A stretch of DNA of 53,702 nucleotides. Source: an uncultured Clostridia bacterium (lineage in GTDB: Bacteria > Bacillota > Clostridia > Christensenellales > CAG-138). The notes below the pieces were generated by a model. It searched no databases and was not told where the DNA came from. It saw only the letters and a list, made by a program, of their open reading frames with translations. The stretch is taken from the NCBI GenBank assembly GCA_905235205.1, contig CAJOKM010000003.1, forward strand, positions 1-53,702, in the 5' to 3' direction. Both the position numbers and the translations under genes were made by a program. How positions within the stretch are numbered: position 1 is the stretch's first letter; each line of letters starts with the position of its first letter. Positions 1 to 53,702 of the stretch are shown here, one piece after another.

Positions 1-237
1 ATGAACGTCGGCGGCATCTTCGAGTGCTACAATAAGCCGGTTGTCACCATGACGTACGAGACCTTAAAGGATCATCCGCTGATCGACAAGAGCACGATCG
101 GACTTTCCGGTTCTCCCACGAACATTCTGACCTCCTTCACGCCGCCGCAAAAGGGCGCGGGCACCATGCTCGAAGGCGACGGAAAGGAAACCACCGACAA
201 GCTCGCGGGCATCCTTGCCCAAAAGCACATGATCTGA
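1..237 (+). CDS. etfB: Electron transfer flavoprotein beta subunit, C-terminal part (truncated by window start)
   Basis: IGLSGSPT motif typical of the EtfB C-terminus; immediately upstream of etfA. Confidence 0.85.
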   Translation: MNVGGIFECYNKPVVTMTYETLKDHPLIDKSTIGLSGSPTNILTSFTPPQKGAGTMLEGDGKETTDKLAGILAQKHMI

Positions 238-255
238 GGAAGGGGGAACGGAATT

Positions 256-1377
256 ATGGCATTCAACAGCACCGAAATCGAAGCCTTCAAAAACGTCTGG
301 GTCTTCTGCGAACAGCGGAACGGCGAAATGATGCCCACCACGTTTGAACTGATCTCCGAGGGCAGAAAGCTTGCCGACGAGCTCGGCGTACAGCTTTGCG
401 GCATCCTTTTGGGCGACGGTGTGGACGGCATCGCGCCAGAGCTCGGCACATACGGCGCGGACAAAGTCTACGTGTATAACAGCCCGCTTCTGAAACACTT
501 TACCACCGACGCGTATACCAAGGTCATCGCCGACGCGGTCGAGACGTTCAAGCCGGAGATCCTGCTGTTCGGCGCGTCCACGATCGGACGCGACCTCGCG
601 CCGCGCTGCGCGGCACGGCTGCACACCGGTCTTTGCGCGGACTGCACGCATCTGGACATCGACCTTGACAATTACCAGAAATTCCTGCGTGAAGCGTCGA
701 CGCTGCCCGAGGAGCGCATCGAGCGCACCAAGAGCGTGCGCGTCGCCGGCGCGGACCATTCCGTGGCGCGCGATCTGAAGATGACGCGTCCGGCGTTCGG
801 CGGACACCTCATGGCGTCCATCATCTGCCCGCGCTTCCGCCCCGCGATGGCGACGGTCCGCCCGGGCGTGATGAAGAAACGCGAGAACCCGCGCACCGCC
901 GAGATCCTGCATCCGGCGTTTGCGCTTGCGGCAGAGGACATCAAGACCGAGGTCGTCGAGACCGTCAAGGCGGCGAAAAAGCTCGTCGACCTGATCGGCG
1001 CGGACTTCATCGTGTCCGTCGGCCGCGGCATCAGTAAGGACGTGGAAAAGGGTCTCGCGCTTGCCGAAGAGCTCGCGAACGAGCTCGGCGGCGTGGTCGG
1101 CGCGTCGCGCGCGTGCGTGGACGCGGGCTGGATCAGCGCGGATCATCAGGTCGGGCAGACCGGCAAGACCGTGCATCCCAAGGTGTACGTCGCGCTCGGC
1201 ATCTCCGGCGCGATCCAGCACAAGGCGGGCATGCAGGAATCCGAATGCATCATCGCCGTCAATAAGAACGCGACCGCGCCGATCTTCGAGTGTGCGGATT
1301 ACGGCATCGTGGGCGACCTCTTCAAGGTCGTGCCCGAGCTGATCGAATCCATCCGCGCGCAAAAAGCGGCAAAGTAA
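256..1377 (+). CDS. etfA: Electron transfer flavoprotein alpha subunit
   Basis: [23 protein letters not shown] and [11 protein letters not shown]-binding motifs; SD GAGG/AGGGGG upstream. Confidence 0.95.
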
Positions 1378-1385
1378 AATAAGCC

Positions 1386-1420
1386 AAACATCCCGGGGAC
1401 TTGCTCCCCGGGATGTTTTT
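1386..1420 (+). terminator. Rho-independent terminator after etfA
   Basis: 14-bp stem aaacatcccgggga / tccccgggatgttt ending in a T-run. Confidence 0.85.
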
Positions 1421-1555
1421 CTCCTGTCGCGCATAGCGAACCTGCTGATGAAATGGCAAAAAAACAAGTTTTTTGAAGGAACGTGAAGAAATTTTCCGAT
1501 CCACAGCGCCTATATCGATATGATAGAGGCAATTTGAAAAAGCGAGGGACGCAAA

Positions 1556-2092
1556 TTGGCAAACAGGCTGATCAATTACTTCACGCAGCACTATGACGAT
1601 CTGATCGTTACCGCCGTGCGGATCACCCGAAACGTTGCGGACGCAGAGGACGTCATGCAGAACGTCGCGGTCGCGCTATGCAAAAGGGACAGCGAGGCGG
1701 AGAGCGTGGGAAACTGCGGCGCGTTCATTGCAGTCTGTATCCGCAGGGCGGCGATCAGCATGTTCCGTCACAGATCGCACGAACAGGTGACCGATCCGTA
1801 TTTTCTGGAGATCTATCAGGAGCGCGCGGCGGAGAGTGAGGCAAACGACCGGTCGGGCTACGCGTACGCGGAGTGGGTGTCGTCCCTTGAAAGCCATCTT
1901 GGCGAATACCCCGAAGAAATGCGAAACGCCTTTATCGCACACTACGTCGACGGCGTTCCGCTGGAAACGCTCGGCGAACAGCTCGGGCTGTCCGTCAAGG
2001 CGCTCTCCGGGCGGTTCGCAAGGATGCGGAAGGCGCTGAAAAACAGCTCGCGATCCATGTTCGATCAATTCAACGTGCTGATCCTCTTCTGA
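1556..2092 (+). CDS. ECF-type sigma-70 family RNA polymerase sigma factor
   Basis: 178 aa; region 2 DAEDVMQ motif; region 4 HTH (MRNAFIAHYVDGVPLETLGEQLGLS); TTG start with GAGG SD. Confidence 0.8.
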   Translation: MANRLINYFTQHYDDLIVTAVRITRNVADAEDVMQNVAVALCKRDSEAESVGNCGAFIAVCIRRAAISMFRHRSHEQVTDPYFLEIYQERAAESEANDRSGYAYAEWVSSLESHLGEYPEEMRNAFIAHYVDGVPLETLGEQLGLSVKALSGRFARMRKALKNSSRSMFDQFNVLILF

Positions 2093-2099
2093 AAACGCT

Positions 2100-3371
2100 A
2101 TGAACGGATATCGAAAACTTACCGGACCGGAAAGAAAGCAGATCGAGCGGACGGCGTTGGACCATCCGTTTTTCGACGTGCCCGGAACGGTTCTTTCGCG
2201 GAAGGAAGCGAAGGCGATCGTCTGCGCCGCCGCGGATCGGAAAACCGGAACGGAGATCGTAAAGGAAGCGTGTATCAAAGCGGGCGTTCCGTATCCCGCG
2301 TCGCTCGACGCGCGTCCGCGGCTGTCCGAGACGTTCAAAGAACTTTTCACGGTGCCGGCGATCCGCCGCATAGGCATTGCCGTGCTCGCGCTGATCCTGA
2401 TCGTCGTCTTCTTTGCCGCCACGCCGATCGGAAGATCGGTGGCGGAAAGCGTGATCCGGTACATTGGAACGGTGATGGACGGAGGCGAACTGATCATCAA
2501 CCGGAGCGACGTCGATAATCCGTCGACGATCGTTTCAAATGATAAAAACGAAGTCAAAGACACAATATGGGTTGAGAGCGAAGATACTGCCGTGTATCTG
2601 GACTCGTTCGCCGCGTTTACGGAGACGACGGGAATAACGCCGTTCGTACTGCCGCTGCCGTGCATAGAACTGTACTACAACTATGACGAGATGATTGACT
2701 ACCTGGCGCTGTTTGCAACGTATGAGACGCCCAGCGGTATCGTCATTACAGTACAGATCTGGGGCGTAGAAGATATGGGCTTTCGAGCGGAAACAGATTT
2801 TACGGTGTATGACACAGATAATTCGATCTATTATTCAATCGGGGGAGCAAGCGGTGAAATCGATTGTGTAAAGATACTGGAGGATTCCGTTTTTACGCTG
2901 ACGTCCCGTGGCAGCTATACGCTGGACGAGCTGATCGGCATGCTGACGGGCCCGGATGCGGGCACTGTTGATGCAACGATCGACGACAGCGACGATACCG
3001 AGTTGTACGTCTACGTGGATTCTTTTGAAGAATTCACGGAAGCGACGGGGAAAACGCCGTTCGTGCTGCCGCTGCCGCAGAAGGAACTGTACTATTTCAA
3101 TGTGCCCGGAGAAGATGAACTGACGCTGTTCGCAAGATACGACGTGCCGGACGGAAGTCTCGTTGAGTTTCAGATCTGGAACGCGGAGGATCTGGCTTGC
3201 TTCGCATCGACGGACTATAGGGCGTACGGCACGGACGGATCTCTCTTTATTGCGATCGAAGACGACGGAACCATCTGCTGCAAAAAACTGCTCGAAGACT
3301 CCGTCCTCTCTCTGACGTCCAAAACTGTCTATACGCTGGACGAGCTGATCGATATGCTGAAAGACGGGTAG
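2100..3371 (+). CDS. Putative anti-sigma factor: short cytoplasmic N-terminus, one TM helix, tandemly duplicated ~120-aa extracellular domain
   Basis: 7 nt downstream of the ECF gene; TM segment IGIAVLALILIVVFFAA; two homologous copies of VYxDSF..FTE.TG.TPFVLPLP...LEDSV..LTS...YTLDELI.ML. Confidence 0.6.
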   Translation: MNGYRKLTGPERKQIERTALDHPFFDVPGTVLSRKEAKAIVCAAADRKTGTEIVKEACIKAGVPYPASLDARPRLSETFKELFTVPAIRRIGIAVLALILIVVFFAATPIGRSVAESVIRYIGTVMDGGELIINRSDVDNPSTIVSNDKNEVKDTIWVESEDTAVYLDSFAAFTETTGITPFVLPLPCIELYYNYDEMIDYLALFATYETPSGIVITVQIWGVEDMGFRAETDFTVYDTDNSIYYSIGGASGEIDCVKILEDSVFTLTSRGSYTLDELIGMLTGPDAGTVDATIDDSDDTELYVYVDSFEEFTEATGKTPFVLPLPQKELYYFNVPGEDELTLFARYDVPDGSLVEFQIWNAEDLACFASTDYRAYGTDGSLFIAIEDDGTICCKKLLEDSVLSLTSKTVYTLDELIDMLKDG

Positions 3372-3485
3372 GCTGCGTGGAATTTTGACGCGCCCGTGCG
3401 TCAATTTATTATAGGAGCGGCGCTCCGGTCTTTTTGAACGAAACGAAAGACGGTCTATCGCGGTTTTTTGAAGGAGGATTCAAAC

Positions 3486-5651
3486 ATGAAAAAACGCTTG
3501 CTGGCATTCGTTCTCTGCGTACTGCTTGCCGCAACGGCGCTCCCGCTGACGGCGGCAGCCGAAACGGCGGTTCTGTTCGCTTCGTCGGGCGGCTCGTCGC
3601 ATTTTCTGGATATCAATGCAGCAAACTTCCCGGACGAGAGCCTGCGGTCGTACATCATCAGAGAACACCATGCAAAGTGGGACTCCAAAACAAGAAGCTA
3701 CTATATGACGGAGGAACAGGTCAAGGCGGCGACCGTTTTTGATATCAAACTGTCTTTCTTTATTCCTTTACACCTCGGTCCGATCACCGATTTCAAGGGA
3801 ATTGAGCATTTTACGGAACTGCGCGTACTGAGCTGCTATACGGATGGATTGACAAAGGTATCCCTCAAGAACCTGGATCTTCGTAACAATACAAAACTGG
3901 AGGAACTCTCCGTGCGGGAGTACCTTCTTTCGTCGCTCGATCTAACCCGGAATACGGCGCTGAAGAAAATCTGCATCTTCGGAGACTGGCTGGAGCTGGA
4001 GTCTCTGGAACTCGGAAGGAAACCGAACCTGACGTATCTGGAGCTCAGACATCATCAATTCAACGGGTGGGCGTCGATCACGCGGCTGGATGCGTCGCAG
4101 TGTCCCGCGCTGGAAACGCTTCTCTGCGAGAGATTGATGCTCAATTGGGTCGATCTGAGCAAGTGCACCGCGCTGAAAGACGTTACGCTGAATGACTGCC
4201 GCCTGTCGAAGCTGGATCTGACCAGAAGCAAAAAATTAGAAAAACTGGTTTGTTGCGATAACGTCATCACCGATCTCAGACTCGGCGAAAAACCGGCGAT
4301 GACGCATTTGAACGTAAATCGCAACCGGCTGACGGAACTGGACGTCAGCGGGTATACCAAGCTCACACAGCTCAGCTGCGCGTGGAACCGTATGACGGAA
4401 CTGGATGTGTCAAAAAACACCCGTCTGACGCTTTTGGACTGCCGCGGCAACGAGTTCGAGACGCTGGATCTGAAAAAGAATGCCGCGCTCAAGACGCTGT
4501 ACTGCGATCAGAACCGGCTGACGGAACTGGATCTTTCGAAGAACACCAAGCTGGACAATCCCATGGTGAACTGGCAGGAGATCTATTCTGCGGAACCGTT
4601 TCAGGAATCGGGTTCTCAATATACCTTCGATCTCGGCGCGCTCGTGGCCGATCCGTCGAAAATCAGCGTGGACGTCGAGCGCAACCAGGTCTTCGTGGAC
4701 GATTATGATTACACCTGCTCGTACGACAAATCCACGGGGATCCTGACCGCGTCGAAGGCGGTCGGCAAGATCGCGTATCTGTATGACACCGGAAGAGGCA
4801 AAATGGAAGTCCAGGTCATGGTGGGACCCGGGCCGGAGATCGGTCGTATCGATTTGGCGAAAACCAACCTTGATTACAAGGGCACGACCCCGTACATGGT
4901 CTACGACGGAGCCGAAAAAGCGCCGGCGTTTGCCGTATACGGAAAGGACGGCTGGTTGATTTCGCCCGTTTACTACGAGTATTCGTATACGGACAACGTT
5001 CTGCCCGGAACGGCAAAGCTCGTCGTGAAGATGAAAGGATCGAACAAAACCATGAGCGCATGGTTCAAGATCTATCTGCCTGCGACGACAACTACGACGG
5101 TGCAGAACGTGCAAAACGGCATCCAGATCAGCTGGAAGAAGGTCAACGGCGCGAAGGGATACGTCATCTACCGTCGCGCGTGGAATCTGGTCGACAAAGG
5201 ATGGACAACCTTCGAACGCTGGAACAATACGACCAAGACCACGTGGACGGATACCAAAGTCTATGCGGGCACGCGGTACCAGTACGGCATCAAGGCGTAC
5301 TTCAAGGATCCGATGGACAACTACAATCTCGGCATCGTCGGACCGCTGAAAACAACGGTGCGCATCACCACGCGAACGCTTTCAAGCGTCACGCCGGGCA
5401 GCAAGTCCCTGACGGCGAAGTGGGCGGGATCAAAGCTGTTCACGGGATATCAGGTACAGATCGCGACCGATGCGGCATTTAAGAGCGGTCTCAAGACGGT
5501 CACGGTCGGAAACGCGAAGACGTATCAGCAAACGATCAAGGGTCTGAAATCCATGACAACCTATTATGTGCGGATCCGTTCCTACCATGTTTTCGACGGC
5601 ACGACCTACTACGGGCAGTGGTCGAACGTTCTGTCCTGCAAGGTCAAATAG
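3486..5651 (+). CDS. Secreted leucine-rich-repeat protein (21-aa IRREKO-like repeats) with C-terminal fibronectin type III-like domains
   Basis: SD AAGGAGG then ATG 3486; signal peptide MKKRLLAFVLCVLL...AAA; NFPD cap; LxxLxCxxNxLTELDxSKNTxL repeats; W...GYxIYR and YYVRIRSY...WS FN3 motifs. Confidence 0.85.
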   Translation: MKKRLLAFVLCVLLAATALPLTAAAETAVLFASSGGSSHFLDINAANFPDESLRSYIIREHHAKWDSKTRSYYMTEEQVKAATVFDIKLSFFIPLHLGPITDFKGIEHFTELRVLSCYTDGLTKVSLKNLDLRNNTKLEELSVREYLLSSLDLTRNTALKKICIFGDWLELESLELGRKPNLTYLELRHHQFNGWASITRLDASQCPALETLLCERLMLNWVDLSKCTALKDVTLNDCRLSKLDLTRSKKLEKLVCCDNVITDLRLGEKPAMTHLNVNRNRLTELDVSGYTKLTQLSCAWNRMTELDVSKNTRLTLLDCRGNEFETLDLKKNAALKTLYCDQNRLTELDLSKNTKLDNPMVNWQEIYSAEPFQESGSQYTFDLGALVADPSKISVDVERNQVFVDDYDYTCSYDKSTGILTASKAVGKIAYLYDTGRGKMEVQVMVGPGPEIGRIDLAKTNLDYKGTTPYMVYDGAEKAPAFAVYGKDGWLISPVYYEYSYTDNVLPGTAKLVVKMKGSNKTMSAWFKIYLPATTTTTVQNVQNGIQISWKKVNGAKGYVIYRRAWNLVDKGWTTFERWNNTTKTTWTDTKVYAGTRYQYGIKAYFKDPMDNYNLGIVGPLKTTVRITTRTLSSVTPGSKSLTAKWAGSKLFTGYQVQIATDAAFKSGLKTVTVGNAKTYQQTIKGLKSMTTYYVRIRSYHVFDGTTYYGQWSNVLSCKVK

Positions 5652-5698
5652 TCGCGGCATCGGCACCGCCGCAACGAAAACAGAAATGAAACCCGCGG

Positions 5699-5727
5699 TT
5701 GACATCCGCGGGTTTGTGCGATACAAT
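5699..5727 (+). promoter_or_regulatory. Sigma-A promoter of the pheST leader
   Basis: TTGACA (5699-5704), 17 nt, TACAAT (5722-5727). Confidence 0.85.
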
Positions 5728-5734
5728 AAACCTT

Positions 5735-5968
5735 GCGTTGAAGGTGTGAAGTACCGTCCGAACGCAGTCGAAAGAGAGCCTCCGCCGCGGCTGAAAGCGG
5801 AGGAACAGAGCACGGACAGGGAAGGTTCGGCACCGGAGCATCTCCGTTTCGGAGCGCTGCCCCGCGTTATCGGGGAAATTGAGAGAAGGGAAAGAATCCC
5901 TTAATTTGGGTGGTACCGCGGAAACAGGGTTTTTCGTCCCATGCGTTTGCATGGGGCGTTTATTTTTT
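5735..5968 (+). promoter_or_regulatory. T-box riboswitch, Phe specifier
   Basis: AGTA, AGAGA and GCTGA stem I motifs; GAA then specifier TTC (5826-5828); T-box AATTTGGGTGGTACCGCG (5903-5920); terminator cgtcccatgc/gcatggggcg plus T-run (5935-5968); upstream of pheS. Confidence 0.93.
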
Positions 5969-5983
5969 GCAAGGAGGACGGAA

Positions 5984-7009
5984 ATGGACAATAGGATCCA
6001 ACGGCTGCGCGAGCAGTTTTTAGAAAACCTGCAGCGCGCGAACGCCGCGGAGGCGTTTGAAGAGCTGCGCGTTCAGTATCTCGGCAAGAAAGGCGAGATC
6101 ACGGGACTTTTGAAGAATATGGCTTCGATCGAGCCCGAACGGCGCAAGGAGTACGGCGCGCTGGTGAACCAGCTCAAGGAGGAAGCCGAAAACGGCATCA
6201 AAAAACGCATGGAGGAGGCGCACGCGCGTGAGCTGAACGCGCGCATCGCGGCGACCGAGCGGTACGATCTGACGCTTCCGAGCATGGTGCGGCAGGGCAG
6301 TTATCATCCGATCACGCTTGTGCAGCGCGAGGTCGAGCAGATCTTTGCGTCGATGGGCTTCACGATCGAGGACTACGACGAGATCGTCGACGACTACCAC
6401 TGCTTCGAGGCGCTGAACATCCCGAAGCACCACCCCGCGCGCGATATGCAGGATACGTATTATCTTTCGAACGGACAGCTACTAAAGACGCACACCTCCG
6501 CCGCGCAGAACGCGATCATGAAAAAGTACGGCGCGCCGCTTCGCGCGATCTTTCCGGGACGGTGCTTCAGAAACGAGAGTACCGACGCCTGCCACGAAAA
6601 CACGTTCTTCCAGATGGAAGGCATCATGATCGACGAGAACATCTCGATCTCGAACCTGATCTACTTCATGAAGACGATGCTCTCCGAGGTCTTCCAGCGC
6701 GACGTCAAGGTGCGGCTGCGTCCGGGCTTCTTCCCGTTTGTCGAGCCGGGGTTTGAGCTCGATATCTCGTGCCTGATCTGCGGCGGCGAAGGCTGTCCGT
6801 CATGCAAGAACAGCGGCTGGCTCGAACTGTGTCCCTGCGGCATGATCCATCCGAACGTGCTGAAGGCCGGCGGCATCGACACCGAGAAGTACACGGGCTT
6901 CGCGTTCGGGCTGGGCTTGACGCGGCTTGCGATGATGAAGTACGGGATCAAGGACATCCGCGACCTGAACAGCGGGAATCTGAAATCCCTCGACCAATTC
7001 GTGAAGTAA
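5984..7009 (+). CDS. pheS: Phenylalanine--tRNA ligase alpha subunit
   Basis: HPARDMQDT, FFPFVEP and GFAFGLG motifs; SD AAGGAGG before ATG 5984. Confidence 0.97.
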   Translation: MDNRIQRLREQFLENLQRANAAEAFEELRVQYLGKKGEITGLLKNMASIEPERRKEYGALVNQLKEEAENGIKKRMEEAHARELNARIAATERYDLTLPSMVRQGSYHPITLVQREVEQIFASMGFTIEDYDEIVDDYHCFEALNIPKHHPARDMQDTYYLSNGQLLKTHTSAAQNAIMKKYGAPLRAIFPGRCFRNESTDACHENTFFQMEGIMIDENISISNLIYFMKTMLSEVFQRDVKVRLRPGFFPFVEPGFELDISCLICGGEGCPSCKNSGWLELCPCGMIHPNVLKAGGIDTEKYTGFAFGLGLTRLAMMKYGIKDIRDLNSGNLKSLDQFVK

Positions 7010-7021
7010 GGAGGAAGAGCC

Positions 7022-9382
7022 ATGAACGTTTCCATGAACTGGATCTCCGAATACGTGGACCTTACGGGTCTCGATCGGGAGGAGCTGATCCGCCGCTTCA
7101 CGCTGTCCACCGCCGAGGTGGAGGAGGTCTATCATTACGGTACGGAGATCAACGGCGTACTCGTCGCCGAGATCACAAAGATCGACGAGCATCCGAACTC
7201 GAAAAAACTGCATCTTCTTGAACTGAACCTCGGCGATCACACCGATCGGTGCGTATGCGGCGCGCCCAACGTGCGCGTCGGCATGCGCGTTCCGTTTGCG
7301 CCGCTCGGCGCGTCGGTCAAGGGCATGACGATCGGCGAAGCCACGATCGCGGGCGTGAAGTCGTGCGGCATGTGCTGCTCGGCGGCGGAGCTCGGCATTG
7401 CGGACGCGTCTTCGGGTCTTCTGGAACTGCCCGCGGATGCGCCGCTCGGGAAAGCGGTCAAGGATCTGTACGCGTTTGACGATATCGTGTTCGAGGTGGA
7501 CAACAAGTCGCTGACCAACCGTCCCGATCTGTGGGGACACTACGGCATCGCGCGCGAGTTTTCCGCGATCGCGAAGCGTCCGTTAAAGCCGCTCGCGCTC
7601 GATGATCTTACGAAGTACGACGCGCTCGATCCGGTGCCGCTCGGCGGCATTGACGGCGAGCTGTGCTACCGCTATTCCGCGATTCGCGCGGATGGCATTA
7701 CAAAGACGGTGAGCCCGATCGACATGCAGATCCGGCTCTACTACTGCGGCATGCGCGCGATCTCGCTTTTAGCCGATCTGACCAACTACGTCATGCTCGA
7801 GCTCGGGCAGCCGACGCATGCATTCGATTCGCGCAAGGTCGGCACGATCGGCGTACAGCGCTATCCCGAGCCGTTCCTGTTCAAAACGCTCGACGGCACG
7901 GAGCGCAGGATCGATCCCGAAACGCTGATGATCACCAGCGACGGCAATCCCGTCGCGGTCGCGGGCGTGATGGGCGGCGAGAACAGCGAGATCGTCGCCG
8001 ATACGGATTCGGTCACGCTCGAATGCGCGACGTTTTCGGCGGTCTCGGTGCGCAAGACCTCAAGCCGGATCGGATTACGGACCGACGCAAGCATGCGCTA
8101 TGAAAAGACGCTCGACCCGGAGCTTTGCAAGGCTGCCGCGGCGCGGTTTTTGAACCTGCTGCTTTCGATCGATCCGGGCGCGAAGGTAATGAGCCGCTAT
8201 ACCGACTGCTACCAATACCGCTATCCGGACATCGATCTGCACTTTACAAAGGCGTTTGTCGACCGCTACACCGGCATCGACATCTGTGACGCGCAGATCG
8301 AGGACACGCTGACACGACTCGGCTTCGAAGTCCGGCGCGACGGCGCGGCGTTCGACGTGAAGGTCCCGTCGTGGCGCGCGACCAAGGACGTCACGATCCC
8401 GGCGGACGTGATCGAGGAGATCACGCGCATCTACGGCTACGACAACTTCAACATCGAAACGACGATGAGCGCGTTAAAACCCGTCCTGCCGCAGCAGGGC
8501 AAGGCGGACGAAGCGGCGGTAAAGGACGCGCTGGTCAAATCGTTCGGACTGCACGAGGTGCATACCTATCTGTGGTGCGACGCGAAAAAGCTCAACGAGC
8601 TGAAGATCCCCGTGCCCGAGAACGTATCGCTTTTAAACGGCATGAATCCGGACACGACGGTGCTTCGAACGGCGATGATGCATACGCTTCTGCCCGTGCT
8701 TCGCGAAAACCGCTTCTACGCGCCTGCGTTCGGCATCTTTGAGATCGGCAGAACGGTCAAAGGCGTCAAGCCCGACGGCACCGCGAACGAGCGCAGAACG
8801 CTCGGCGTCGCGCTGCTCTCGCATGACAAGGAGCGCACGGCGTTCCTCGGCGCGCGCGATATGATCGCGTCGATCCTTTACGATCTTCGCCGCAAACAGC
8901 CGACGTTTACGCGGATCGAGCCGATCAATGCGTGGGAGCACCCCGCAAACACCGCGGCGATCGTGCTTGACGGCAAGCAAATCGGCACCATGAGTACCGT
9001 GCATCCCGAAATCGCCGCGCAGATCGATAAGAAAGCCGCGCTTGTAACGCTCGAGCTCGATATGGACGCGCTTGCGGAGATCCCCGGCGACGAACTCACA
9101 TACCGCGAGCCGTCGCGCTTCCCGGGCATCGATATCGACCTGAGCTTTGTCGTCGATAAAGACGTGACGTTCGCGGACGTGACGCGTCCGTTCTACGCGG
9201 ACCGCGACGAAACGCTTTCGGACATCACGCTTGTGGATATCTACGAAGCGGAGGGCAAGAGCCTGACGATCCGGCTCTCGTTCGTGTCGCAGGTCAAAAC
9301 CCTGCAGAAGCAGGAGGTGCAGGCGTATATCGACCGCATCCTCGACGTACTGGCAAAAGAGAACATCCGGCTGCGCGCATAA
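7022..9382 (+). CDS. pheT: Phenylalanine--tRNA ligase beta subunit
   Basis: VCGAPNV, NRPDLW and DVIEEITRIYGY motifs; follows pheS. Confidence 0.97.
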   Translation: MNVSMNWISEYVDLTGLDREELIRRFTLSTAEVEEVYHYGTEINGVLVAEITKIDEHPNSKKLHLLELNLGDHTDRCVCGAPNVRVGMRVPFAPLGASVKGMTIGEATIAGVKSCGMCCSAAELGIADASSGLLELPADAPLGKAVKDLYAFDDIVFEVDNKSLTNRPDLWGHYGIAREFSAIAKRPLKPLALDDLTKYDALDPVPLGGIDGELCYRYSAIRADGITKTVSPIDMQIRLYYCGMRAISLLADLTNYVMLELGQPTHAFDSRKVGTIGVQRYPEPFLFKTLDGTERRIDPETLMITSDGNPVAVAGVMGGENSEIVADTDSVTLECATFSAVSVRKTSSRIGLRTDASMRYEKTLDPELCKAAAARFLNLLLSIDPGAKVMSRYTDCYQYRYPDIDLHFTKAFVDRYTGIDICDAQIEDTLTRLGFEVRRDGAAFDVKVPSWRATKDVTIPADVIEEITRIYGYDNFNIETTMSALKPVLPQQGKADEAAVKDALVKSFGLHEVHTYLWCDAKKLNELKIPVPENVSLLNGMNPDTTVLRTAMMHTLLPVLRENRFYAPAFGIFEIGRTVKGVKPDGTANERRTLGVALLSHDKERTAFLGARDMIASILYDLRRKQPTFTRIEPINAWEHPANTAAIVLDGKQIGTMSTVHPEIAAQIDKKAALVTLELDMDALAEIPGDELTYREPSRFPGIDIDLSFVVDKDVTFADVTRPFYADRDETLSDITLVDIYEAEGKSLTIRLSFVSQVKTLQKQEVQAYIDRILDVLAKENIRLRA

Positions 9383-9394
9383 AAGGAGGAGCAT

Positions 9395-10138
9395 ATGGCG
9401 TTCAATGTACAAAAAGTCAAGGAAGACCTGTGCAGATGGCTGAACGAGTGGTTTTTGGAGAACGGACCCGGCTGCAACGCGGTCATCGGCATCTCGGGCG
9501 GCAAGGACAGCTCGGTCACGGCGGCACTGTGCGTACAGGCGCTCGGAAAGGACCGCGTGATCGGCGTTTTAATGCCCAACGGCGAGCAGTCCGACATCGA
9601 CGTGGCGCTGGCGCTTACGAAGCATCTCGGCATCCGCGCCTACGTGGTCAACATCAAGGACGCGTACGACGGCGTGGTCAACGCGGCGAAGGCGGGCGGC
9701 GTGGAGTTGTCCGATCAGGCGTACATCAACCTCGCGCCGCGGCTTCGCATGAGCACGCTGTACGCGGTTTCGCAGTCGCATAACGGGCGCGTCATCAATA
9801 CCTGCAACCTAAGCGAGGACTGGGTCGGCTATTCCACGCGCTACGGCGATTCGGTGGGCGACGTGTGCCCTTTGGGCAAGCTGACGGTCGCGGAGGTCAA
9901 GGAGCTCGGAACGTACCTCGGGCTGCCGGACATGTTTGTGCACAAAGTGCCCAGCGACGGACTGTGCGGCAAGACGGACGAGGATAACCTCGGCTTTACC
10001 TACGCGGTGCTCGACCGCTATATCCGCACCGGCGAGATCGAAGATCCCGAAACAAAGGCACTGATCGACCGCAAGCACAAGGCGAACCTTTTCAAGCTCG
10101 AACTGATGCAGACGTTCCCCTACGAGCCGGAAGCATGA
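9395..10138 (+). CDS. nadE: NH3-dependent NAD+ synthetase (no glutaminase domain)
   Basis: IGISGGKDSS PP-loop; NLAPRLRM, GYSTRYGD and PSDGL motifs; 247 aa. Confidence 0.92.
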   Translation: MAFNVQKVKEDLCRWLNEWFLENGPGCNAVIGISGGKDSSVTAALCVQALGKDRVIGVLMPNGEQSDIDVALALTKHLGIRAYVVNIKDAYDGVVNAAKAGGVELSDQAYINLAPRLRMSTLYAVSQSHNGRVINTCNLSEDWVGYSTRYGDSVGDVCPLGKLTVAEVKELGTYLGLPDMFVHKVPSDGLCGKTDEDNLGFTYAVLDRYIRTGEIEDPETKALIDRKHKANLFKLELMQTFPYEPEA

Positions 10139-10905
10139 GCGCAAAGGAAACGGAACCGGTCCGCGCGATCGGCAAAGCGTGTCGGCTGCTGGATCTTATG
10201 AAGGAAGCGCGCCGACCGATGTCGCTCGGCGAGCTTGCGGAAGCGACCGGCTGGGCCAAGAGCACGGTGCACGGACTCTTGCAGTCCATGCGCGGGGCGG
10301 GGCTTGTGGAGCAGAGCGCACAGAGCGGGCGGTATGAGCTCGGCATTCGTCTGTTCGAGTACGGAAACGCCGTGCAAAGCACGAAAAGTGTCCTCACACT
10401 CTGCACCGAACCGATGCGGCGGCTCGTGGAACGGACCGGGGAGTCCGCGACGCTTTCCATGCTCGACCGCGGCGAAGCGATGGTGCTTGCCCACGCGGAG
10501 GCGGACAGCAGTTTTCATATCGCGTCGGAGACCGGCGCGCATCTGCCCGCGTTTGCGACTGCGCAGGGCAAGGCGCTGCTGTCTTCCCTTTCGGACGCGA
10601 GCGTCAAGCGGATCTTCGAAGAACGGTATCAGCCGTTAACGCCGCACACGATCAACGATGCGAATCTGCTGCTTGCCGAGCTGAAATCGGTGCGTGCAAA
10701 CGGGTACGCGGTCGAAAACGGCGAGTTCAAGGTCGGCATTCGCGGCGTTGCCGCGCCGATTTACGACCACCTTGGCACGGTTCGCTACGCCATCGGGCTG
10801 ATCGGACTGTTCCGGCGCGTCGATTCCGACGAGTTCAGAGAAGCGACGGCGCGGGTTCTGGAAACGGCAAAGGAGCTGTCGGCCGCGCTCGGATACCGGG
10901 CATAA
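10135..10905 (+). CDS. IclR family transcriptional regulator
   Basis: N-terminal wHTH (LGELAEATGWAKSTVHGLL); TAQGKALL and GIRGVAAPI effector-domain motifs; ATGA overlap with nadE. Confidence 0.92.
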   Translation: MSAKETEPVRAIGKACRLLDLMKEARRPMSLGELAEATGWAKSTVHGLLQSMRGAGLVEQSAQSGRYELGIRLFEYGNAVQSTKSVLTLCTEPMRRLVERTGESATLSMLDRGEAMVLAHAEADSSFHIASETGAHLPAFATAQGKALLSSLSDASVKRIFEERYQPLTPHTINDANLLLAELKSVRANGYAVENGEFKVGIRGVAAPIYDHLGTVRYAIGLIGLFRRVDSDEFREATARVLETAKELSAALGYRA

Positions 10906-10941
10906 CGATTCCGGGGACGGGGAACAGGCGAGGGGGCGCGC

Positions 10942-11925
10942 ATGAAACACGAAAAACAAAAGTTCAAGATTTTGATGATCCGCGACCTGCTGCTGGAAAC
11001 GGACGAGCTGCATCCGCTGACGGTTGCGGACATTCTCGAGCGGCTCAAGGCGAACGGGATCGAAGCGGAGCGCAAGAGCGTTGCCGACGATCTTTTGACG
11101 CTGTCGGAATACGGCATGGACATTGAATCGGTCGCCGTCGGCAAGAAAAAGGGGTACTATCTTGCGTCGCGCGCGTTTGAGCCGGCGGAGCTTAGGATGC
11201 TGGTGGACAGCGTGCAGGCGGCCAAATTCCTGTCCGCGAAAAAGACCGCGCGGCTGATCAAAAAACTCGCGGCGCTTCAAAGCCGCGGCGAAGCGGCGCT
11301 TTTGAGACGCCAGCTCTACATGAACGAGCGCGGCAAGACGGAGAACGAGTCGATCTTTTACAACATCGACGCGGTGCACAGCGCGATCGCGGAGAACCGC
11401 GAGATCACGTTTTTGTACTGGCAGTACGACGTGAACAAAAAGCGCGTTCCGCGTAAAAACGGCGCGCGCTACCGTGTGAGTCCCTATGCGCTCGTGTGGG
11501 ACGACGAGTTCTATTACCTGATCGCGTTCGACGCGGAGGACGCTCGGCTCAAGCATTACCGCGTGGACAAGATGAACCGCATCACCATAACGGATACGCC
11601 GCGGACCGGCGCGGACGCGTTTGCGGCGATCGATATGTCCGCCTACACAAGCCGCAATTTCTCGATGTTCGCGGGCGAGGAAGCGGACGTCGTGCTCGAC
11701 TGCGACGCGTCGGTGATCGGTGTGATCGTGGACCGGTTCGGAACGGACGTTTCCCTGCATGAAACGCCGACCGGCTTTACCGCATTCGTGCGGGTGGCGG
11801 TGTCGGAGCAGTTCTTCGGCTGGATCGCCGCGCTCGGCGGCGCGGTGCGCATCCGTTCGCCCAAGGCGGTGCGGGACCGCTTTATGGAACTGCTGACGCG
11901 GGTGCAGACCGCGCAGCAGGCATAA
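10942..11925 (+). CDS. WYL-domain transcriptional regulator (wHTH-WYL-WCX)
   Basis: N-terminal HTH (ERKSVADDL); VSPYALVW..EFYYLIA...HYRVDKM WYL core; C-terminal FFGWIAALGG..RIRSP. Confidence 0.88.
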   Translation: MKHEKQKFKILMIRDLLLETDELHPLTVADILERLKANGIEAERKSVADDLLTLSEYGMDIESVAVGKKKGYYLASRAFEPAELRMLVDSVQAAKFLSAKKTARLIKKLAALQSRGEAALLRRQLYMNERGKTENESIFYNIDAVHSAIAENREITFLYWQYDVNKKRVPRKNGARYRVSPYALVWDDEFYYLIAFDAEDARLKHYRVDKMNRITITDTPRTGADAFAAIDMSAYTSRNFSMFAGEEADVVLDCDASVIGVIVDRFGTDVSLHETPTGFTAFVRVAVSEQFFGWIAALGGAVRIRSPKAVRDRFMELLTRVQTAQQA

Positions 11926-11951
11926 AAAAAGAGAGCCTGTTTGAAGCTCTC
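11924..11951 (-). terminator. Terminator between the convergent WYL and HTH genes
   Basis: gagagc/gctctc stem with T7 tail on the minus strand. Confidence 0.6.
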
Positions 11952-11970
11952 GGTCGGTTAGGTCGAATCC

Positions 11971-12348
11971 TTATTCGTTGAGCGGCGCTTCCTCTGCGTC
12001 GCTCAGCTTTGCAGAAAACAAAGCATACGCGTCGGCGTCGGTCACGCGCAGAAACTCGACGGCGGTTACGGCGCGGACCGCTTTTTTGCCTTCGGCATCC
12101 AGCCGCGCGTAGCGATCCAGAAGCTCCCGCTTTTCTCCGTCCAGGAAAACCGTGCTTTCGCCGGGAATCGGTTTGATATCCAGCACATCGCAGACATGCA
12201 TGATCGTCTCGAATGACGTGCCGCCGATGCCTTTTTGTAATGCGGTGACGATCGTGGACTGCGGAACGCCGATATACATGGAAAACTGCCGTACGCTGCG
12301 GAACTGTCTCTTGATTTCCGTCTTGATTAGTTTGGTTAGTTCGTCCAT
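11971..12348 (-). CDS. Small XRE/Cro-like helix-turn-helix protein
   Basis: SVRQFSMYIGVPQSTIVTAL HTH; C-terminal ELLDRYARLDAEGKKAV; GGAGG SD; TTGACG-17-TAAGAT promoter at 12397-12369. Confidence 0.75.
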   Translation of the reverse strand: MDELTKLIKTEIKRQFRSVRQFSMYIGVPQSTIVTALQKGIGGTSFETIMHVCDVLDIKPIPGESTVFLDGEKRELLDRYARLDAEGKKAVRAVTAVEFLRVTDADAYALFSAKLSDAEEAPLNE

Positions 12349-12506
12349 TTTCTACACCTCCGGTTTTTATCTTATCATGCGAGAACCGATTCGTCAATAA
12401 AAACCGGAAAAATAACAGGCAAAAACCCCCTGATTCTCTGATAAAACACGGGTTTTCGCTAAAAATGTATATACATATTGGCGAAATTCGGGCAGGTCGG
12501 CGCGCC

Positions 12507-12535
12507 TTGACGGATCGTCATAGGGGCGTTATACT
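12507..12535 (+). promoter_or_regulatory. Sigma-A promoter of the ABC exporter operon
   Basis: TTGACG, 17 nt, TATACT. Confidence 0.7.
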
Positions 12536-12629
12536 GAAAAGATCATAACCGTGAACGCGCCGGACGGTTGACCCGGTTCAACCGCCGGTTGATGGACGAA
12601 ACCGACGCAGGGTGGTAAACTGAAACCGT

Positions 12630-14357
12630 ATGAAAACGATTTTACCCTATCTGAAAGCCTATCGCGGAAAACTCGCGCTGACCGCCGTGCTGTGCGTCAT
12701 CTCGACGCTGGAGGGCGTGTTTCTGCCGCACCTGATGAGCCGCATCGTCGACGAGGGGATCGCCGCGGGCGATATGGGCGTGATCTGGACCTTCGGCGCG
12801 ATCATGTTCGGGCTTGCGCTGTGCTCCATGCTCTGCGCGCTTTTGACAAGCGCGGTCAACGCGCGCATCTCCGCCGGGTTTTCGCACGATCTCACCAGGG
12901 GAATGTTTCAAAAGGCGTCGGGACTGAACTTCGAGACGTTCTCAAAGATCGGCACGTCCGGTCTTCTGACGCGCTCGACGCACGACGTCATGACGATCTC
13001 CCAGGCGTCGTCGATGTTTGTGAACTTCGTGACCATCGTGCCGATCCTGGTGATCGGCGGCGCCGTGTTCGCCATGCTGTCCGACCGCGTGCTCGGCCTG
13101 ATTCTGCTATGCAGCACGCCGCTGGCGCTTTTGATCCTGTTTCCGATCGTGAAAAACCTCGATAAGCTGTGGAAGCTGTCCGACGAGTACATCGACGAGC
13201 AGAACCGGCTGATGCGCGAGCGGCTGTCCGGCATCCGCGTGATCCGCGCGTTCGACAAGGAAGCGCATGAGCACGGCCGCATCGCGCACGCGACCGAGGA
13301 GATGGCGAAGTACATCATCCGCGCCAATACGCGCGCAGGCTATGTGAACCCGATCTGCATGCTGGTTTTGAACCTTGCGACTGTGGTGATGCTTCTGATC
13401 GGCGCGCAGCGGCTGCAGGATCCGGCGCTTTTGCGCGCGGGACTGACCGCGGGCAAGATCATTGCCACCGTACAGTACGTCGCGCTGATCTTAAACGGCG
13501 TGATGATGCTGTCGTGGTCGTTTGTGTTCCTGCCGCATCTCAAGGTCTGCGTGAGCCGTGTTTCGGAGGTGCTGACGCTTCCGGACGATCCGGTCGAACC
13601 GGGCGACGGCACGCTGTATCCCGGCGAGCTTTCGTTGCGCGGCGTCGGGTTTCAGTACCCGGGCAGCGAGCTGATGATGCTCTCCGACATCGATATGACG
13701 GTGCATGCCGGCGAAACGGCGGCGCTGATCGGCGGCACGGGCAGCGGCAAGTCGACGCTTTTGAAGCTGCTTCTCGCGTTCTATCCGCCCACGACGGGTA
13801 CGATCTCGCTCGGCGGCAAGCCGTATGAAACGCTCGGCCGCGCCGCGGTGCGTGACAACGTATCCGCCGCGCTGCAAAAGGGCATGGTGTTCGAGGGGAC
13901 GCTATTGGACAACGTGCGCATGGGCAATCCGGACGCGACGGAAGAGATGGTGAAGGAAGCGCTTGACGTCGCGCAGATGACCGAGTTTTCAGAGTCGCAT
14001 CCGGAGGGGCTTTCGTACCGGCTCGCGCAGTCCGGCGCAAACATCTCCGGCGGGCAGAAGCAGCGCATCAGCATTGCGCGCACGATCATCAAGCCCGCGT
14101 CGGTCTATATCTTTGACGACAGCTTTTCCGCGCTCGATTTTTTGACCGAGAGCAAGCTTCGAAAGGCGCTGAACCGGTATCTTGCCGGCAAAACGCAGAT
14201 CATCATCACGCAGCGCGCGGCGACGGCGATGCGCTGCGACCGGATCTTTGTGCTCGAACAGGGACGGATCGTGGGCTCCGGCACGCACGACGCGCTGATG
14301 CAGAGCTGCGACGTCTATCGCGAGATCGTTCGCTCGCAGTTGGGAGGCGACGCATGA
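12630..14357 (+). CDS. Heterodimeric ABC exporter, subunit with degenerate nucleotide-binding site (TMD+NBD)
   Basis: N-terminal TM domain; GGTGSGKST; ISGGQKQR; degenerate Walker B IFDDS and switch ITQR. Confidence 0.92.
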   Translation: MKTILPYLKAYRGKLALTAVLCVISTLEGVFLPHLMSRIVDEGIAAGDMGVIWTFGAIMFGLALCSMLCALLTSAVNARISAGFSHDLTRGMFQKASGLNFETFSKIGTSGLLTRSTHDVMTISQASSMFVNFVTIVPILVIGGAVFAMLSDRVLGLILLCSTPLALLILFPIVKNLDKLWKLSDEYIDEQNRLMRERLSGIRVIRAFDKEAHEHGRIAHATEEMAKYIIRANTRAGYVNPICMLVLNLATVVMLLIGAQRLQDPALLRAGLTAGKIIATVQYVALILNGVMMLSWSFVFLPHLKVCVSRVSEVLTLPDDPVEPGDGTLYPGELSLRGVGFQYPGSELMMLSDIDMTVHAGETAALIGGTGSGKSTLLKLLLAFYPPTTGTISLGGKPYETLGRAAVRDNVSAALQKGMVFEGTLLDNVRMGNPDATEEMVKEALDVAQMTEFSESHPEGLSYRLAQSGANISGGQKQRISIARTIIKPASVYIFDDSFSALDFLTESKLRKALNRYLAGKTQIIITQRAATAMRCDRIFVLEQGRIVGSGTHDALMQSCDVYREIVRSQLGGDA

Positions 14358-16138
14358 AAACCCCGTCTTCTCCGAAAAAAACCGTTCTGCGCATTCTCAA
14401 AGATACGCGCCCGATCGCGGGCTGGCTTATCGTAGCGTCGGTTGTCAGCATCGTGTCCGTCGCGCTGTCGCTTTTGACGCCGGAGATCCTGCGTCTGCTG
14501 TCCGACCGGCTCTATATCTACTGGGACGCGGCGCATGCCGGAGCGTCCGTGCCATTCGACAACGGCGGGTTTGCGCGCGAGTGCATCATCCTTGCTGCCG
14601 CGTACGCCGGCAGTTCGCTTGCCGGAATCGGCGAAATGCTGATCATGAACAACGTGGTGTCGAGGCACTTCACCTGCGCGATCCGGATCGGCATGAGCGA
14701 TAAGATCCGGCGGCTGCCGGTGCGCTACATCGACCGCACGCCCAACGGCGAGATCATTTCGCACATGACCGACGACGTTTCCGTGCTCGGCACGACGGTG
14801 CACAGCTTTCTCGAAACGCTGATCTCGGGCGTGCTGAAGCTTCTGGGCATTATGGTGCTGATCTTCCGGCTGAACCCGATCCTCGCCGGCGCGGTCATCG
14901 TGCTGGTCCCTCTTTCGCTGTTTTTCTCGGCAAAGATCGCGGGCAAGAGCGAAAAATACTTTGCGGCCGTCCGCAAAAAGAACGGCGAACTGTACGCGCT
15001 GACGGAGGAAACGTTCTCGGGCTTCGACACCGTCAAGGCGTTCCACCTCGAAGACCGGCAGTGCGAACGGCAGGCGGCGCTCTGCGGCGAAATGCGCGAC
15101 GCGGCGCGCAAGGGCAACTTCCTGGCGTCGATCGTGCAGCCGATCGTTGCGCTGACCAACAACGTCGCGTATATCGCGATCTGCATCCTGGGCGGCGTGT
15201 TCGTCGCGAAGGGACTGTTCGGCATGAGCGTCGGCATGATCGTGGCGTTCGTGCTCTATGCGCGGATGCTGGCGGGCCCGCTTGAAAGCATTGCGCAGGG
15301 GTTTTCCATGCTGCAGAACACGATCGCGTCCGCCGAACGCGTGTACAAAATGCTCGACGAGGAGGAGATGACCGAGGCGACGGAGGAGACCGCGCCCGAA
15401 GGGATCGGCAACGTGCGCTTTGAAAACGTCGATTTCTCGTATGATCAAAAACAGCCGCTGATTAAGGGACTGTCGATCCGTGTGCGCGCAGGCGAAAAGG
15501 TCGCCATCGTCGGACCGACCGGCGGCGGCAAGACCACGATCGTCAATCTTCTGATGCGCTTTTACGACGTTGACGGCGGGAAGATCTACGTCGACGGCAA
15601 GGACGTGTATCGGATGCCGCGCAGCGAGCTTCGCAAGGCGTTCTCGATGGTGCTGCAGGACACCTGGCTGTTCTCCGGCACGATCTATGACAACATCGCC
15701 TACGGCCGTCCCGACGCGACCGAGGAAGAGGTGCACGAGGCGGCGCGGCGCGCGCATATCGACCGGTTCATCCGTTCGCTTCCCAATGGGTATCAGACCG
15801 TCATCAACGAGGAGACGACGAACATCTCCGGCGGACAGAAACAGCTTCTGACCATCGCGCGCGCATACCTTGCGAACCGCCCGATCCTGATCCTCGACGA
15901 GGCGACGAGCAACGTCGACACGCGCACCGAGATTCTGATCCAGAAAACGATGGACGACCTGATGCGCGACCGCACCAGCTTCGTCATCGCGCACCGGCTC
16001 TCGACGATCGTCGACGCCGATACGATCCTGGTCATCAACCACGGTTCGATCGTGGAGCAGGGTACGCATGCAAAGCTGCTTGAAAAGAACGGCTTCTATG
16101 CCGAAATTTACCACTCGCAGTACGAGCTTTTGAACTGA
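14354..16138 (+). CDS. Heterodimeric ABC exporter, consensus-site subunit (TMD+NBD)
   Basis: GPTGGGKTT, ISGGQKQ, ILDEATS and IAHRL; ATGA overlap with its partner. Confidence 0.92.
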   Translation: MKTPSSPKKTVLRILKDTRPIAGWLIVASVVSIVSVALSLLTPEILRLLSDRLYIYWDAAHAGASVPFDNGGFARECIILAAAYAGSSLAGIGEMLIMNNVVSRHFTCAIRIGMSDKIRRLPVRYIDRTPNGEIISHMTDDVSVLGTTVHSFLETLISGVLKLLGIMVLIFRLNPILAGAVIVLVPLSLFFSAKIAGKSEKYFAAVRKKNGELYALTEETFSGFDTVKAFHLEDRQCERQAALCGEMRDAARKGNFLASIVQPIVALTNNVAYIAICILGGVFVAKGLFGMSVGMIVAFVLYARMLAGPLESIAQGFSMLQNTIASAERVYKMLDEEEMTEATEETAPEGIGNVRFENVDFSYDQKQPLIKGLSIRVRAGEKVAIVGPTGGGKTTIVNLLMRFYDVDGGKIYVDGKDVYRMPRSELRKAFSMVLQDTWLFSGTIYDNIAYGRPDATEEEVHEAARRAHIDRFIRSLPNGYQTVINEETTNISGGQKQLLTIARAYLANRPILILDEATSNVDTRTEILIQKTMDDLMRDRTSFVIAHRLSTIVDADTILVINHGSIVEQGTHAKLLEKNGFYAEIYHSQYELLN

Positions 16139-16150
16139 GCAATTTTGCGG

Positions 16151-16179
16151 TTGCCCGATTCAAAAGCGTATGGTATAAT
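16151..16179 (+). promoter_or_regulatory. Sigma-A promoter of the sortase gene
   Basis: TTGCCC, 17 nt, TATAAT with extended -10 TG. Confidence 0.65.
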
Positions 16180-16229
16180 GCGCATATCAAAAACATTTCG
16201 GAAAGGAGATTGCCTTCGGGCACCATCAA

Positions 16230-17114
16230 ATGGAAGAACAGAAACAACAACAGCAGCCGTCCAAGGGCATGCGCGTATACCGCAAACTGCGCTGGGTCCT
16301 GATCCCGCTGGTCGTGGTCGCCATCGGGTTTTCGGCGTATCGCGTGATCTCGATCTTTACGGAATACCGCGCAAGCGAGCAGGCGTATGAGGCGATCAAC
16401 AACGAGTTTCTCATCGCGCCGCGCACACCGAATCCCGGCGCGTCCGATTCGGTGCCGTATGCGCCGGGCGAACCGGGCCAGCTCAACCCCTACGATCCTT
16501 CGGCGGGCGGCGATCCGCTGGATCCTTCTCAAGACGCGGTATCGCAGGGCATGGCGCCGATCGGCGTCGACTTTGAGCGGCTGCGCGCGGTCAACGACGA
16601 GTGCGTGGGCTGGATCTATATTCCGGATACCAACGTCAGCTTTCCGGTCATGCGGGCGCAGAACAACAGCAAGTACTTAAACCGCCTTCTGGACGGCACC
16701 AGGAACAGCGCGGGCTCGATCTTCATGGATTTTCGCTGCAATCCGGACCTAAGCGATCGCAACATCATTCTGTACGGGCACAACATGAGCAGCGGCGTGA
16801 TGTTTTCACAGCTGAAGAAATACCGCGACAAGGAGTTCTTCCTCGCGCATCAGACCGGCTATTACCTGACGCCGGACGCGGATTACGAGCTTACGATCGT
16901 GGTTTGCAAAACCGTTTCCGCAACCGGAGATGCATACTATCTGTATGAGGACGAAGCAGACTTTGTGAAGTATCTGAAAAGCGCCCGGAGCCACGCGGAT
17001 ATGAAGGTGGAGTTCGAACCGGAGAAAACGGAACAGATCTTTACGCTCTCGACCTGCACCAGCGGCGGGCAAAAGCGGCTTGTGCTGCTTGCGATTCCGA
17101 GGAAGCTCGGCTAA
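16230..17114 (+). CDS. srtB: Class B sortase
   Basis: N-terminal TM anchor; GWIYIPDT, GSIFMD, ILYGHNM, catalytic TLSTC and downstream Arg. Confidence 0.9.
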   Translation: MEEQKQQQQPSKGMRVYRKLRWVLIPLVVVAIGFSAYRVISIFTEYRASEQAYEAINNEFLIAPRTPNPGASDSVPYAPGEPGQLNPYDPSAGGDPLDPSQDAVSQGMAPIGVDFERLRAVNDECVGWIYIPDTNVSFPVMRAQNNSKYLNRLLDGTRNSAGSIFMDFRCNPDLSDRNIILYGHNMSSGVMFSQLKKYRDKEFFLAHQTGYYLTPDADYELTIVVCKTVSATGDAYYLYEDEADFVKYLKSARSHADMKVEFEPEKTEQIFTLSTCTSGGQKRLVLLAIPRKLG

Positions 17115-17297
17115 GCTCGTCGAAAAACAGGTTTTTCGACGTGGACCGCTGCGGCGGGACTTTGCGTTTTCGCCTATCATCCTGCGGATTTCCGGGCGGC
17201 GAAAACGAAAGGTGTCAAATGCACCGCACATGTCGCTGCATTTGACGAATGGATTTGAACCGTAAACGAACGACAGTTTTGCCGTTCGTTTTTCTTG

Positions 17298-17359
17298 TTG
17301 CCCCAGGAGCAGAACTATGATATACTATTTATAAATCTGCGCTCCCGATCCGGAGCGCA
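17298..17359 (+). promoter_or_regulatory. Promoter of the pullulanase gene with a downstream palindrome (candidate operator)
   Basis: TTGCCC-17-TATACT (17298-17326); inverted repeat tgcgctcc-N6-ggagcgca (17338-17359). Confidence 0.5.
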
Positions 17360-17392
17360 GCTGGATACCGATCAAAACAGGAGGGTGAAACG

Positions 17393-20074
17393 ATGCAGAA
17401 ACGTGCTTTGGCATTCCTTTTGACGCTTTTGCTGCTGCTCGGCGCGGTCGCATGTGACAAGTCCGTTCCGGCAGGTACGGACACGCCGGCGGATACGGAT
17501 GCGCCGGTGAGCACAGGTCCCGACGCGACAGAACCGCCGTCGACCGCGGCGCCGGTCGATGCGGGCGAGGAGTATTTCCTGCCCAAAGAGGACGGGACGC
17601 GGCAGCTGACGCTGTACTGGACGGCGGGATCGATCGACTTTGAGACGAGCGATATGTGGATCTGGTTCGCCGGCAAGGATGGGCGCGGATATCAGATGTA
17701 TCCGTGCGAGTACGGTGCAAAGTGCATGGTGAACGTGCCAAACGACGTAAGCGAGGTCGGATTCATCGTGCGCAAAAACTGCTCCGATCCGTGCGGCACG
17801 TCATGGGGCGAAGCGACCAAGGACTTCGACGGCGATCGCTTTGTCAAGATGGAGGGCGGCGACGTCGCCGTGTATCTCGTCTCCGGCGACGAAACCGTTT
17901 ATTACAGTGAGGACGGCGGAAAAACGCTTATGCAGAAAAAATCGGTCAATTCCATCGGGATCATTTCGGAAAACGAGATCCGCTACAATGTTTCGCCCGC
18001 GACGAAGCTCACGAGCCTTGATCAGGTCGCGGTATACGAGGGCGGCCGCCGGCTCGACGTGGAAAGCGTCTCGAGCATCGACAACACGGTGGTCTCCGGC
18101 GTGATCAGACTGAAGGAGAACCTGGATATCTCCAAGCAGTACGAGGTCGAGATCGAAGGCTTCGAACGCAGGACCGCGATCCCGACGGAGATCTTCGATT
18201 CCAAGGCGTTCATCCGCGACTGGACGTACAGCGGCGACGATCTCGGCGCGGTGATCCATGACGACAAGACCACGTTCAAGGTCTGGGCGCCGACGGCGAG
18301 CGCGGTCGCGCTGAACCTGTACGAATCCGGCGACGGCGGCGACGATCATCTGTCGATCCAGATGGAGCGCGGCAAGTACGGCACCTGGTTCACCACGCAG
18401 CGGGTCGGAAGCGGCACGTATTATACCTACTCGGTCACAACGGCGCTCGGAACGCAGGAGGCGGTCGATCCGTACGCAAAGGCGCTCGGCGTCAACGGCG
18501 ACCGCGGCATGGTCATCGATCTCAGATCGACCGATCCGGAGGGCTTCCGCAAGGAGGATACGTTCGTAAAGAACATCGACACCTACCGCGACGCGATCAT
18601 CTGGGAGGTCCACGTGCGCGATTTCTCCAACCGCATTGCGGATTCGAAGTACCCGGGCAAGTATCTCGCGTTTACCGAGACCGGACTCAAAAACGCGGCG
18701 GGTCAGCCGGTCGGCGTGGATTACCTTGCCGATCTCGGTATCACGCACGTGCATCTGCAGCCGGTTTACGACTATGCGACGGTCGACGAGAGCAGTGAAA
18801 AGCCGCAGTTCAACTGGGGATATGATCCGAAGAACTACAACGCGCCCGAGGGCAGCTATTCGACCGACCCGTATCACGGCGAGGTGCGTATCAACGAGTT
18901 CAAGCAGATGGTGCAGGCGCTGCATCGGCAGGGGCTCGGCGTGGTCATGGACGTTGTGTACAACCATACCTATGACGCGAACGCGAATCTGAACCGCATT
19001 GTTCCGTACTACTACTATCGCTATCTGCCGGACGGCACGAACGCGAACGGCAGCGGCTGCGGCAACGAGACCGCGTCCGAGCGCGTGATGTTCCGCAAGT
19101 TCATGGTCGACAGCGTGACCTACTGGGCGAAGGAGTATCATATCGACGGATTCCGCTTCGACCTCATGGGTCTGCACGATCTTGAAACCATGCAGGAGAT
19201 CGAACAGGCGGTGCATGCGGTCAATCCGCAGGCGATCCTCTACGGCGAGGGCTGGACCGGCGGCGCGACGCCGATGAATCCGAACCTGCAGGCGACGCAG
19301 GCGAATATCAGATCGATCGAAGCGTCGGGCAAAACGGGCGGCGTCGCGGTGTTCAACGACGCGATCCGCGACGGGCTGAAGGGCAGCGTGTTCAACGCGA
19401 CCGAAAAAGGCTACATCAGCGGCGATCCGAGCAAGGCGCGCGCGCTGAAGGTCGCGTTCGGCATCGAAGGCGCAGGCGGCAGCGGCCAGGGATGGAGGGT
19501 CGAAAACGCCATGACCGTCAATTACATGTCGTCGCACGACAACCGCACGCTGTGGGACAAACTGACGCTCTCGAACCCCGATGCGACGGACGAACAGAAA
19601 CAGCAGATGAACCGGCTCGGCGCGTCGATCGTCTTCATCAGCAAGGGCACGCCGTTTATGCTCGCCGGTGAGGAACTGCTGCGCACCAAAGGCGGCGACG
19701 GCAACAGCTACAAGTCCTCCGACGCGGTCAACAACCTCGATTGGGACGCGCTCGCGCCCGACAGCAGCGTGATGCAGATGCGCAATTTCTACCGCGAGCT
19801 CATCGCCATGCGCAAGGCGAACGACTTCCTGCGAAATGCCGACGTGACCTGCGAGGTGCGCGACGACGGAACGATCATAGCGGATTATGCGGAGAACGGC
19901 AGGACCGTCGCGCTCGCGATCATCAATCCGAACGGGGTCGATATGCCCTATACGCTTCCCGAGGGCGACTGGGGCGTGCTGATGTCCGGCTCGAACGTGA
20001 GCGCCGCGCCGTCCTCGACGGTCTCCGGTGAGATCATCGTGCCGCAGATGACGGTGTATCTGGTCAAACGATAA
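17393..20074 (+). CDS. pulA: Type I pullulanase (GH13), lipoprotein with N-terminal carbohydrate-binding module
   Basis: Lipobox AVAC; Pro/Thr/Asp linker; FKVWAPTA; FNWGYDP signature; GFRFDLMG, YGEGW and SHDN catalytic regions. Confidence 0.92.
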   Translation: MQKRALAFLLTLLLLLGAVACDKSVPAGTDTPADTDAPVSTGPDATEPPSTAAPVDAGEEYFLPKEDGTRQLTLYWTAGSIDFETSDMWIWFAGKDGRGYQMYPCEYGAKCMVNVPNDVSEVGFIVRKNCSDPCGTSWGEATKDFDGDRFVKMEGGDVAVYLVSGDETVYYSEDGGKTLMQKKSVNSIGIISENEIRYNVSPATKLTSLDQVAVYEGGRRLDVESVSSIDNTVVSGVIRLKENLDISKQYEVEIEGFERRTAIPTEIFDSKAFIRDWTYSGDDLGAVIHDDKTTFKVWAPTASAVALNLYESGDGGDDHLSIQMERGKYGTWFTTQRVGSGTYYTYSVTTALGTQEAVDPYAKALGVNGDRGMVIDLRSTDPEGFRKEDTFVKNIDTYRDAIIWEVHVRDFSNRIADSKYPGKYLAFTETGLKNAAGQPVGVDYLADLGITHVHLQPVYDYATVDESSEKPQFNWGYDPKNYNAPEGSYSTDPYHGEVRINEFKQMVQALHRQGLGVVMDVVYNHTYDANANLNRIVPYYYYRYLPDGTNANGSGCGNETASERVMFRKFMVDSVTYWAKEYHIDGFRFDLMGLHDLETMQEIEQAVHAVNPQAILYGEGWTGGATPMNPNLQATQANIRSIEASGKTGGVAVFNDAIRDGLKGSVFNATEKGYISGDPSKARALKVAFGIEGAGGSGQGWRVENAMTVNYMSSHDNRTLWDKLTLSNPDATDEQKQQMNRLGASIVFISKGTPFMLAGEELLRTKGGDGNSYKSSDAVNNLDWDALAPDSSVMQMRNFYRELIAMRKANDFLRNADVTCEVRDDGTIIADYAENGRTVALAIINPNGVDMPYTLPEGDWGVLMSGSNVSAAPSSTVSGEIIVPQMTVYLVKR

Positions 20075-20116
20075 CCGAAGAAATGCAAAAGAACTGCCGC
20101 TACCGCGGCAGTTCTC

Positions 20117-20306
20117 AGGCTGTCGTAAAAGGGGTCAGACCGTTTGCGGCGAGGATATGAAATCAGAATATCTATCGGAAGAAAAGGTGAAAGACACCTT
20201 TTCTTTTCATAATTTCGCCGCAAACTATTCGCGTTTTCACTCGGTCGCATACCTTAGTATAGCTCCGTCGTGAAAACCCGAATTCTGCCTCCCTTCTCAA
20301 CAGCCT
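20117..20306 (-). mobile_element. Non-autonomous MITE-like structured element, copy A
   Basis: Imperfect terminal inverted repeats aggctgtcgtaaaaggg / cccttctcaacagcct; flanking tctc duplication (20113-20116, 20307-20310); several internal hairpins; homologous to 43185-43478. Confidence 0.65.
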
Positions 20307-20309
20307 TCT

Positions 20310-20339
20310 CAGCTTGTCAAAAGGTTTTTTGACAAGCTG
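20310..20339. repeat. 30-bp palindrome, probably an ends-only IS remnant
   Basis: cagcttgtcaaaa-ggtt-ttttgacaagctg with perfect 13-bp arms, directly abutting the second direct repeat. Confidence 0.6.
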
Positions 20340-20381
20340 AAAGAACTGCCGCTACCGCGGCAGTTCTTTTTCGGTTTGCGG

Positions 20382-20816
20382 TTATGCTTTGAAGATCAGC
20401 TTCAAAAGATCCAGCTTGTCGCCGAAGAACGGCAGCGGGATCATCTTGCCGCGGAGCGCGTTGATGATGCCGATGATCGAGAACACGCAGATGGCGATGG
20501 AGATCGGCAGGATAGCGTATTTGACATACGGGATCAGCCCGACCGTAAAGCGCAGCAGGATCGTCGCGATCCAGAACACCAGCAGGTTGAAGCCCTGCCG
20601 CACGTGGAACTGCGCGAACGTCGAGTTCTTTCTTACGAACATCGGTACGAACAGCACCGGTCCGAGATACGCGAGCACGCCGAACCACTTGTTGCAGTCG
20701 GGCGCATCCGCGGTTTGCTGCGCGGTCGGCTGCGCGCCGGCGACCTTCGCGCCGCATGCCGAACAGAAGCCGGCGCCGTCCTTCAATTCCGCGCCGCATT
20801 TGGTACAATAAGACAT
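20382..20816 (-). CDS. Zinc-ribbon-containing membrane protein (DUF4870-like)
   Basis: CTKCG...FCSACG; LAYLG, FHVRQG and IIGIINA...PLP motifs; three TM segments; AGGAGG SD. Confidence 0.8.
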   Translation of the reverse strand: MSYCTKCGAELKDGAGFCSACGAKVAGAQPTAQQTADAPDCNKWFGVLAYLGPVLFVPMFVRKNSTFAQFHVRQGFNLLVFWIATILLRFTVGLIPYVKYAILPISIAICVFSIIGIINALRGKMIPLPFFGDKLDLLKLIFKA

Positions 20817-20829
20817 TCTAAACTCCTCC

Positions 20830-21489
20830 TTAGTCAGTGATATGTAAAACCTTCAGAAGCTCCGACGGATGCGAAAGCACGGTCTTAGCGCCGGCTTCGC
20901 GCAAAAACGCTTCGCCGCGGAATCCCCAGCCGCAGCCGACGAACGGAAGTCCCGCGTTTTTCGCAAACTGCACGTCGACGTCCATATCGCCGACGTAGAG
21001 CGATTCCTCCCGTGAAAACCCGAGGTCCTCGCGCACGACGTCCAGCATGACGGCGTCCGGCTTGGTCGGATACTGCTCGCACTGACCCTGCACGCGCGCA
21101 AACAGTCCGTTCGGAAAGAGCAGGCGGATCATCTTGTTCGCGTGCGGATCCGGCTTGTTGGTGACGACCGCAAGCGTGCAGCCGTGTTCTTTCAGAACGC
21201 GCAGCGTTTCCGGCATGCCGTCGTACGGCGCGGTGTGATCGCACAAATGCGCGGCATAGTCCGCCCAGAACCCGTCGCGCACCTTTGTCCAGTCGGCTTC
21301 ATGCCCTTTCGGCACGGCATGCTGACACATATACACGATGCTCTTTCCGACAATGCCGGACACGCCGTCGTCCGAAAACGTCGGAAATCCGCACCGTTTC
21401 AGCGCGCGGTTTAACGAAGCTGCGATGTCGCCGAGTGTATTGCAAAGCGTTCCGTCCAGATCGAACGCGATAAACCTGATTTGTTCCAT
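20830..21489 (-). CDS. HAD-family hydrolase (phosphoglycolate phosphatase-like)
   Basis: FDLDGTL, VVTNKP, KPD and YVGDMDVD motifs; start placed at MEQIRF. Confidence 0.9.
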   Translation of the reverse strand: MEQIRFIAFDLDGTLCNTLGDIAASLNRALKRCGFPTFSDDGVSGIVGKSIVYMCQHAVPKGHEADWTKVRDGFWADYAAHLCDHTAPYDGMPETLRVLKEHGCTLAVVTNKPDPHANKMIRLLFPNGLFARVQGQCEQYPTKPDAVMLDVVREDLGFSREESLYVGDMDVDVQFAKNAGLPFVGCGWGFRGEAFLREAGAKTVLSHPSELLKVLHITD

Positions 21490-21603
21490 TGTGTTACCTG
21501 CCCATTTCCTTACACGCATATTTTACATGGTTTATGCACGCTCGTCAATCCGTCGCAGGCTTTTCCGGCTTCACAAATCGGAAAAATGTGGTATACTGAA
21601 ACC

Positions 21604-22503
21604 ATGATCGAATATCAGAGGATTACGGAAGAAACCATCTTAGCGCTGAAGCCGTTCTTTTATACCTATGCGTGCGGCATCTGCGACAACACCGTTGGTG
21701 CCGTTTACCAGTGGCGCGACATCTATGTATCGTACTATGCGGTGATCGGCGGTATGCTCTGCATCCGCGCAGGCTACGGCGCGTACGGCGACTGCTATAC
21801 CGTTCCGCTCGGCAGCGGCGATTTCAACGCGGCGTGCGCGGCGAACGAGGCGGACGCAAAGGCGCGCGGCATTCCGCTGCGCTACTGCGTGGCGCCCGCC
21901 TGCGCGCTCCCGTGCCTTCAGGCACGGTACGGAGACCGGATGCGGACGGAGAGCATCCGCGATTGGGCGGACTATATCTACGACGCGGACGCGTTCCGGC
22001 ACTACGCGGGCAAGCAGTTCCATACGCAGAAAAACCACGTGAACCGCTTCTACCGCGATCATCCGAACGCGCAGACCGTGATCGTGACGGACGAAGCGAC
22101 CGGGCGCGCGTGCCTTGCGTTTTTAGACCGGTTCCGCGCGATGCATCCCGAGTTCTCGCCGCTGGAGAAGAACGAGTGGAACGGCGCAAAGGATCTTCTT
22201 CTGCACCGCGACGCGCTGGAACAGACGGCGGTCTGTCTCAAGGACGGAGAGGAGGTCCTCGCGCTTGCGATCGGCGAACGGAAGGACGACATGCTGTTTG
22301 TGCACGTGGAAAAGGCAATGCCGGGCGTGTCCGGCGCGTATCCGGCGATGGCGCAGGCGTTTGTGAACTGCTTTGACGGCGTGCGCTTCATAAACCGCGA
22401 GGATGACGGCGGCGATCCGGGACTCCGGTATTCCAAGCTGAACTACCGTCCCATCGAGCTCAAAGAGAAATACCTCGTCACGATCCGTGACGAAAACGCA
22501 TAA
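21604..22503 (+). CDS. DUF2156 / aminoacyl-transferase-like GNAT-fold protein
   Basis: DYIY, KNHVNRF, VHVEKA, GAYP and INREDDGGDPGLRYSKLNYRP motifs; ATG 6 nt after an extended -10. Confidence 0.8.
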   Translation: MIEYQRITEETILALKPFFYTYACGICDNTVGAVYQWRDIYVSYYAVIGGMLCIRAGYGAYGDCYTVPLGSGDFNAACAANEADAKARGIPLRYCVAPACALPCLQARYGDRMRTESIRDWADYIYDADAFRHYAGKQFHTQKNHVNRFYRDHPNAQTVIVTDEATGRACLAFLDRFRAMHPEFSPLEKNEWNGAKDLLLHRDALEQTAVCLKDGEEVLALAIGERKDDMLFVHVEKAMPGVSGAYPAMAQAFVNCFDGVRFINREDDGGDPGLRYSKLNYRPIELKEKYLVTIRDENA

Positions 22504-22529
22504 AACCTATGGATGAAGGGAGCAAACCA

Positions 22530-23450
22530 ATGAAAAAACCGATTCTTCTGATCATGGCGGCAGGCATGGGCAGCCGCTTCGGCGGGCCCAAGCAGATCGA
22601 ACCGATCGACGAACACGATCACGTCATTTTAGACTTCTCCGTGTTCGACGCGATCCGCGCCGGCTTTGAAAAGGTCGTCGTCATCATTAAAAAAGAGATG
22701 GAAGCAGACTTTGAGGAGCGTGTCGGCAGACGGATTCGTCCGCATGTGAAGCTCGAGTACGCGTTCCAGTCGCTCGACAAGCTTCCGAAAGGCTACGAGA
22801 TCCCAGAGGGACGCGTGAAGCCGTGGGGAACCGCGCACGCGATCCTCTGCGCCAAAGAGCACCTTGACGCGCCGTTTGCCGTGCTGAACGCGGATGATTT
22901 CTACGGCGCGGACGCGTTCCAAAAAATCTATGACTTCTTAAGCGCGCCGCACAGCGAAAGCGAGTACGCGATGGTCGGATACCGGCTGGGCAATACGCTG
23001 TCGGACTACGGTTCCGTCGCGCGCGGCGTGTGCGAGATCGGACCGGACGGCAGGCTCGTTACGCTGACCGAGCGGCTGAAGATCGAAAAGCGCGACGGCG
23101 CGGCCGCGTTCACCGAGGACGACGGCGAGACTTTTACGCCGCTTGCGCTGGATACGCTTGTTTCGATGAACCTGTTCGGGCTGCAGCAGACCGTGCTCGA
23201 CGCGTTTGAAAAGCGCTTCCCGCCGTTTTTGGACGAGAATCTGCCCAAGAACCCCTTAAAGTGCGAATACCTGCTGCCGCGCGTGCTCGACGCCATGATG
23301 CAGGAGGGCAAAATCAGCATCGAAGTGCTCGCAACCACCGCGCGCTGGCACGGCGTCACGAACCGTCCCGACCTGCCGCTTCTCAAGGAAGCGATCCGCA
23401 GCATGAAGGATCAGGGACTGTATCCGGACGAACTCTGGAAGGAAAACTGA
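22530..23450 (+). CDS. Sugar-phosphate nucleotidyltransferase family protein
   Basis: MAAGMGSRFGGPKQ, KPWGTAHA and NADDFYG motifs. Confidence 0.88.
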   Translation: MKKPILLIMAAGMGSRFGGPKQIEPIDEHDHVILDFSVFDAIRAGFEKVVVIIKKEMEADFEERVGRRIRPHVKLEYAFQSLDKLPKGYEIPEGRVKPWGTAHAILCAKEHLDAPFAVLNADDFYGADAFQKIYDFLSAPHSESEYAMVGYRLGNTLSDYGSVARGVCEIGPDGRLVTLTERLKIEKRDGAAAFTEDDGETFTPLALDTLVSMNLFGLQQTVLDAFEKRFPPFLDENLPKNPLKCEYLLPRVLDAMMQEGKISIEVLATTARWHGVTNRPDLPLLKEAIRSMKDQGLYPDELWKEN

Positions 23451-23468
23451 CCGTTTGAAAAACGGGGC

Positions 23469-23497
23469 TTGACAAAGAGAACGGAATCATATACTAT
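23469..23497 (+). promoter_or_regulatory. Sigma-A promoter of the cys leader and cysK-cysE
   Basis: TTGACA, 17 nt, TACTAT. Confidence 0.8.
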
Positions 23498-23524
23498 ATA
23501 TGAAAACACGGGAAGGAGAAACAG

Positions 23525-23599
23525 ATGGGTAAGGCGATCCAAAACCGCAAAGCATGTTGTTGCGCTTGTTTTGTCATGCCCGTTTGTGTTTCCGGATAG
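23525..23599 (+). CDS. Putative cysteine-rich leader peptide MGKAIQNRKACCCACFVMPVCVSG (24 aa)
   Basis: SD AAGGAG (23513-23518) 6 nt before the ATG; 5 Cys codons including TGT TGT TGC; lies between the promoter and a terminator upstream of cysK. Confidence 0.8.
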   Translation: MGKAIQNRKACCCACFVMPVCVSG

Positions 23600-23613
23600 G
23601 GGTTTTACGCTGC

Positions 23614-23649
23614 AACCGGAAGGCCGACGGGCTTTCCGGTTTTTTCTTT
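23614..23649 (+). terminator. Attenuator terminator in the cysK leader
   Basis: Stem aaccggaaggcc / ggctttccggtt (one G-U), loop gacg, tail ttttcttt; the 5' arm can alternatively pair with tttccgg (23589-23595). Confidence 0.82.
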
Positions 23650-23696
23650 GTCGCGGAAAACGGGCGCATCACATAATCTGAAAGAGAGGAACGAAC

Positions 23697-24626
23697 ATGA
23701 ACGTATACACATCTGCCGATCAGCTGATCGGAAAAACGCCGCTGCTGGAGCTGCAGCGGCTTGCGCGCGAGGAAGGAGCGGACGCACGGATCCTTGCAAA
23801 GCTGGAGTATTTCAATCCGGCGGGATCGGTCAAGGATCGCATCGCAAAGACGATGATCGACGACGCGGAGCAAAAGGGACTTTTGAAAGCGGGCTCGGTG
23901 CTGATCGAGCCGACGTCCGGCAACACCGGGATCGGGCTTGCGTCCGTCGCGGCGGCGCGCGGATACCGCGTGATCATCGTGATGCCGGAGACGATGAGCA
24001 TCGAGCGCAGGCGGCTGATGCAGGCGTACGGCGCGGAACTGGTGCTGACCGACGGCGCGTCGGGCATGAAGGGTGCGATCGCGCGCGCGGAGGAGCTGGC
24101 GCGGGAGATTCCGGACGCATTGATCCCGGAGCAGTTTAAAAACCCCGCCAATCCCGAAGCGCACCGTACCGGCACGGGACCGGAGATCTGGGCGGACACG
24201 GACGGGCAGGTGGATCTGTTCGTGGCGGGCGTCGGCACGGGCGGAACGATCACCGGCGTCGGCGCATACCTGAAAGCGCAGAACCCGAACGTGCGCGTCG
24301 TCGCGGTCGAGCCCGCCGGCTCGCCGGTTCTGAGCCAAGGCGTTGCCGGCGCGCATAAGATCCAGGGGATCGGCGCGGGTTTCGTGCCGGAGATCCTCGA
24401 TACGGCGGTGTACGACGAGGTGATCGCCGTGGAGAACGACGACGCGTTCAAAACGGCGCGAACGATCGGGCGCACGGAGGGGATCCTGGTCGGCATCTCG
24501 TCCGGCGCGGCGGCATGGGCGGCGATCAGGCTCGCGAAGCGACCGGAGAACCGCGGAAAAACCATCGTGGTTCTGCTCCCGGACAGCGGCGACCGCTATC
24601 TGTCCACGGCGTTGTTCGAGGCGTGA
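23697..24626 (+). CDS. cysK: Cysteine synthase A
   Basis: [12 protein letters not shown] lysine; [15 protein letters not shown] and HKIQGIG motifs. Confidence 0.97.
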
Positions 24627-24627
24627 G

Positions 24628-25503
24628 ATGAAACGGAAGGCAAAACAGGCGGCGCTGGATGCAGCGCAGGCATTACAAGCGGAAAGCGCTCAAAACACGC
24701 AGACGGACTTTCGCGGGTTCAGGCGCCGCGCGGAGCGCATGACGGACTGCGTGATCGACGCAATGTTTCCGCGGCACGCAAAAACTCCGGCTGCGCCGAA
24801 GCGGATGCTTCGGGAGGCGTCGAAGCATCTTGTGCGGTGTCTTTCCACCGTACTGAGCGACGCGGACAGGGCGGAAGCGATCGCAGGAACGTTTTTCGGC
24901 GCGCTGCCCGAGGTGTTCGGAATGCTCCGCGCCGATCTTGAAGCGGCGTACCGCGGCGATCCCGCGGCGCACAGCGTGGACGAGATCATTCTCTGCTATC
25001 CGGCGTTTTTTGCGATCTGCACCTACCGGCTGGCGCACGTGCTGTACCGGGCGGGCGTTCCGCTGCTGCCGCGCGTGATGACGGAATACGCGCACCAAAA
25101 AACCGGGATCGACATCCATCCCGGCGCGCAGATCGGCGAGGAGTTCTTTATCGATCACGGAACCGGCGTCGTCATCGGGGAAACGTGCACCATCGGAAGG
25201 AACGTCAAGATCTACCAGCATGTGACGCTCGGCGCAAAGAGCTTCAACGTCGACGGGAGCGGCGCGCTCGTCAAGGGGATCAAGCGGCATCCCGACATCG
25301 GCGATCGTGTGGTCATCTATTCCGGCGCGACGATCCTCGGCGGCGAGACACAGATCGGGAACGACTGCATCATCGGCGGCAGCGTGTGGCTGACGCATTC
25401 GGTGGAGGCGGGGAAGATGGTGCTTGCGCGCTCGACGGTCACCGACGCGCCGCTCACGCGTGACGTTATGCACGCGTCGGTTCTGGACAGCGCTCTGCTG
25501 TAA
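24628..25503 (+). CDS. cysE: Serine O-acetyltransferase (EpsC-type)
   Basis: GDPAA, TGIDIHPGA, FIDHGTGVVIGET and KRHP hexapeptide motifs; 1 nt after cysK. Confidence 0.92.
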   Translation: MKRKAKQAALDAAQALQAESAQNTQTDFRGFRRRAERMTDCVIDAMFPRHAKTPAAPKRMLREASKHLVRCLSTVLSDADRAEAIAGTFFGALPEVFGMLRADLEAAYRGDPAAHSVDEIILCYPAFFAICTYRLAHVLYRAGVPLLPRVMTEYAHQKTGIDIHPGAQIGEEFFIDHGTGVVIGETCTIGRNVKIYQHVTLGAKSFNVDGSGALVKGIKRHPDIGDRVVIYSGATILGGETQIGNDCIIGGSVWLTHSVEAGKMVLARSTVTDAPLTRDVMHASVLDSALL

Positions 25504-25546
25504 AAAAAGCGTATCGCCGCGGTTGCGATACGCTTTCATTTTGTTT
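25502..25546. terminator. Bidirectional terminator between cysE and the MATE gene
   Basis: aaagcgtatcgc / gcgatacgcttt 12-bp stem (25506-25536) with an A-run before and a T-rich tail after. Confidence 0.8.
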
Positions 25547-27044
25547 ATTCGTTGCTCGGCGCAGGCTCGTCCAGCGGCTTGATCTTTTTCCGATAGAGCC
25601 TTCGGAACAGCAGGGAAGCGACGATCAGCGTAAGGAACTCGGCGATCGGGAACGCCCACCAGATGCCGTCGACGTCCTTGGTGAGCCACGCAAGCAGCGC
25701 GGCGATGGGCAGCAGCACAATGAGCTGGCGCTGAAGCGAAATGATCGCGCCGTACAGACTCGTGTCGGTCGCGCCGAACGCGGTGGAGAACGAGACGCCC
25801 GCCGCGGCGAACACGAAGCCGAGCGAAATGATCCTGAGCGCGCGGTCGGCGACGTCGCGCAGCGCCTGCGTCACGTCAAAGAGGTGCATCAGCGGATCGG
25901 CGAAGAACTGGAACAGCAGCGTGCCGAAGATCATAAACACGCAGCAGAAGATCAGAAGCATTTTGAACGCGCGCAAGAAGCGCTTGCGGTTTCTGGAACC
26001 GAAGTTGTAGCCGAGCACGCTCATCGCCGCGTTGGTCAGTCCGAACACCGGCATAAAGATGATCGACTGCAGCTTGAAATAGGTGCCGAACGCGCCGACG
26101 TACAGGTTCGGGAAATCGCCGGCCGCGTCGATCGTTTTGAGATGATACTCGCCGAGCGTTTTCAGAATGGTGTTCATGCCGAACATCATGATCGTACCGA
26201 CCGCCTGCATCAGAATCGACGGAAGCCCCACGCGGTAGATCTCATAGACGGTTTTCCGGTTCAGTCTGCAGTCCGAAAGGCCGATATGGATCTCGTGCTT
26301 TGCCGTAAAGAGCAGAATGAACGCGAGGATCATCGAGGCGAACTGTCCCGCGACCGTAGCGATCGCGGCGCCCTTGACGCCCATCGCGGGGACGGGGCCG
26401 AGACCCAGCACGAACACGCGGTCTAAGAAGATATTGACGATCGCGCCGCAAAGCTGCATCAGCATGGCGAACACGGTCCTGCCCTGCGCGGTCATGATGC
26501 GTTCGATGCCGCATGCGAGAAACACGCCGACACACAGGCTTAAGCAGATGGTCATATAGTTCGTGCCCATCAGCTGCACGACGGGATCCGCGCTCTGCCA
26601 CTGCATGAACGCCTTTGACAGCGTCAGTCCGGCAACGGTGAACACCGCCGCGGAGAGTACGAGCACGATCAAACCGTTGCCCGCCGCGCGGTTCGCGTCC
26701 TCAAAGCGTTTCGCGCCGAGCCGCCGTGAAATCAGCGAGTTGATGCCGACCGACGTGCCGACCGCAACCGAGATCATCAGCATCTGCAGCGGATACACGA
26801 GCGACAGCGCGGAAAGCGCTTTGTCGCCGATATGTCCGACGATCTCCGCCTGATAGAGATCGCCGAGGATGCGGCTGAGCACTTCGGGCGCAAGGGAATC
26901 CATGCGCGACACGAATACGCTGTCGACAATGTTGTACAGCGCCTGCACGAGCATAGAGACGATGATGGGCCAGCCCATCGAAAGGAGCAGCCGCCCTTCC
27001 GGCGCCGTTCCCATTTTGTTTTGTCGAATTGTTGGTTGTTCCAT
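25545..27044 (-). CDS. MATE family efflux transporter
   Basis: PIIVSMLVQALYNIVDS, NIFLD..F and MGVKGAAIATV motifs; multiple TM segments. Confidence 0.93.
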   Translation of the reverse strand: MEQPTIRQNKMGTAPEGRLLLSMGWPIIVSMLVQALYNIVDSVFVSRMDSLAPEVLSRILGDLYQAEIVGHIGDKALSALSLVYPLQMLMISVAVGTSVGINSLISRRLGAKRFEDANRAAGNGLIVLVLSAAVFTVAGLTLSKAFMQWQSADPVVQLMGTNYMTICLSLCVGVFLACGIERIMTAQGRTVFAMLMQLCGAIVNIFLDRVFVLGLGPVPAMGVKGAAIATVAGQFASMILAFILLFTAKHEIHIGLSDCRLNRKTVYEIYRVGLPSILMQAVGTIMMFGMNTILKTLGEYHLKTIDAAGDFPNLYVGAFGTYFKLQSIIFMPVFGLTNAAMSVLGYNFGSRNRKRFLRAFKMLLIFCCVFMIFGTLLFQFFADPLMHLFDVTQALRDVADRALRIISLGFVFAAAGVSFSTAFGATDTSLYGAIISLQRQLIVLLPIAALLAWLTKDVDGIWWAFPIAEFLTLIVASLLFRRLYRKKIKPLDEPAPSNE

Positions 27045-27115
27045 AATGAAACTATTATAATGAGCCGTCCCTTAAAAAGCAAGCACTTTTTCGCGCAAAG
27101 ACAGCGGTTAGGGAC

Positions 27116-27886
27116 TCAGCGGAACAAAAGATCGTACTGTTCGCCGCTGCGGTAATTCAAGTAAAGCGTAAGACCGTCCGGAAGCTTGAGCGTGCCGGTG
27201 CAGCCGTTTGCGCCGAAGGTGATGCTTGCCTTCTCCGCAAGCGATTCCGCGTACCCGTGCGCGCGCAAAAACGGCAGGAACGCTGCGTTAGCGCCGTCCG
27301 GAGACAGGCAGTCGTAAAGCGCGCAGTTTTCCGAATAGACTTCGCCGGTGCGGCTGTCGAACTGCACGGACAGGCAGTACAGGTTTCCGCCGCCCTCGGA
27401 ATAATACGCCTGCGCGCACCACAGCGCGAGCTTCGCGCCGCTCTGCTCGTTGTAGAAATCGCGCAGGACGGCGGTGTAGCGGCTCTTGCGGAAAACGGTC
27501 CCGACCGATTCGCCGGTCGGCAGCACGCCGTTTTTCGCGTGGACTTCCAGCGTATCGTTCCACAGCGCGGACAGCGTTTCGGTGATCGCCGCGCTGTCCA
27601 GTTCGCCCGGCATGACGGCGCGTTCGTCGCCCTGGCGTTCGCATTGCAGGAACAGTCCCACGCGCGTTTCCAGCGACAGCGGCGCGCCGATGCTGTCGGC
27701 GCTGATGATGCTGACCGCTTCGTACTCGGTCTTATCGTACAGACCGGCTTCGCTGAGCCGGAAGATCCAGCGGTTCAGAAGAACAAGCAAAAACGCGATC
27801 AGCACGGTTCCCGCGATCAGCGTAATGTAAACGATGCGCGTGCGGGTGACGCGGTCGCGGTTTGCGAACAGACGAATCTTCTTCAT
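27116..27886 (-). CDS. Hypothetical membrane-anchored protein coupled to the two-component system
   Basis: N-terminal TM helix; ATGA overlap with the kinase stop codon; no family recognised. Confidence 0.65.
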   Translation of the reverse strand: MKKIRLFANRDRVTRTRIVYITLIAGTVLIAFLLVLLNRWIFRLSEAGLYDKTEYEAVSIISADSIGAPLSLETRVGLFLQCERQGDERAVMPGELDSAAITETLSALWNDTLEVHAKNGVLPTGESVGTVFRKSRYTAVLRDFYNEQSGAKLALWCAQAYYSEGGGNLYCLSVQFDSRTGEVYSENCALYDCLSPDGANAAFLPFLRAHGYAESLAEKASITFGANGCTGTLKLPDGLTLYLNYRSGEQYDLLFR

Positions 27887-29313
27887 TCCGCGTCCCCCTT
27901 TCCGAGACGTGACAGCGGCACGTCGAACCACACGAGCGTGCCCTTGTCAAGTTCGCTCTCAAAATGCAGGCTGCTGCCGTGAAGCGCCGCGATGCGGTTG
28001 CCGATCGCAAGCCCGAGTCCCGCGCCGTGCTGCGCGCGCGCACGGGATTTATCGACCATGAAGAACGCTTCCGTAATGCGCGAAAGCTCTTCTTTGGGGA
28101 TTCCGATGCCTTCGTCCCTGACCGAAATGCGATAGCGGTCGCCTTCGCTCCTGCCGGTCAGCGTCACGACCTTGCCGGGCGAGCTTGCCTTGCGCGCGTT
28201 GTCGATGAGGTTTGTCACAAGCGTTAAAAGCAAGTCCTTTTCGTACAGAATGATCTGCTGCTCAATGTCGTATTCGAGCGTGAGCTGCGCTTTTTCGAGC
28301 ATCGGGGTGACGACCGCAACCACGTGCCCGAGCGCGCGCCGCGCATAGCCGCGCGAGAGCTTGAACTCGTTCTTGTCGAGCACGATCAGGTCCATGAGCT
28401 TTAAGGACATCGCTTCAAGACGCTTGCCTTCGGTGAAGATGAAGTTCGCCGCCATGAAGGCGTCCTCCTCGTCGAGCTCGGTGCTGCGGAGCATGTCCGC
28501 GTAGCCGATGATCGAGGTCATCGGCGTTTTCAACTCGTGTGAGAAGCTCGCAACGAAATCCTTCTGCTGCTTGGCGTTTTGTTCGAGCGCTTCGACCTTC
28601 TGCTCGATCGCGCCGGTCATTTCATTGAACGCGACGGTCAGATCGCCGATCTCGTCGAGCGTGGTGACGCGCGCGCGGCGCGAATAATTGCCGTTGCCGA
28701 TGATCGTCGAAAACCGCTGCAGCCGTCTTAGCGGCTTGGTGGTCAGATAGGAAAGCAGCAGCATTGCCGCGGTCGAGATCGCCACGGTGATGATGTGCAG
28801 AAGCGTGACCGATTCGATCTGCTCGCCGCGCAGCCGCATGAGATCGTCCGCGTCGTAACGGACGGAGAGGAAGTAGTTCTGTCCGCCGATCGATACGCAG
28901 CCCGCGGTGTCCAAAAGCGTGCGTCCGCCGTCGTCTTTGATCAGCCGATACGCAAACCGCCGCACGCGCAATTCCGGAAACGTCAGGGTTTCGGCAAACT
29001 CGTCGGTGCTGGCGGTGAGAAGCTTCGAGTCGGTGCTGTACAGCGCGCAGGGCGATTCGACCCCCTGATTGGAGCCTGCGCGGCGCAGAATCTCCGCGTA
29101 CATTTCGGGCGAAGCGGTGTTGTAATAGAGATAGATGCCGTACAGTTCCGCTTCCATCGCGGAGGCAAGCGCCGAATAGTCCGCGACCGCCGCCTGTACG
29201 CGAAAACGCAACGCCGTGTCAAAGCTCTGCGCGATCAGGATCTGACCTGCCACGCCGAACAACAGCGTTACGATAAGAACGGTGCATATGCAGATTTTGA
29301 GGGCAAATCTCAT
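27883..29313 (-). CDS. HAMP-domain sensor histidine kinase
   Basis: Two TM helices, HAMP, SHELKTPMTSI H-box, NLIDNA, DEGIGI and GAGLGL boxes. Confidence 0.95.
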   Translation of the reverse strand: MRFALKICICTVLIVTLLFGVAGQILIAQSFDTALRFRVQAAVADYSALASAMEAELYGIYLYYNTASPEMYAEILRRAGSNQGVESPCALYSTDSKLLTASTDEFAETLTFPELRVRRFAYRLIKDDGGRTLLDTAGCVSIGGQNYFLSVRYDADDLMRLRGEQIESVTLLHIITVAISTAAMLLLSYLTTKPLRRLQRFSTIIGNGNYSRRARVTTLDEIGDLTVAFNEMTGAIEQKVEALEQNAKQQKDFVASFSHELKTPMTSIIGYADMLRSTELDEEDAFMAANFIFTEGKRLEAMSLKLMDLIVLDKNEFKLSRGYARRALGHVVAVVTPMLEKAQLTLEYDIEQQIILYEKDLLLTLVTNLIDNARKASSPGKVVTLTGRSEGDRYRISVRDEGIGIPKEELSRITEAFFMVDKSRARAQHGAGLGLAIGNRIAALHGSSLHFESELDKGTLVWFDVPLSRLGKGDAE

Positions 29314-29972
29314 GTGGTTGGGATGTCGAGGCGATACCCGATCTTATGGACGGTCTTGATGCGGTCCTGCCAGCCGAGCTTGCGGCGGAGCCGCTGTACA
29401 TGACTGTCCAGCGTGCGCGTTTCGCCGATGTAATCGGTTTCCCATACGCGCTCAAACAGCGCTTCGCGGAACAGCGCGGTGTTGGGGTTCTGCGCAAACA
29501 GCACCAGAAGGTCGAACTCTTTGCGGGTCAGTTCCACGCGCTCGCCGTTTTGAATGACTTCGCGCGCGTCGAGATCGATGAGAACGTCGTACACCTGCAA
29601 GAGCCCCTGGCTCTTGTTGTAGCGGCGCAGCACCACTTCGATGCGAGCAATCAGCTCCACGATCTCAAACGGTTTTACGATGTAGTCCTCCGCGCCGAGC
29701 TTCAGACCTTTGACGCGGTCGTTTACGTCGCTCTTCGCGGTGAGGAAGATCACGGGGATGCCCATCGGGCGGATATAGGCGAGCAGATCGTAGCCGTCGA
29801 ACTTCGGCAGCATGATGTCCAAAAGCACCAGATCGAACGTGTTCTTTTCGAGAAGATCCGCCGCCTGCTGACCGTCGTACGCGCAGGTGCATACATACCC
29901 CTGCCGCGTCAGATTCATACGGATCAGATTTGCGATCGGCTGCTCGTCGTCAACGATCAGTATTTTAATCAT
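29310..29972 (-). CDS. OmpR-family response regulator
   Basis: IVDDE, LLDIMLP, KPF; winged helix LTRKEFDLL...TVHKIGY. Confidence 0.95.
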   Translation of the reverse strand: MIKILIVDDEQPIANLIRMNLTRQGYVCTCAYDGQQAADLLEKNTFDLVLLDIMLPKFDGYDLLAYIRPMGIPVIFLTAKSDVNDRVKGLKLGAEDYIVKPFEIVELIARIEVVLRRYNKSQGLLQVYDVLIDLDAREVIQNGERVELTRKEFDLLVLFAQNPNTALFREALFERVWETDYIGETRTLDSHVQRLRRKLGWQDRIKTVHKIGYRLDIPTT

Positions 29973-30047
29973 AATACCCTTCCTCCGGTTCCTTTATTTG
30001 GAAGAAATGATAGCATACGGATGCGGACGAAATGTAACAGGATTGTT

Positions 30048-31181
30048 TCAATCCGCGGTTTTTTTCGGCTTTTTCCGGAACATGCGCTTCGGGCGTTGAT
30101 ACGGCGGCGGATCGGTCGGTTCGCGCCGCACCGGGAACAGATGCGTCACGCCGGAGACCTCCAGCTGCACCAGGACCGCGCAGGTGATCGGCAGCGTAAA
30201 GAGCCCCAGCCCGCCGAACAGCTTGAGTCCCACATACATCGCCAGCAGCGTGATCAGCGGATGCAGTCCCACGCGCTCGCCGACGATCTTCGGCTCGATA
30301 AACTGCCGCGCGATCACGACCACGAGGTAGACGATGAACAGAATGACGCCCTGCTGATAATTGCCGCGCAGCAGCGTGATGATCGACCACGGCAGCATGA
30401 TCATGCTGGAACCGAGGATCGGCAGAATATCGAAGACCGCGATGCCGAGCGCGATCAGGGCAAAGTGCTTGACGCCGGCGCAGAGCAGACCTACGGTGAG
30501 CTCCGCAAACGTAATGAGAAAGATCAGCGAGTAGGCGCGCAGATACTGTCCGATGGTCTGCCTGAGCGACCGGAACGCCGCGGACGATTTTTCATAGAGC
30601 GATTCGGACATGCGCGAGGTCACCGCGCGGCGGATGTTGTCATAATCGAGCGCGAAGAAGTAGGTCGCGCCGACCGAGAGAATAACCTTGACCACAAAGC
30701 CCGGCACGTTTTTCACAAGATCGGTCACGACAGCCGTGGACAGCGCGACGACCTTCGGCTGCAGCGTGGCGATCAGCGAGTCCTTGATGGAGTACAGCCA
30801 CGTCATCAGCGTCGAGTCGTTGCCGTGCATCAGGTTGTCGATCTTATCGAGCAGCGCGTTGACGTCGGGCACGAAGCGCGTATTGAACCAGTCGACCGCG
30901 TTGGATGCGGATTGATAAAGCCAGCGTCCCGCAAGCAGCAGCAGACCCGCGACGATCAGATAGACCACCGTCACCAGGACCGCCGCCGTGAGTTTCTTAT
31001 GGAAGCGCAGTTTGCGATGCAGGAACCCGACTGCCGGCAGCACGATCGCGGAGATCAGCAGCGAGAACAGAAACGGCAGCAGCAGCGGGATCAGATATTT
31101 GTACAGCACAAAGAGGACCGCGGCAAGCAGCACGGCGATCAGCAGAATGCGCAGATAGTATTGTACCTTTTCGTTTTTCAT
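30048..31181 (-). CDS. ytvI: Sporulation integral membrane protein YtvI (AI-2E family)
   Basis: LLPFLFS, FDILPILG...LPW and RQFIEPKIVG..VGLHP motifs; start placed at ATG 31181. Confidence 0.85.
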   Translation of the reverse strand: MKNEKVQYYLRILLIAVLLAAVLFVLYKYLIPLLLPFLFSLLISAIVLPAVGFLHRKLRFHKKLTAAVLVTVVYLIVAGLLLLAGRWLYQSASNAVDWFNTRFVPDVNALLDKIDNLMHGNDSTLMTWLYSIKDSLIATLQPKVVALSTAVVTDLVKNVPGFVVKVILSVGATYFFALDYDNIRRAVTSRMSESLYEKSSAAFRSLRQTIGQYLRAYSLIFLITFAELTVGLLCAGVKHFALIALGIAVFDILPILGSSMIMLPWSIITLLRGNYQQGVILFIVYLVVVIARQFIEPKIVGERVGLHPLITLLAMYVGLKLFGGLGLFTLPITCAVLVQLEVSGVTHLFPVRREPTDPPPYQRPKRMFRKKPKKTAD

Positions 31182-31278
31182 TGAACCCAGTATATCACAG
31201 CCGTGCGATCCCGTCAAAACATTCTTCTCGACAAAGTTTGGGTTGCAGGATCGCAAAAACCGCGTATAATATGAAACT

Positions 31279-33174
31279 ATGAACTGGTATTATCATTCCC
31301 GGGATCCGCGATACAAATCCCCGTTCGGCGCAGTGAAATGCGGCGAAGCGGTACAGATCCGGCTCGACGGCGAAGCGGATGCACTGCCGCTGCTTGTGCT
31401 GTTTGAGCCCGACGGCGAACGCCGCGTTCCCATGACGTGGGACGGCGAAAGCTGGCGCGCGTCGTTTTTTGCGCCGGATACGCCGTGCCGCATGGGCTAC
31501 TGTTTTGCGATCGGCGGACGGTACTTCGGCGCGGACAGCGGCGAAGCGCGCTTTTCCGACGCGCCCGCGCCGTTCGGACTGACCGTTTACGACGGCGCGT
31601 TTGAAACGCCGGACTGGTTCCGCCGCGGCGTGTGCTACCAGATTTTTCCGGACCGCTTTTTCTGCTCGGACCGCGAACGGTTTTTGCGCGCGGCGGACGC
31701 ATACCGCACGGCGGGCCGGGAGCTCTATGTGCATGAGAACTGGGACGAGGAGCCGCTGTATCTGCCGCACGGCGGCGCGGCGCACTACGCGCCGGACGAT
31801 TATTTCGGCGGCGATCTGAACGGTATTACGGAAAAGCTTTCGTACCTTCAGTCGCTCGGGATCACCTGCCTGTACGTAAACCCAATCTTTGCGGCGCACT
31901 CGAATCACCGCTACAACACGGCGGACTATCATTCGATCGACCCGCTGCTCGGCACAAACGAGGACTTCGCGGCGCTCTGCGCGGCGGCGAAAGCGCACGG
32001 CATCCGCGTCATTTTAGACGGCGTGTTTTCGCATACCGGCGACGACAGCATCTACTTCGACCGCTACGGGCGCTACGGCAGCGGCGCCTGCCAAAGCAAG
32101 GCGTCCCCGTACTATCCGTGGTACCGGTTTTACGACTATCCGAACCGGTATGAGTGCTGGTGGAATTTCGAAACGCTTCCGAACGTGGAGGAGACCGAGC
32201 CGAGCTACAGCGCGTTCATACAGGGCGAGGGCGGCGTGCTGAAATCGTGGCTTTCCATGGGCGCGTCCGGCTGGCGGCTCGACGTTGCGGACGAGCTGCC
32301 AGATTCGTTCATCCGCGGCGTGCGCAGTTCGATCAAAAAGACCGATCCCGACGCGCTTCTGATCGGCGAGGTCTGGGACGACTGCGCGACCAAGTCCGGC
32401 CCCGAGGGCCGGCGCGGCTATGTGAACGGCGACGAGCTGGACGGCGCGATGAACTATCCGCTGCGCGAGGCGCTGATCGACTTTTTGAACGGACGGACCG
32501 ACGCGTACGCCTGCGCGGACGCGTTGAACCGCCTGCTTGAGAACTACCCGAAGCCGTTTTACGACGCGTGCTTAAACCTTCTGGGTTCGCACGACACGGA
32601 GCGCATCCGTACCGCGCTGACCGGCATTCCCGATGCGCGCACGCTTACGCGGGACGAGCAGCTGAAACACCGCCCCGATGCGGCGACGCTCGAACGCGCG
32701 AAACGGAGGGTTCTGTGCGGCACGGCGCTTCTGACGGCGCTGCCCGGCGTTCCGTGCATCTATTACGGCGACGAGGTCGGCATGACGGGCATGTGCGATC
32801 CGTTAAACCGCGGCACGTTCCCGTGGGGAAGGGTAGATGCGGCGTTTTTAGAACAGATGCGCGCATGCATTGCAATGCGCAGGGAAAGCGAAGCGCTCCA
32901 AACGGGCGGCGTGCGTATCGCTGCAGTCGGCTGCCGAACGCTTGCCGTGATCCGCGATTCGCAAACCGAAACGCGGATCCTGCTGGTCAATTCGGATGAC
33001 AAACCCGTACGCGCCGTGCTCTATCCCGCGCTGTTTTGCGAGGGACCGGACGCCACAAAACCGCTTGCGTTTGCGGGCGCGTACCGCGCAGAGGACGGGA
33101 TGCGGATCGAAGCGCATGCGTCGCTGTCGGTCACGGTACCCGGTACGGGATTCAAACTGCTCAAAAAAGCGTAA
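31279..33174 (+). CDS. Cytoplasmic GH13 alpha-glycosidase (neopullulanase/cyclomaltodextrinase/amylopullulanase-like)
   Basis: YQIFPDRF, GGDL.GI, DGVFSH, GWRLDVADE, GEVW, SHDTER and IYYGDE motifs; no signal peptide. Confidence 0.9.
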   Translation: MNWYYHSRDPRYKSPFGAVKCGEAVQIRLDGEADALPLLVLFEPDGERRVPMTWDGESWRASFFAPDTPCRMGYCFAIGGRYFGADSGEARFSDAPAPFGLTVYDGAFETPDWFRRGVCYQIFPDRFFCSDRERFLRAADAYRTAGRELYVHENWDEEPLYLPHGGAAHYAPDDYFGGDLNGITEKLSYLQSLGITCLYVNPIFAAHSNHRYNTADYHSIDPLLGTNEDFAALCAAAKAHGIRVILDGVFSHTGDDSIYFDRYGRYGSGACQSKASPYYPWYRFYDYPNRYECWWNFETLPNVEETEPSYSAFIQGEGGVLKSWLSMGASGWRLDVADELPDSFIRGVRSSIKKTDPDALLIGEVWDDCATKSGPEGRRGYVNGDELDGAMNYPLREALIDFLNGRTDAYACADALNRLLENYPKPFYDACLNLLGSHDTERIRTALTGIPDARTLTRDEQLKHRPDAATLERAKRRVLCGTALLTALPGVPCIYYGDEVGMTGMCDPLNRGTFPWGRVDAAFLEQMRACIAMRRESEALQTGGVRIAAVGCRTLAVIRDSQTETRILLVNSDDKPVRAVLYPALFCEGPDATKPLAFAGAYRAEDGMRIEAHASLSVTVPGTGFKLLKKA

Positions 33175-33264
33175 GCGTCACCAAAATATCACAAATCGCT
33201 TGTTGAAATGCGCGGGCTTGTGCGGTATACTAAGTTCACGAATTGAAACAAAGGAGCAAAGACC

Positions 33265-33471
33265 ATGATCACAAAGGATATGAACATTCGCAAAATCATC
33301 GAAGTGGACGAGGACCTCGCGGGCGTGCTGATCGCCAGCGGCATGCATTGCCTCGGCTGCGCGATGTCGCACTTTGAGAACCTCGAAGAGGCGTGCGCCG
33401 TCCACGGTATCGACGCGGACGAGCTGTGCAACCGCTTAAACGAGTTCCTTGAGAACAAGAACAACAAGTAA
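33265..33471 (+). CDS. DUF1858 domain small protein
   Basis: ITKDMNI...GMHCLGC...ENLEEACAVHGID pattern; SD AAGGAG. Confidence 0.85.
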   Translation: MITKDMNIRKIIEVDEDLAGVLIASGMHCLGCAMSHFENLEEACAVHGIDADELCNRLNEFLENKNNK

Positions 33472-33518
33472 TTGCAACAGGAACCGCCCTGCCGAACCCG
33501 GCGGGGCATTTTTGAACC

Positions 33519-34334
33519 ATGACAAACCGTATTCGACTGGAATCGATCGACGAAAGCGCGCTTGACGTCTACGCGCGGCTGACCGAGGCGCAGCTTCGGA
33601 ATCGCCTGGAACCCGAAAAGGGCGTGTTTATCGCGGAAAGTCCCAAGGTCATCCGGCTTGCGCTCGACGCGGGGTATGAGCCGGTGTCCTTTCTTATGGA
33701 GCAAAAGCACATCGAAGGCGACGCAAAGGAACTGCTTGTGCGTTGTCCCGACGTGCCGGTCTATACCGGCGAACGCGAGCTGCTTGCATCGCTGACCGGC
33801 TATGCGCTCACGCGCGGCGTGCTGTGCGCGATGCGAAGAAAACCGATGGCAGCGCCGGAAGCGATCCTAAACGGCGCGCGTCTTATTGCCGTGCTCGAAG
33901 GCATTACCGACGCAACCAACCTCGGCGCGATCGTAAGAAGCGCCGCCGCTTTAAACGTTGACGCGATCCTGCTTTCGCCCGACTGCTGCGATCCGCTGAA
34001 CCGCCGCGCCGTGCGGGTGAGCATGGGCACGGTCTTTCAGGTGCCGTGGACGGTGCTGCCCGATCCGATCGACGCAAGCGTGAAGCGCCTGCGCACGCTC
34101 GGCTTTTCGACCGCTGCGATGGCGCTGTCGGACGAGTCCGTTTCGCTTGCCGATCCCGCGCTGAAAGCATGCGAAAAGCTTGCCGTGGTGCTCGGCACCG
34201 AGGGCGACGGGCTAAGGCCCGCATCGATCGCCGCCTGCGATTACACGGTGCGCATTCCGATGGGACACGGCGTGGACTCCTTGAACGTCGCCGCTGCCGC
34301 CGCCGTCGCGTTCTGGGAACTGCGTCGATCATAA
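33519..34334 (+). CDS. TrmH/SpoU family RNA methyltransferase
   Basis: NLGAIVRSA, LGTEGDGL and IPM..GVDSLNVA SPOUT motifs. Confidence 0.92.
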   Translation: MTNRIRLESIDESALDVYARLTEAQLRNRLEPEKGVFIAESPKVIRLALDAGYEPVSFLMEQKHIEGDAKELLVRCPDVPVYTGERELLASLTGYALTRGVLCAMRRKPMAAPEAILNGARLIAVLEGITDATNLGAIVRSAAALNVDAILLSPDCCDPLNRRAVRVSMGTVFQVPWTVLPDPIDASVKRLRTLGFSTAAMALSDESVSLADPALKACEKLAVVLGTEGDGLRPASIAACDYTVRIPMGHGVDSLNVAAAAAVAFWELRRS

Positions 34335-34344
34335 CGACGATGTC

Positions 34345-34368
34345 AAAAGACCCACGCGGGTCTTTTTT
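34345..34368. terminator. Bidirectional terminator
   Basis: aaaagaccc-acgc-gggtctttt between convergent genes. Confidence 0.7.
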
Positions 34369-34384
34369 CATTTCGGAAGAGGCC

Positions 34385-35644
34385 TTAGCTTTCCGCCTGA
34401 TCCGGCGTATCTTGTCCATCGGCGACCTGCTCGAAGATCGGACGGATCTGTTTGCGTCCGCCCCAGATCAAAATCCAGCAGGCGAGCATGGCGAACGCGC
34501 CGCAGATCGTGACGCAGAGCCGGTAATCAAGCCACTCGCCGAGCGCGCCGACTGCGAGGACCAGTATGCTTCCGGCAGCGGTGTACAGCATCCCGTCGAA
34601 CGCGTTGACGCGGGCGCGCAGGTGTTCCGGCAGATACCGCTGCACGGCGGCGTTTCGCAGGATCGCGCTGTTGTTGCCCAAAAAACCGCAAAGCGCGCGG
34701 TTTATAAGCATCAGCGGATACGGAAGCCACAGCAGGATCATATCCATCGTCTCATAGATTTGATAGATGGAAAAGATGACGCCGAACTTCTTTTTCGGGG
34801 GGATTTTGACGCGGTACTGCACCGCGCTGCCGACCGTGCGCCCTAAAAACTCCGCGACCGAGAACAACGCGTACATCGTCGCCGTCAGGCCCGGCATGGT
34901 GCGGAAGAAGGCGACCATGATCGGCGCATAGCCGTTCGCAACGCCGTTGGTGAGCGCCATGTAACCGTAGATGCGCAACAATCCGCGCTCGTTTTTGAGA
35001 TATGCCGCCGCCTCCTTAATGTCGCCGGTCCATTCGCGAAGCCCGTACCGTTCGAGCCGGATCGGTTTGCGTTCCGTTTGGATAAAGCTTTCGGTCAGCG
35101 CCGCAAGAAGCGACAGCACACCCTGTGCAATCAGCAGCAGCGAAACGCCGAGCGTGTCCAGAAGGATCGCGCCGAGCGGCATCATGATCACCTTCAGGAT
35201 CGGATAGAGCATCGCGGAAACCGCGTAGCCCTTCTGTTCGAATCCGTTCGGGATCAGATCGGGATAGATGCTCGTATAGGCAAGCTCGTCGATCGAACCG
35301 AGACATGCGAGCAGCAGCGAAAGACCGAGGTAGCCGACGTAGGAAAACGGAAAGAAGATCAGCCACACGCCCATGCCGGCGTACAGAACGCCGTTTATGA
35401 CGTCGCCGAGCACGAGGAACAGCTTGCGAGGCAGACGGTCCATCAGCGGTGCGACGAACAGCGGCAGAATCACGTACGGTATAAGCTGGATCGCCACGAT
35501 CAGCGCGGAAGCGAGCGTGCTCTGCGTTTCATCGAAGACCAGAAAGGACAGCGCAAATCCGCCCGCGATCGCACCGGCCGCGCCGAGCGTCGACGCAGTT
35601 GTGACCAGAATATAGTTGCGTGTCCACAGCGTTTTCTTTTCCAT
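34385..35644 (-). CDS. MFS transporter (macrolide-efflux/H+ antiporter-like)
   Basis: Multiple TM segments; PLMDRLPRK motif A; YLPEHLRARV; GGAGG SD before MEKKTL. Confidence 0.88.
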   Translation of the reverse strand: MEKKTLWTRNYILVTTASTLGAAGAIAGGFALSFLVFDETQSTLASALIVAIQLIPYVILPLFVAPLMDRLPRKLFLVLGDVINGVLYAGMGVWLIFFPFSYVGYLGLSLLLACLGSIDELAYTSIYPDLIPNGFEQKGYAVSAMLYPILKVIMMPLGAILLDTLGVSLLLIAQGVLSLLAALTESFIQTERKPIRLERYGLREWTGDIKEAAAYLKNERGLLRIYGYMALTNGVANGYAPIMVAFFRTMPGLTATMYALFSVAEFLGRTVGSAVQYRVKIPPKKKFGVIFSIYQIYETMDMILLWLPYPLMLINRALCGFLGNNSAILRNAAVQRYLPEHLRARVNAFDGMLYTAAGSILVLAVGALGEWLDYRLCVTICGAFAMLACWILIWGGRKQIRPIFEQVADGQDTPDQAES

Positions 35645-35693
35645 GCTCTTTTCCCTCCACTTTGATTGTATCAAACGCGTTAAGAAAAGAAAA

Positions 35694-35720
35694 TACGGCA
35701 TATTTGGGAAATATGCCGTA
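35694..35720. promoter_or_regulatory. Perfect 12-bp inverted repeat: terminator and/or operator upstream of the MFS promoter
   Basis: tacggcatattt-ggg-aaatatgccgta; extended -10 TGaTACAAT on the minus strand at 35673-35665. Confidence 0.55.
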
Positions 35721-35742
35721 TAAAAAACGCTGTAAAAGATGT

Positions 35743-36870
35743 TTAAGAGTGAATCTCAGGAAAATCCGAAAGAAGGTCGAGCGCCTTCTTATATTGGCGC
35801 GTTGCGCGGTACCATTCGAGCACCCAGGGCAGATGAAATACGGCATAGCCGGCTGGCAGTTCCTTGCGACAGCGTTCGAAGCAATGCAGCAGCAGTTCGC
35901 CGTATGCAGCATGCGCAAGATAATCCGGATGCAGAAGACGATATCGCACCGTATCGCAAAACAGACGCACGGTCTCGGTCGGCGGATAATCGGAGGCTGC
36001 GGCGTCGGCGCGATCGAGTGCGGCGAGCGCTTCTTCCGTCCGGCCCGTTTTTTCGCAGCAGATCGCGAGCTTGTGCAGCGCCAGCATGGAAGGGGAATTG
36101 AGCGACGAAAAATAAGCGTATGCGCGTTCGCAGTCGCCGGATTCGATATAGGACGAGGCGATGTTATAATCGATCGTGGAAACCACGTCCGTTTCCGAGA
36201 CAGCAACGGCAAGCCGCCGTGCCGCGTCGTATTCCGCAAGCATTTGAGGAAGCTCGCCGAGATCGCTCATACAGTTTCCGATTCGCGCCTTGCATTCCAT
36301 CATCAGACGCGCCGCGCCGCATTCTGCGGCAAGCTCATAGCCCGTGCGCAGATGTGCCAGCGCGTTTTGATACCGTCCGCTTTCATATGCATTCTTTCCG
36401 GCGCAGAAATGAAAATACGCGTTCGGGTGCAGGCGGATCGCTTCTTCATAGTTGTCTTCCAATGCGCGGTACAGGGCAAGCGCACGAGTATCCATGCAGG
36501 GGACGAGTGCGGCGTCGGGAAGAGGCGAGAGTCCCGCCACACAGGCGAGCAACAGAACGTGCAGTCCGGATGCTGTTGTCTCGAAGCGACGATAATCGGT
36601 TTTGAACAGCTCGAAAAAGGCGGCAAAGTCGCCGGAAAACAGCGACTCGTACGCGTCGCGAACGAATTGCGCGGCGTCGGCGTCGACAGATGCGTTTCGC
36701 GCGATGCCGAGACGCAATAACAGCGCGTCAAGAACCTCGGCGGACGGCTCGGCCTTGCCCTGCTCGATCTTTGAAAGATAGGAGACCGTGCAGATCCCCT
36801 TTGAGAGTCCTGCCTGGCTCCAGTTTTTTTCCAGCCGCTTTCGGCGGATCAACGCTCCGAGATACTGCAT
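35743..36870 (-). CDS. XRE-HTH plus TPR transcriptional regulator (RRNPP-like architecture)
   Basis: WSQAGLSKGICTVSYLSKIEQGKAEPS N-terminus as in NprR/PlcR-type HTHs; helical TPR-like C-terminus. Confidence 0.82.
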   Translation of the reverse strand: MQYLGALIRRKRLEKNWSQAGLSKGICTVSYLSKIEQGKAEPSAEVLDALLLRLGIARNASVDADAAQFVRDAYESLFSGDFAAFFELFKTDYRRFETTASGLHVLLLACVAGLSPLPDAALVPCMDTRALALYRALEDNYEEAIRLHPNAYFHFCAGKNAYESGRYQNALAHLRTGYELAAECGAARLMMECKARIGNCMSDLGELPQMLAEYDAARRLAVAVSETDVVSTIDYNIASSYIESGDCERAYAYFSSLNSPSMLALHKLAICCEKTGRTEEALAALDRADAAASDYPPTETVRLFCDTVRYRLLHPDYLAHAAYGELLLHCFERCRKELPAGYAVFHLPWVLEWYRATRQYKKALDLLSDFPEIHS

Positions 36871-36897
36871 GGGTCCTCCGATACCAACCCGTTTCGG

Positions 36898-37773
36898 TTA
36901 TTGCTTCGGTTGTGCGCTCACGACGCTGACGTGCGGATACGGGATATCGATGCCGTTTGCGAGCAGCGCCTCGCGCACGCGCGTCTGGATATCGTCGATC
37001 AGCCGCTCCGTCGGGGTTGTCCGCTCGTAGTACACTGTCGTCGTCATGACGAGCGCGCTGTCGTCCAGCGCGATGAAAAACACGTCGCCGTAGGCGGGCA
37101 TTCCGTCCGCATCGGTCTTGCCGGGGACCGCATACGCGCTGTCTTTGATCGCCTGACGGATGACATCCTTTGCTCTCGCCACGTCGCTGTCGTAGCCGAT
37201 CGGAAAACTGAACTTGACGGAGCGGGCGATCTGATGAAAGCTGTAATTGGTCAGCGACTGGCTGTTTACCTTGCTGTTGGGCACGATGTAACGCAGCGTG
37301 TCGATCCCGCGCAGCACGACGTGGCGGTTGGTGATGTCCTCCACGATGCCGATCGTGCCGTCCGAGAGCTCGATGCGGTCGCCGATCTCGAACGGCTTCT
37401 GTACGCTGATCATCAGACCTGCGAGGATGTCCTTGATGACGTCCTGCGCCGCGAACGCGATGACCGCCGAAACGACCGCCGTGCCGCCGAGCATGGTCTT
37501 CCAGACCGACGCGTTGCTGTCGAGCGCGGAGATCGCAAGAATCAGAACGCCGACAACGATGATCACTTTGTTCATCCGCTCGAAGAATACCAGATGAATG
37601 CCGCGCTGTTTTCGGTTCAACGCCTGAAAGACCTTGCGGTTTGCAAACACCAGCAGCCAGATGATGAGCCCCGCGGCGACGATCGTGACGCCGACCCAGA
37701 AAAGTTTCTGCCAAAACTCGTCGTTAATCCAGGAGAACCTGTCCAAGAACCCCTCTTTACAATAGATTTGCAT
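36898..37773 (-). CDS. MscS family mechanosensitive channel
   Basis: AFAAQDVIKDILAG, KPFEIGDRI and IVPNS motifs; the start may instead be TTG 37746. Confidence 0.9.
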   Translation of the reverse strand: MQIYCKEGFLDRFSWINDEFWQKLFWVGVTIVAAGLIIWLLVFANRKVFQALNRKQRGIHLVFFERMNKVIIVVGVLILAISALDSNASVWKTMLGGTAVVSAVIAFAAQDVIKDILAGLMISVQKPFEIGDRIELSDGTIGIVEDITNRHVVLRGIDTLRYIVPNSKVNSQSLTNYSFHQIARSVKFSFPIGYDSDVARAKDVIRQAIKDSAYAVPGKTDADGMPAYGDVFFIALDDSALVMTTTVYYERTTPTERLIDDIQTRVREALLANGIDIPYPHVSVVSAQPKQ

Positions 37774-37823
37774 ACTCCCCTGCGGGACCTGCCCGCATCC
37801 CTTTCACAAAATGGTGTTTCGGA

Positions 37824-38651
37824 TCAACCTTCAGGGCGTCGGGAACCTTTCAGTTCCAGCGCTCTTCGATAAGTTTCTTTCTTGGAAAGACCCGATCGTT
37901 CTGCGGCGATCGCCGCGGCGTCCTTCAGCGATTCGGTTTTCAGAAGCTCGAAAAGAAGCTCGTCAAGATCGGGCGCGGGATTTTCCGCCTTCCGTCCGGG
38001 AACGAACGCGATCACGCATTCGCCCTTCGGCTCCTCCGAAAACCGCTCGATCAGTTCCGACAGCGTGCCGCGCACGACGGTCTCGAACTTTTTGGTAAGC
38101 TCGCGGAGCACCGCCGCCGGCCCGTCGCCGAAGCGGTCCAAGAGGTCTTTCAGCGTCGCCTGCACGCGGTGCGGACTTTCGTAGAGGATCACCTGATGGC
38201 GGATCGGCGCGATCGCGTCGAGCGCTTCCCGGCGCGGCTTTGCTTCGCGCGGAAGAAACCCGACGAACGTAAACGGCTGCGCGGGCAGTCCCGACAGCAC
38301 GGCGGACATCAGAACGGCGCTTGCGCCGGGGATCACGGTGCAGGGCAGACCTTGCTTTGCGCATGCGTCCACGAGCATTGCGCCGGGATCGGACACGCCG
38401 GGCATGCCCGCGTCGGACACGTAAGCGACGGTCTTTCCCTCTTTGAGCGCGGCGATCACCTCTTCGGTACGCTCGCGCTCGTTGTGCGTGTGCAGCGAGC
38501 GCGTCGGTTTTTTGATCCCGAAATGCTGAAGCAGGATACCCGTGTGCCGGGTATCCTCACAGTAGATCACGTCGGCGGCTTCAAGCGTTTCGACCGCGCG
38601 CGGCGACAGATCGCCGAGATTGCCGATGGGCGTTGCGACAAGGTACAGCAT
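37824..38651 (-). CDS. rsmI: 16S rRNA (cytidine1402-2'-O)-methyltransferase
   Basis: MLYLVATPIGNLGD, CEDTR, SDAGMPGVSDPG, YESPHR and RELTK motifs; TGATG overlap with the upstream gene. Confidence 0.95.
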   Translation of the reverse strand: MLYLVATPIGNLGDLSPRAVETLEAADVIYCEDTRHTGILLQHFGIKKPTRSLHTHNERERTEEVIAALKEGKTVAYVSDAGMPGVSDPGAMLVDACAKQGLPCTVIPGASAVLMSAVLSGLPAQPFTFVGFLPREAKPRREALDAIAPIRHQVILYESPHRVQATLKDLLDRFGDGPAAVLRELTKKFETVVRGTLSELIERFSEEPKGECVIAFVPGRKAENPAPDLDELLFELLKTESLKDAAAIAAERSGLSKKETYRRALELKGSRRPEG

Positions 38652-39568
38652 CAGCGGAGCCTCGTGCGCAGGTTTTCCCCGCGCAGCAGTACGATCGCGG
38701 TCAGCGCGCCGTCGATCATGCGGCTTGCCACGCGCTCGCCGTAGCGTTCGAACAGGCCTTCGCGGTCGAGATTGCTGATGAGCACGGTCGGACGCTGCGC
38801 CGCGCCGCGCTCGTTGAGAATGCGGAAAAGCGATTCGATCGTGACGTTGGGGATCATCGGCTCGGTGCCGAGATCGTCCAGCACCAGAAGCGGCGCCGAA
38901 AGGTACGGCAGGATTGTTTCGCTGTGTGAGTCGAGCCCGTCCAGGATCGACTGGATGCACTGGTATGCGGTTGCCTTGACGGCGTACACGCCGTTTTCGA
39001 TCGCGGCGTAGGCGATCGCGTTGCCGAAGAACGACTTGCCGAGTCCCGACTGTCCGAGGATCAGAAGATTCGGCTTCTCGGGCGCGGGCAGCGCCGCCGC
39101 GTAGCGTTCGGAGAAGCGGCGCATGGCAAGCGCCTGTTTTTTCTGTTCGTCGGTCGGATACAGCGATTCGTCGAAGGTTTTGAACGTTTCGCGCTCGTTG
39201 ATGCGCGAACCGAAAAGCTGCAGCTCCTGCTGCTTTTTCAGCGCGCACGAACAAAGCCGTCCGCCGTCCTCGCCGAGCATGCCGGTGTCGTGACACTTCG
39301 GGCAGGTATAGATCGGTTCGAGGTAGTCGGCGGGAAAATCAAGGGAGATCAAAAGCGTCTGCCGCTCCGCGCTGATCGCGGCGATGCGGGATTTGGCGGC
39401 GGCGACGCTCAATTTCCCCGCGCCGTACTGCTGCATGACAAGCCCGCGCTCGTCGGAAAGGGAGCGGAATCGCGGACTCTTTTGATCGCACAGCGCGATG
39501 CGTTTCTCCAAAAGCGCGCGGTTTTTATCGCGCAGGTCGCTGTAATAGCGTTTCAGTTCGTTCGTCAT
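38651..39568 (-). CDS. DnaC/DnaI-like AAA+ helicase loader ATPase
   Basis: CPKCHDTG...CSC zinc site; GQSGLGKS; LLVLDDLGTE; ISNL; RVASR. Confidence 0.88.
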   Translation of the reverse strand: MTNELKRYYSDLRDKNRALLEKRIALCDQKSPRFRSLSDERGLVMQQYGAGKLSVAAAKSRIAAISAERQTLLISLDFPADYLEPIYTCPKCHDTGMLGEDGGRLCSCALKKQQELQLFGSRINERETFKTFDESLYPTDEQKKQALAMRRFSERYAAALPAPEKPNLLILGQSGLGKSFFGNAIAYAAIENGVYAVKATAYQCIQSILDGLDSHSETILPYLSAPLLVLDDLGTEPMIPNVTIESLFRILNERGAAQRPTVLISNLDREGLFERYGERVASRMIDGALTAIVLLRGENLRTRLR

Positions 39569-40740
39569 AGGTCCTCGTTCAGGTCAACGACCAGTCGGTT
39601 GAAATCGTCCTCGGAGATCGGCGTCTGTTCATAGACAAGCGCTTTGTTCCGTTTCTGCCTGCGTGCCGGCGAAGACTCCTTTTTGCGCAGATGCTTTTCG
39701 GCGTCCTCTGCGGTACCGACGCCGTTTTGCGCCCAGTCGGACAGGATCTTTTTGAGCAGTCCCAGCGGCCGCTCGGCGCCGGCGCATTCGTCCGCGGCAA
39801 GCAGGATCGCTTCGCGCGAAATGCCCTTTTCGTCGCGGAACATGGCAAGCTGGCGCACGTTTGACAGCGAGGGGATCTCGACCTTGCCGAGCCGCGCAAA
39901 GACCATGCGCGCAAACTCGCGATCCAATGCGTCCTTCTGCTCGGTGCGCTCGATCTCCGTGACGCTTGTGAGGTTCTGCTCCTTCATCGTTTGCAGCCGG
40001 TCGTTCAGAATCGCAAACGACGGCGTAGAAACGTCGGTCATGCGCGCGCACACCGCAAGAATCGTTTCCGCGTCGAAGCCCCATTCGTTGATCCATGTGT
40101 CGTACAGCGCCATTTCGTCGACGGTCGGCGGCCGGCGTTTGTTCCAGCGGCGCAGCACTTCGGTCGCGCCGTGCTTTTGCATGCGGTAGTCCGCGACGTA
40201 CGCTTCCGCCTGCGCCTGCGTTTTGATGCCGTCCTCGCTCCACGATTCCGCGACGGAACGGATGTAGTTGCACGAAACGCGCCTGCCCTTCTGCTCCATG
40301 CAGTAACCGACCAGCGCAAGCACCGCGCCCTCTTCGAGCCCGTACAGCTCGATGCAGTCGTACATCGCTTTCATCTCGCGAAGGTTCAGCGTACGCGGCG
40401 ACAGCAGCGCGTTTAAGGAATCGACGAACGCGCGGTACTTCACCGGCGTCGCCGTGGTCACGGCGGGCTGCTCGGTCAGAAGATACTCGACCGAAAACGG
40501 CTCGTCGGACAGGATGCGCACAAGACCCTACACGAACGCGCAGCGCACCTGCGATTCGGGGATGCCGAGCGCGTCCCCGATGGCGACGTCCGAAAGCGAT
40601 CCGTGGTAGCACTGCATGAGTCCGAACAGATATACCTTTACAAACGTGCCGTCCGCATCGGGCATGAAGTTCAGAAAAAACAGATTGTCGACCGGCGTCA
40701 GTTCACGCCGCGCCGCATCGGGCGAAAAACGGATATTCAT
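39565..40740 (-). pseudogene. DnaD/DnaB-domain replication protein interrupted by an in-frame TAG at 40530-40528 (real lesion or assembly error)
   Basis: TPVDNLFFLNFMPDADGTFVKVYL N-terminus continues in the same frame after AFV* as GLVRI..., followed by DnaD-like repeats (YIRSVAESWSEDGIKT; ILSDWAQNGV). Confidence 0.75.
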
Positions 40741-40847
40741 ACGCGTATTATAGCACGGAAAACCCCCGGATTGCAACGGGACGCGCGAATTTCGGTACGG
40801 GTAAAAATATCTGGTATTTTTGGGAACAAGCCACTATAATATAAACC

Positions 40848-41972
40848 ATGAAAACGCTGAGAATCAACCGAACAAGACTGATTATCGCATCGGGCGTCCT
40901 GCTGCTTCTGCTGGTCCTGCTGTTTGTCGTCGTACGCGCCGCGGTCCGCACGGGCTGCCGGGGCGGCGAGGAGGCGGGACCGACGCAGGAACCGATCATA
41001 ACGCCCGCGCCGACGCTCTTGGATCTGTACGCGCACTTCGACTGGACGGAGACGACGGAGATCTCGGTCTACGATCATCGGGCGGACAAGCTGATCACGA
41101 TGAACCTCGAGGAGTATATCACGGGCGTCGTGTCGGCGGAGATGCCGGCGCGGTACGAGCTTGAGGCGCTCAAAGCGCAGGCGGTCGCGTCGCGCTCCTA
41201 CACGCTGCACAGCATGGCGCACGGCGGATGCCGCTCGCACGAGGGCGCGGACGTGTGTACCAACAGCGCGTGCTGTCAGGCGTTCTCCACGCATGCGCGG
41301 ATGCAGGAGCGCTGGGGAAACGATTATGTAAAGAACTACAACCGCGTGGCGACGGCGGTCATGGATACGGCGGGCGAGATTCTGACGTATAAAGGGAAGC
41401 TGTGCGACACGATGTATCACGCGGCGTCCGGCGGGCATACCGAGGATTCCGAAAACGTCTACGCGAACGCGATCCCGTACCTGCGCGGCGTCGAGAGTCC
41501 GTATGAGGATCCGGACACGCAGGCGGACGTTGCGATCGGCACGTCGGAGCTGGTCGCGCTGATCGCGGCGAAATACCCGGACAGCGGCGTCACCGAGGAG
41601 ACCGTGAAGGACGGGATCGAGATTCGTTCGACCTATGAGAGCGGCCGCGTGGAAAAACTGCGGCTCGGCAAATCGGAGATCACCGGCAAGCAGGCGCGCT
41701 CGCTGTTCGGTCTAAAGAGCGCGATGTTTACGATCACCTGGTCGGAGGACGGGATCGTGTTCCATACCAAGGGCTACGGGCACGGCGTCGGGCTTTCGCA
41801 GAACGGCGCAAACGGTATGGCGAAGCACGGCTCGACCTATGACGAGATTTTGCATCACTACTATACGGACGTGGTCCTCACCGTGTACGGCGCGGACGGC
41901 GTGCCGACGATTTCCGACGACGCGGACCTCGATCAATCGGACGACGGATCGCCGTTCGTTCCCGAGGACTGA
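40848..41972 (+). CDS. spoIID: Stage II sporulation protein D (lytic transglycosylase)
   Basis: EEYITGVVSAEMPA, EALKAQAVASRSY, YLRGVESP and GYGHGVGLSQ.GA motifs; N-terminal TM helix. Confidence 0.92.
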   Translation: MKTLRINRTRLIIASGVLLLLLVLLFVVVRAAVRTGCRGGEEAGPTQEPIITPAPTLLDLYAHFDWTETTEISVYDHRADKLITMNLEEYITGVVSAEMPARYELEALKAQAVASRSYTLHSMAHGGCRSHEGADVCTNSACCQAFSTHARMQERWGNDYVKNYNRVATAVMDTAGEILTYKGKLCDTMYHAASGGHTEDSENVYANAIPYLRGVESPYEDPDTQADVAIGTSELVALIAAKYPDSGVTEETVKDGIEIRSTYESGRVEKLRLGKSEITGKQARSLFGLKSAMFTITWSEDGIVFHTKGYGHGVGLSQNGANGMAKHGSTYDEILHHYYTDVVLTVYGADGVPTISDDADLDQSDDGSPFVPED

Positions 41973-41973
41973 C

Positions 41974-42645
41974 ATGGAACGCTTCGAATGGCTGATCGAA
42001 CCGCATACCGGTATTTTCCAGGATCCGGCGCTCGGGTGTTTTTCGGAGGACGCGATCGCGCTTGCGCACTTTTTCTCGGCGCATAAGGGGGATACGGTGC
42101 TCGATCTCGGCACGGGAAACGGCATTCTGTGCCTGTACGCCGAGGCGCTGTACGGCGGCTCGTACACGGGGATCGACATAAACGAAGCGCAGATCGCGCT
42201 GGCGAAACGGAGCGCCGAACGGAACGGACAGCCGATCCGCTTTCTTTCGATGCGCGTCGAGGACGCGCCGAATGCGCTCGGACACGGGACGTTTTCACGC
42301 GTTGTGATGAATCCGCCGTATTTTACGTCCGGTGACGCGGGCAGGTTTTCCGAAGCGCGCCACGCGGACGAAGCACAGCTTCTGCGCTGGTGCCGCGCGG
42401 CGTTTCTGCTGCTGAAAAACGGCGGACGGCTGACGCTGTGCTATCCCGCCGAGCAGCTTTCCGCCCTGTTTCGCGCGCTCGATCAAAGCCGGTTCGCGCC
42501 CAAACGAATGCAGCTGCTTACGCAGGGAGCGCGGGCGCGGCTTGCGCTGGTCGAAGCGAAAAAGGACGGCGCCGACGGCGTGACGATCACCGTTTCGCAG
42601 GGCAAGGCAAAAATGCCGGATCCGCCGTCGATACAGACGGTTTGA
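41974..42645 (+). CDS. SAM-dependent methyltransferase, tRNA1(Val) A37-N6 (TrmN6/YabB)-like
   Basis: VLDLGTGNG, NPPY, ARH, LKNGG and PKR motifs; GAGG SD before ATG 41974. Confidence 0.8.
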   Translation: MERFEWLIEPHTGIFQDPALGCFSEDAIALAHFFSAHKGDTVLDLGTGNGILCLYAEALYGGSYTGIDINEAQIALAKRSAERNGQPIRFLSMRVEDAPNALGHGTFSRVVMNPPYFTSGDAGRFSEARHADEAQLLRWCRAAFLLLKNGGRLTLCYPAEQLSALFRALDQSRFAPKRMQLLTQGARARLALVEAKKDGADGVTITVSQGKAKMPDPPSIQTV

Positions 42646-42651
42646 ACCATG

Positions 42652-42674
42652 CCGCTCGAAAAGAGCGGTTTTTT
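42652..42674 (+). terminator. Terminator after the methyltransferase gene
   Basis: ccgctc-gaaaa-gagcgg followed by T6. Confidence 0.7.
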
Positions 42675-42782
42675 GATTCATAATTCGTTCACGGAATTCC
42701 CGCAAACGCTCACAATTTATGAATTGCAATTCGGCGCGTCCCGGCGCAAACTGTCGAACGGGGGCAGGGGAGGAGAAAAAAC

Positions 42783-43181
42783 ATGAACGAACGGAAAACG
42801 GACGCGCCGCGCGCATGGCGCAGTACGGGGATCGGACGCACGCGCGATACGGGCCGCTGTGTAAGCGAACTGCTGATCGAGCACGGGATCGCGCCGCACC
42901 AGAAAGGGTATGCGGCGCTGCGCGACGGCGTACGGGTGCTGGCGGAACTGAACCGCTGCTGCCGGGTGCGGACCAACGAGGACCTGTATCCGCTGCTCGG
43001 CGCAACGGGAACGCAGGTCGAACACGCTGTGCGCGACGCGATCAAAACCGCGTGGGAACGCAGGGCTGCCGCCGCGCAGACGGATCTGTTCTTCGGCACA
43101 TGTCAGCCGACCGGCGCGGCGTTCCTGTATACGCTTGCGGAACGCGTGCGCGACCGCATGGCGGCGGAAAAAGAAGCATGA
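42783..43181 (+). CDS. Stand-alone Spo0A C-terminal (DNA-binding) domain-like protein
   Basis: GIAPHQKGY..LRD, LYP, VEHAVRDAI..AW and PT...F resemble Spo0A_C; no receiver domain; AGGAG SD. Confidence 0.72.
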   Translation: MNERKTDAPRAWRSTGIGRTRDTGRCVSELLIEHGIAPHQKGYAALRDGVRVLAELNRCCRVRTNEDLYPLLGATGTQVEHAVRDAIKTAWERRAAAAQTDLFFGTCQPTGAAFLYTLAERVRDRMAAEKEA

Positions 43182-43184
43182 TAC

Positions 43185-43478
43185 AGATTGTTGAGAATGG
43201 TATCAGAAGCCGCGTTTTCGCCCCGAGGCTATACGAAGGTATGCGAAGGGGTGAAAACGTCGGCTAATTTGCGGCGAAACCAAATGAAAAGTAAGGGCGT
43301 TCGAGCCCTTACTTCATACGGTTTTTTTGCACTCGCAAAAGGTTGGTAGCGACGGAGAGCCGTCGTGAGCGCGTTTACAAGCGAGCAGGCGAGCCGAGCG
43401 TGACCTTTTGCGGAAAGGAGCCGAAGCGGAGAGGGTGAGCGGAGATGCTTTGTGAAAGATTGTTGACTTTTATAACAC
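43185..43478 (+). mobile_element. MITE-like or structured non-coding element, copy B (longer variant); right boundary approximate
   Basis: First ~130 nt are collinear with the reverse complement of copy A; extra multibranch domain gcaaaagg...ccttttgc; intergenic between convergent genes. Confidence 0.6.
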
Positions 43479-43482
43479 AAAA

Positions 43483-43518
43483 GCGTCGCCGCGAACGATT
43501 CGACGCTCGCGGCGACGC
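43483..43518 (-). terminator. Terminator-like hairpin after the lipid kinase gene
   Basis: gcgtcgccgcga / tcgcggcgacgc 12-bp stem, followed by TTTT on the minus strand. Confidence 0.7.
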
Positions 43519-43536
43519 GCAAATGGTCTGGTGCCG

Positions 43537-44397
43537 TTATCGGCAATCTGCGGTTTTGACGGTGTAGGTCGTGACGTTTTTCACCGTTTCGCCGTCGATC
43601 TGCAGCGCCTGCGGCTTCGAGAATGTGACGGTGACTTCCTTGCCGGTAAAGATCTTCATGATCTTGTCGTGCTTTGCGTGCTTGCCGGCGGAGAAATCCG
43701 GGAACGCCATAAGCGCTTTCAGCTTTCCGCAGCTGTGATAGACGATCAGCGAGACGGAATCCGTTTTGCTGCGATCCTGATCGGGCGTCGGGCGCATGTT
43801 GCCGCCGTAGCACTTGCCGAACATCGTCGAAGCGAGCCAGACGCGGCGAAACGTTTCCGTCCTGCCGTCGACGGTGACGGTCGCGTCGCAGGGCTTGTAG
43901 TGGAACAGAAGTCCCTTGATCGCAATGCTCGTATAGTTGATCGGCTTGTCGCTTGTTTCACGCAGCGCGTCGCCGACTTCGCAGCAGTAGCCGTCGATGC
44001 CGTAGCCGATTCCGTTTAAGAAACGCTTCGTCATGCCGTTGACGGTGACGGTCGGCAGGTCTATAAGGTATTCGTTGATCACAAACGGCGCGGCGTCGTG
44101 CGGAAGGTCGCGGTCGTTCATGAAATCGTTGCCGGTTCCCGCGCCGTAGAGCAGGATCGGATTCTGCGGCGCATAGCCGTCCAGCTCGTTGACGAAGTGG
44201 TTCAGCGTCCCGTCGCCGCCGCACAGGATCACGGCGTCGTCCTTTGCCAGCGCGTCCAAAAACGCGGGCAGATTGCCCATCTCGGTAACGTCGCGGAAGA
44301 ACAGTTCGTCGTCCGGATAGAACATGCGGACTTTCTCAGCGGCTTCTTTGCCGTGTCCATTGCCTGCCATGGGATTAAAAAGTACGTAATAACGCAT
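43537..44397 (-). CDS. Diacylglycerol kinase family (YegS/DgkB-like) lipid kinase
   Basis: FNPMAG, CGGDGTL, GTGNDF, GYGID and QIDGE motifs. Confidence 0.9.
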   Translation of the reverse strand: MRYYVLFNPMAGNGHGKEAAEKVRMFYPDDELFFRDVTEMGNLPAFLDALAKDDAVILCGGDGTLNHFVNELDGYAPQNPILLYGAGTGNDFMNDRDLPHDAAPFVINEYLIDLPTVTVNGMTKRFLNGIGYGIDGYCCEVGDALRETSDKPINYTSIAIKGLLFHYKPCDATVTVDGRTETFRRVWLASTMFGKCYGGNMRPTPDQDRSKTDSVSLIVYHSCGKLKALMAFPDFSAGKHAKHDKIMKIFTGKEVTVTFSKPQALQIDGETVKNVTTYTVKTADCR

Positions 44398-44409
44398 GGG
44401 AGTCTCCTT

Positions 44410-45225
44410 TCATTTCATACAGGATTCCATTCGCTCGCGAACGGCATCCGAAATTTCGTGTGTCTGCATCTGTTCGACCTGTTCGGCGGGCAGAACGTCC
44501 GCGACGGTGAAGTCCACGACCGTGCGATGCAGGAAGAACCGGTGCGCAATGTCCTCGGTGTGCTTCGTAAACGCAACGACGACGGGCACGTGCGCGCGCC
44601 TTGCCATCGCAAACGCGCCGGCGCGGAACGGCAGAAGCCCCGGTTCAGCCTTATTGCGCGTGCCCTCGGGGTATACGGCGACGGCGGTCTGTTCGTCTTT
44701 CAGGATATCGACCGCGCGAAGGATCGTCTTGAGTCCCTCGCGGTTGTCCTCACGGTTGATCGAGAGAAATCCGCTCATATGCGCGAACGCGCCGGCGATC
44801 GGGATCCGGAAGATCGAGGGCTTGCAGATATAAACGATCTCCGTGCCCTTGAACAGCTTGAGCGCGACGAACGGATCGAAATTCGACCGGTGATTTGCGA
44901 CGAGCAGGAACGGCTTTGTGCGATCGACCTTCTCAAGTCCCGTTTCGCGGATGCGAACGCGCCCGAGAAGCAGGATCAGATCGACGGTCTCGACCAGAAC
45001 GCGGCGGAATCCGTGATGCGCGCGCTTGACCGGCTTTTTGACGTTCACGCACAGCGAGATGAGGAAAAGGATTAAAAAGTACAGGATCAGAAGCGCCAAA
45101 AACGCGCCCGCAAAGAACAGCGGAATCCGGAGCACGAACCACCAGGTCGTGCAGGGGGCTAAGACCACGGAAAAAAACACGGCGCAGACAGCGCTCAGAA
45201 ACAGAAGGATGATCAGAATTGTCAT
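44410..45225 (-). CDS. plsC: 1-acyl-sn-glycerol-3-phosphate acyltransferase
   Basis: NHRSNFD (HX4D), INR, YPEGTR and PFRAGAF motifs. Confidence 0.88.
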   Translation of the reverse strand: MTILIILLFLSAVCAVFFSVVLAPCTTWWFVLRIPLFFAGAFLALLILYFLILFLISLCVNVKKPVKRAHHGFRRVLVETVDLILLLGRVRIRETGLEKVDRTKPFLLVANHRSNFDPFVALKLFKGTEIVYICKPSIFRIPIAGAFAHMSGFLSINREDNREGLKTILRAVDILKDEQTAVAVYPEGTRNKAEPGLLPFRAGAFAMARRAHVPVVVAFTKHTEDIAHRFFLHRTVVDFTVADVLPAEQVEQMQTHEISDAVRERMESCMK

Positions 45226-45379
45226 GATTGATACCTCTGTTTCGGATTATATCGTATTTTGTCAAAAATTACAATTCTTTTTCGGGGTATTATAAAGGAA
45301 ACAAAAAAAGGACCGTGAACGGGGATCACGAATCCTTTTCTCTTGCCGTGCAGGCATCCAAGCCGGAGCAGGGCGTCGT

Positions 45380-45940
45380 TCAGCCTGCGCTTTCGCCCTG
45401 CGTGAGCGCAAGGAGATTGCGGTACAGCGTGTCTAACAGCGCGCGGATATGCCGTTCGAGATCGCCCGTTTTTTTCGGCGGGCGACCGACGCGGGGCACG
45501 TTCGGATCGCGCACGAACGGATCCGGCACGACGTAGCCCTCCGATGCCAGCGCCGCGCGCATGCCGCGTACCTTTTCGGGCTGCGAACGCAAAAGCGAAC
45601 GGTATTTGTTCTGATAGCGCAGCATGCGTCGCGTATCGCCCTCTGCAAGCGCAAGCGTGCAGGCGCGCACCGACTGCCCGTTGGAAAGCGCGAGCAGGAC
45701 CGTGCGCAAAAGCTGTTCGGTCTCCGCGTCGGTAAACGGCAGAAACGCCGGTTCCGCTTTCTCCGCGGTCTTTAACTGCGTGTAGTAGTGATTGCGCACG
45801 CTGTTCGGGCGGCGGTTCGTCTCCCTGGCGATCGCGTCGAACGCCGTTTTCAGCGGCAGACGTTTTTTGCGCGCTTCATTCGCCGCGTTCTTCAGCGCTT
45901 CGTTCTCCGCTTCCGTCCAACCGGTATGCATTCCTTTCAA
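45380..45940 (-). CDS. RsfA/YlbO-like sporulation transcription regulator (Myb-like repeats)
   Basis: GWTEAEN..L...PLKTAFDAIA....R..NSVRNHYY, plus a second repeat starting FTDAETEQLL; AAGGAGG 8 nt before TTG 45940. Confidence 0.65.
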   Translation of the reverse strand: MKGMHTGWTEAENEALKNAANEARKKRLPLKTAFDAIARETNRRPNSVRNHYYTQLKTAEKAEPAFLPFTDAETEQLLRTVLLALSNGQSVRACTLALAEGDTRRMLRYQNKYRSLLRSQPEKVRGMRAALASEGYVVPDPFVRDPNVPRVGRPPKKTGDLERHIRALLDTLYRNLLALTQGESAG

Positions 45941-46059
45941 GCATGTCACCTCCTTTGGTATTCGTCCGGAGTATGGACCTAAATCGGTTCGGCTATACCA
46001 ATTTATGCACCGGTTTTTTTCATCATTAAAAAAGTTTTATGTTTTTGTGAAAAAACGGC

Positions 46060-46088
46060 TTGACAGGTTGACTTTGAAATGATATTAT
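46060..46088 (+). promoter_or_regulatory. Sigma-A promoter of rpoBC
   Basis: TTGACA, 17 nt, TATTAT with extended -10 TG. Confidence 0.75.
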
Positions 46089-46267
46089 CCGATATTGCAT
46101 TATGATACCTATACTGTGGTAATATGCCCCCAAATGTGCTTCCGGATCACAAAAGCGCATGAAAACGGGGCGGAATCCGCAGGAAAAGGAATCCGTGCCG
46201 CCTCCGCGGGCGGGGGGATACGCCCGAAATATTCAGATGAGAATTTCATCAGCAAGGAGTGAACGCA

Positions 46268-50008
<3,741 letters not shown>

Positions 50009-50028
50009 CGTGCGAAAGGAGACAGCAA

Positions 50029-53589
<3,561 letters not shown>

Positions 53590-53592
53590 GCC

Positions 53593-53702
53593 ATGGACGG
53601 ACGCAATCTCACCGATACCGAGTGCACGCTGTACGGAACGAAATCGTGCGCGCTGCTCAATATGAAAAGCTGCGAGGCGTGCCCGCTGAAAGGGCGGGTC
53701 GC
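53593..53702 (+). CDS. Partial hypothetical protein with a Cys-rich N-terminus (runs off the window)
   Basis: ATG 3 nt after the rpoC stop, GGAG SD; MDGRNLTDTECTLYGTKSCALLNMKSCEACPLKGRV. Confidence 0.55.
   Translation, partial: MDGRNLTDTECTLYGTKSCALLNMKSCEACPLKGRV

What the first reader, a model, noticed from the sequence alone, without database searches (positions are those of the whole stretch)
20117..43478. Two distant copies of an unannotated structured element with compensatory base changes
Seen: the reverse complement of 20117-20306 aligns collinearly with 43185-~43315. Shared blocks are tgttgagaa, cagaa, gttttc, gctatac(t/g)aaggtatgcga, gtgaaaacg, tttgcggcgaaa and atgaaaag. Many differences fall in stems and preserve pairing: ttcg..cgaa versus gccg..cggc at the base of the first stem, and aagaaaaggtg/caccttttctt versus aagtaagggc/gcccttactt in the later hairpin. 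The apical gctatac-NAAG-gtatgc is nearly invariant. Both copies lie between convergent genes next to terminator hairpins. Inference: conserved internal structure despite divergence goes beyond what a MITE needs (ends only), suggesting a mobile structured RNA or ssDNA motif with a protein-recognised apical hairpin. It may be an undescribed family.
Basis: partly seen in the sequence, partly recalled or inferred. Interest (0 to 1): 0.72.

Follow-up and report, generated by a model that had tools for sequence, protein, structure and literature searches.

The report
Terminator-targeting mini-transposon with internal hairpins
The two hairpin-rich copies are two of about sixty copies of a small gene-less jumping element in a gut Clostridia genome that lands on transcription-stop hairpins and duplicates them, is likely moved by an IS1182-type transposase, and likely takes over the stop-signal job with its own internal hairpin; this is a new family of a known kind of mobile DNA, not a new RNA.

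Summary
The similarity and the covariation are real, but this is not a two-copy motif. The genome holds 60 hits (0 in a reversed control), and 17 of 18 genus genomes carry it. Boundaries are wider than reported: A = 20116-20339, flanked by an exact 28-bp duplication of a whole terminator hairpin; B = 43184-43550, with a second repeat nested inside. Ends match the inverted repeats of a Clostridia IS1182 subgroup whose full-length elements also duplicate whole hairpins (5 of 7 testable). Empty sites confirm mobility. The mobilising transposase was not found in the genus. Covariation holds (21 of 49 pairs), but rare variants show no G·T over A·C excess (17 vs 16) and 13 of 21 private double changes are transversion-type, which fits templated hairpin repair at least as well as RNA-level selection. 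The 'NAAG' loop is variable (11 of 58). Older copies have lost the host terminator and abut stop codons (27 of 32), while keeping an oriented terminator-like hairpin. No Rfam match. Verdict: IS1182-type MITE, new family of a known kind; this scan reported the same kind on other DNA.

The parts
20116..20339 (-). Copy A, full-length element (224 bp): outer 30-nt hairpin + 3-nt spacer + 190-nt core
   Evidence: boundaries also from loose contig ends
20088..20115 (.). Target duplication copy 1: whole 28-bp terminator-like hairpin downstream of the pullulanase gene
20340..20367 (.). Target duplication copy 2, identical 28 bp
20310..20339 (-). Outer hairpin M: two head-to-head IS1182-like ends; its outer arm is the element's 5' end. 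All 13 strict copies in the genome are attached to this element
20116..20129 (+). 3' terminal inverted repeat of A (IS1182-like; 60 of 3.5 million genome positions score as high)
20245..20265 (-). Apical hairpin of A (conserved stem, variable 4-nt loop, flanking purine-rich internal loop)
20179..20205 (.). Internal terminator-like hairpin of A (A-tract, GC stem, T-tract); not called by the consensus terminator scan
43184..43550 (+). Copy B, 367 bp: core without M and without target duplication, carrying a nested second repeat
43184..43197 (+). 5' terminal inverted repeat of B (IS1182-like; 20 of 3.5 million positions score as high)
43537..43550 (-). 3' terminal inverted repeat of B; overlaps the last codons and supplies the TAA stop of the DAGK/YegS gene
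43228..43244 (+). Apical hairpin of B
43288..43315 (-). Internal terminator-like hairpin of B, called on the minus strand (the direction of the DAGK gene)
43334..43517 (+). Nested second repeat family (30 hits in the genome, 9 nested in this element, 10 abutting tRNA/tmRNA 3' ends)
17393..20074 (+). Flanking gene: pullulanase-like (PUD, CBM_48, alpha-amylase)
20382..20816 (-). Flanking gene: zinc-ribbon domain protein
42783..43181 (+). Flanking gene: Spo0A C-terminal domain protein
43537..44397 (-). Flanking gene: DAGK/YegS lipid kinase family

Best explanation
It is a gene-less miniature transposon (MITE) with IS1182-type inverted-repeat ends that inserts at terminator hairpins and duplicates the whole hairpin, likely mobilised in trans by an IS1182-family DDE transposase, and whose internal stems are likely kept paired partly by templated hairpin repair and partly by mild selection for a compact transcript end that can stand in as terminator. 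Steps: (1, shown) ends match IS1182 ends; (2, shown) young copies are flanked by a direct copy of the whole target hairpin and empty sites hold one hairpin; (3, inferred) a DDE transposase joins the ends at the feet of an extruded hairpin/cruciform, as in pathway b of the IS1272 model; (4, shown as a pattern, inferred as a process) with age the outer hairpin M and both host hairpin copies are lost, the 3' end coming to abut or supply the neighbour's stop codon; (5, inferred) the internal A-tract/GC-stem/T-tract hairpin, stronger in the direction of that neighbour, makes the host terminator dispensable; (6, inferred) template switching between the arms produces many of the 'compensatory' changes.
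For: 60 hits, 0 in control. Duplication of 10 nt or more in 11 of 14 M-bearing copies and 0 of 41 M-less copies, Fisher p 3e-9; same pattern in 11 loci of relatives read by eye. IS1182 transposase in L250 passes NF033551 (407.7 bits, cut-off 270); 31 ends of its relatives give consensus CAGACTGTCGAAAA and the four outer ends of A and B rank in the top 19-80 of 3.5 million genome positions. Of 7 full-length IS with both flanks, 5 carry exact 22-30-bp hairpin duplications. An IS1182 3' end in L246 reads like M; L524, L528, L533, L535 have an inverted copy right behind the left end, as M does. Sister MITEs with the same ends but other cores: 36 of 61 with a right end found have duplications. Empty sites: site B holds one terminator in G031 and G017; L009 duplicated versus single hairpin in G000:C35; L546 versus G000:C36 shows loss of the 3' hairpin up to the stop codon. 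M-bearing copies are closer to their nearest neighbour (0.84-0.94 vs 0.75-0.90, p 9e-6). 23 of 51 copies lie between convergent genes vs 157 of 1518 background pairs. 27 of 32 M-less copies with an inward 3' gene end within -13..+7 nt of its stop; internal hairpin T-tract stronger on that strand in 63 of 72. Rare variants: 17 G·T, 16 A·C, 41 mismatches, 21 double Watson-Crick changes (13 of the 21 transversion-type, hand count); copy-specific end complementarity 239 vs null mean 191, max 211; L549 has a multi-base left end rewritten to match its new right flank. Literature: IS1182 members target terminators (PMC4923244, passages); whole-stem-loop duplication modelled (PMC5678879, abstract and first part of Discussion); template switching creates compensatory changes (10.1101/2021.04.15.439925, abstract only).
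Against: No matching transposase in the genome or genus: DUF772 0 of 1; the L250 protein finds only 27-29% hits in 3 of 28 genus genomes; the IS1182 fragments at three G000 contig ends belong to an element with different ends. No full-length IS with these exact subterminal sequences was found in viral, genome or metagenome scans. The end profile came from a regex written after seeing the ends, so one search is partly circular. One strand folds better in 42 of 45 copies and G·T cells exceed A·C cells overall (77 vs 53, p 0.04), so strand-specific selection is not excluded. 45 of 55 bounded copies keep a full 183-195-nt core while their flanks are trimmed, which pure neutral decay explains poorly. 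The consensus scan calls the internal terminator in B but not in A. M-less copies could also arise by IS1272-type stem-loop replacement rather than later deletion.
Confidence: 0.8

Rival explanations
1. The element is an IS1182-type MITE, but its internal fold is under real selection as a single-stranded structure: either a domesticated 3'-end RNA module (terminator/stabiliser) or a fold, including the apical purine-loop hairpin, needed in a single-stranded step of transposition.
For: Covariation: 21 of 49 pairs, 0 of 500 shuffles; 6 of 60 pairs at E<0.05 in a home-made tree-aware test. One strand folds better in 42 of 45 (RNA) and 43 of 45 (DNA parameters). Cores stay full length while host spacers shrink (median 7 nt, n 19, vs 57.5, n 134). 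A look-alike apex sits in an otherwise unrelated sister family in another genome (L172, L239).
Against: Private single changes are strand-symmetric (17 vs 16) and private doubles are mostly transversion-type. Loop variable; other repeats are inserted into the apex or stem in L072, L081, L085. Apex pattern: single chance matches in 3 of 400 class genomes, 2 control matches, 0 in viral contigs. Most sister MITEs with the same ends have quite different cores. No convincing orthologous retention between species.
Confidence: 0.3
2. A REP/REPIN-like element moved as single-stranded DNA by an HUH (Y1/RAYT) transposase that recognises the apical hairpin.
For: Imperfect palindromes, strand-asymmetric folding, intergenic location; Y1/RAYT genes exist in 15 of 28 genus genomes.
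Against: None of the Y1/RAYT genes is bracketed by this element; they have their own REP types, and the three loci with an element copy have it apart from the gene; the G000 IS200 has unrelated ends. IS200/IS605-type insertion makes no target duplication (established knowledge), whereas 21-28-bp duplications are seen.
Confidence: 0.05
3. An independent non-coding RNA gene family that has been duplicated.
For: Stable fold and covariation.
Against: Patchy species-specific sites, 0 to dozens of copies per genome, terminal repeats and target duplications, no promoter-like site pointing into the copies, no Rfam match.
Confidence: 0.04

Closest known systems
IS1182 family insertion sequences (NCBIfam NF033551; IS1272/TnSha1, PMC4923244 and PMC5678879) and their non-autonomous derivatives
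   Same: Inverted-repeat ends of the CAGnCTGTnGAAAA type; insertion at terminator-like hairpins without primary-sequence preference; the Clostridia subgroup examined here duplicates the whole hairpin as this element does.
   Different: No transposase gene; IS1272 deletes the target stem-loop and makes no duplication; the core here is unrelated to any full-length IS found; extra outer hairpin made of two ends.
bcr1 repeat of the Bacillus cereus group (as reviewed in PMC3184786, passages read)
   Same: About 155-190-nt non-autonomous mobile repeat, patchy distribution, cruciform-like fold with two stem-loops kept by compensatory changes.
   Different: bcr1 has 5-bp direct repeats and is shown to be transcribed; here the duplication is a whole hairpin and transcription is untested; no sequence comparison was run.
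SPRITE of Streptococcus pneumoniae (PMC3049150, passages read)
   Same: Small repeat enriched near 3' ends of convergent genes, proposed to be co-opted as terminator.
   Different: SPRITE has only 4-nt ends, no established duplication and no IS match; it is AT-rich and loosely folded.
REP/REPIN-RAYT and IS200/IS605 (HUH) systems
   Same: Imperfect palindromes, intergenic, strand-asymmetric folding.
   Different: No target duplication in those systems (recalled); genus RAYTs have other REPs.

Membership tests
MITE (non-autonomous IS derivative) | Short, non-coding, multi-copy | tested here: met
   190-224 bp, 60 hits in one genome, intergenic by a self-trained gene caller
MITE (non-autonomous IS derivative) | Terminal inverted repeats | tested here: met
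   End helices; copy-specific complementarity
MITE (non-autonomous IS derivative) | Target site duplication and empty sites | tested here: met
   11 of 14 M-bearing copies, 0 of 41 M-less; empty sites
IS1182-family derivative | Ends like those of IS1182-family elements | tested here: met
   (profile from 31 IS ends; partly circular selection of ends)
IS1182-family derivative | Hairpin targeting with whole-hairpin duplication shared with full-length members | tested here: met
   5 of 7 full-length IS with both flanks; elements
IS1182-family derivative | Cognate transposase present in the host lineage | tested here: inconclusive
   Not found; assemblies are incomplete MAGs (G000 78%); an IS1182 with other ends is present in fragments
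IS1182-family derivative | Mobilisation by an IS1182 transposase | not testable with these tools
   Needs a transposition assay
IS1182-family derivative | Listed in ISfinder as a named MITE | not testable with these tools
   ISfinder is not available; no blastn match in plasmid or phage collections
REP/RAYT or IS200/IS605 (HUH) | Element flanks a Y1 transposase gene | tested here: not met
REP/RAYT or IS200/IS605 (HUH) | No target duplication | tested here: not met
   21-28-bp duplications
Rfam structured RNA family | Score at or above a gathering threshold | tested here: not met
   0 in the window; best 23.8 bits vs 114, on the terminator; none near threshold
Functional structured RNA | Significant covariation | tested here: met
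   R-scape itself was not available
Functional structured RNA | Strand-specific tolerance of G·U over A·C in copy-level variation | tested here: inconclusive
   17 vs 16 rare types; 77 vs 53 cells, p 0.04; 30 vs 24 types, p 0.5
Functional structured RNA | Discrete transcript | not testable with these tools
   No RNA holder listed

The most novel reading that the evidence does not exclude
A mobile terminator: IS1182-type MITEs that land on terminators, then replace them, being kept full length by selection because their internal oriented hairpin now ends the neighbour's transcript (and sometimes supplies its stop codon), with a conserved purine-loop apical module, shared by unrelated sister families, that is read by the transposase in a single-stranded intermediate.
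Probability: 0.15. Interest if true: 0.62.

Novelty: new member of a known kind. Interest (0 to 1): 0.3.

Why it matters
It gives a large natural series for the little-studied hairpin-targeting chemistry of IS1182 elements: young copies with exact whole-hairpin duplications, empty sites and decayed copies. It is also a caution for RNA-motif hunting: a mobile quasi-palindrome passes covariation tests, and the pattern of rare changes here points to templated repair as a source of such covariation. If the terminator take-over is real, about 3% of gene ends in this genome would use a transposon-derived stop signal. None of this makes it a new kind of system.

Tried and rejected
Rfam at gathering and E-value thresholds: nothing. 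blastn distant against plasmids and phages: no match. HUH/RAYT partner: rejected. IS1182-family loci of the genus (7 loci) share no end sequence with the element. Apex motif as a widespread module: chance-level in 400 class genomes and 0 in viral contigs. Orthologous retention: none of 20 pullulanase and 4 DAGK orthologue loci carries the element at the gene end; L091 and G000:C31 are filled behind the same gene but differ in element sequence, hairpin and 5' neighbour, read as independent insertions. Expression: no RNA holder listed, no evidence either way. No covariance model was built. Rows dropped: 4 of 60 hits had no 3' end and one (C18) a false end, leaving 55; only the 45 of length 183-195 plus 27 copies from relatives were aligned; L515 was dropped from the end profile as a false site. 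Two review articles on insertion sequences were not held, so the statement that some IS1182 members target palindromes is taken second-hand from PMC4923244 and PMC5678879. Seven paper searches showed no description of this family or of Clostridia IS1182 MITEs; subscription papers, ISfinder and supplements were not seen and may hold one.
Full report
Observation. The two stretches are homologous (75.9% over 112 nt, E 7e-15) and fold well. The window comes from a 1.77-Mb, 58% GC, 78% complete assembly of a spore-forming Firmicute (Spo0A_C, SpoIID). Iterated nhmmer finds 60 hits and none in the reversed genome. A 3' end was located for 56; one was false, leaving 55: 45 simple cores of 183-195 nt, 8 longer copies with a nested insert, 2 others. 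Pairwise identity among the 45 is 57-94%, median 74%. By blastn the element is in 17 of 18 genomes of the genus and 0 of 12 genomes of other families. Rfam has nothing.

Anatomy. The core is a long closing stem formed by the two ends, then a three-way arrangement of an arm ending in the apical hairpin and an arm holding an A-tract/GC-stem/T-tract hairpin. Full-length copies add a 30-nt hairpin (M) at the 5' side; all 13 strict M hairpins in the genome are attached to the element. Copy A is such a copy, 20116-20339, with an exact 28-bp duplication of a terminator-like hairpin on both sides; contigs from 4 of 4 runs break at the same two points. Copy B is 43184-43550; it lacks M and any duplication, its right end supplies the stop codon of the DAGK gene, and it carries a second repeat at 43334-43517. 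The apical stem is exact in 58 of 72 copies, but its loop takes 14 forms, NAAG in 11.

Target duplication and mobility. A duplication of 10 nt or more is seen in 11 of 14 M-bearing copies and 0 of 41 M-less ones; complete copies in relatives show the same whole-hairpin duplication. Empty sites: at site B, G031 and G017 have the same two convergent genes with one terminator and no element. L009 has a core flanked by two hairpin copies where G000:C35 has one; L546 keeps the hairpin on the 5' side and abuts the stop codon on the 3' side where G000:C36 has hairpin plus spacer; L549, L554 and L561 are also empty in G000. M-bearing copies are more alike to their nearest neighbours than M-less ones, so they look younger.

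Which transposase. Y1/RAYT genes of the genus have other REPs. Pattern scans for the M end recovered many sister elements with the same two ends but other cores in Oscillospiraceae and other Clostridia: of 131 matches, 61 had a right end within 520 nt and 36 of these a duplication. A scan for the right end led to L250, an IS1182 transposase (NF033551, 407.7 bits). Its relatives occur in 35 of 399 class genomes; their ends have the consensus CAGACTGTCGAAAA and 5 of 7 full-length elements with both flanks duplicate a whole 22-30-bp hairpin. The four outer ends of A and B score in the top 19-80 of 3.5 million genome positions under that profile (partly circular, since the ends were picked by a pattern written after seeing them). 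An IS1182 3' end in L246 reads like M, and four IS loci have an inverted copy right behind the left end. Against: this subgroup was not found in 28 genus genomes, and the IS1182 fragments in G000 have other ends; these are incomplete assemblies. Literature: IS1272 of this family targets terminators and deletes the stem-loop (PMC4923244, passages); joining at the other foot is modelled to duplicate the whole stem-loop (PMC5678879, abstract and first part of the Discussion); mechanisms in the family are varied and little known (PMC12056078, passages).

Does the inner fold go beyond a MITE? Covariation is real: 21 of 49 pairs change on both sides, 0 of 500 shuffles reach it (27 copies), and 6 of 60 pairs pass E<0.05 in a home-made tree-aware test (45 copies). 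One strand folds better in 42 of 45. But among rare variants at 50 Watson-Crick pairs in 72 copies there are 17 G·T, 16 A·C and 41 mismatch types, beside 21 double Watson-Crick changes, 13 of them transversion-type with no wobble path (hand count). The outermost bases pair in a copy-specific way (239 vs shuffled mean 191, max 211), and in L549 several bases of the left end match a new right flank. That is what template switching between arms would give (10.1101/2021.04.15.439925, abstract). Overall G·T cells still exceed A·C cells (77 vs 53, p 0.04), so some strand-specific selection is not excluded. Compensatory changes in a mobile repeat are described for bcr1 (PMC3184786, passages), and stable stem-loops are typical of prokaryotic MITEs (PMC10969869, passages). 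The apex pattern is at chance level outside the genus, apart from a look-alike in one sister family (L172, L239); other repeats have inserted into the apex arm in three loci.

Likely role after insertion. With a self-trained gene caller, 23 of 51 copies lie between convergent genes versus 157 of 1518 background pairs. The 3' neighbour points in for 41 of 54; among 32 such M-less copies, 27 end within -13..+7 nt of its stop codon, whereas 7 of 9 M-bearing copies are 34-47 nt away. Host spacer left at M-less convergent sites has median 7 nt (n 19) versus 57.5 nt (n 134) without an element. The internal hairpin has the longer T-tract on the strand read by that neighbour in 63 of 72 copies; the consensus scan calls it in B but not in A. 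I infer that it stands in for the lost terminator, as proposed for SPRITE (PMC3049150, passages). ISs abutting genes by 1-3 bp are reported as a general pattern (10.1101/2025.07.22.666184, passages), so the abutment alone is not unique. No RNA data were listed.

Verdict. An IS1182-type, terminator-duplicating MITE: a new family of a known kind. I had stated this reading before the first look-up; eight notes of this scan on other genomes describe the same kind and one note on this genome describes the nested tRNA-linked repeat. Interest 0.3. The open, more novel reading (selected terminator take-over and a functional apex) gets probability 0.15.

Noticed in passing
window 43334-43517; G000 C37, C27, C51, C4 (four sites), C88, C11, C12: A second structured repeat family (30 hits): 10 hits abut the 3' end of a tRNA or tmRNA gene to within a few bases (10 of 44 such genes), 9 are nested inside the MITE.
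   Followed up: partly
L122-L243 (genome contigs), L099, L108, L116: A large set of sister MITEs in Oscillospiraceae and other Clostridia, and in some viral contigs, share the same two ends and whole-hairpin duplications but have many unrelated structured cores.
   Followed up: partly
L172:2501-2700 and L239:1-318: A sister family from an uncultured Eubacteriales genome has the same layout (outer hairpin, inner end, long arm) and a look-alike apical hairpin with purine-rich internal loops, with otherwise dissimilar sequence.
   Followed up: partly
L072, L081, L085, L553: Other small repeats are inserted into the apical loop or arm of the element in relatives.
   Followed up: no
L565 (G017:C9): Three near-identical cores, two head to tail, interleaved with another repeat.
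   Followed up: no
L554 (G031:C63) vs G000:C75: A copy sits in the 5' leader of a gene, just downstream of a promoter-like sequence, not at a gene end.
   Followed up: no
L070:1903-2140: A second, different MITE with the same left end and a duplicated hairpin lies 400 bp from a copy of this element.
   Followed up: no
G000:C79:11035-11535; G000 C14, C43, C90 contig ends: An intact IS200 TnpA with unrelated ends, and fragments of an IS1182-family element matching those in L017/L018.
   Followed up: partly
L024, L025, L028, L031, L033, L037, L039: RAYT-type transposases of the genus with at least two REP types of their own.
   Followed up: partly
G000:C38:9164 and L076, L095: The element's left end fused to a different internal sequence, with no matching right end nearby.
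   Followed up: no
window 20075-20382, runs X2 and X5: Related strains carry about 2.2 kb of other sequence between the pullulanase and zinc-ribbon genes instead of copy A.
   Followed up: no

Follow-up and report, generated by a model that had tools for sequence, protein, structure and literature searches.

A candidate cysteine-responsive leader-peptide attenuator upstream of cysK in uncultured rumen Clostridia

The cysK leader and its operon

The window (the whole stretch of DNA analyzed, 53,702 nt) contains a cysK-cysE operon preceded by a leader in which a promoter, a Shine–Dalgarno (SD) sequence, a short upstream ORF (uORF) and an intrinsic terminator are packed, together with the cysK start, into a single 230-nt stretch (Table 1). 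The second gene starts 2 nt past the cysK stop; we refer to it as CysE-like, and its scores with TIGR01172 (160.5 bits) and EpsC (146.3 bits) are below the respective cut-offs of 210.65 and 150. The next gene (25545-27044, MatE) is convergent to the operon. Upstream of the leader, a nucleotidyltransferase gene (22509-23450) lies on the same strand, with the consensus promoter between it and the uORF, and the terminator scan scored no other terminator between this gene and the leader.

Table 1. Features of the cysK leader and operon; coordinates are those of the window.
Feature	Coordinates	Strand	Basis and remarks
Sigma-70-type promoter	23469..23497	+	Scan and alignment; -10 either TACTAT or TATACT
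SD (AAGGAG) of the leader ORF	23513..23518	+	6 nt 5' of ATG 23525; GGAG paired in P1
Region 1, 5' arm of P1 (anti-antiterminator)	23515..23537	+	Spans SD and start codon
Leader ORF, 24 codons, MGKAIQNRKACCCACFVMPVCVSG	23525..23599	+	Sequence and conservation; stop TAG 23597-99
Regulatory Cys codons TGT TGT TGC (11-13) and TGT (15)	23555..23569	+	Proposed stalling site
Region 2, 3' arm of P1	23571..23593	+	23578-84, 23586-87 and 23590-95 double as antiterminator 5' half
Antiterminator	23578..23632	+	Predicted fold; 23578-84/23626-32, 23586-87/23623-24, 23590-95/23616-21
Intrinsic terminator	23614..23649	+	Stem 23614-25/23630-41, T-run 23642-49
cysK (cysteine synthase A), first regulated gene	23697..24626	+	TIGR01139, 462.6 bits (cut-off 350.95); Pfam PALP
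Serine O-acetyltransferase-like gene (CysE/EpsC type)	24628..25503	+	Hexapep, SATase_N
Terminator-like hairpin at the operon end	25506..25536	+	Terminator scan

In the promoter, both the sequence and the promoter scan give a -35 box TTGACA at 23469-23474 (plus strand) and a -10 box TACTAT at 23492-23497, separated by 17 nt. The hexamer that aligns with the -10 box of relatives is TATACT at 23490-23495, with a spacer 2 nt shorter in the window. TTGACA followed by TATACT(ATATA) is kept in the 16 aligned leaders of class A, while the variant L019 differs. The promoter hexamers are ca. 28 nt upstream of the uORF ATG, and the start is not leaderless.

The uORF contains five Cys codons, TGT at 23555, 23558, 23567 and 23585 and TGC at 23561, and the clustered ones give the pattern CCC-A-C. 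The preference for TGT (four codons of five) opposes the local usage, as 32 long ORFs of the window have 207 TGC and 36 TGT. At a Cys frequency of 1.6%, the probability of at least five Cys in 23 codons is about 3e-5. CCC occurs in only two of the 326 small ATG-initiated ORFs of 15-40 aa counted over the two strands of the window; the second, a CCCC-containing ORF at 16226-16324 of the minus strand, has no evident SD in its flanking sequence and was treated as chance. Throughout the source genome (G000), 18 SD-preceded small ORFs contain CC, and the combination of CCC and a downstream T-run is seen only in the cysK leader. This genome has a single tRNA-Cys(GCA).

The terminator stem (23614-23641) has 12 pairs, seven of them G-C, with the loop GACG and TTTTTTCTTT directly after it, and the T-run ends (23649) 47 nt before the cysK ATG (23697). 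An initial annotation of the window had described the promoter, the SD, the 24-codon uORF with its atypical TGT codons and the terminator; all of these were found at the positions given there. It had also seen no T-box or S-box motif, in agreement with the Rfam searches. No Rfam family matched at the gathering threshold anywhere in the window, and a permissive scan of 23400-23750 (E up to 10) yielded a nematode snoRNA as the sole match (E 1.7), which we ascribe to chance. In particular, T-box (RF00230) did not match over 23400-23750 at either threshold, and neither SAM (S-box) nor other Rfam riboswitches matched at the leader. The T-box model spans 219 positions, and the same genome has five T-box matches elsewhere.

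Conservation and distribution of the leader

A search of 28 genomes of the genus with a covariance model (R1) identified the leader before cysK in 19 of them, including G000; a twentieth genome, G023, was matched at another locus. From genomes and rumen metagenomes, 30 distinct copies were gathered. When 185,579 species genomes were scanned for the exact pattern, 19 matches were returned, of which two were chance and 17 were rumen Clostridia metagenome-assembled genomes (MAGs) carrying both the uORF and the terminator. In 16 of the latter, tblastn places cysK downstream; the seventeenth locus is cut short, and just the cysK start is visible in the sequence. The metagenome scan produced 34 matches, comprising 23 leaders and 11 chance hits. 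The leader precedes cysK at every genome locus checked and stays with it as the upstream neighbor gene changes.

All 30 copies retain the frame, the stop column, the invariant TGTTG and at least two consecutive Cys codons. The sole indel within the uORF is 3 nt long, and the ATG position varies by 6 nt among subgroups. An SD-like purine run precedes the uORF start, and a start codon is present, in 17 of 17 leaders, and SD and ATG are present in every uORF read. The combination of SD, Cys-cluster uORF, terminator and competing pairing that the initial annotation had recognized in one genome is conserved with cysK in relatives. The uORF nucleotides are largely conserved, including the third codon positions, and the Pro codon is CCC in every copy. 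The encoded peptides have 4-6 Cys and keep the C-terminal motif (A/V)(M/I/L)P(V/I)C, with an N-terminal half that varies freely.

In G000, which is 78% complete, R1 found no second copy of the leader, and the motif scan returned no further Cys uORF followed by a terminator; hence, there is no sign in this genome of a Cys regulon built on such leaders. Its weak R1 matches on C11 and C24 are ordinary terminators; the gene before the former is presumably rplL-like, judging from its translated C-terminal end alone. Among 150 other genomes of the order, R1 gave weak matches alone (E 2e-5 to 8e-3), in 15 genomes. Inspection of 16 of the 17 match places outside G000, that is, all but L062 (minus strand, overlapping L047 in G172), revealed no Cys uORF leader before cysK. 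The leader was found in none of the family's five other genera, nor at the 29 best cysK loci of the order outside G000. Two of these 29 loci, both from genus g5, carry another kind of short uORF, whose CC is part of QRCCR, and 15 are directly 3' of another coding gene.

Within the genus, Cys uORFs unrelated in sequence to the leader and followed by terminators precede cysK at four other loci. In G024, a species of the genus without the leader, a divergent Rrf2 gene adjoins cysK. In addition, a Phe/Tyr-rich uORF with a terminator is present before the 3-dehydroquinate synthase gene in two species of the genus.

Alternative structures of the leader RNA

The leader RNA is predicted to adopt three mutually exclusive structures: the hairpin P1, the antiterminator and the terminator. 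P1, formed by 23515-37 and 23571-93, would sequester the SD and the start codon. Its segment of the window folds at -33.7 kcal/mol (z -3.68), and none of 200 shuffles was equally stable. For the antiterminator, the initial annotation had proposed a 7-bp pairing of tttccgg (23589-23595) with ccggaag (23616-23622). These segments are indeed complementary (seven pairs, one of them G-U), and a pairing that competes with the terminator does exist, but a G+C-rich outer helix, in which the Met-Pro-Val codons (23578-84) pair with the terminator loop and the start of its 3' arm (23626-32), had been overlooked. The complete predicted antiterminator has 15 pairs over three helices and a small apical stem; its segment folds at -27.5 kcal/mol (z -3.22), and one of 200 shuffles was equally stable.

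The trp/his-type geometry that had been suggested was reproduced by constrained folding, although the long anti-antiterminator hairpin P1 has to be added to it. Free RNA formed the terminator in all 17 leaders, with P1 alongside in the 16 of class A. The antiterminator was obtained in 17 of 17 (-17.9 to -28.8 kcal/mol) when a ribosome was placed at the second Cys codon and the transcript ended after the first 6 nt of the 3' arm; a ribosome at the stop codon gave the terminator alone, again in all 17. The difference between a free and a blocked 3' end of the uORF is as the initial annotation had expected, given the ribosome footprint assumed in these folds (A site +12 nt), which is borrowed from other bacteria. 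When the transcript is full-length and the ribosome is at the Cys cluster, the minimum-energy fold retains the terminator in 13 of the 17 leaders, the window included, and the antiterminator is the outright winner in only four; for the window, the energies are -29.2 kcal/mol with the terminator (full-length) and -27.5 kcal/mol with the antiterminator (truncated RNA). This means that the attenuator model requires kinetic, co-transcriptional folding. In the class-C variant leaders (G023, G001, and G003), the minimum-energy folds with a stalled ribosome show no antiterminator.

Pair counts over the 30 sequences agree with these structures. The paired fraction of cells is 91.2% for the antiterminator and 92.5% for P1 plus terminator, compared with 37-54% and 30-50%, respectively, when the partners are slid, a control that is tilted toward the tested structure since the latter was derived from the same sequences. 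For the terminator, 97.5% of cells are paired, and both sides change at six of 11 pairs. One position, the G/A of CCCG/CCCA, covaries in P1 as well as in the antiterminator: with its partners it forms C-G (18), U-A (6), or U-G (6) pairs in P1, being unpaired in none, and G-C (20), A-U (3), or G-U (2) pairs in the antiterminator. At the outer end of the inner antiterminator helix, 15 copies have a C-G pair and 13 a U-A pair. Still, the covariation is thin, with changes on both sides at only two of 11 antiterminator pairs, and measures counting pairs or pair types are not above shuffles. All sequences belong to a single genus and group in a few clades, so the pair counts represent few independent events.

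Interpretation and relation to known systems

We believe, with a probability of about 0.85, that the leader is a Cys-specific, ribosome-mediated transcription attenuator of the trp/his type controlling cysK and the CysE-like gene, and that it most likely switches the cysteine-synthesis genes on when charged cysteine tRNA is low. In the proposed mechanism, transcription would start ca. 20 nt upstream of the uORF. On a ribosome-free leader, region 1 would pair with region 2, the terminator would form, and transcription would stop. When Cys-tRNA(Cys) is ample, the ribosome would reach the TAG and mask region 2 to just short of the terminator stem, so that the terminator would form again. When it is scarce, the ribosome would stall with the A site on one of codons 11-13, hiding region 1 and leaving the RNA from 23578 onward free. 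The freed region 2 could then pair with the 5' arm, the loop and the first 3'-arm bases of the terminator, and this antiterminator would block termination and let RNA polymerase enter cysK-cysE. In Bacillus subtilis, transcription is reported not to be coupled to translation, and classical attenuation would work poorly if the same holds in the host of the leader.

Some of the same observations could be explained by an RNA that senses a metabolite, protein or tRNA directly, with the open frame as a by-product of its structure. The conserved third positions, the CCC codon and the TGTTG fit a constraint on RNA, as do structures significantly more stable than shuffles. However, such a riboregulator seems unlikely: it has no Rfam match, and the ca. 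90 nt from the probable start site to the terminator are mostly one plain hairpin, far from the length of the T-box model. Moreover, every copy retains the SD, ATG, frame and stop, with indels and start shifts in-frame only, the repeated codon specifies the very amino acid made by the operon, and the Cys uORFs with terminators at the four other loci of the genus are unrelated in sequence.

The C-terminal motif and the 4-6 Cys could also be features of a functional micropeptide (metal-binding, redox-active, or a modified-peptide precursor), the hairpin being a partial intergenic terminator. We consider this very unlikely, as the conserved C-terminal codons are exactly the bases pairing in P1 and the antiterminator and vary by covariation rather than synonymously, whereas the N-terminal half is free to vary. 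Besides, no modifying-enzyme or transporter gene is linked, cysK being the only constant neighbor, and the corresponding position in other species of the genus is occupied by Cys uORFs that are unrelated. Both the TGT bias and the conserved MPVC codons may stem from RNA pairing and not from the speed of decoding or a function of the peptide. Finally, the upstream gene is on the same strand and has no other scored terminator before the leader, and hence the terminator might belong to that gene and the uORF might be fortuitous. This is extremely improbable given the intervening consensus promoter, the intact leader in most relatives where the upstream gene is divergent or different, the 30 distinct copies that keep the ORF, and the low chance of five Cys in 23 codons.

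Classical leader-peptide transcription attenuators are known for amino-acid operons of Proteobacteria, such as trp, his, leu, thr, ilv, and pheA. These systems are given as background in the available portions of PMC1262725 and PMC2965389. The cysK leader resembles them in its short ORF, which has an SD and tandem codons for the pathway's amino acid, in the 1:2 hairpin, 2:3 antiterminator, and 3:4 intrinsic terminator, and in the position of the stop codon, at which a terminating ribosome would cover region 2. It differs in the amino acid (cysteine) and the clostridial host, in an antiterminator that extends into the terminator loop and the start of its 3' arm, and in a region 1 that contains the leader's own SD and start codon.

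Cysteine-rich uORFs have been reported elsewhere; the comparisons below refer to the portions of the cited texts available to us. In mycobacteria, polycysteine leaderless sORFs sense the Cys-tRNA supply and raise the expression of cysteine-metabolism genes (Canestrari et al., bioRxiv 10.1101/834739). The control at the locus studied there is translational, with a stalled ribosome exposing the RBS of the next gene. Similar to these sORFs, the cysK leader would sense the Cys-tRNA supply through consecutive Cys codons of a short ORF upstream, but it has an SD and a 5' UTR, an intrinsic terminator with an antiterminator, and no RBS hairpin. Candidate Cys leader peptides with comparable codon runs in short ORFs precede cys and cbs operons of Actinobacteria (Seliverstov et al., 2005, PMC1262725). 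Unlike the cysK leader with its strong conserved intrinsic terminator and alternative hairpins, they lack conserved terminator hairpins, and the authors suggested Rho. In Rhodobacterales, the uORFC-8-2 motif upstream of cysS is a predicted attenuator with two Cys codons (Brewer et al., 2021, PMC8632094). Both it and the cysK leader, each a prediction, have tandem Cys codons in a stem, followed by a terminator and U-run; however, uORFC-8-2 is alphaproteobacterial, precedes a tRNA synthetase gene rather than a biosynthesis gene, and is unrelated in sequence.

In Firmicutes, cysteine genes are usually controlled by Cys T-boxes, S-box riboswitches, and repression by CymR, a member of the Rrf2 family. 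All these act on the same target genes as the cysK leader would, and the T-box reads the same signal, the cysteine or Cys-tRNA supply. References to S-boxes and T-boxes are listed in the available part of PMC1262725. Leader peptides with a terminator in place of the usual T-box, as in the cysK leader, have been described, within what we could access of the sources, for other amino acids and in Bacilli, not Clostridia: a His leader before the hisS paralogs hisZ and hisS* (PMC2965389) and a leucine-rich attenuator peptide of ilv-leu in Staphylococcus aureus (PMC5794164). In agreement with the initial annotation, which was aware of no characterized clostridial example, no clostridial or other Firmicute Cys leader-peptide attenuator was found in the literature searched, which comprised sources other than subscription journals and supplements; candidates may be listed in the supplements of PMC2965389 and PMC8632094.

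The mechanism of attenuation is thus already known, and it is the amino acid and the lineage that are unusual. Cysteine belongs to the small number of amino acids for which, to our knowledge, there is no textbook case of leader-peptide transcription attenuation. Cys uORFs known so far are terminator-less (Actinobacteria), translational (mycobacteria), or predicted for cysS (Alphaproteobacteria). The present locus would be a complete case, comprising three alternative hairpin structures that are conserved with modest covariation, in a class where T-boxes, S-boxes, and CymR are expected. It is also a compact candidate cysteine-responsive RNA part of ca. 150 nt and a possible sensor, and it draws attention to unannotated short ORFs of rumen MAGs as regulatory elements and not coding genes.

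At least three sequence-unrelated leaders with a Cys uORF and a terminator precede cysK in different species of the genus. Together with the Phe/Tyr uORF at the 3-dehydroquinate synthase gene, this points to repeated adoption, and we tentatively suggest that it is possible, though short of probable, that uncultured rumen Clostridia have, across a whole genus, repeatedly replaced the T-box, S-box, and CymR with classical leader-peptide attenuation. The leader offers a natural test case for transcription-translation coupling in non-Bacillus Bacillota: if the suggestion is true, the lead ribosome in these Bacillota would be close enough to RNA polymerase to decide termination, unlike the picture from B. 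subtilis.

The cysK leader and its distribution

Direct reading of the sequence recovered every feature that the initial annotation had listed ahead of cysK, each at the position assigned to it (see the table). Five cysteines in 23 codons have a probability of ∼3e-5 at the local cysteine frequency. Four of the five cysteine codons are TGT; in 32 long ORFs of the window, cysteine is encoded 207 times by TGC and 36 times by TGT, so the reported departure from the TGC-favouring neighbours holds. The Rfam search of the leader region yielded no family match, in agreement with the earlier statement that no T-box or S-box is visible there.

Features of the cysK leader and operon in the window
Feature	Position	Strand	Remark
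Promoter	TTGACA 23469-74, 17-nt spacer, TACTAT 23492-97	+	top-ranked promoter-like site in a scan of 22400-25800
SD AAGGAG	23513-18	+	6 nt ahead of ATG 23525
Leader ORF, 24 codons, MGKAIQNRKACCCACFVMPVCVSG	ATG 23525, TAG 23597-99	+	
Terminator-like hairpin, 12 pairs, loop GACG, then TTTTTTCTTT	23614-41	+	
cysK	start 23697	+	TIGR01139 462.6 bits, exceeds cut-off
Serine O-acetyltransferase-like gene	downstream of cysK	+	under curated CysE and EpsC cut-offs
Terminator-like hairpin, end of operon	25506-36	+	

In the window at 23488-23500, as in the promoters aligned from relatives, the -10 element is part of a conserved (G)TATACTATATA(C), which in most relatives reads as an inverted repeat of the form 5-3-5. 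This stretch may be no more than an extended -10 together with the start region, or it may be an operator that adds a further level of control.

Of 40 relatives searched at the DNA level, 24 belong to the same genus, and 16 of these have the leader region. Inspection of 350 nt ahead of each cysK showed a Cys-rich uORF with its own SD and a terminator behind it at 17 loci, four loci lacking the arrangement; this is the conservation that the initial annotation had proposed to look for. A covariance model built from 16 leaders placed the leader ahead of cysK in 19 of 28 genomes of the genus, the window's own genome included; in genome G023, it matched only at a different locus. An exact pattern derived from the alignment was run on 185,579 species, one genome each, and matched at 19 places. 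Rumen Clostridia MAGs account for 17 of these (one bears the title Christensenellales), all with the uORF and the terminator; by tblastn, cysK lies downstream in 16, and the seventeenth locus ends early, with just the start of cysK visible. The other two, from other phyla, were dismissed as chance matches. In metagenomes, the same pattern matched 34 contigs, 23 of them with the leader and 11 judged to be chance. The leader was found in none of the five other genera of the family, and 150 other genomes of the order gave weak matches only, those inspected being ordinary hairpins or terminators. The upstream neighbour varies by locus, being divergent in many and co-directional in the window, while the leader remains with cysK.

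Several features indicate that the leader frame is translated. An SD-like run precedes each leader start. In an alignment of 30 distinct copies, TGTTG, which covers the first two Cys codons, is unchanged, the stop codon occupies a single column, and the sole indel within the ORF is of 3 nt. The position of the ATG differs by subgroup: in one, which includes the window, it is 6 nt further 5' than in the remaining copies.

Alternative structures of the leader RNA

The free leader is predicted to fold into the terminator and a long hairpin, P1 (23515-37 with 23571-93), that sequesters the SD and the start codon (-33.7 kcal/mol, z -3.68). To represent a stalled ribosome, we put the A site on the second Cys codon, blocked the RNA as far as 12 nt past it, and ended the transcript 6 nt into the terminator 3' arm; the footprint is an assumption in all constrained folds. 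Under these settings another structure formed in 17 of 17 leaders tested, at -17.9 to -28.8 kcal/mol. In the window (-27.5 kcal/mol, z -3.22), it pairs 23578-84 with 23626-32, 23586-87 with 23623-24, and 23590-95 with 23616-21. Since it takes up the 5' arm and loop of the terminator and reaches three bases into the 3' arm, it is an antiterminator. The inner helix of the antiterminator in the initial annotation is thereby borne out, but the whole structure is larger, and the outer pairing 23578-84/23626-32 had been missed.

When the ribosome was placed at the stop codon and the RNA blocked to 12 nt beyond, all 17 leaders formed the terminator alone. The terminator stem begins 14 nt after the stop codon, a gap which in the model fits a terminating ribosome that covers region 2 (the 3' arm of P1 and also the 5' half of the antiterminator) and spares the terminator. 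In the full-length RNA with a stalled ribosome, the terminator persists in the minimum-energy fold of 13 of the 17 leaders (including that of the window) and the antiterminator wins in four; therefore, the switch must be kinetic. The switch in classical attenuators is likewise kinetic.

Both sets of pairs are maintained across the 30 sequences, although the tested structures were drawn from these very sequences. For the antiterminator, 91.2% of cells are paired, compared with 37-54% when partners are slid by 1-3 columns; for P1 and the terminator together the value is 92.5%, compared with 30-50%. The G/A of CCCG/CCCA is the most telling covarying position. Its pairs in P1 are C-G in 18 copies, U-A in six and U-G in six, with no copy unpaired; those in the antiterminator are G-C in 20, A-U in three and G-U in two, with five copies unpaired. 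Hence, both alternative partners track this position. At its outer pair, the inner antiterminator helix has C-G in 15 copies and U-A in 13, corresponding to peptides ending in Leu-Gly and Ser-Gly, and the terminator has changes on both sides at six of 11 pairs. Scores based on the number of pairs or of pair types showed no excess over shuffles. Independent covariation events are few, as the sequences come from one genus and few clades.

Probable attenuation and competing explanations

The leader is real and conserved and very probably functional. It is best read as a transcription attenuator that is ribosome-mediated, specific for cysteine and trp-type in its logic; the conserved elements and the constrained folds support the trp/his-type reading in the initial annotation. 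A leader left untranslated, or translated in full, would lead to termination, while a ribosome stalled at Cys codons 11-13 would allow the antiterminator to form and transcription to read through into cysK and the CysE-like gene. The window's genome has a single tRNA-Cys(GCA), and the preference for TGT could reflect slower wobble decoding by it; alternatively, it could be imposed by pairing of the Cys codons in apical P1.

Three other explanations are disfavoured: an RNA that senses a ligand, a protein or tRNA and carries an incidental ORF; a functional Cys-rich micropeptide; and a chance ORF adjoining the terminator of the upstream gene. The same observations weigh against each of them. The SD, start and frame are conserved, and the repeated codon matches the product of the operon. 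Moreover, the conserved C-terminus of the peptide falls on the paired bases, and Cys uORFs with terminators, unrelated in sequence, occupy the same position in other species of the genus.

Other leaders and known systems

Genome G007 has the main-class leader ahead of one cysK copy and a third variant, MMKTARSAMCCTGFVCPLPACVL with a terminator, before the second (L019/L114, contig C86). In G023, G001 and G003 (loci L132, L135 and L136), a different SD-led Cys uORF, e.g., MKRWASRMMSACCMRCICRAPAFL, and a strong terminator lie ∼290 to 210 nt ahead of cysK; behind them comes another small ORF, sharing the residues GFRC. Minimum-energy folds of these leaders contained no antiterminator. Three same-genus cysK loci (L117, L130 and L134, in G024, G175 and G006) have no uORF. 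In G024, a divergent gene for an Rrf2-family regulator (Pfam, 125.9 bits) adjoins cysK, and a palindrome-like element lies 3' of the -10 in G175 and G006; this suggests CymR-type control at cysK loci without the leader. In another genus of the order (L083 in G100, L092 in G069), a short SD-led uORF with conserved QRCCR lies 40-90 nt upstream of cysK, with no obvious terminator and with a palindromic element at the promoter upstream; the arrangement may combine translational sensing of Cys with a repressor site.

At two further loci, L112 (G023, contig C9) and L183 (G022, contig C10), a gene is preceded by a terminator and an SD-led uORF rich in Phe and Tyr (7 of 25 residues aromatic in L183, the G023 peptide being similar), probably an aromatic-amino-acid leader peptide. 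The gene in G023 encodes 3-dehydroquinate synthase (Pfam), and the G022 product resembles its counterpart at the start. A DNA search found no such leader in the window's genome. That genome has five T-box matches, three exceeding the Rfam cut-off. In the window, pheS-like (5879-7009) and pheT-like (7022-9382) genes are preceded by one of these T-box matches at 5729-5944 (+), whose 89.5 bits fall slightly below the cut-off of 93. A small ATG ORF at 16226-16324 (-), with the C-terminus GCCCCFCSSI, was judged a chance ORF, having no evident SD in the flanking sequence examined.

In the model, the window leader acts like a classical leader-peptide attenuator and has the computable features that define one. 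Among Firmicutes, leader peptides are reportedly used for branched-chain amino acids in S. aureus (PMC5794164), and a histidine leader peptide is on record (PMC2965389). Unlike the window leader, the polycysteine ORFs of mycobacteria are leaderless and act on translation (10.1101/834739). Among actinobacterial Cys candidates, no terminators were found (PMC1262725), whereas the window leader has one; it also differs from the uORFC-8-2 motif, which is a prediction for cysS in Rhodobacterales (PMC8632094). The literature searched, which left supplements and subscription journals outside its scope, held no cysteine leader peptide from Clostridia or other Firmicutes. The design is a textbook one but, as far as could be searched, had no earlier description for this amino acid and this lineage, and the leader offers a useful system in which to examine transcription-translation coupling in Bacillota.
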